A program made the position numbers and the translations under genes. Below are positions 1 through 24,000 of a stretch of 24,000 nucleotides of DNA, in pieces. The notes beneath the pieces were generated by a model. That model saw nothing but the letters and a program-made list of their open reading frames with translations. It did not search any database and was not told the origin of the DNA. Position 1 is the stretch's first letter, and every line of letters begins with the position of its first letter. This DNA is from Desulforudis sp. (GTDB lineage: Bacteria; Bacillota; Desulfotomaculia; Desulfotomaculales; Desulforudaceae): assembly GCA_003604975.1 (NCBI GenBank), contig QZIR01000001.1, positions 6,034 through 30,033 on the forward strand, read 5' to 3'.

Positions 1-152
1 TCCTGGAGTTGAACACCATTCCCGGCCTGACCCCGGTGAGCCTGTTTCCCGATGCGGCGAAGGCCGCCGGCATCGACTTATCCCAACTGGCTGAAACGCT
101 CCTGGCGTTAGCGCAGGAATCCTTTTGGGAAGCTGGAGGTTTTAACGATTAA
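1..152 (+). CDS. ddl: D-alanine--D-alanine ligase, C-terminal fragment (gene begins upstream of the window)
   Basis: Frame 3 reads LELNTIPGLTPVSLFPDAAKAAGIDLSQLAETLLALAQESFWEAGGFND and stops at TAA 150-152. The xEVNTxPG(M/L)T..SL.P..A...G motif is the conserved Ddl C-terminus. Confidence 0.8.
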   Translation, partial: LELNTIPGLTPVSLFPDAAKAAGIDLSQLAETLLALAQESFWEAGGFND

Positions 153-831
153 TACGCAAGAACTAGCCGCGATTATCGACCACACCCTGCTCAAGGCCAG
201 CGCCACCCAGGACGAGATTCGGCGCCTTTGCGCCGAAGCCCGTCAGTACGGCTTCGGTGCGGTATGTGTGAACCCGTGCTTTGTAAAGCTCGCCGCACAG
301 GAGCTAAAGGGTACATCGGTCAAGATCTGTACCGTGATTGGCTTCCCTCTGGGGGCCAATACCATTCCGGTAAAGGTCTTGGAGTCCAAGCAGGCCGCTC
401 TTGATGGAGCAAACGAGGTCGACATCGTAGTGAACATCGGGGCGCTGCTGGAAGGCGACACCCAGTACCTGGTGAACGAGATCGACCGTGTGATCGAGGC
501 CGCCCGGGACGTGCACATGGATATCTCCGCCAAGGCAATCTTGGAGACCGGTTATCTGACCAGAGACCAGATGATCCTGGGATGCTGGGTGGCCACCGGC
601 GCCGGCGCCGGCGCCGACTACGTGAAGACCTCTACCGGATTCGGCCCCACCGGCGCCACCATTGAAGACGTCCGGTTCTTACGCCAGTCCGTCGGCGCCC
701 ACTTGGGGGTAAAGGCCGCGGGTGGCATCAGGGACCTGGCCACCGCCCTCGCCATGGTCGAGGCCGGAGCAGATCGCCTCGGTACCAGCGCCGGGGTGCA
801 AATCATTGAGGAAATGAAAAAGAACACCTAG
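148..831 (+). CDS. deoC: Deoxyribose-phosphate aldolase (start codon uncertain, probably non-canonical ATT at 148)
   Basis: The translation carries DeoC hallmarks: IDHTLLK, GAVCVNP, CTVIGFPLGA, DYVKTSTGF, GVKAAGGIR. The conserved IDHTLLK/VCVNP region lies 5' of the first ATG (268), so the true start is upstream. After the in-frame TAG at 109-111 the only candidates are CTG133 and ATT148. ATT148 sits 9 nt after GGAGG (134-138) and overlaps the ddl stop (ATTAA). Confidence 0.85.
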   Translation: MNTQELAAIIDHTLLKASATQDEIRRLCAEARQYGFGAVCVNPCFVKLAAQELKGTSVKICTVIGFPLGANTIPVKVLESKQAALDGANEVDIVVNIGALLEGDTQYLVNEIDRVIEAARDVHMDISAKAILETGYLTRDQMILGCWVATGAGAGADYVKTSTGFGPTGATIEDVRFLRQSVGAHLGVKAAGGIRDLATALAMVEAGADRLGTSAGVQIIEEMKKNT

Positions 832-921
832 CCGCAAAAAAAGCGGACCCTCTTATGACTTTTTTTCCCATCCATGCAGGATTCTGCCTAATGGCGCAGA
901 AATCCCAGTTAATGGGAGGGG

Positions 922-2055
922 ATGCGCATGCGCTGGATTGTTGTTCGGAACCCGTTAAAGTCGGAAAAGATCCAGAAAACCGACTTGAAACTGTGGTTGT
1001 CCGCAGTCAGGGCGTTAACCAAGCTCAGGGCCGATAAGGCTGCTCTTCGTTTGATCACCAAGGCCTTGACCACTTTTCCGGATCAACCGGACTTGTACTT
1101 TGAGGCCGGACGGATTTATTTGAGACGGGGGCAGTTTGATAAGTCGGTATGGCACTTCAAAAAGGCCAACCCCGGTCTGGAACCGTCCAACTTCATTTCC
1201 TGGCTCGAAGAGCTCGTGAACGACTACAACGAGGCCATTGTCGCCGACCGCGGGTCGGTTCTGTGTGCGCTCAGTACTTGGTACCTGCAGACCGGTGATC
1301 CGTCTAGGGCTCTGAAGTACCTTAGCCCTCCTTATCTGCACCGGTCTTTCCCCGGCGCCCTGAATACCAAGGGGCTCTGTCTGCTGGCCCTCGGACGCTA
1401 CATCCAGGCCCAGCAGGCCTTCGAAGTTGCTGTCAATACCGGCGGCGGACCGGAGATACTCTATAACGCTGGGATCGCCTGTCTGAAACTGAAGCAATAT
1501 GACCGGGCCCTGAAGCTGTTTGAGCAGGCGCAGCAGCGTGGCTTTGCCGGCGCTGACCTGCTAAACCACAAGGGGTTTAGCCTGTATTACCTTGGTCGTC
1601 TGGAGGAAGCGGCCCTCTGCTACGAGATGGCCCTGAACCTGTCTCCCAACGACCACTTGATCCTGGGCAATCTGGCAGCCTGCTGCGAGAAGCAGGGACG
1701 TCTGGCTGAAGCCCTGGACCATTATCGCGAGGCGATCCGCCTGGATCCATTTGACGCCGCCCTGCGTAACAACTTCGCCCTGTGCCTGCAATCGGCCGGC
1801 CGCTACAACGAGGCCCTGCAGCAACACGACCGAACCATTGAACTGGATTCGGATTTGTCCTACGTGTGCAACCGAGCCGTCTGCCTCTACCGGATGGGTG
1901 AAACCGACCAGGCCCTGGCGGTCTACGACGAGCTCCTGCGCGCCAATCCTTCGGAGAGCACGGTCTGGGGTCTGCGGGCCGAACTTCTGATGTCCCTGGG
2001 CCGAACCTCGGACGCCACGGAATCCCTGAACCGGTCGCTCGGCTTGACCGGATAG
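922..2055 (+). CDS. Tetratricopeptide (TPR) repeat protein
   Basis: A 377-aa ORF with repeated 34-residue A/L/Y/G-patterned units (e.g. AEALDHYREAIRLDPFDAALRNNFALCLQSAGRYNEALQQHDRTIELD). GGGAGGGG lies just upstream, and ATG 922 or ATG 928 are both possible starts. Confidence 0.75.
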   Translation: MRMRWIVVRNPLKSEKIQKTDLKLWLSAVRALTKLRADKAALRLITKALTTFPDQPDLYFEAGRIYLRRGQFDKSVWHFKKANPGLEPSNFISWLEELVNDYNEAIVADRGSVLCALSTWYLQTGDPSRALKYLSPPYLHRSFPGALNTKGLCLLALGRYIQAQQAFEVAVNTGGGPEILYNAGIACLKLKQYDRALKLFEQAQQRGFAGADLLNHKGFSLYYLGRLEEAALCYEMALNLSPNDHLILGNLAACCEKQGRLAEALDHYREAIRLDPFDAALRNNFALCLQSAGRYNEALQQHDRTIELDSDLSYVCNRAVCLYRMGETDQALAVYDELLRANPSESTVWGLRAELLMSLGRTSDATESLNRSLGLTG

Positions 2056-2084
2056 ACCATCATCCCAAACTGCAAGATGATCGG

Positions 2085-2123
2085 ACGGAACCTGGAACAA
2101 AAGCCCGGGTTCCGTTTGTTTTT
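2085..2123 (+). terminator. Rho-independent terminator after the TPR gene
   Basis: ACGGAACCTGG (2085-2095) pairs with CCCGGGTTCCGT (2104-2115) around a loop of roughly 8-9 nt, followed by TTGTTTTT. Confidence 0.7.
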
Positions 2124-2188
2124 ACGCATTTTCCCTTGACTACCTAATTGGGGGATAATTAGATATAATACCAGTTAGGAGGCTAGCC

Positions 2189-2578
2189 ATGTACGAGTTG
2201 ACTGTACGCGCCAGTTTTGCCGCTGCGCACCGGCTCTGCAATCACCCCACCAAGTGCCGCCACCTGCACGGGCACACCTGGGATGTTGAACTGACCGTAG
2301 CGGGCCGGGACCTCAACGCGGACGGAATGCTGTTGGATTTTGGCCATCTTAAATCATTGCTGCGCGAGATCGTGGACGGTCTGGACCATTCGTACCTGAA
2401 CGAACACCCGGCTTTCGGAGGGGAAGGCCCGGACAGCAACCCTACGGCCGAGAATATCGCGCGTCACATCTTTACCAAAGTGAAGAACGACCTGGTCCGG
2501 AATCACCCGGCTGTCCGGCTCAGATCAGTAACCGTGTGGGAATCGCCCAAGTCTTCAGTCCGTTATACGGAGGAATGA
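2189..2578 (+). CDS. queD: 6-carboxy-5,6,7,8-tetrahydropterin synthase
   Basis: A 129-aa protein with the QueD/PTPS pattern FAAAHRL...C..LHGHTW.VE...G.....GM..DF and a C-terminal ...VTVWESP. AGGAGG at 2177-2182 lies 6 nt before the ATG. Confidence 0.9.
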   Translation: MYELTVRASFAAAHRLCNHPTKCRHLHGHTWDVELTVAGRDLNADGMLLDFGHLKSLLREIVDGLDHSYLNEHPAFGGEGPDSNPTAENIARHIFTKVKNDLVRNHPAVRLRSVTVWESPKSSVRYTEE

Positions 2579-2581
2579 TCA

Positions 2582-3229
2582 GTGAAGGGAATTGTCCTAC
2601 TGTCCGGGGGGCTGGACTCTTCGGTCTGCCTGGCTTTCGCCGTACGCGAGATGGAAGTGGCCCTATGCCTGACCGCCGACTATGGTCAAATCGCGGCTGC
2701 GCGTGAGATCGAGGCTGCCCGCAACCTGTCCGCCCACTACGAGGTACCCCACCAGGTGGTGGATCTGCCGTTTATTAAAGAAGTCTCGAACACGGCTCTT
2801 TTTGGCGAGACCCCGCTGCCTAAGTTACCTGAAAATGCCCTGGATGACCGGGAAGTCACCAAGGAGAGCGCCCGGGCCGTCTGGGTACCGAACCGCAACG
2901 GGGTCTTGATTAACGTTGCCGCCTGCTTTGCCGAGGCCCGGGACTGCCAGTGTGTGGTGGCCGGGTTCAACCGGGAAGAGGGGGCGACCTTCCCGGATAA
3001 TTCCCCCGGCTTCGTCGATGCCGTGAACGCCTTGCTCAGCTACTCCACGCTCAACCAGGTCCGCCTGGTGAGTTATACCCTGCATCTGGACAAGACCGAG
3101 ATCGTAGACCTGGGCAAGCGACTGGGGCTCCCCTGGAACCTGATCTGGAGCTGCTACTGCGGGGGGGACGAGCCCTGCGGGGTTTGCGAAAGCTGTCTGC
3201 GACTGAGGAGGGCCCTGGATAATGGGTAA
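2582..3229 (+). CDS. queC: 7-cyano-7-deazaguanine (preQ0) synthase
   Basis: GTG start. It has the N-terminal PP-loop VLLSGGLDSS and the C-terminal Zn cluster SCYCGGDEPCGVCESCLLR, both typical of QueC. Confidence 0.9.
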   Translation: MKGIVLLSGGLDSSVCLAFAVREMEVALCLTADYGQIAAAREIEAARNLSAHYEVPHQVVDLPFIKEVSNTALFGETPLPKLPENALDDREVTKESARAVWVPNRNGVLINVAACFAEARDCQCVVAGFNREEGATFPDNSPGFVDAVNALLSYSTLNQVRLVSYTLHLDKTEIVDLGKRLGLPWNLIWSCYCGGDEPCGVCESCLRLRRALDNG

Positions 3230-3797
3230 TGTTCAGCACCTGGTGGATCGGGAAGAGATAACCTACGACGGTACCCAGCTGACCTCACTCTGGGCCTTCC
3301 GGCGGTACCGTCTGCAGGGAAACAGTATCGTGTCCTTCCGTGGTCCCTGCCGGGTGGACGTAGAAAAACTGGTTGACGCCCAGGATACGTTGGACGGGGC
3401 CTTCATCTACAGTCCGGATATGCTCCACTTTATTGTTGAGCACTTCGATAACGATCTGGAAAAGGCAGTTTACCGCCAGCGCCTGCTTGTCGTCCTGATC
3501 AGGGATGTCCTGAAAGGGATGCTGGGCGTGGGAAGGATTTCCCGTACCGGTGACGACCTGTACGTCGAGGACCGGAAGCTCTCGGTTTCCATTGCCACCG
3601 TGAGCCCGGTGAGCACCCTCATTCACACCGGATTAAACATCGACGCGACCGGCACGCCGGTACCCGCCGTCGGTTTGGTCGACCTTAATCTTGGCGGGGA
3701 AGCCGTGTATGATTTGGCTTCCCGTATCTGTCGTGCCTATACCGCAGAGATTGCCAGCATCTTCCTGGCCCGCTGCAAGGTGCGGGGGGTATCCTGA
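3222..3797 (+). CDS. Conserved protein of unknown function embedded in the preQ0 operon (resembles what I recall as the DUF366 family)
   Basis: A 191-aa ORF overlapping the queC stop by 8 nt and ending 2 nt before the queE ATG, which implies translational coupling. It has no recognisable catalytic motif. The family assignment is from memory of DUF366-type sequences (ML HFI.E.F, KLSVSIAT.S..S.LIHTG.N) and is unverified. Confidence 0.6.
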   Translation: MGNVQHLVDREEITYDGTQLTSLWAFRRYRLQGNSIVSFRGPCRVDVEKLVDAQDTLDGAFIYSPDMLHFIVEHFDNDLEKAVYRQRLLVVLIRDVLKGMLGVGRISRTGDDLYVEDRKLSVSIATVSPVSTLIHTGLNIDATGTPVPAVGLVDLNLGGEAVYDLASRICRAYTAEIASIFLARCKVRGVS

Positions 3798-3799
3798 CG

Positions 3800-4534
3800 A
3801 TGACCTCAGGCAGTATTGTGGAAGTCTTCACCTCGGTGCAGGGCGAGGGGCCGCATGTCGGCTACCGGCAGTTGTTCGTCCGGCTCGCGGGGTGCAACCT
3901 GGACTGCAAGTACTGCGACACAGACTTCCGGGCGGCTCCCACTTTCCGCCTCGAGGACGACCCCGGCTCGGGCAGATTTCGCAAGGAAGCAAACCTGGTG
4001 GCGCCGGACGTCTTGGTGGAATACATCGCCCGGCTCAAGGCTTCCGATTATCACTCGGTCAGCTTCACCGGCGGGGAACCCCTGGTACAGGATGCCTTTC
4101 TGATGGAGGTACTGGCTGCGGTCAAGGCCCTCGGCTGGCGGACCTACCTGGAGACCAACGGCACCCTGACTACGTCGCTGGAACGGTTGATTGCGCTGTG
4201 TGATATCGTGGCGATGGACATCAAACTCCCCAGTGTCACCGGCCGTCCGCTGCCTCAGAGCCACGCCGGCTTTTTGCGAGTGGCGTCCGCCCGTGAGGTC
4301 TTCGTCAAGGTAGTGGTGTCTGAGGAGACCAGCAAGGCCGAAATCCAGGTGGCAGCCCGGCTGATCCGGGAAGTTGACCAGGGGATTCACCTAGTGATTC
4401 AGCCGGTAACCTGCCGTGACCGGACCGGTTCGATCCCGGCTCGTAGGATTCTGGAGCTGCAGCGCACCGCCCTCGGGGAACTAAAGCACGTCCGGGTGAT
4501 CCCGCAGACACACCATTGTGCCGGAATGCCATAG
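3800..4534 (+). CDS. queE: 7-carboxy-7-deazaguanine synthase (radical SAM)
   Basis: N-terminal [34 protein letters not shown] (CxxxCxxC radical-SAM cluster preceded by the QGEG motif), plus SFTGGEPL and LETNGT. Confidence 0.9.
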
Positions 4535-4553
4535 ACTAAGGAGGAACGGTGTT

Positions 4554-5114
4554 TTGGACCTGAAAAAGATCGAGCAAGCCGTGATGATGATCCTGGAGGC
4601 TGTCGGGGAGGATCCGCAGCGGGAAGGCCTACGTGACACGCCGGCTCGGGTGGCCAGGATGTACCGGGAAGTTTTTGCCGGGCTCTTGGTTAACCCGGAG
4701 AGTGAACTGGAGGTACTCTTTACGGAGAACCACGAGGAACTGGTCCTCGTGCGTGACATCCCGCTGTATTCCATGTGTGAACACCACTTATTGCCCGTCT
4801 TCGGGGTGGCCCACGTGGCCTACATCCCGCAGGGGGGAGTGATCACCGGGCTCTCCAAACTGGCCCGTGTGGTGGAGGGTTTTGCCCGGCGCCCCCAACT
4901 GCAGGAGCGTTTGACCGGCCAGGTGGCCGATGCTATAATGAAAAAACTTGAGCCGCATGGGGTTCTCGTCGTGATTGAGTTGGAACACATGTGCATGACT
5001 ATGCGCGGGGTGAATAAGCCCGGTTCCAAGACGATCACCTCCGCCGTACGTGGGATTTTTGAGAAGAATGCCAAGACTCGGATGGAGGCCTTTTCCCTCA
5101 TCCGTAAGAGCTAG
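4554..5114 (+). CDS. folE: GTP cyclohydrolase I
   Basis: [28 protein letters not shown] and RPQLQERLT are classic FolE motifs. The ORF is open from 4518, but AAGGAGG (4538-4544) followed 9 nt later by in-frame TTG 4554 gives a typical ~186-aa FolE that does not overlap queE. Confidence 0.9.
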
Positions 5115-5128
5115 GAAAGGTGCTTGTC

Positions 5129-5305
5129 ATGCAGGACGGACGTCATTCACAGTTGGAGTTGTTGGCCCGCCGGCAGTTCCAGAACTATGACGAGATGTAC
5201 AAAGTGGTTGATTTTCTCAACAAGACCCTGAAGGAACACGACCTTATCTTCGGGCTTACCAAGGATAAGGAAGGTACCATGACGGTTTCCATTTATCAGA
5301 CATAG
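5129..5305 (+). CDS. Small conserved protein, YpmA-like (DUF4264-like) - tentative
   Basis: A 58-61 aa ORF (GTG 5120 or ATG 5129). Its C-terminal MYKVVDFLNKTLKEHDLIFGLTKDKEGTMTVSIYQT resembles my recollection of Bacillus YpmA. It is tightly packed between folE and surE. Confidence 0.5.
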   Translation: MQDGRHSQLELLARRQFQNYDEMYKVVDFLNKTLKEHDLIFGLTKDKEGTMTVSIYQT

Positions 5306-5322
5306 AGGTGTTTCGACCGCTG

Positions 5323-6081
5323 ATGAAGGTTTTGTTATCCAATGATGACGGCATTTTCGCGCCGGGAATAACCCACCTGTTGAAATGCTTTAAGGAAATC
5401 AGTGATTTTGTTTACGTGACCGCTCCCGACCGGGAGCGCAGCGCTACCGGGCACTCCATTACCGTACACCGCCCGCTGCGGATTCGCAAGGCCACACAAC
5501 TCGGGGACAAGGCCCGGGGCTGGATCGTGGACGGCACTCCGGCAGACTGTGTGAAGCTGGCTTTGGAATCCCTCATTGACGAGAAGCCCGACCTGATGAT
5601 CGCCGGCATTAACGACGGCCCGAACCTGGGCTCGGACGTCCTCTACTCCGGCACCGTCTCCGCTGCCGTGGAAGGTCTGATCAACGGTATCCCTTCGCTG
5701 GCGGTATCGCTGGCGACTTGGGATGACGCCAGCTATGAGTACGCGGCCCGATTCGTGGTGGATCTGGTCCCTCTGCTCCTTCAAAACCCGCTGTCGCCCG
5801 GTACACTGCTGAATGTCAACGTGCCTCCCGGTGAGGTCAGGGGTGTTCGGTTCACCCGCCTCTGCACCCTCTGTTACACCAATGCCATTCACCGCCGCAC
5901 CGACCCGCGGGGCCGCGAGTACTTCTGGATGGCGGGACAGCCTGAGAGCCCCGATACGGAGGACGAAGGGACGGACATCGGCGCCGTCCGGCAGGGCTAT
6001 GTTTCGATTACCCCGCTCCAGATCGACCTTACCCACTACCAGATGATCGAGGAACTGAAGAAGTGGCCGATCAAGGTCTGA
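5323..6081 (+). CDS. surE: 5'/3'-nucleotidase SurE
   Basis: MKVLLSNDDGIFAPGI..., APDRERSATGHSIT and SGTVSAA are SurE signatures. ATG 5323 gives the canonical N-terminus; the ORF is open from GTG 5308. Confidence 0.9.
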   Translation: MKVLLSNDDGIFAPGITHLLKCFKEISDFVYVTAPDRERSATGHSITVHRPLRIRKATQLGDKARGWIVDGTPADCVKLALESLIDEKPDLMIAGINDGPNLGSDVLYSGTVSAAVEGLINGIPSLAVSLATWDDASYEYAARFVVDLVPLLLQNPLSPGTLLNVNVPPGEVRGVRFTRLCTLCYTNAIHRRTDPRGREYFWMAGQPESPDTEDEGTDIGAVRQGYVSITPLQIDLTHYQMIEELKKWPIKV

Positions 6082-7630
6082 GGCCCGTGCCGATCCGCCC
6101 CGCGATTGCCCGCATTCTGCTTACCTCTTCGGGCGTAAGACCCTTCACCATCACCAGGGTGATCCCGTAGGCCCCAACTCCCGCGACCAGGGCGTAGACG
6201 GTTGTCCAGATACTGTCCAAAGCCGGACCGATGCCGAGGATCACCAAGGCCATTGCCGTGCTGGCTAATACCGGTTTTACCACCGAGTGCCGGATTTCCA
6301 GGGTAAAACCAGTGTGACGGTGGACGTCCCTCAGGTTTAAGAGCGCCAGAATCACGAAATACATCGCCAGGGCGATGGCTGCCCCTTTGGCCCCGAGCAG
6401 GGGCGAACCGGTGAGCACGTACAGGCCGGTGATCTTCAGCACGGACGCGATCATCAGGTTCTTGAAGGGATCCATTACCCGTCCCAGCCCCTGGAGGATG
6501 CCCGTGGTGGTCTGGGCCAGGTACACGAACGGTGCCCCCAGGGCCAGGGTCGCCAGTAGGACGCCGGCGTCGGGATAACCGAAGAGGATCCCGCAGATAT
6601 GGTCGGCCAGCAGGAAGAGGACGACCGCGCTGGGCATACCGATGAACAGGGTGATCCGTATCGCCGAGGAAACCCGGTTCTGCAGGAGAACCGGGTTTCC
6701 CTGTGCCTTGGCGTCTGAGACCGCCGGAAGCAGGGCCGTGGCCAGGGCGATGGTGATCATCCCGGGTGTGAATAGCAGGGTCTCGGCCATCCCAACCAGC
6801 TTGCCGTAGGCAGCCGTAGCCTCTGTTAGTTCCAGGCCCGCCGCCACCAGCCGTTTCGGGATCAGGACGGCATCAATCGAAAGCAGGGCGGTCGAGGCAA
6901 ACCGGGTCAAAGTGACGGGCACCGCCAGGCTGAGGATTCTCCGGCAGGTATGGCCCAGCGCTTCCGTTACGGCGCCGCGACGGACGGCTACCGCCGGCCG
7001 GTACCGTAGAAAGATGGCCGTCATCAGCAGCAGGCCGGCCGCCTCCCCGAGCACCACTCCGGCCGAGGCTCCGGCTGTGGCGTAGGCCACCCCCCGCGAA
7101 GAGAGGATGAAGGCCAGGACGAGGCCCGCGACCACCCGCACGGCCTGCTCCACGGCCTGAGTGACCGCCATGGGCGTCATCTGCTGCAGACCCTGGAAGT
7201 AACCGCGAAAAGCGGAGCAGACGGAGACGATGAAGACCCCGGGCAGCAGTGCCGTGAAGGCCAGGGTTACGTCCGGGTTCGGGAAAAGGGGTCCCAGCAC
7301 GCGGGGGGTCAGTACGGCGGCCACCACCGTGAGCAGAAGGCTGCAGCAGGTAATCATAATGAAGCTGATCCTAAAGATCCGGTAGGCGCTGCGATAGTTG
7401 TTCCGGGCCGTCTCCTCAGCCACCAGCTTAGCGACGGCCACCGGGATCCCGGCACTGCCCAGCACCAGGACCATGACGTAGAGGGGGTAGACCATACTGA
7501 ACAGGCCGATCCCTTCGGCCCGGATCAGCCGTACGAGCAGGATCTGGTAGACAAACCCCAGCACCCGGTTAAAGAGGCTGGATGCGGTCAAGACGAGCGT
7601 CCCGTAGGTTAGTGACTGCTTTTTCTCCAT
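6071..7630 (-). CDS. spoVB: Stage V sporulation protein B / MOP-superfamily (MurJ-like) flippase
   Basis: A polytopic membrane protein of ~520 aa. Its N-terminus LTYGTLVLTASSLFNRVLGFVYQILLVRLIRAEGIGLFSMVYP...GIPVAVAKLVAEE and RGYFQGLQQMTPMAVTQAVEQ closely parallel B. subtilis SpoVB. ATG 7630 lies 6 nt after GGAG; TTG 7642 is an alternative. The 3' end overlaps surE convergently by 11 nt. Confidence 0.8.
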   Translation of the reverse strand: MEKKQSLTYGTLVLTASSLFNRVLGFVYQILLVRLIRAEGIGLFSMVYPLYVMVLVLGSAGIPVAVAKLVAEETARNNYRSAYRIFRISFIMITCCSLLLTVVAAVLTPRVLGPLFPNPDVTLAFTALLPGVFIVSVCSAFRGYFQGLQQMTPMAVTQAVEQAVRVVAGLVLAFILSSRGVAYATAGASAGVVLGEAAGLLLMTAIFLRYRPAVAVRRGAVTEALGHTCRRILSLAVPVTLTRFASTALLSIDAVLIPKRLVAAGLELTEATAAYGKLVGMAETLLFTPGMITIALATALLPAVSDAKAQGNPVLLQNRVSSAIRITLFIGMPSAVVLFLLADHICGILFGYPDAGVLLATLALGAPFVYLAQTTTGILQGLGRVMDPFKNLMIASVLKITGLYVLTGSPLLGAKGAAIALAMYFVILALLNLRDVHRHTGFTLEIRHSVVKPVLASTAMALVILGIGPALDSIWTTVYALVAGVGAYGITLVMVKGLTPEEVSRMRAIAGRIGTGLRP

Positions 7631-7839
7631 GGCTTGCTCCAATAGTAAGACTTGGCAGTTAATACTTATGTGGGGTTGAACAAGCCTATGTCGGCCGTAC
7701 TACGGGAAAAACTTCACCTTTAGACAAGGAATTCGCCTTTATCTGGCGAAATGTTACTGTTGGTTTGTCGTACCTTGTGCCGCAGTATATTAAATTATCT
7801 GCCAGGAAAACATTATATTGACAGAAGGGGGCAATCTGG

Positions 7840-9861
7840 TTGAAAAACTACACGGTCGATAAGATTCGAAATGTCGGGGTCGTGGCTCACGGGGGCGCTG
7901 GTAAGACCTCGTTGACCGAAGCCATGCTTTTTAATACGGGTGTTTTATCTCGGTTGGGTCGGATTGAGGACGGCACCACCACGTCCGACTACCATCCGGA
8001 AGAAGCCAAGAAGGGCATGACCATCCACACCAGCATCGTGCCCGCGGAGTGGAAGGGTGTAAAGATCAACCTGCTGGACACGCCCGGATTCACGGATTTT
8101 GTCGGTGAGGTAAGGGCTGCCCTGCGTGTTTCGGACGCCGCGCTGTTTGTGGTCAGCGCCGTCGACAGTGTTGAGGTCATGACCGAGGTCTTCTGGGATG
8201 ACACCGACAAGCGGGAATTGCCGCGCCTGGTCTTCATGAATAAGCTCGATCGCGAAAACGCCAATTTCGATAAAGTGCTTGATGACCTGAAGGAGAAGTT
8301 TGAGGCTAATTTCGTACCCTTCACGCTGCCCATTGGGATGGCCGAGACCTTCAGCGGGGTGGTGAACCTGGTTGAGGGCAAGGCTTACACCTACAGGGAC
8401 GGCAAGCCCACCGAAACGGATATCCCCGCCGATATCAAGGACCAGCTGGACGACTACCTGGAGAAGCTGGCCGAGGCGGCCGCCGAGGCCGATGACGACC
8501 TGCTAACGAAGTACCTTGACGGCGAGACGCTGACTCCCGAGGAAATCCGTATGGGCTTGCGCGCCGGACTGGCCGAGGGCAAGTTTGTTCCCGTGTTGTG
8601 CGGGTCGGCGACCAAGAACATGGGCACCGACATCCTGCTCGACACCATCGCTGAATACTTCCCGGTTCCGACTGTGGATCAGGATGCGCCGCTAGCGTGC
8701 CTGGTGTTCAAGACCATGGCGGACCCGTTCGTTGGCCGGATGAATTTCCTGCGGGTTTACTCCGGAACCCTCAAGAGCGACAGCACGGTCTACAACGCGA
8801 ACAAGGAGAAGCCGGAAAAGATCGGGCAAATCTTCTATGTACGGGGCAAGAACCAGCAGACCACCGAGCAGGTCCCCGCCGGAGATATTTGTGTACTGGT
8901 GAAGCTCCAGGACACGACCACGGGAGACACCCTGTGTTTGAAGGATAAACCGGTGGTTCTGGATGGTATCGATTTTCCGTCGCCGACCCTGTCCCTGGCG
9001 ATCTCGACCAAGGTCCAGGGCGAGGAGGACAAACTGTCCACGGCGCTTGCCCGTCTGCAGGAGGAAGAACCCACGATCCGTATCTCCAGGAACCTGGAGA
9101 CCAAGCAGACCCTGCTCACCGGCATGGGTGAGGCCCAATTGGACATTGTGGTAGAGCGTTTCAGGCGTAAGTACGGGCTGGAAGTGGTCCTGTCACCGGA
9201 GCGGATCCCGTACCGGGAAACGATCCGGACCGAGACTAAGGTCGAAGGGAAGCACAAGAAGCAGTCCGGCGGCCGTGGCCAGTACGGGCACGTCTGGATC
9301 CGGATGGAGCCCCTCACCGACGGCACTGATTTCAAGTTCAGTGAGGAGGTCTTTGGCGGGGCGGTACCGAACAACTACTTCCCGGCTGTAGAGAAGGGTG
9401 TCCGGGAGTCGATGACCGAGGGCGTTCTAGCCGGTTATCCGGTTACCGGCCTCGGCGTGGTCCTTTACGACGGATCCTACCACCCGGTGGACTCTTCGGA
9501 AATGGCCTTCAAGATCGCCGCTTCGATGGCCTTCAAGAAGGGCATGCAGCAGGCCAAGCCGGTGCTGCTCGAGCCGATTATGGAAGTTGAGGTTACCGTG
9601 CCCGAGGCCTTCACCGGGGACATCATCAGCGACCTGAACACCAAGCGGGGCCGGGTGCTCGGAATGGAACCGGCCGGGCGGGTGACCATGATCCGGGCCC
9701 ATGTGCCCAAGGCGGAACTCTCCCGCTACGCCATCGACCTGAAGGCGATGACCCAGGGCCGGGCCTCGTTCAAGATGGAGTTCAGCTCCTACGAGGAAGT
9801 CCCGGGACGCCTGGCCGATGACATCGTTAAGAAGGCACAGGCCGAAAAGGAAGACAGCTAA
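7840..9861 (+). CDS. Elongation factor G paralogue (EF-G-like translational GTPase)
   Basis: 673 aa with a TTG start after AAGGGGG. G1 is [10 protein letters not shown]3 is DTPG and G4 is NKLD, followed by EF-G domain II-V-like sequence ([55 protein letters not shown]). Confidence 0.85.
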
Positions 9862-9882
9862 AGCTTTAGAACCCGCAATAAG

Positions 9883-9914
9883 AGGCCCGTGACCGCTCCG
9901 GTCACGGGCCTTTA
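9883..9914 (+). terminator. Stem-loop terminator after the EF-G paralogue
   Basis: AGGCCCGTGACCG (9883-9895) and CGGTCACGGGCCT (9899-9911) form a perfect 13-bp inverted repeat followed by TTTA. The T-tract is short. Confidence 0.6.
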
Positions 9915-9934
9915 TAGTGCCAGTTTACGCAATC

Positions 9935-10090
9935 TTACAATTCAATCTGCTCCCAGACCTTCGAAGCACGGAACAGTTCAAAGAGGTCCGGATCTAGTTT
10001 GCCGTCCTTCACCATGAACCCCAGGATGTTGAGGGCCTTCTCCACCGGCATCGCCTTTTTGTAGGGGCGGTCCCTTGCAATACAAATCGA
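9935..10090 (-). pseudogene. C-terminal remnant of an HD-GYP-type phosphodiesterase gene
   Basis: The minus strand reads [51 protein letters not shown] and stops at 9935-9937. The DRPYKKA...A..IL.....G.LDP.LF.LF pattern is the extreme C-terminus of HD-GYP domains. The frame is closed by TAA at 10091-10093, and no HD or GYP motif is recognisable upstream. Confidence 0.6.
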
Positions 10091-10171
10091 TTATCAGCAC
10101 TGGAAACCATTTCTACCTGTATATCGGTTCTCCTTTAACCGGCACCCATTTATCACACCTTTTTACGATTC

Positions 10172-10251
10172 TTGATAAATTCCGACCGAAACCGCCAATG
10201 CTTTTCCAGATTGAGCAGGAATTTTATTCCGCGGTTAGAATACTTTATCAA
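10172..10251. repeat. Nested inverted-repeat element in an AT-richer non-coding patch
   Basis: The outer arms TTGATAAA (10172-10179) and TTTATCAA (10244-10251) enclose AACCGC (10190-10195)/GCGGTT (10231-10236), which in turn enclose GGAAT-TTT-ATTCC (10218-10230). Confidence 0.5.
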
Positions 10252-10317
10252 CGCCGTCGATTTGTGTCTCCCGCGTCGCCGGTGTAACGGATCATGGTTC
10301 GGAATAAGGGATTGTCG

Positions 10318-10653
10318 ATGAACATCTTCTGTTGGCTCCTCGTGGGGCACCTGGTCGGAGACTTCCTGCTACAGACACGGTGGATGGCTGACCGCAAAGC
10401 AAACGCCTGGGCTCCGCTCCTGGCGCATTCGCTGCTTTACACCACAGCGATTGCCGTGTTTGGTTATATCGGGGGCGGACTGAGCTGGCTGGTTCTGCTA
10501 GTGGTGCTGATAAGTCACGTCATCCTGGACAGACGTGGTCTCGTCCGCTTCTGGGTGCGGTATGTTAATAAGGCCGACGACCTGTTGTGGATGCGGATTG
10601 TTATTGACCAAATCTGGCATATTTTGGTCTTGGCCTTGATAACCCTTATCTAA
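10318..10653 (+). CDS. DUF3307-like integral membrane protein
   Basis: MNIFCWLLVGHLVGDFLLQTRWMA..K plus three further hydrophobic segments. The HxxxDFxLQ opening is what I recall for DUF3307. AAGGGA lies 6 nt before ATG 10318; the ORF is open from ATG 10294. Confidence 0.6.
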   Translation: MNIFCWLLVGHLVGDFLLQTRWMADRKANAWAPLLAHSLLYTTAIAVFGYIGGGLSWLVLLVVLISHVILDRRGLVRFWVRYVNKADDLLWMRIVIDQIWHILVLALITLI

Positions 10654-10680
10654 GCTACTTGGTTACAAAGAATTTAAAAG

Positions 10681-11313
10681 GTGATGAGATTGAGGAACAT
10701 TAGCCTGCCTGCCCTTGACATTGGAATGGTGCGGGAGACTGCCCGAAATTGGCGGCCCTACCTGCTGGGTATGGGGGTTCTTTTGATGCTCTTTCTTGGT
10801 GTCTGGGGGGCGCTGGCGTCAGCCACCATCAAAGCCCAGGCTAATGTCCGTGACCTTCAGGAAAGGCGGGTCGTAGTGGAGCGGGAAGTAGCCACCCTGC
10901 AGGAATACGCCGACATCGAGGTCAGGGCGGTGAGCGCCGAAAAACTAGTCCAGCAGGCCCTGGGTACCAACCCCGACTGGCAGGCCCTGCTAACCAGTAT
11001 CGGGCGGGATCTCCCGAATGGTGTCTGGATAACCGAGTTTACGGCTTCATATAAAGCCGGATCCGGAGCCACGCAAGCAGACACAGCGACGGCAGGAAGT
11101 GGGGAACTGTTACTCCGTGGTTGGGGCGCCAACCATGCGGAAGTTGCCACGTGGGTGGACGGCATTGCAGTTTTACCGGGGCTCGCTGATGTCCGCTACC
11201 AGTTTACCAGCAAGGATAAAGTGGATGGTCGGGACGTGGTCCGGTTCGAGGTCAAGACCACCCTACTCCCGGGTGAGCCCTACCAGCCGGCAGTAAGAGG
11301 GGGGGTACGGTAG
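10681..11313 (+). CDS. pilN: Type IV pilus assembly protein PilN-like (TM + coiled coil + PilN core)
   Basis: Short cytoplasmic N-terminus (RNISLPALD), one TM helix (YLLGMGVLLMLFLGVWGAL), a coiled-coil segment, then LLTSIGRDLPNGVWITEFTA....LLLRGWGANHAEVATWVDGI, typical of PilN. The start is ambiguous (GTG 10681, ATG 10684 or TTG 10690). It is followed by pilO with a 1-nt overlap. Confidence 0.7.
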   Translation: MMRLRNISLPALDIGMVRETARNWRPYLLGMGVLLMLFLGVWGALASATIKAQANVRDLQERRVVVEREVATLQEYADIEVRAVSAEKLVQQALGTNPDWQALLTSIGRDLPNGVWITEFTASYKAGSGATQADTATAGSGELLLRGWGANHAEVATWVDGIAVLPGLADVRYQFTSKDKVDGRDVVRFEVKTTLLPGEPYQPAVRGGVR

Positions 11314-11876
11314 TGGACGAGTTAAAGGCTTTACTGGTGAAGATCCTGCCCTTTGCCCTCATCGCCGTTGTTCTCATCGGGATAGGCATTCTTATTCAGT
11401 CCCAGGTCCACGCCCTTGCGTATGCCATGAACGCTGCCGCGAACGAACAGTTGGCCATTGCCCAAGCTGAGGCCCGCTTACAGATCCTTCTTCAGTACAA
11501 GGCAAATGAATCGATTTTGAAGGAACGTATGGCCAGAGCGGAACGGCTTATCCCGGTCGAGGCCGCCGAGGGCACTCTCGTGAAAGACATCCAGGCCACG
11601 GCCGACCTCGCTAACACCAAGTTCGTTCAGGTCCGCTTCGACAAGTACATCCCGGGCCAAGAATACACTACAATCCCGTTGCAGATTAGCTTTGAGGGAC
11701 GCTACCAAGGTCTCCTGGTTTTACTGGACAGCCTCCGTGACCGTTCCCGCGCCGTCCGGGTCGATGAAATCAGAATCGGCCAGGGAAATCAAGCTCTACC
11801 CCAAATCAAAGCCGATATCAAGGCAAATGCCTTCTGCCGTGCGGGGGACAGAGCGGTACAACCCGCTAAACCTTAG
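11313..11876 (+). CDS. pilO: Type IV pilus assembly protein PilO-like
   Basis: GTG start overlapping the pilN stop (TAGTG). It has an N-terminal TM (ILPFALIAVVLIGIGILI), a coiled coil, then IPVEAAEGTLVKDIQ...YTTIPLQISFEGRYQGLLVLLDSL....VRVDEIRI, the PilO pattern. Confidence 0.7.
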   Translation: MDELKALLVKILPFALIAVVLIGIGILIQSQVHALAYAMNAAANEQLAIAQAEARLQILLQYKANESILKERMARAERLIPVEAAEGTLVKDIQATADLANTKFVQVRFDKYIPGQEYTTIPLQISFEGRYQGLLVLLDSLRDRSRAVRVDEIRIGQGNQALPQIKADIKANAFCRAGDRAVQPAKP

Positions 11877-11927
11877 TCGTGAAAAAATAAAACTCACCTT
11901 CCTGCTCAGGACTCAGAGTTCTCACAC

Positions 11928-12126
11928 TTAGTCGCGATCACAGGATGAATGGTCTCCCTGGAACACGTCGGCGTCCCACACGCCCTCGTGGATGTGGCCA
12001 TCGGGGAAGATCATCTTGCCGTGGCCGTGCATGTAGCCGTCCTTGAATTCGCCGACTAAAGTAAACAAACACAGCAATGCTTACTGCTAATAGGGACAAG
12101 ATAGCGGTTCGTGCTTTCATAATCAT
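11928..12126 (-). pseudogene. Small signal-anchored MORN-repeat protein gene interrupted by a +1 frameshift (or sequencing indel)
   Basis: GGAGGATGATTATG gives MIMKARTAILSLLAVSIAVFVYF in frame A, but the rest of that ORF is an Arg/Pro-rich out-of-frame-looking tail. The +1 frame from about 12060 reads (L)VGEFKDGYMHGHGKMIFPDGHIHEGVWDADVFQGDHSSCDRD and stops at 11928-11930, a clear MORN repeat (YxGxxxxGxxHGxGxxxxxxG). Confidence 0.55.
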
Positions 12127-12147
12127 CCTCCAAAGTCGGGCAATAGT

Positions 12148-12189
12148 GAAAAGGCTCCCCGGAAAACGATTCTCCCAGGGAACCTTTTC
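12148..12189 (-). terminator. Long imperfect hairpin downstream of the major pilin gene
   Basis: GAAAAGGCTCCCCGG (12148-12162) pairs with CCAGGGAACCTTTTC (12175-12189): 15 positions with 2 mismatches and a 12-nt loop. There is no clean U-tract, so terminator function is inferred from its position after pilA. Confidence 0.4.
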
Positions 12190-12190
12190 A

Positions 12191-12249
12191 ATAAGTTAAT
12201 AAGTTAAGTGCCTGGCACCGTTAGTTCTCTTAGTTCTCTCATGGCACCG
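12191..12249. repeat. Cluster of short tandem/direct repeats in the pilA 3' flank
   Basis: ATAAGTTA x2 (12191-12206); the palindrome GTGCCTGGCAC (12208-12218); and TGGCACCG (12213-12220) - T - TAGTTCTCT x2 (12222-12239) - CA - TGGCACCG (12242-12249). Confidence 0.8.
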
Positions 12250-12253
12250 ATTC

Positions 12254-12622
12254 CTAGTATGTATGGCCATTGGGGCATGCAGCAACTCCGTCAGTAATAG
12301 TTAGCGCACCACCGTCGGGACACGTTGGAGCGGCTTTAAGTAATCCGGCCTCAACTAGTGTAGATATGGCGTCCACGTCGGCTAGTGTGCGACCCGACCC
12401 GCCAGCAACCCATTGAGCAGCTGCGCCATCTACAGTTCTCAGTGAAGCTTGGCAGGCCCGTTCCGCAGCGTTTGACGTGACGTTATTGTACACGGGAATT
12501 GCAATGGCCACCAGGATACCGATGATGATCACCACGACCATCAATTCAACCAAGGTGAAGCCTTTCTGGCTCTTCAGAAGACCCTTTTCGCTCTTCATCG
12601 CGCAGGACATCCTGTAAAACAT
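12254..12622 (-). CDS. pilA: Type IV major pilin (prepilin with class III signal peptide)
   Basis: ...KSQKG/FTLVELMVVVIIIGILVAIAIPVY is the canonical prepilin cleavage/methylation motif plus hydrophobic alpha1-N. The mature part is ~101 aa with C-terminal cysteines (PTCPDG...AACPNG). AGGAGGTG lies 7 nt before ATG 12622 (21-aa leader); internal ATG 12598 would give a 13-aa leader. Confidence 0.9.
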   Translation of the reverse strand: MFYRMSCAMKSEKGLLKSQKGFTLVELMVVVIIIGILVAIAIPVYNNVTSNAAERACQASLRTVDGAAAQWVAGGSGRTLADVDAISTLVEAGLLKAAPTCPDGGALTITDGVAACPNGHTY

Positions 12623-12699
12623 CTAGTTTCACCTCCTTCCCAAAAAGGATCAATAATCTTAGCCAAACTGATATTGACTTTAGTAGTTCTTACTAGGTT

Positions 12700-12725
12700 A
12701 TACCAGGTACTTCCGATTTTTAGAC
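12700..12725 (-). promoter_or_regulatory. Candidate sigmaB-type promoter upstream of pilA
   Basis: The minus strand reads GTCTAA (12725-12720) - 14 nt - TGGTAT (12705-12700). The B. subtilis sigmaB consensus is GTTTAA-N12-15-GGGTAT, so each hexamer matches 5 of 6. It lies ~78 nt upstream of the pilA ATG. Confidence 0.4.
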
Positions 12726-12792
12726 ACATTAAAAAGAAAATCTTTGAAAACATCAGGGTTAAACCCAGACGCTTTCAAACTAAAAGAACTAG

Positions 12793-13509
12793 TTAAGCCA
12801 GATTATGGGCCATCTGGGTCAACCCACAGTGCAGCAGACGGGAAACCCGGCGCTGGCTGATACCCAGTTTCCTTGCTGCCTGGGCCTGGGTCAAGTCTTG
12901 GTAAAAAATCAGATACACGACCCTTCGCTGCAAGCCATTCAGGTGTTCTACCGCCTGGCGGACCGCGATCCGGTCCTCGATGGGCAGTTGGAAGCTTTCA
13001 TAGCGGATGCGCCTGATGCGCGATAGGTCTAGTTCGTCGAGGCTCACGCTGCCCGCCCGTAAAGCTTCCTGAACGCCTTCCTTTCGAATGTTGACTGCTT
13101 CGGCGATGGCCTCCAGGCTGGGGGGCTCGCCGCTACGCTGGAGCAACTTGTCTGATGCCCGGTGGATGCGCGCCTGCAGGTCGAACACCCAGCCCGGTCG
13201 GTCGAAAGAGGCTTCGCGGCGCAGCTCGTGGCGAATCTCGCCCATTATGCAATGCGAGGCGTAGGTAACGAACTTGACGTTGCGTTCCGGATCAAACCGT
13301 CGTAAAGCCTTCAAAAGACCCTCATATCCGGCCTGAACCAGGTCATCCGGAGGGCCGTTGCCCGAGAATAAGCGGGCAAAATGGTGCACCAGTTGGCTTC
13401 CCGATTCCACAACCCTACGTAGACGTTCTTCGTTACGGTCGATGAGATAGGTCTGGACTGCCGATTCCAGGTTTGGGTGTTTAGAAGGGTTTAGTGACGC
13501 ACTCATCAC
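12793..13509 (-). CDS. RNA polymerase sigma factor, group 3 (SigB/SigF/SigG/FliA-type), orphan
   Basis: 238 aa. Region 2 is DLVQAGYEGLLKALRRFDPERNVKFVTYASHCIMGEIRHELR. A region 3 helix follows, and region 4 is LQRRVVYLIFYQDLTQAQAARKLGISQRRVSRLL. GGGAGG RBS; start at GTG 13509 or ATG 13506. No anti-sigma or anti-anti-sigma gene is adjacent. Confidence 0.85.
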   Translation of the reverse strand: MMSASLNPSKHPNLESAVQTYLIDRNEERLRRVVESGSQLVHHFARLFSGNGPPDDLVQAGYEGLLKALRRFDPERNVKFVTYASHCIMGEIRHELRREASFDRPGWVFDLQARIHRASDKLLQRSGEPPSLEAIAEAVNIRKEGVQEALRAGSVSLDELDLSRIRRIRYESFQLPIEDRIAVRQAVEHLNGLQRRVVYLIFYQDLTQAQAARKLGISQRRVSRLLHCGLTQMAHNLA

Positions 13510-13584
13510 ATCTCAACCTCCCAATTGACGGTCCGACGTACTCGGGATGAACCATTATGTCAGAAAAGAATTCACACTTGTATG

Positions 13585-14802
13585 CTAGTTTCCGATTCTC
13601 TTGACCAGCTCCTCGATCTGGGCGATCTTTTCGGGTGTTTCCTCCACCCACAATACGTAGAAGGGGGTATCGAAACTACCGGACAAGTTGCGTGAGATAT
13701 GCATATTCCCAACCGGCACACCTGAGAGCTCACTCAATAGATGGCGTTTTGCGTTCAATTCCTCAAAGGCGTTTTTGTCACCGCCACCGGTAGCCGAGGC
13801 CACAGGCACCCGGATCTTCTTTCGGGTACCGTCAATACTGACCAAAGCGTTCCGCACCTGGCTTTCCAGGTACGGGGGACAGATCACCAGCAGTTCCTGC
13901 GTATACTCGGGATAGTTGAATGTGGTCGTGTTCACCTGAAAGGGGAATCCCGCCAGACGTTCCCGGGCGTCCTTGGCGGTGATGTTCTTCAGTTGATACA
14001 CGAAGACCTTACTTTCCCTTCCGTCCAAGGTATCGACTTCCCTGATCAGGGCTTCAACCTGGGCCCAGCGGGCAAACACCCTGGTGTCAAACACCAGTAG
14101 CCGGTTCTTCAGCTTTAGGGACTGCCTGGGCTTGATGCCAGCGTTCTCCAGGACCTCGAGCGCCCTTTCCGGGGAAATCTGGGTTAGGGTGATAGACCGA
14201 AAGTCCAGGGACATATCATTGACCGGCCTATCCACGGTGTTGATCAGTTCCTGCAGCTTGTGCAGCGCCTGTGGTGTGCCCTGGGCCCAGATGACGTTCA
14301 GACCGGGGTCGAGGGTGAGGCTGGTCAGGGGGATGTCGAGGGCGGTGATCAGGGTCTTGATTTCACCCGCGGGGACAAAAAGCAGGTCGAACCGGGTCAG
14401 GATCAGCTGCTTGAAAAAGCTGTTCTGCAATTGTTCCGGCTCACCGACAATAATCAAATCGCCTTCGCGCAGGTAGGCCAGACCCTGGCTCTGGAGAATC
14501 AGTTCCAGTGCCTGGACGGGAGATGAATCCTGGACCCGGAAGCTTACTTTGTCCGGCTCCACAATCAGGATGATACCCACATCCATCTTGATTGCGAGGG
14601 CGGTCAAGACGTCCCGCAGGTCAGCGTCCCGTACGTCCAGTGTGATGTTCTCACTACTCTGAGGGGCGGCTTCGGCCACACTAAGCCGGATTCTGTTAGC
14701 AATACTGGTGGCATCCTGGTTATCCCAGCCAGCGGCCATTAAGAGCAGGGCTACCGCACAAACGGCCACAATCAAGAGGCGGAAACCTTTATTGATAACC
14801 AC
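13585..14802 (-). CDS. Membrane-anchored PilQ-like protein made only of secretin N0 (STN) and N1-type (Secretin_N-like) domains; no secretin pore domain
   Basis: After a TM helix (FRLLIVAVCAVALLLMAAG) comes ITLDVRDADLRDVLTALAIKMDVGIILIVEPDKVSFRVQDSSPVQALELILQSQGLAYLREGDLIIV, an STN/N0 pattern as in PilQ. Three units of ~60 aa follow with the Secretin_N pattern (LTRFDLLFVPAGEIKTLITAL..., FRSITLTQISPERALEVLENAG..., VFVYQLKNITAKDARERLAGF...), then a degenerate fourth (..YVLWVEETPEKIAQIEELVKRI). The protein ends there, 75 nt before the sigma gene. The preferred start is GTG 14802 after AGGGGTGA. The ORF is open to ATG 14967, but that extension is AT-rich and looks non-coding. Confidence 0.75.
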   Translation of the reverse strand: MVINKGFRLLIVAVCAVALLLMAAGWDNQDATSIANRIRLSVAEAAPQSSENITLDVRDADLRDVLTALAIKMDVGIILIVEPDKVSFRVQDSSPVQALELILQSQGLAYLREGDLIIVGEPEQLQNSFFKQLILTRFDLLFVPAGEIKTLITALDIPLTSLTLDPGLNVIWAQGTPQALHKLQELINTVDRPVNDMSLDFRSITLTQISPERALEVLENAGIKPRQSLKLKNRLLVFDTRVFARWAQVEALIREVDTLDGRESKVFVYQLKNITAKDARERLAGFPFQVNTTTFNYPEYTQELLVICPPYLESQVRNALVSIDGTRKKIRVPVASATGGGDKNAFEELNAKRHLLSELSGVPVGNMHISRNLSGSFDTPFYVLWVEETPEKIAQIEELVKRIGN

Positions 14803-14814
14803 AGTCTCACCCCT

Positions 14815-14830
14815 AATCCATTGATGGATT
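14815..14830. promoter_or_regulatory. 16-bp palindrome (possible operator) at the 5' end of the PilQ-N-like gene
   Basis: AATCCAT-TG-ATGGATT has perfect 7-bp arms with a 2-nt spacer, too short to fold as an RNA hairpin. It sits 13 nt upstream of the preferred GTG start in the divergent pilB / pilQ-N-like intergenic region. Confidence 0.35.
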
Positions 14831-15056
14831 CCAACATTATCTAAAGATTCGCCATCTTTCCTGCATATCCTGTGCCCGCGAAAAAAATGGGAAGAGAATA
14901 GGAGAAATTTCTTTTCAATTAGTAATGATTCGCCAAATTTTTCCCTGGAAGAAGGGATTTTGGCCATGATCTAGAAACATATGGCATCTGGAACGGAATA
15001 CCGGGGATACGGAAACCTATGGATTTGCTTAAAGATAGAACGGGAAGTGTCTTCGA

Positions 15057-16742
15057 GTGACGGAAGCCAAGGCATCAAGCAAGCAACTCGGTGAACAGCT
15101 CCTGGAAAAGGGTCTCATCACCCGGGAACAGCTCTGGGAGGCCTTGCGCGTCCAGTCCAAGACTGGGGACCGGCTCGGTAACATCCTGGTAAAGATGGGG
15201 ATGGTCTCCCAGGACGAGGTGGACCAGATTCTCGGGCTGGCCCCGAGTGTTTCTTTGGATACTATCGACAGCGATCTCCTGAAGACCGTCCCGGAACAGC
15301 TGATCCGGAAGTACCTGGCCATTCCCGTGAAGCGGGAAGGCCAGAAGCTGATCCTGGCCATGGCCGACCCCTCGAACGTTCTGGCTGTAGATGATTTTCG
15401 GCTGATCCTCGGGTGCGAGGTGGAGCCGGTGCAGGTAGCGGCAGAGGACCTTGAGGCCGCGATCCAGAAACATTTTGGAATTCCCCAGTTCGACAAGGCT
15501 TTCGACGACTTTGACCTACAGATTGCCGGTGGGGACGAGGAAGAGCAAGACGAGGAAAACCTTATTGACGATGCGCCTATCGTTCGTTTGGTAAACTCGG
15601 TCTTTATGCAGGCCATCGAGATGAACGCCAGCGACATCCATATCGAGCCCCAGGAGACGGGGCTTAGAGTGCGCTACCGCGTGGACGGCGTGTTACGGGA
15701 AATCGCCCACCTGCCGAAAAAGATCCGGCCCGCCGTCATATCACGTATTAAGATCATGTCCGAGATGGACATCGCTGAGAAGCGGGTGCCCCAGGACGGC
15801 CGTATCCCACTTAGGGCCGGCAGGCGGGACTTCGACCTCCGGGTCTCCACCCTGCCGACCACGTACGGGGAGAAGGTGGTTTCCCGCCTGCTCGACAAGT
15901 CGGGTATGCAGAACTACCGGATCGAGCAGTTGGGCTTCCACCCGGAGAACCTGAAGAAGTTTCGCTCGGCGCTCCGTAACGCTTACGGGATGCTGCTGAT
16001 TACCGGGCCGACCGGCAGCGGCAAGACCACCACCCTCTACGCCGCACTGAACCAGATCAACACCATCGAACGGAATATCGTTACTGTTGAGGATCCGGTG
16101 GAGTATATGCTTGTCGGGATTAACCAGACCCAGGTCAACGTTAAGGCCGGAATGACCTTCGCGGCCGGGCTGCGCTCCATCTTACGGCAGGACCCCGACG
16201 TGATCATGGTCGGTGAGATCCGGGACGGGGAGACCGCGGACATCGCTATGCGGGCGGCCATTACCGGTCACCTGGTGCTTTCGACCCTGCACACCAACGA
16301 CGCCGCGGGGGCGGTCGGCCGCCTGGTCGACATGGGGGTGGAGCCGTTTATGGTCTCGGCCTCGCTTTTGGGGATCGTCGCTCAGCGCCTGGTGCGCCGT
16401 ATCTGTACCGAGTGTAAGGAGGCCTACGAGCTTCCGCTGCATGCTCCGGAGCGGCAGTTTATGGGTCTCGAATCCACCGCGCCAGTGATGCTCCACCGGG
16501 GCACCGGCTGCGGGCGCTGCGGGAATTCTGGCTATAAGGGCCGGGTTGCGGTCCATGAGGTCCTTATGGTTAACCCGGCAATTCGCCCGCTGATCTCAGC
16601 CAACAAGCCGGCCGATAAGATCAAGCAGAAGGCGGTTGAGCTGGGGATGATCACTCTCAAGGCGGACGGGGTCTACAAAGTGCTGGAAGGGCTGACCACG
16701 GTCGACGAGGTCATGCGCGTGGCCTACGTGGGCGAGGAATAG
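15057..16742 (+). CDS. pilB: Type IV pilus assembly (extension) ATPase PilB/GspE family
   Basis: It has an N-terminal MshEN/T2SSE_N-type domain (LGEQLLEKGLITREQLWEALRVQ...), Walker A GPTGSGKTTT, Asp/His boxes, Walker B DPDVIMVGEIRD and the tetracysteine motif CTEC...CGRCGNSGYKGR. Confidence 0.95.
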   Translation: MTEAKASSKQLGEQLLEKGLITREQLWEALRVQSKTGDRLGNILVKMGMVSQDEVDQILGLAPSVSLDTIDSDLLKTVPEQLIRKYLAIPVKREGQKLILAMADPSNVLAVDDFRLILGCEVEPVQVAAEDLEAAIQKHFGIPQFDKAFDDFDLQIAGGDEEEQDEENLIDDAPIVRLVNSVFMQAIEMNASDIHIEPQETGLRVRYRVDGVLREIAHLPKKIRPAVISRIKIMSEMDIAEKRVPQDGRIPLRAGRRDFDLRVSTLPTTYGEKVVSRLLDKSGMQNYRIEQLGFHPENLKKFRSALRNAYGMLLITGPTGSGKTTTLYAALNQINTIERNIVTVEDPVEYMLVGINQTQVNVKAGMTFAAGLRSILRQDPDVIMVGEIRDGETADIAMRAAITGHLVLSTLHTNDAAGAVGRLVDMGVEPFMVSASLLGIVAQRLVRRICTECKEAYELPLHAPERQFMGLESTAPVMLHRGTGCGRCGNSGYKGRVAVHEVLMVNPAIRPLISANKPADKIKQKAVELGMITLKADGVYKVLEGLTTVDEVMRVAYVGEE

Positions 16743-16779
16743 CCCAGCCGGAGAATCCAGAGAAAGAGAGGTCCCCGTA

Positions 16780-17877
16780 ATGCAGATTGACGAAATTCTG
16801 AGACTCGCGTTTAAACTGGGTGTCTCGGACGTCCATTTCACGGTGAACAGTGCAACGGCGTTCAGGCTGCACGGCCACCTGAGGCCGTTTGACGCCCCGG
16901 AGTGGGCGGGGCGGCTGGAGATCGACCCCTCATACATCCGGGTCCTGACCCCGGAGGATACCGACAACCTGGCCCGGCAAATCATTATCCCGGAGCGCTA
17001 TAAGGAGTATATGGCCACAGGGGAACTGGACTTTTCCTACGCGATCGAGGGGGTCGGGCGTTTCCGTGTCAATGCCTATAAACAGCAGGGTAATGTGGCC
17101 CTGGCCATCCGCCTGATTAACTCCCGGATCCTTTCGTTCGCTGAGCTTGGACTGCCCGAGATCCTGGCCTATTTGTCCCGTAGGCCGCGGGGGATGGTCC
17201 TGGTGACCGGTCCGACCGGAAGCGGTAAATCCACGACCCTGGCCTCGATGATCGATCTGATTAATAATGAAAGATACGACCACATCCTGACGCTGGAAGA
17301 CCCGATCGAGTTCGTACACAGCCACAAGAAGTGCCGGGTGAACCAGCGGCAAATCGGGCTGGACAGCAAATCATTCGCCAGTGCCCTTCGCGCCGCGATG
17401 CGTGAAGACCCGGACGTAATCCTGGTTGGTGAGATGCGTGACCCCGAGACCATCGGCATCGCCCTGACCGCGGCCGAGACTGGTCATCTGGTGTTTGGTA
17501 CCTTGCACACCTCAAGCGCGGCACAGACCATCGACCGTATTATCGACGTGTTCCCGCCGCACCAGCAGCAGCAGATCAGGGTCCAGCTGGCGAACACGAT
17601 CCAGGGTGTGGTGGCACAGCAGCTGATCCCACGGATCGACAAGCCGGGCCGGGTCGCTGCCATTGAGATCATGGTCGCCACGCCAGCGATCCGGAACCTG
17701 GTTCGTGAAGGCAAGACCTACCAGATCATCAGTCAGATCCAAACCGGCGCCAAGTTCGGGATGCAGTCGCTCGATATGAGCCTGCGCAACCTCTACCAGA
17801 AGAAGATGATCAGTAAGCAGGAGGCCCTGAACCGCGCCGCTGATCCGGAAAGCCTCCAGAAGATGATCGCGGATTAG
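16780..17877 (+). CDS. pilT: Twitching-motility (retraction) ATPase PilT
   Basis: 365 aa, with SDVHFTV, GPTGSGKSTT, EDPIEF, REDPDVILVGEMRD, TGHLVFGTLHT and the AIRNLVREGK motif characteristic of PilT. Confidence 0.95.
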   Translation: MQIDEILRLAFKLGVSDVHFTVNSATAFRLHGHLRPFDAPEWAGRLEIDPSYIRVLTPEDTDNLARQIIIPERYKEYMATGELDFSYAIEGVGRFRVNAYKQQGNVALAIRLINSRILSFAELGLPEILAYLSRRPRGMVLVTGPTGSGKSTTLASMIDLINNERYDHILTLEDPIEFVHSHKKCRVNQRQIGLDSKSFASALRAAMREDPDVILVGEMRDPETIGIALTAAETGHLVFGTLHTSSAAQTIDRIIDVFPPHQQQQIRVQLANTIQGVVAQQLIPRIDKPGRVAAIEIMVATPAIRNLVREGKTYQIISQIQTGAKFGMQSLDMSLRNLYQKKMISKQEALNRAADPESLQKMIAD

Positions 17878-17928
17878 GTCCGCATGTACATTGCGGGAAG
17901 TCTGTAATAGATCTGAGGTAAGAACGGG

Positions 17929-19143
17929 ATGAGTCAGCTGAAGTTCAAGTACAAGGCCCGGAACCAGTCTGGAAAGCTAGTCGGGGGCACCATCACGGCG
18001 GAGAGCGAGGCGAAGGCCCGGGCTCTGCTGCGCGAGCGGCGCTTCTTCGTGGTGGAGATCAAGACGGCGCCGCAGGCCAAGGGATCTTCGTCCCTGTTCG
18101 GCAGTAAGAAGATCACGGCAAAGGACCTGGCGGTCTTCTGCCGCCAGCTGGCCACGATGGTCCAGGCCGGGATGCCGCTCCTGACCTGCCTGAACGTGCT
18201 GGGGCAGCAGAGCGACAACACCACCCTCCGGGAGACCTCGGCTTCGATCGCCCAGTCGCTCGAGACCGGCAAGACCCTTTCCGAGTCCATGCGGGAGTAC
18301 CCGAAGATCTTCCCGAACATCTTCATCAGCATGATCGAGGCTGGTGAGGTGGCCGGCGCCCTGGATGAAGTCCTGGAACGGCTGGCCATTCATTTTGAAA
18401 AGGATGCCGACATCCGGTCCAAGGTGAAGGGGGCCATGATGATGCCGGCGGTGGTTATTGGGGTTGCCATTATCGCGGTGATCATTATCCTGACCTTTGT
18501 TTTACCGACCTTTATCAATATGTTGACCGATATGAACGTGCCCCTGCCGGCACCGACCAGGGCGACGATTGCGTTAAGCGAGTTCCTGCAGTCGTTTTGG
18601 TATATGGTCATTGCCCTGTTTGCCGGGGGCTTTATCTCTTTCAAGCGCTATGCGGCAACGGCCAAGGGGAAGCAGGTGGTTGACCGGGCGGTGTTAAGAC
18701 TACCGACCTTCGGAACCCTGATCCGGAAAATGGTGGTGGCTCGGGTCTGCCGGATCTTGGCATCCCTGGTCCGCAGCGGCGTGCCGCTCCTGCAGGCGCT
18801 GGCCATCGTCCGGAGCATCGCTGGAAACGAGGTTTTCGCGAGCGCGATCCAGACGGCCGAGAACAGCGTGAAAGAAGGTGAGGGGTTGGCCCCGCCCCTC
18901 GAGCGGAGCAAGGTTTTCCCGCCGATGGTGACCCGGATGATTGCGATCGGTGAGGACACCGGCGCATTGGATGCCCTCTTGGAGAAGGTTGCCCATTTCT
19001 ACGAACGGGAAGTGGACGACACGGTGTCCAACCTTTCCAAAATTCTGGAGCCGATGCTGATGGTCGGTATCGGGGGAATCGTCGGCTTTATCCTGATGTC
19101 GGTGTATCTGCCGATGTTCAGCATAGTTGGTTCAATGCAGTAG
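17929..19143 (+). CDS. pilC: Type IV pilus platform protein PilC (GspF family)
   Basis: 404 aa with two T2SSF repeats (FCRQLATMVQAGMPLL..., ILASLVRSGVPLLQAL...) and three TM segments. Confidence 0.95.
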   Translation: MSQLKFKYKARNQSGKLVGGTITAESEAKARALLRERRFFVVEIKTAPQAKGSSSLFGSKKITAKDLAVFCRQLATMVQAGMPLLTCLNVLGQQSDNTTLRETSASIAQSLETGKTLSESMREYPKIFPNIFISMIEAGEVAGALDEVLERLAIHFEKDADIRSKVKGAMMMPAVVIGVAIIAVIIILTFVLPTFINMLTDMNVPLPAPTRATIALSEFLQSFWYMVIALFAGGFISFKRYAATAKGKQVVDRAVLRLPTFGTLIRKMVVARVCRILASLVRSGVPLLQALAIVRSIAGNEVFASAIQTAENSVKEGEGLAPPLERSKVFPPMVTRMIAIGEDTGALDALLEKVAHFYEREVDDTVSNLSKILEPMLMVGIGGIVGFILMSVYLPMFSIVGSMQ

Positions 19144-19169
19144 GTTGGTGTGAACGGGAAGTGGTTTTC

Positions 19170-19652
19170 ATGCGGCCTGTACCCGGGATAAGAGACAGAC
19201 TTGACGGTATGAAACGGACCGCTGGCTTTACCCTGGTGGAACTGGCGGTACTGATGGTGGTGCTCGGGATCATGATCGCCATCGCTGTGCCAAGTGTCCA
19301 GAAGACCATCGATTCATATCGGTTAAAGACGGCTGCTGCCGAGATGGCCACCAACATCCGGCTGGCGGGGCAGGAAAGCATCAGCCGGGAATTGGAGTAC
19401 CGGATTGAGTTTAACATCGCTGGCAACCGATACACTGTTTTCCAGATGGTGTATGGCGGTGATGTAGAGATTGAGTGCGTTGAGATCAGAGGCCAGGTAA
19501 GCATGACCGGGACTGGTTTTTCCAGTAACCAGCTTACCTTCGGCAAGCAGGGCCGGCCTTCGGAAAGCGGGGATATCACCTTAACAAGTGATTTGGGTCA
19601 GGTCCGTAGGGTCAGTGTCGACGAGAGCGGCCGGGTTGCGATAGTTGACTAG
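19170..19652 (+). CDS. Minor pilin, FimT/GspH-like
   Basis: The prepilin motif is KRTAG/FTLVELAVLMVVLGIMIAIAVPS, followed by a GspH-like body ending ...GDITLTSDLGQVRRVSVDESGRVAIVD. The start is ambiguous (GTG 19161, ATG 19170 or ATG 19209). Confidence 0.8.
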   Translation: MRPVPGIRDRLDGMKRTAGFTLVELAVLMVVLGIMIAIAVPSVQKTIDSYRLKTAAAEMATNIRLAGQESISRELEYRIEFNIAGNRYTVFQMVYGGDVEIECVEIRGQVSMTGTGFSSNQLTFGKQGRPSESGDITLTSDLGQVRRVSVDESGRVAIVD

Positions 19653-19689
19653 TTGTCAACGGTTGCCCATTATCAAGGGAGATGACTTC

Positions 19690-20067
19690 ATGCTCCGAAT
19701 GGATAGCCTACGGAACAAAACCGGCGGTTTTACCCTTCTTGAAGTGCTCGTGGCGCTCGTGATCATCTCGATCCTGCTTACGCCCCTGGCTACAGGCTAT
19801 GGCCTATACCACCGGGCGACGGCGCAGGCCGACGGGGAGACACTCGCCGCGCTCCTGGCGCAGGACAAGATGGAGGAGATGAAGGGCAAGACGTATCCCC
19901 AGCTGGTCGACGGCTCCGATTCGGACACCCCCAGGTCCGGTTACAGCCGCACCGTCGAGGTCAGCACGGGCACCCTGGGGACGAAGACCATTGTGGTTAC
20001 CGTTACTTATCCGGTGCAGGAAGGGACCAGTCAGGTGACACTTCAGACAGAGAGGGCAAGGCGATGA
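19690..20067 (+). CDS. Minor pilin, PilV/GspI-like
   Basis: AAGGGAG RBS, then MLRMDSLRNKTGG/FTLLEVLVALVIISILL. The small body ends in a beta-rich segment. Confidence 0.8.
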   Translation: MLRMDSLRNKTGGFTLLEVLVALVIISILLTPLATGYGLYHRATAQADGETLAALLAQDKMEEMKGKTYPQLVDGSDSDTPRSGYSRTVEVSTGTLGTKTIVVTVTYPVQEGTSQVTLQTERARR

Positions 20068-20540
20068 CCCGATTGACCAGAGAAAGAGACCAACAAGGCT
20101 TCACCCTGGTGGAAATGCTGGTCGCGGCGGTCGTCCTGCTGCTGGTGCTGTCCGTCGCCAATGCTCTCTTCTATGAATCCGTCGTCTCCTGGCGTAGCGG
20201 CGAAGCCCGCATGGATGTGCGCGAGGGTCTGCGCCTGGGTCTTGACCGGATGTCGCGGGAATTACGGACGGCCCAGCGGGTGACCGATATGCAGAGTGAC
20301 AGCATCGAGTTTATGGTCGTGAAGGATGACGGGACCGAAATCTCTGTGCAGTACTACGTAAACCTGAGTCAGGAGCTTGTGCGGGGAACAGACGAGGAAG
20401 ACCTGGTGTTGGTAACAGGGGTTGACGACCTTGAGTTTACCTACCTTGAGGGAAACCGGGTGATCCTGGTCAGACTCCGCGGCACGGCGGGAGACCAGAC
20501 CGTTGAATTTACCACCAGGGTCGCTCTGCGTACCCAGTAG
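20064..20540 (+). CDS. Minor pilin, PilW/GspJ-like
   Basis: ATGA overlap with the preceding gene. The motif is MTRLTRERDQQG/FTLVEMLVAAVVLLLVL, followed by a GspJ/PilW-like region (EARMDVREGLRLGLDRMSRELRTAQRV). Confidence 0.75.
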   Translation: MTRLTRERDQQGFTLVEMLVAAVVLLLVLSVANALFYESVVSWRSGEARMDVREGLRLGLDRMSRELRTAQRVTDMQSDSIEFMVVKDDGTEISVQYYVNLSQELVRGTDEEDLVLVTGVDDLEFTYLEGNRVILVRLRGTAGDQTVEFTTRVALRTQ

Positions 20541-20554
20541 TTTTTCGGGAAAGG

Positions 20555-21808
20555 GTGGGTTGCGTGTTTCGGATCACCGGCCAGCGGGGCCAGGCAATGA
20601 TCATGGCGCTTCTGATTATGGGGGTGGGCCTTGTGGTGACCTCCGCGCTGGCGACTATGGGTACCGGGGCGATCAAGATCACCCGTTCCCACGCCGCCGA
20701 CATCAGGGCCTACTACATTGCCGAGGCGGGGATGGAGCGGGCTCTGGCCCAACTGCGGCTCCAGCCTTCGTGGAACGGTTTTAAGGACGGGAGTGGCACG
20801 GACCGGTGGGTGGATTATGGTGAAGGGCAGTTCAAGATTGAAATGGAGCCGAACGAGTTTACAGGTTGGGACACCCAGGAAAGGACTGTGACAATCACTT
20901 CTACCGGCCGTTACCTTGTTTCCGGGGAAACGGCTCAAAAGACCCTTGTTGCACTGGTTAAGGTTAGGCTGCACGATGCATTGTGGAACTGGCCCGGGTT
21001 GTTTGTGGACGGTTCTTCGGCTGTAAGCATCGGCGGCAATACCACCTTAGAGATAACAGAGGACGCCGGCGTACTTTCCGGCAAAGTATACGTTCGGGGT
21101 AACCTTTCTATTTCCGGGAGTGGGGAACTCAGGGCAGATATCCTGGCTGTCGAGAAAGAACTCTCCGTGCAGAAGGTCAACCAGCTGTATGCACAAGAAG
21201 CAAGAGCGTACACAATGTCTGCTTCCACAATTGAAAAAATCAGACCGACGGTCCCTGTAATCATTAGTGACTGGAACCCGGGGGATGAGGAGATTCCGGA
21301 CGCCGTCTTCACGAGTGATATGAAGGAGTACTATGCACAGCTTGCCGCAGATCCTGGTATAACGATATGGGATCAGGACGGGTTGAAAGATATGTCAGGT
21401 ATCTATCAATTGGATGGGCTCTACCGGTGCAACGGTCCACTGGATTTGAAGTCCGGCACCTATTCGGGGCGTGGTACGATCATCGTCACCGGGGATGTCG
21501 GGTTTTCGTCGGGGAACACACTTGTAAAGGCCGATAAAGACTCGTGTCTCACGATTATAACACCTACCGGCACCGTGACCTTGGGCGGGGGGGAAACCCT
21601 GGGTGCAAACGTGATTGCACACAAGCTTCGTCTGAACGGGAAAGCGTCGATCCTCGGAATCGCAATGGTGGAGGAAGTTGAGTTTAATGGCGGCGGGAAC
21701 AAGGTCAACTTTAGCCTTAATAACCTGTTTGCGGAGGGAAGCGACATGGCCCTGCCCGGAACGACCATTACCATTGGGAGTTGGAAAGAGAAACACGGTA
21801 TTTTTTAG
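20555..21808 (+). CDS. PilX-N-domain protein with a large beta-helix-like C-terminal region (candidate pilus tip/priming component)
   Basis: QRGQAMIMALLIMGVGLVVTSALATMG....AADIRAYYIAEAGMERALAQL fits the PilX_N pattern. The C-terminal 250 aa carry repetitive G/N/S-rich beta-strand motifs (GNTTLEITEDAGVLSGKVYVRGNLSISGSGEL; GTIIVTGDVGFSSGNTLV; GTVTLGGGETLGANVIAHKLRLNGKASILG). The start is GTG 20555 or GTG 20564. Confidence 0.7.
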   Translation: MGCVFRITGQRGQAMIMALLIMGVGLVVTSALATMGTGAIKITRSHAADIRAYYIAEAGMERALAQLRLQPSWNGFKDGSGTDRWVDYGEGQFKIEMEPNEFTGWDTQERTVTITSTGRYLVSGETAQKTLVALVKVRLHDALWNWPGLFVDGSSAVSIGGNTTLEITEDAGVLSGKVYVRGNLSISGSGELRADILAVEKELSVQKVNQLYAQEARAYTMSASTIEKIRPTVPVIISDWNPGDEEIPDAVFTSDMKEYYAQLAADPGITIWDQDGLKDMSGIYQLDGLYRCNGPLDLKSGTYSGRGTIIVTGDVGFSSGNTLVKADKDSCLTIITPTGTVTLGGGETLGANVIAHKLRLNGKASILGIAMVEEVEFNGGGNKVNFSLNNLFAEGSDMALPGTTITIGSWKEKHGIF

Positions 21809-21817
21809 ATCGGGGGA

Positions 21818-22948
21818 GTGGGTGTGAAGCTGAACACCAGGATTGACATCAAGGAGCTTGTCGGGAGGCTGTTGCCGAAGCAGACGCTGTTTGTGGCGGT
21901 GGACTACGGTACCCGCTGGATCAAGACGGCCTCGGTGAGCATTGCCGGACCAAAGCCAATGCTCCTGCAGCTTTCGCGGGTGGCGCAGCCTCTTTCCGGC
22001 GCGGACGAGCCTGACCAGGAGGCCCGGGTGGCACGCCTGGCGGAGGCGGTGGAACTGGCGGGGATCAAGAACCAGGAGGTCATCGCTACGCTCAGCGCGG
22101 ATAAGGTGATCACACGCCACATCCAGCTCCCGATAATACCCGAGAAAGAACTGGCCTCCGCGGTGAGCTTCGAGGCCGAGAAGCTGATCCCGATCCCCCT
22201 TTCCGACCTCATCGTCCGCCACGTCAAGCTGGGTGAGTCCGAAGGTGAGGAGGGCCGACAGCAGGAGGTATTATTGGCGGCTGTGCCTATCGAAGTGGTG
22301 TACGGCTTCTACGAGATGTTCGTCCAGGCCGGCGTGGTTATTTCCGCCCTCGACCTGCCCTCTCTGGCCCTGTGGCGGGCGTTGAGCGGCGTGATCGGCC
22401 CCGGTGTCCGGCCGGACGGAGTGATCGCAATCGTGGACATCGGGGCGGTGAACACCACCCTCATCGTGGTGGATCAGGGTTCACTGCTGTTCTGGCGTTC
22501 ACTGGCGGTCGGGGGAGACATGCTCACAAAATCGATGGCCGACACGTACACGACCAGTTTTGAAGAAGCCCAAAAGCTGAAGGAAGAAAGCGGGAAGATC
22601 CTGTCCGCCGAGGAGGCGGCCAACGTGATCTCGCCGGAGGAAATGCAGTTGGACTTCTCCCTCCGCGACGGACTGGGTGAGATCGTCAAGGAAGTCCGTC
22701 GCTCCCTCGACTTCTATGCCGGTACCAGGGGGGCCAGGCCGGTACAGAAGATTCTCCTCAGCGGGGGTACCAGTAATCTCAAGGGGTTTGTGCCCTTTCT
22801 GACCGACGCCCTTGAGCTTCCTGCAGAGATCGGGATGCTGCCGGTGGATGCGCCCCCAGGGACCGAGCAGGAGATGCCCTATCGTGACCCGGCGATGTTT
22901 ATATCTGTCGGACTGGCCCTCCGGGAAGCCAGTGTCAACCTAATTTGA
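21818..22948 (+). CDS. pilM: Type IV pilus assembly protein PilM (actin-like ATPase fold)
   Basis: 376 aa, with FVAVDYGTRWIK, AVSFEAEKLIPIPL, AIVDIGAVNTTLIVV and LLSGGTSNLKGF, which are PilM/FtsA-like phosphate and adenosine motifs. The start is GTG 21818 or GTG 21824, after GGGGGAG. Confidence 0.9.
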   Translation: MGVKLNTRIDIKELVGRLLPKQTLFVAVDYGTRWIKTASVSIAGPKPMLLQLSRVAQPLSGADEPDQEARVARLAEAVELAGIKNQEVIATLSADKVITRHIQLPIIPEKELASAVSFEAEKLIPIPLSDLIVRHVKLGESEGEEGRQQEVLLAAVPIEVVYGFYEMFVQAGVVISALDLPSLALWRALSGVIGPGVRPDGVIAIVDIGAVNTTLIVVDQGSLLFWRSLAVGGDMLTKSMADTYTTSFEEAQKLKEESGKILSAEEAANVISPEEMQLDFSLRDGLGEIVKEVRRSLDFYAGTRGARPVQKILLSGGTSNLKGFVPFLTDALELPAEIGMLPVDAPPGTEQEMPYRDPAMFISVGLALREASVNLI

Positions 22949-22968
22949 ACGCAGGGGATGGGGGTCGT

Positions 22969-23505
22969 ATGTACAAAGTCAACCTCTTGCCTGATGAACT
23001 CCAGAAGGGCGCCTTGGTGGACCTGGGACGAATCAAGAAACTGGCGGCGGTGGTAGTCATTGGCCTGGTTGTAATCGGCGGATTTGGCTTCTACCTTGTC
23101 AAAGACTACTCCCGCCTGACACAGCAGGCCCAGGTCAGTCCCGACCCCGCTCCGGTTGCGGCGGAGTCCGGGACGGCGGCAGGGAAAGAGGACGCGAAAA
23201 AGGCACACCACGTCCTGCCGGAAACCACGCGGGTCATAGACAAGGAAGAGGCGGAGTTCCAGACCGAGCCCCAGCAGCCGGACGGGGTAACCGACCCGTT
23301 TGTCGGTCCGATGGTCCTCACCGGTGTGGTCTACAGCGGCGGTGACGGAGACCTGGCCATTATCGAGGCCGGCAAAACGGCCTACGTCGTCAACCAGGGA
23401 GACACTGTCGCCGGGGTTTGGACGGTAGCGCAGATTGGCAGGGACGCCGTGGTATTGGAAGGCTCGGAGGAGCGGAAGATGCGCCTGGAGCTGACCGGCA
23501 GGTAA
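22969..23505 (+). CDS. Hybrid pilus alignment protein: PilN-type N-terminus (NLLP motif + TM) fused to a PilP/GspC-HR-like C-terminal domain
   Basis: MYKVNLLPDELQK is a PilM-binding-type motif. It is followed by a TM helix (LAAVVVIGLVVIGGFGFYLV) and a Pro/Glu/Ala-rich linker. The C-terminus reads TDPFVGPMVLTGVVYSGGDGDLAIIEAGKTAYVVNQGDTVAGVWTVAQIGRDAVVLEGSEERKMRLEL, the DPF...L.G......A.I.....Y.V..GD.....V..I....V.L pattern of PilP/GspC. The ORF is open from TTG 22945. Confidence 0.65.
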   Translation: MYKVNLLPDELQKGALVDLGRIKKLAAVVVIGLVVIGGFGFYLVKDYSRLTQQAQVSPDPAPVAAESGTAAGKEDAKKAHHVLPETTRVIDKEEAEFQTEPQQPDGVTDPFVGPMVLTGVVYSGGDGDLAIIEAGKTAYVVNQGDTVAGVWTVAQIGRDAVVLEGSEERKMRLELTGR

Positions 23506-23561
23506 CACAAGATGAAGACCCGGCCCTCACAGGGGCGCGGAAAGTAACGGGGGTCCCCGAT

Positions 23562-24000
23562 ATGAGCGAGAGAGAACAAAGCCCCGTGGAGCTTAGACAG
23601 CGTATCAGCGAACTGGAAACGGTTCTTGAAGTGGGCCGGGAGATCACCTCAACCCTCGATGTTGACAGAATAATGGACCTGGTGCTTGATGCATGTATGG
23701 GGGCTGTAAACGCAGAGGCCGGCACCCTGTGGATCCTGGAAGATGCCCATCTTCTACCCCTAGCCGTCCGGGGTCCAAAAGCGGATCGACTTAAGGGTTT
23801 GAAGCTTAAGCAAGGTGAGGGTTTGGCCGGGCAGGTATGTGAAAACCGGGAGCCGGTTTTTGTGGAGGACGTGACCCGGGACGAGCGCTGGGCCAAAAGG
23901 TTTGATGATGCCACCGGCTTCATCACCCGTTCCATGCTGGTAGTACCCCTGTTCACGGATGACATAAGCGTTGGTTCACTCCAGATGATTAATAAACTGG
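23562..24000 (+). CDS. GAF-domain protein, N-terminal part (continues beyond the window)
   Basis: My own translation from ATG 23562 is MSEREQSPVELRQRISELETVLEVGREITSTLDVDRIMDLVLDACMGAVNAEAGTLWILEDAHLLPLAVRGPKADRLKGLKLKQGEGLAGQVCENREPVFVEDVTRDERWAKRFDDATGFITRSMLVVPLF.... It is open to the window end, so it is absent from the ORF track. The pattern is a typical GAF fold. The 191-aa minus-strand ORF at 23390-23965 is its antisense shadow. Confidence 0.75.
   Translation, partial: MSEREQSPVELRQRISELETVLEVGREITSTLDVDRIMDLVLDACMGAVNAEAGTLWILEDAHLLPLAVRGPKADRLKGLKLKQGEGLAGQVCENREPVFVEDVTRDERWAKRFDDATGFITRSMLVVPLFTDDISVGSLQMINKL

What the first reader, a model, noticed from the sequence alone, without database searches (positions are those of the whole stretch)
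10681..23505. T4aP-like locus in a probable monoderm that retains the full diderm-style alignment subcomplex (PilM/N/O/P + PilQ N-domains)
The locus encodes PilB, PilT, PilC, a major pilin, four minor pilins, PilM, PilN-like and PilO-like proteins. Unexpectedly it also has both a PilP-like domain protein and an N0-containing secretin-N protein. In diderm systems the PilP (or GspC HR) domain docks onto the secretin N0 domain. Both partners being present without a pore domain suggests that this trans-envelope contact is conserved and functional here. The architecture is also unusual. pilN/pilO sit about 10 kb from pilM, separated by an oppositely oriented block (MORN gene, pilA, sigma factor, pilQ-N-like). 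No prepilin peptidase (pilD) is present in the window.
Basis: inference. Interest (0 to 1): 0.7.

Follow-up and report, generated by a model that had tools for sequence, protein, structure and literature searches.

The report
Pore-less PilQ paired with PilP
A type IV pilus gene cluster from a spore-forming Firmicute of a class reported to lack an outer membrane keeps the inner half of the Gram-negative pilus channel (PilQ without its pore) and its docking partner PilP, a pair that reviews of the field say single-membrane bacteria lack.

Summary
The window comes from a Desulforudis-labelled MAG. It encodes PilB/T/C, a pilin, four minor pilins, PilM, PilN and PilO. It also encodes a 405-aa protein ("QN") made of a signal helix, a secretin N0 domain and four N1-like domains, with no secretin pore. 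A 178-aa membrane-anchored protein ("P186") ends in a domain with the PilP/GspC-HR fold.

In relatives (Desulfotomaculia, heliobacteria, Dethiobacter, Clostridia) the order is pilM-pilN-pilO-P186-QN, as in Gram-negative bacteria. P186 lies directly upstream of QN in 54 of 59 loci. The only two loci without P186 also lack N0. Both genes are under purifying selection. No family member examined carries a pore domain. Some carry an N-terminal LysM peptidoglycan-binding domain where Gram-negative PilQ has AMIN.

The window's layout is a lineage-specific rearrangement. Here P186 follows a second-type pilM and has gained PilN's PilM-binding "NLLP" motif, which the window's PilN has lost.

Most likely QN forms a ring conduit in the cell wall, tethered to the membrane platform through an HR–N0 contact. 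That contact, ring formation and the monoderm status of this genome were not tested. Imam et al. (2011) noted "PilQ homologs" in such operons. I found no description of the missing pore, the PilP partner or the co-loss. Verdict: new variant of a known machine.

The parts
10681..11313 (+). pilN-like gene (210 aa). The PilN C-terminal domain is kept. The N-terminal INLLP PilM-binding motif is degenerate ('RNISLPALD').
   Evidence: Pfam PilN 26.6 bits, above the gathering score. A PilN N-terminus HMM aligns only from model position 12 onward. It is homologous to the PilN genes of the pilMNOPQ clusters in 47 loci.
11313..11876 (+). pilO-like gene (187 aa)
   Evidence: Pfam PilO 41.9 bits and T2SSM_b 31.3 bits. 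Homologs in 50 loci.
12254..12622 (-). Major pilin candidate (122 aa) with a prepilin cleavage/methylation motif
   Evidence: N_methyl 36.9 bits. TIGR02532 35 bits. A pilin follows QN in the canonical loci.
12793..13509 (-). SigB/F/G-family sigma factor, a conserved member of the cluster
   Evidence: TIGR02980 134.8 bits, below its cut-off. Present in 30 related loci, in the canonical ones between pilC and pilM. It is distinct from the spoIIAA-spoIIAB-sigF operon downstream.
13585..14802 (-). QN: a pore-less PilQ-like protein (405 aa, GTG start at 14802 preceded by AGGGGTGA). It has a signal/anchor helix, an N0 domain and four N1-like beta-alpha-beta-beta-alpha domains. There is no secretin barrel.
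   Evidence: AlphaFold model mean pLDDT 83.3.
14443..14646 (-). N0 (STN) domain of QN, residues 53-120
   Evidence: Model secondary structure. The family profile matches PilQ N0 of N. meningitidis, V. cholerae, P. aeruginosa and M. xanthus at 3.8e-12 to 1.9e-8. An N0 HMM scores 1e-34.
13591..14403 (-). Four N1-like (ring-building-motif type) domains of QN, residues 134-190, 202-256, 265-323 and 330-404
   Evidence: structure; secretin N-domain matches; domain HMMs. The C-terminal pair is family-specific and lies at the C-terminus in nearly all of the 98 clusters found among 1.84 billion proteins.
14803..15056 (.). Divergent intergenic region between QN and pilB, presumably holding promoters (not analysed)
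   Evidence: Read directly from the sequence.
15057..16742 (+). pilB extension ATPase
   Evidence: T2SSE 471 bits plus MshEN.
16780..17877 (+). pilT retraction ATPase
   Evidence: T2SSE 173.8 bits. Best matches are second-cluster PilT proteins, for example 2e-178 in L023.
17929..19143 (+). pilC platform protein
   Evidence: T2SSF 215 bits.
19161..21808 (+). Four minor pilin genes: GspH/FimT-like, PilV/GspI-like, ComGF/GspJ-like, and PilX_N/GspK-like
21818..22948 (+). pilM of the 'second-cluster' type
   Evidence: PilM_2 127 bits. The best locus match outside the window's own lineage (L001, 3e-187) is a separate PilM in L003 (1e-60), against 1e-7 to 1e-22 for the PilMs inside pilMNOPQ clusters.
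22969..23505 (+). P186: a PilP/GspC-HR-like protein (178 aa, ATG at 22969 preceded by GGGGATGGGGG). It has a PilN-type N-terminal motif, a transmembrane helix, a disordered linker carrying an invariant LPxTxR motif, and a C-terminal HR beta-domain.
22969..22998 (+). 'MYKVNLLPDE': a PilN-type PilM-binding motif. Among 56 P186 homologs it is found only here and in L001.
   Evidence: PilN N-terminus HMM from model position 4, 12.9-14.1 bits, the same range as bona fide deltaproteobacterial PilNs. Weak match to the second-cluster PilN of L003, E 0.022.
23041..23100 (+). Transmembrane helix of P186 (residues 25-44)
   Evidence: Hydrophobic stretch inside predicted helix 19-52. The position is conserved in the family.
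23215..23232 (+). Invariant LPxTxR motif in the linker (L83, P84, R88). Candidate PilN/PilO-binding segment (inference).
   Evidence: Invariant columns in the 36-sequence alignment A2.
23293..23502 (+). HR (PilP/GspC homology region) beta-domain, residues 109-178
   Evidence: pLDDT 81-93. The top six Foldseek matches are PilP and GspC-HR. Profile hits to 2lnv, 3oss_C, 2ivw and 4av2_M.

Best explanation
This is a type IVa pilus machine in a Firmicute of a class reported to lack an outer membrane. It has kept the envelope-spanning half of the Gram-negative machine but lost the outer-membrane pore.

**QN.** QN is exported. Most family members have a Sec-type signal peptide and a few have a lipobox. 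It consists of a PilQ-type N0 domain followed by four N1-like ring-building domains. By analogy with the periplasmic rings of secretins, it probably oligomerises into a stacked-ring conduit around the pilus in the wall zone.

**P186.** P186 is anchored in the cytoplasmic membrane by one helix. It presents a PilP/GspC-type HR domain that docks on N0 and so tethers the conduit to the PilM/N/O/C platform.

**Relatives.** In some relatives an N-terminal LysM domain fixes QN to peptidoglycan, in the position where Gram-negative PilQ carries AMIN domains.

**This lineage.** A rearrangement placed P186 behind the pilM of a second pilus cluster. P186 acquired PilN's PilM-binding N-terminal peptide, which the window's own PilN has lost. 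The platform-to-conduit link would therefore run PilM to P186 to QN directly, with PilN/PilO as accessory partners.

**Shown:** domain identities, gene order, co-occurrence and co-loss, purifying selection, and absence of a pore domain in the family.

**Inferred:** ring formation, the HR-N0 contact, the location in the wall, PilM binding by P186, and origin by truncation of an ancestral full PilQ after outer-membrane loss.
For: **Domain identities.**
- QN model: pLDDT 83, N0 plus four N1-like domains, no barrel.
- Foldseek matches to the N-domains of GspD, XcpQ, InvG and PilQ at 1e-9 to 1e-5.
- The QN family profile is closest to PilQ N0.
- In the 34-member alignment, Secretin_N is found in 34, STN in 30, LysM in 7 and the Secretin pore domain in 0.
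- P186 HR domain: PilP and GspC-HR are the top sequence and fold matches. An iterated profile reaches the small gene just upstream of true secretins in 11 deltaproteobacterial loci at 1e-12 to 1e-15. Pfam run on one of these, L060, gives Secretin 139 bits.

**Gene order and co-occurrence.**
- The canonical order pilM-pilN-pilO-P186-QN-pilin is found across Desulfotomaculia, heliobacteria, Dethiobacter and Clostridia.
- P186 is adjacent to QN in 54 of 59 loci, and about a quarter of these have 4-nt overlaps.
- N0 and P186 are present together in 56 loci, counting the window, and absent together in 2. Neither ever occurs alone.

**Selection and pore absence.**
- dN/dS is 0.09-0.19 for QN and 0.10-0.49 for P186.
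- No secretin-domain ORF lies within 10 kb in any Firmicute-type locus.
- The family-specific C-terminal module gives 98 clusters among 1.84 billion proteins. It is almost always at the very C-terminus. The six outliers or long members checked have no Secretin domain.

**Peptidoglycan link.** LysM lies N-terminal to N0 in seven of the ten relatives scanned.

**Motif transfer.** Only the window and L001 P186 carry the NLLP motif, and the window PilN lacks it.

**Envelope.** Desulfotomaculia and heliobacteria are reported to lack LPS and BamA genes and to be monoderm or thin-walled descendants of diderm ancestors (PMC11448272).
Against: - No interaction test was possible.
- Ring oligomerisation of N-domains without a barrel is assumed, not shown.
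- The outer-membrane status of this particular MAG was not checked, and only 10 kb on each side of each locus was seen. A pore gene elsewhere cannot be excluded.
- The individual Pfam scores for STN (24.5-25.1 bits) and T2SSC (22.8 bits) in the window proteins are below the gathering scores.
- The PilN-motif match on P186 is weak, at 12.9 bits and E 0.026.
- The two co-loss loci are close relatives, so they represent one evolutionary event.
- Four loci are labelled Sumerlaeota and one Acidobacteriota. The envelope of those organisms is unknown.
Confidence: 0.6

Rival explanations
1. Evolutionary leftovers. QN and P186 are decaying remnants of a diderm ancestor's PilQ and PilP and no longer contribute to the pilus.
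For: The pore domain is gone. The host class is described as descended from diderm ancestors. The cluster is being rearranged in this lineage, and in L001 the in-cluster sigma gene is reduced to a 52-aa remnant.
Against: ORFs are intact in about 57 loci from several classes. dN/dS is 0.09-0.19 for QN and 0.10-0.49 for P186. Adjacency is tight, with overlapping stop and start codons. There have been new domain gains: LysM and a variable number (1-4) of N1-like repeats. N0 and P186 were lost together rather than piecemeal.
Confidence: 0.07
2. The host does have an outer membrane or an equivalent layer, and the pore is supplied by a separate gene elsewhere (a split secretin). QN is then just the periplasmic half of an ordinary two-part channel.
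For: Only 10 kb on each side of each locus was examined. Diderm spore-formers exist among Firmicutes. Some relatives have outer proteinaceous layers. Several loci are labelled as non-Firmicute phyla.
Against: No secretin-domain ORF was found in any of the 59 loci. None of the family members scanned with Pfam has PF00263, and the family's C-terminal module ends the protein in nearly all 98 clusters. The literature reports no BamA, OmpH or Lpx genes in the atypical Gram-negative-staining members of Desulfotomaculia and heliobacteria that it analysed. LysM fusions point to peptidoglycan anchoring.
Confidence: 0.08
3. The module serves something other than guiding an external pilus. Examples are a short pseudopilus for secretion or DNA uptake, with QN's N0/N1 domains binding DNA, or a sporulation-stage channel between two membranes, controlled by the in-cluster SigF-like sigma factor.
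For: The named hosts belong to classes known as endospore formers, and sporulation genes lie next to the window. The in-cluster sigma is of the SigB/F/G type. Ring-building-motif folds are used by sporulation channels, and PilQ N-domains bind DNA in Neisseria and Thermus (both from established knowledge).
Against: The cluster has pilT, a pilin and a full minor-pilin set typical of retractile type IVa pili. The true sigF operon is separate. QN's closest relatives are PilQ N0 domains, not SpoIIIAG or SpoIIIAH.
Confidence: 0.15
4. Origin by horizontal transfer. The PilQ-containing cluster was acquired from a Gram-negative donor, as Imam et al. 2011 proposed, and then truncated. It is not a vertically inherited remnant of a diderm Firmicute ancestor.
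For: [quoted passage not shown] The N0 motif pattern also retrieved deltaproteobacterial secretins at 23-27% identity.
Against: The same tree grouped them with Halothermothrix orenii, whose order, Halanaerobiales, is a diderm Firmicute lineage. The family is spread over several deep Firmicute classes with conserved synteny. No phylogeny was made here, so this remains open. It concerns origin, not mechanism.
Confidence: 0.25

Closest known systems
PilMNOPQ alignment subcomplex of diderm type IVa pili (P. aeruginosa, M. xanthus, N. meningitidis)
   Same: Relatives have the same gene order, pilM-N-O-P-Q. PilM, PilN and PilO domains are present. The PilP HR fold is present. The N0 and N1 domains are PilQ-type, and the closest sequence relatives are PilQ N0.
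   Different: There is no secretin beta-barrel and no AMIN domains. There are four N1-like domains instead of one. The PilP-like protein is anchored by a transmembrane helix rather than a lipid. The host class lacks an outer membrane. In this window the operon is split, and PilN's PilM-binding motif sits on the PilP-like protein.
GspC-GspD N0 contact of the type II secretion system (PDB 3OSS)
   Same: A bitopic inner-membrane protein whose HR domain binds secretin N0. P186's HR domain superposes on 3oss_C with TM 0.79, rmsd 1.6 A and 30% identity, and QN matches 3oss_D. NCBIfam GspC_delta scores 31 bits.
   Different: There is no PDZ or coiled-coil domain after the HR. The context is a pilT-containing pilus cluster, not a T2SS. 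The partner has no pore.
Thermus thermophilus PilQ with stacked N-domain rings (PMC5745081, PMC4463427; the abstracts were seen, the ring count is from my own knowledge)
   Same: Several consecutive N-type domains that form a tall stack of rings across a wide wall zone.
   Different: The Thermus protein ends in a genuine secretin domain in an outer membrane.
Type IV pili of model monoderms (Streptococcus sanguinis, Clostridium perfringens)
   Same: PilB/T/C, PilM/N/O, a pilin and minor pilins in a bacterium without an outer membrane. The window's motor and minor-pilin block resembles the second clusters found alongside pilMNOPQ clusters in some related loci.
   Different: Those systems are described as having no PilP and no secretin-related protein (PMC6916266). 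This one has both.
'PilQ homologs' in pil operons of D. reducens and P. thermopropionicum (Imam et al. 2011, PMC3244431)
   Same: The same protein family. The P. thermopropionicum SI protein is hit P0036.
   Different: That paper recorded only the presence of a PilQ homolog and suggested horizontal transfer. It did not mention the missing pore domain, the PilP-like partner, LysM variants or co-loss.

Membership tests
Type IVa pilus PilMNOPQ subcomplex | PilM: cytoplasmic actin-like protein (PF11104) | tested here: met
   PilM_2 127 bits and FtsA 54 bits for 21818-22948.
Type IVa pilus PilMNOPQ subcomplex | PilN with an N-terminal INLLP peptide that binds PilM, a transmembrane helix and a periplasmic domain | tested here: inconclusive
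   The PilN domain is present (26.6 bits). The N-terminal motif is degenerate in the window PilN, which aligns only from HMM position 12. The motif is found on P186 instead.
Type IVa pilus PilMNOPQ subcomplex | PilO (PF04350) | tested here: met
   41.9 bits.
Type IVa pilus PilMNOPQ subcomplex | PilP: a beta-sandwich HR domain encoded next to pilQ | tested here: met
   Fold and profile matches to PilP and GspC-HR. Adjacent to QN in 54 of 59 related loci. In the window itself the two genes are about 8 kb apart.
Type IVa pilus PilMNOPQ subcomplex | PilP is a lipoprotein | tested here: not met
   The P186 family has an N-terminal cytoplasmic stretch and a transmembrane helix, with no lipobox. This is GspC-like topology.
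Type IVa pilus PilMNOPQ subcomplex | Physical PilP HR to PilQ N0 contact | not testable with these tools
Only genomic co-occurrence and co-loss support the contact.
Secretins (PilQ/GspD/InvG) | N0 (STN) and N1 (Secretin_N) periplasmic domains | tested here: met
Secretins (PilQ/GspD/InvG) | C-terminal secretin domain (PF00263) forming the outer-membrane beta-barrel | tested here: not met
   Zero of 34 family members. No barrel in the model. No hit with a secretin-domain HMM in any Firmicute-type locus. The C-terminal module ends the protein in nearly all 98 clusters. QN is therefore not a secretin.
Secretins (PilQ/GspD/InvG) | Multimeric ring assembly | not testable with these tools
   No oligomer prediction was available.
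PilQ of type IVa pili | N-terminal AMIN peptidoglycan-binding domains | tested here: not met
   No AMIN hit. LysM occupies the equivalent position in 7 of 34 alignment members and 7 of 10 further relatives. The window protein has neither.
GspC (type II secretion) | Transmembrane helix plus HR domain | tested here: met
   T2SSC scores 22.8 bits in the window protein, and 29.2 bits (above the cut-off) in the L049 homolog.
GspC (type II secretion) | C-terminal PDZ or coiled-coil domain and a T2SS gene context (GspD-M, no PilT) | tested here: not met
   The protein ends with the HR domain. The cluster has pilT and pilM/N/O.
Monoderm type IV pilus machinery as described in reviews | Absence of PilP and of any secretin-related component | tested here: not met
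   Both are present. The review statement is in PMC6916266.

The most novel reading that the evidence does not exclude
When Firmicutes lost the outer membrane, some lineages did not discard the secretin. They cut it down to its periplasmic rings and kept PilP. This created a cell-wall conduit for type IV pili that is tethered to the membrane and bound to peptidoglycan, with LysM replacing AMIN and a variable number of ring domains. In the window's lineage PilP additionally captured PilN's PilM-binding peptide, giving a direct PilM-PilP-PilQ(N) axis. If so, this would be a channel-forming component of the kind asked about for the open question of how Gram-positive pili cross the wall. It would also be a molecular fossil of the diderm-to-monoderm transition, and a warning that 'PilQ' hits based on N-domains are not valid outer-membrane markers.
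Probability: 0.35. Interest if true: 0.8.

Novelty: new variant of a known kind. Interest (0 to 1): 0.62.

Why it matters
**It contradicts the reviews I read.** They state that monoderms have neither a secretin nor PilP, and they use that absence to argue that PilMNO is not an 'alignment' complex (PMC6916266; PMC6668835).

**It bears on an open question.** How pili pass the wall of single-membrane bacteria, and whether a channel-forming protein exists, is described as unclear (PMC5007114). A conserved, selected PilP plus pore-less PilQ pair in several Firmicute classes offers a concrete, testable candidate for such a conduit.

**It bears on envelope evolution.** It gives a possible intermediate state for what happens to trans-envelope machines when the outer membrane is lost.

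**It affects marker-based inference.** PilQ has been used as a diderm marker in reconstructions of ancestral envelopes (noted in PMC8871954). N-domain-only homologs could mislead such inferences.

**It offers a simpler experimental system.** The PilP-N0 contact could be studied here without a membrane-embedded barrel.

Tried and rejected
- **Co-fold of the HR domain with N0-N1.** I built 35 locus-paired chimeras joined by a Gly-Ser linker.
- **Word-indexed homolog searches for P186.** They returned only 4 and then 15 proteins. The P186 model therefore rests on a 14-sequence alignment, and only the C-terminal domain is confident.
- **Are the L035/L037 proteins a PilP-anchor::N1-N4 fusion?** The P186 family HMM aligned their transmembrane segment and 'DPF' motif in the right order, but with negative bit scores. 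This is not significant and is kept only as a lead.
- **Is the N-terminus of window P186 derived from a second-cluster PilN?** Only weak matches were found: E 0.022 to the L003 PilN and 12.9 bits to a PilN N-terminus HMM. This is suggestive, and it is supported by gene position.
- **Does any protein carrying QN's C-terminal module continue into a secretin domain?** None of the six outliers or long members checked does. Two continue into DUF4352 or DUF3862 instead.
- **Melville & Craig 2013.** The paper was not held, so I cannot say whether it discusses these homologs.
- **Whole-genome checks for pilD, a full secretin, BamA or Lpx genes.** These were not possible.
- **No phylogeny** was built to separate vertical inheritance from horizontal transfer.

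Full report
**What is in the window.**
- pilN-like, 10681-11313: Pfam PilN 26.6 bits, above the gathering score.
- pilO-like, 11313-11876: 41.9 bits.
- A pilin, 12254-12622(-).
- A SigB/F/G-family sigma factor, 12793-13509(-).
- A protein with Secretin_N (47-48 bits) and STN/N0 (24.5-25.1 bits, just under the 28.4 cut-off), 13585-14802(-).
- pilB, pilT and pilC.
- Four minor pilins, 19161-21808.
- pilM, 21818-22948.
- A small protein, 22969-23505, with weak T2SSC (22.8 bits) and GspC_delta (31 bits) matches.

A GAF-HD protein starts right after this cluster. The rest of the window holds queuosine biosynthesis genes, SurE, a flippase, an EF-G paralog and DUF3307. No prepilin peptidase is present. 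Shine-Dalgarno sequences support the GTG at 14802 (405 aa) and the ATG at 22969 (178 aa) as the true starts. The identical locus occurs on 23 contigs from several sources (3 shown: a JGI metagenome and two NCBI MAGs). The 405-aa protein is 100% identical to one from a 'Desulforudis sp.' MAG. The dacF-spoIIAA-spoIIAB-sigF operon and a GerA gene lie just downstream, so the organism is an endospore-forming Firmicute.

**The N0 protein (QN).**
- An alignment of 34 homologs gave an AlphaFold model with mean pLDDT 83. It shows an N-terminal hydrophobic helix and a low-confidence linker. An N0 fold follows at residues 53-120, then four consecutive beta-alpha-beta-beta-alpha domains (134-190, 202-256, 265-323, 330-404). 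There is no beta-barrel.
- Foldseek against the PDB returns only secretin N-terminal regions: InvG, GspD, XcpQ and PilQ N0, at E 1e-9 to 1e-5. The hits include GspD from the GspC-GspD complex 3OSS.
- A family profile searched against PDB sequences is closest to the N0 of type IVa PilQ: N. meningitidis 3.8e-12, then V. cholerae, P. aeruginosa and M. xanthus.
- Across the 34 members, Secretin_N is found in 34, STN in 30, LysM in 7 and the Secretin pore domain PF00263 in none.
- The family-specific C-terminal two-domain module was searched against 1.84 billion representative proteins and gave 98 clusters. In nearly all of them the module ends the protein. The six outliers or long members checked have no Secretin domain, and two carry DUF4352 or DUF3862.
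- Most members have Sec-type signal peptides, and 5 of 34 have a lipobox-like cysteine.
- QN is therefore a PilQ-derived protein that is not a secretin.

**The PilP-like protein (P186).**
- Word-indexed searches found few homologs, all annotated as hypothetical proteins. Homologs were easy to find in related loci.
- The 36-sequence alignment shows a basic N-terminus, one transmembrane helix and a variable linker. It also shows an invariant LPxTxR motif, a DPF motif and a conserved C-terminal domain with the classic HR pattern.
- The family profile hits only GspC-HR (2lnv 6.5e-4, 3oss_C 8.4e-4) and PilP (2ivw 5e-3, 4av2_M 1e-2) among solved structures.
- The model's C-terminal domain (pLDDT 81-93) has six best Foldseek matches, all PilP or GspC-HR. 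They are M. xanthus PilP, ETEC GspC-HR (TM 0.79, rmsd 1.6 A, 30% identity), N. meningitidis PilP and three P. aeruginosa PilP entries.
- An iterated profile of the domain also reaches the small gene immediately upstream of true secretin genes in 11 deltaproteobacterial loci, at E 1e-12 to 1e-15. Pfam run on one of these secretins (L060) gives Secretin 139 bits.
- In topology P186 resembles GspC (transmembrane helix plus HR) more than lipoprotein PilP.

**Related loci.** A genome scan with the QN alignment returned 71 loci. Fifty-nine are of the pore-less type. They come from Desulfotomaculia (Desulforudis, Desulfotomaculum, Desulfoscipio, Sporotomaculum, Desulfotruncus, Desulforamulus, Desulfovirgula) and heliobacteria. 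Others come from Dethiobacter, Clostridia-labelled MAGs (Ruminiclostridium, Thermoclostridium) and Gracilibacteraceae. A few MAGs are labelled Sumerlaeota or Acidobacteriota.

Mapping the window's proteins onto all ORFs of these loci shows a conserved order: pilB-pilT-pilC-sigma-pilM-pilN-pilO-P186-QN-pilin. This is the Gram-negative pilMNOPQ order. A second arrangement, P186-QN-pilT-pilC-sigma-pilM-pilN-pilO-pilB, occurs in Dethiobacter and Clostridia.
- P186 lies within 150 nt upstream of QN on the same strand in 54 of 59 loci, and about a quarter of these have 4-nt overlaps. Two more lie at 170-192 nt. One (L001) is rearranged like the window. Two (L035, L037) have no P186.
- In those two loci, and only there, QN also lacks N0 and starts directly with N1. 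The contingency is 56 with both (counting the window), 2 with neither and 0 with one alone. The two co-loss loci are close relatives, so this is one event.
- Their N-termini carry a transmembrane segment and 'YPGDPFRLPRML', which recalls P186's DPFxGPMxL. This hints at a deletion that fused the PilP anchor to N1-N4. The match is not statistically significant.
- dN/dS between close pairs is 0.09-0.19 for QN and 0.10-0.49 for P186.
- No secretin-domain ORF occurs in any of these loci.
- LysM sits N-terminal to N0 in seven of the ten relatives scanned from Dethiobacter, Clostridia and Gracilibacteraceae loci. The number of N1-like repeats varies from 1 to 4.

**Why the window looks odd.** The window and a 71%-identical MAG (L001) share a derived arrangement.
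- The pilB/T/C, minor-pilin and pilM block is of the 'second cluster' type. The window PilM matches a separate PilM in L003 at 1e-60, against 1e-7 to 1e-22 for PilMs inside pilMNOPQ clusters. The window PilT matches a second PilT in L023 at 2e-178.
- From the pilMNOPQ-type cluster only pilN, pilO, the pilin, the sigma factor, QN and P186 remain.
- P186 now follows the second-type pilM and begins 'MYKVNLLPDE'.
- A PilN N-terminus HMM detects this motif only in the window and L001 P186 among 56 homologs. The scores, 12.9-14.1 bits, are in the range of genuine deltaproteobacterial PilNs. The window's PilN aligns only from model position 12, so it has lost the motif.
- The N-terminus also weakly resembles the second-cluster PilN of L003, at E 0.022.
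- I infer a recombination that joined a pilN 5' end to the pilP-like gene. This inference rests on short, weak matches plus gene position.

**Mechanism proposed.** These steps are inferred.
- After export, QN oligomerises through its N-domains into stacked rings around the pilus in the wall zone, as the periplasmic parts of secretins do.
- N0 is held by the HR domain of membrane-anchored P186.
- The P186 linker (LPxTxR) may bind PilN/PilO, as the N-terminal segment of PilP does in Pseudomonas (my own knowledge).
- Here the P186 N-terminus binds PilM.
- LysM variants attach the stack to peptidoglycan, as AMIN domains do in diderm PilQ.

The rivals are in their own section: functionless remnants, a pore encoded elsewhere, a role in sporulation, DNA uptake or secretion, and horizontal origin.

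**Comparison with the literature.**
- Pelicic (2019) states that monoderms have neither a secretin nor PilP.
- Denise et al. (2019) treat the secretin as absent from monoderms and lost several times.
- Antunes et al. [quoted passage not shown]
- Imam et al. (2011) did report PilQ homologs in pil operons of D. reducens and P. thermopropionicum, and they proposed horizontal transfer. The passages I retrieved do not mention the missing pore or a PilP partner. The P. thermopropionicum protein belongs to the present family (P0036).
- A 2024 survey describes members of Desulfotomaculia as thin-walled, Gram-negative-staining lineages and heliobacteria as Gram-negative-staining monoderms. Both lack LPS and BamA genes. 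It places the deep-branching lineages, Desulfotomaculia among them, as descendants of diderm ancestors (PMC11448272). This fits a truncated-remnant origin.
- Seven full-text searches found no description of a pore-less PilQ plus PilP module. Subscription-journal papers are not covered.

**Verdict.** This is a new variant of the type IVa pilus machine. Its existence was hinted at in 2011, but it has not been characterised in the literature I could search. The key physical claims (HR-N0 docking, ring formation, absence of any pore or outer membrane in this genome) remain to be tested. Interest 0.62.

Noticed in passing
window 12793-13509 (-); related loci L003-L047: A SigB/F/G-family sigma factor is a conserved member of the pilus cluster. 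It is present in 30 related loci, in the canonical ones between pilC and pilM. The genuine spoIIAA-spoIIAB-sigF operon lies separately, about 3.5 kb past the window end. In L001 only a 52-aa remnant of the in-cluster sigma is left. It may be a dedicated pilus regulator.
   Followed up: partly
L035:8887-9987 and L037:2216-3298: These are the only two loci without a PilP-like gene. Their QN homolog also lacks N0. It begins with a transmembrane segment followed by 'YPGDPFRLPRML', which resembles the DPFxGPMxL motif of P186. This could be a deletion that fused the PilP anchor directly to N1-N4. The HMM match is not significant.
   Followed up: partly
L026, L034, L048-L050, L054, L056 (QN genes): QN variants in Dethiobacter, Clostridia and Gracilibacteraceae carry a LysM domain N-terminal to N0. 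The number of N1-like repeats detected ranges up to 4 across the family, so the putative stack height varies between lineages.
   Followed up: partly
P0130 and P0126 (from the representatives search): Rare family members replace or extend the C-terminal module with DUF4352 or DUF3862 domains instead of ending there.
   Followed up: no
L024, L039, L040, L055 (labelled Candidatus Sumerlaeota); L038 (labelled Acidobacteriota): The same pore-less P186-QN-pilT-pilC-sigma-pilMNO-pilB cluster occurs on contigs assigned to non-Firmicute phyla, one of them 299 kb long. This could be misbinning, mislabelling or horizontal transfer.
   Followed up: no
window 11928-12126 (-): The 'MORN gene' is a 49-aa ORF with one MORN repeat (32.7 bits). 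It overlaps, in another frame, a 62-aa ORF that starts with a signal/TM-like segment. This may be a small frameshifted gene.
   Followed up: no
window 23562-24000 (+), continuing in L072:10594-11718: A GAF plus HD (HD_5, HD-GYP-like) protein is encoded immediately after P186. It may be a cyclic-nucleotide signalling protein placed next to the pilus genes.
   Followed up: no
window 22969-23505 versus 10681-11313: The PilM-binding NLLP motif sits on the PilP-like protein and is degenerate on PilN. The motif appears to have moved between two subunits of the same machine. The same arrangement is seen in L001.
   Followed up: yes
A1 alignment, N-termini of QN homologs: Five of 34 QN homologs have a lipobox-like cysteine after the hydrophobic region. 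The rest look like Sec signal peptides. The mode of anchoring may differ between lineages.
   Followed up: partly
window 7840-9861 (+) and 2189-5114 (+): An EF-G paralog with a TTG start and a queuosine biosynthesis gene set (PTPS, QueC, DUF366, a radical SAM protein, GTP cyclohydrolase I) lie upstream. They are unrelated to the pilus locus.
   Followed up: no
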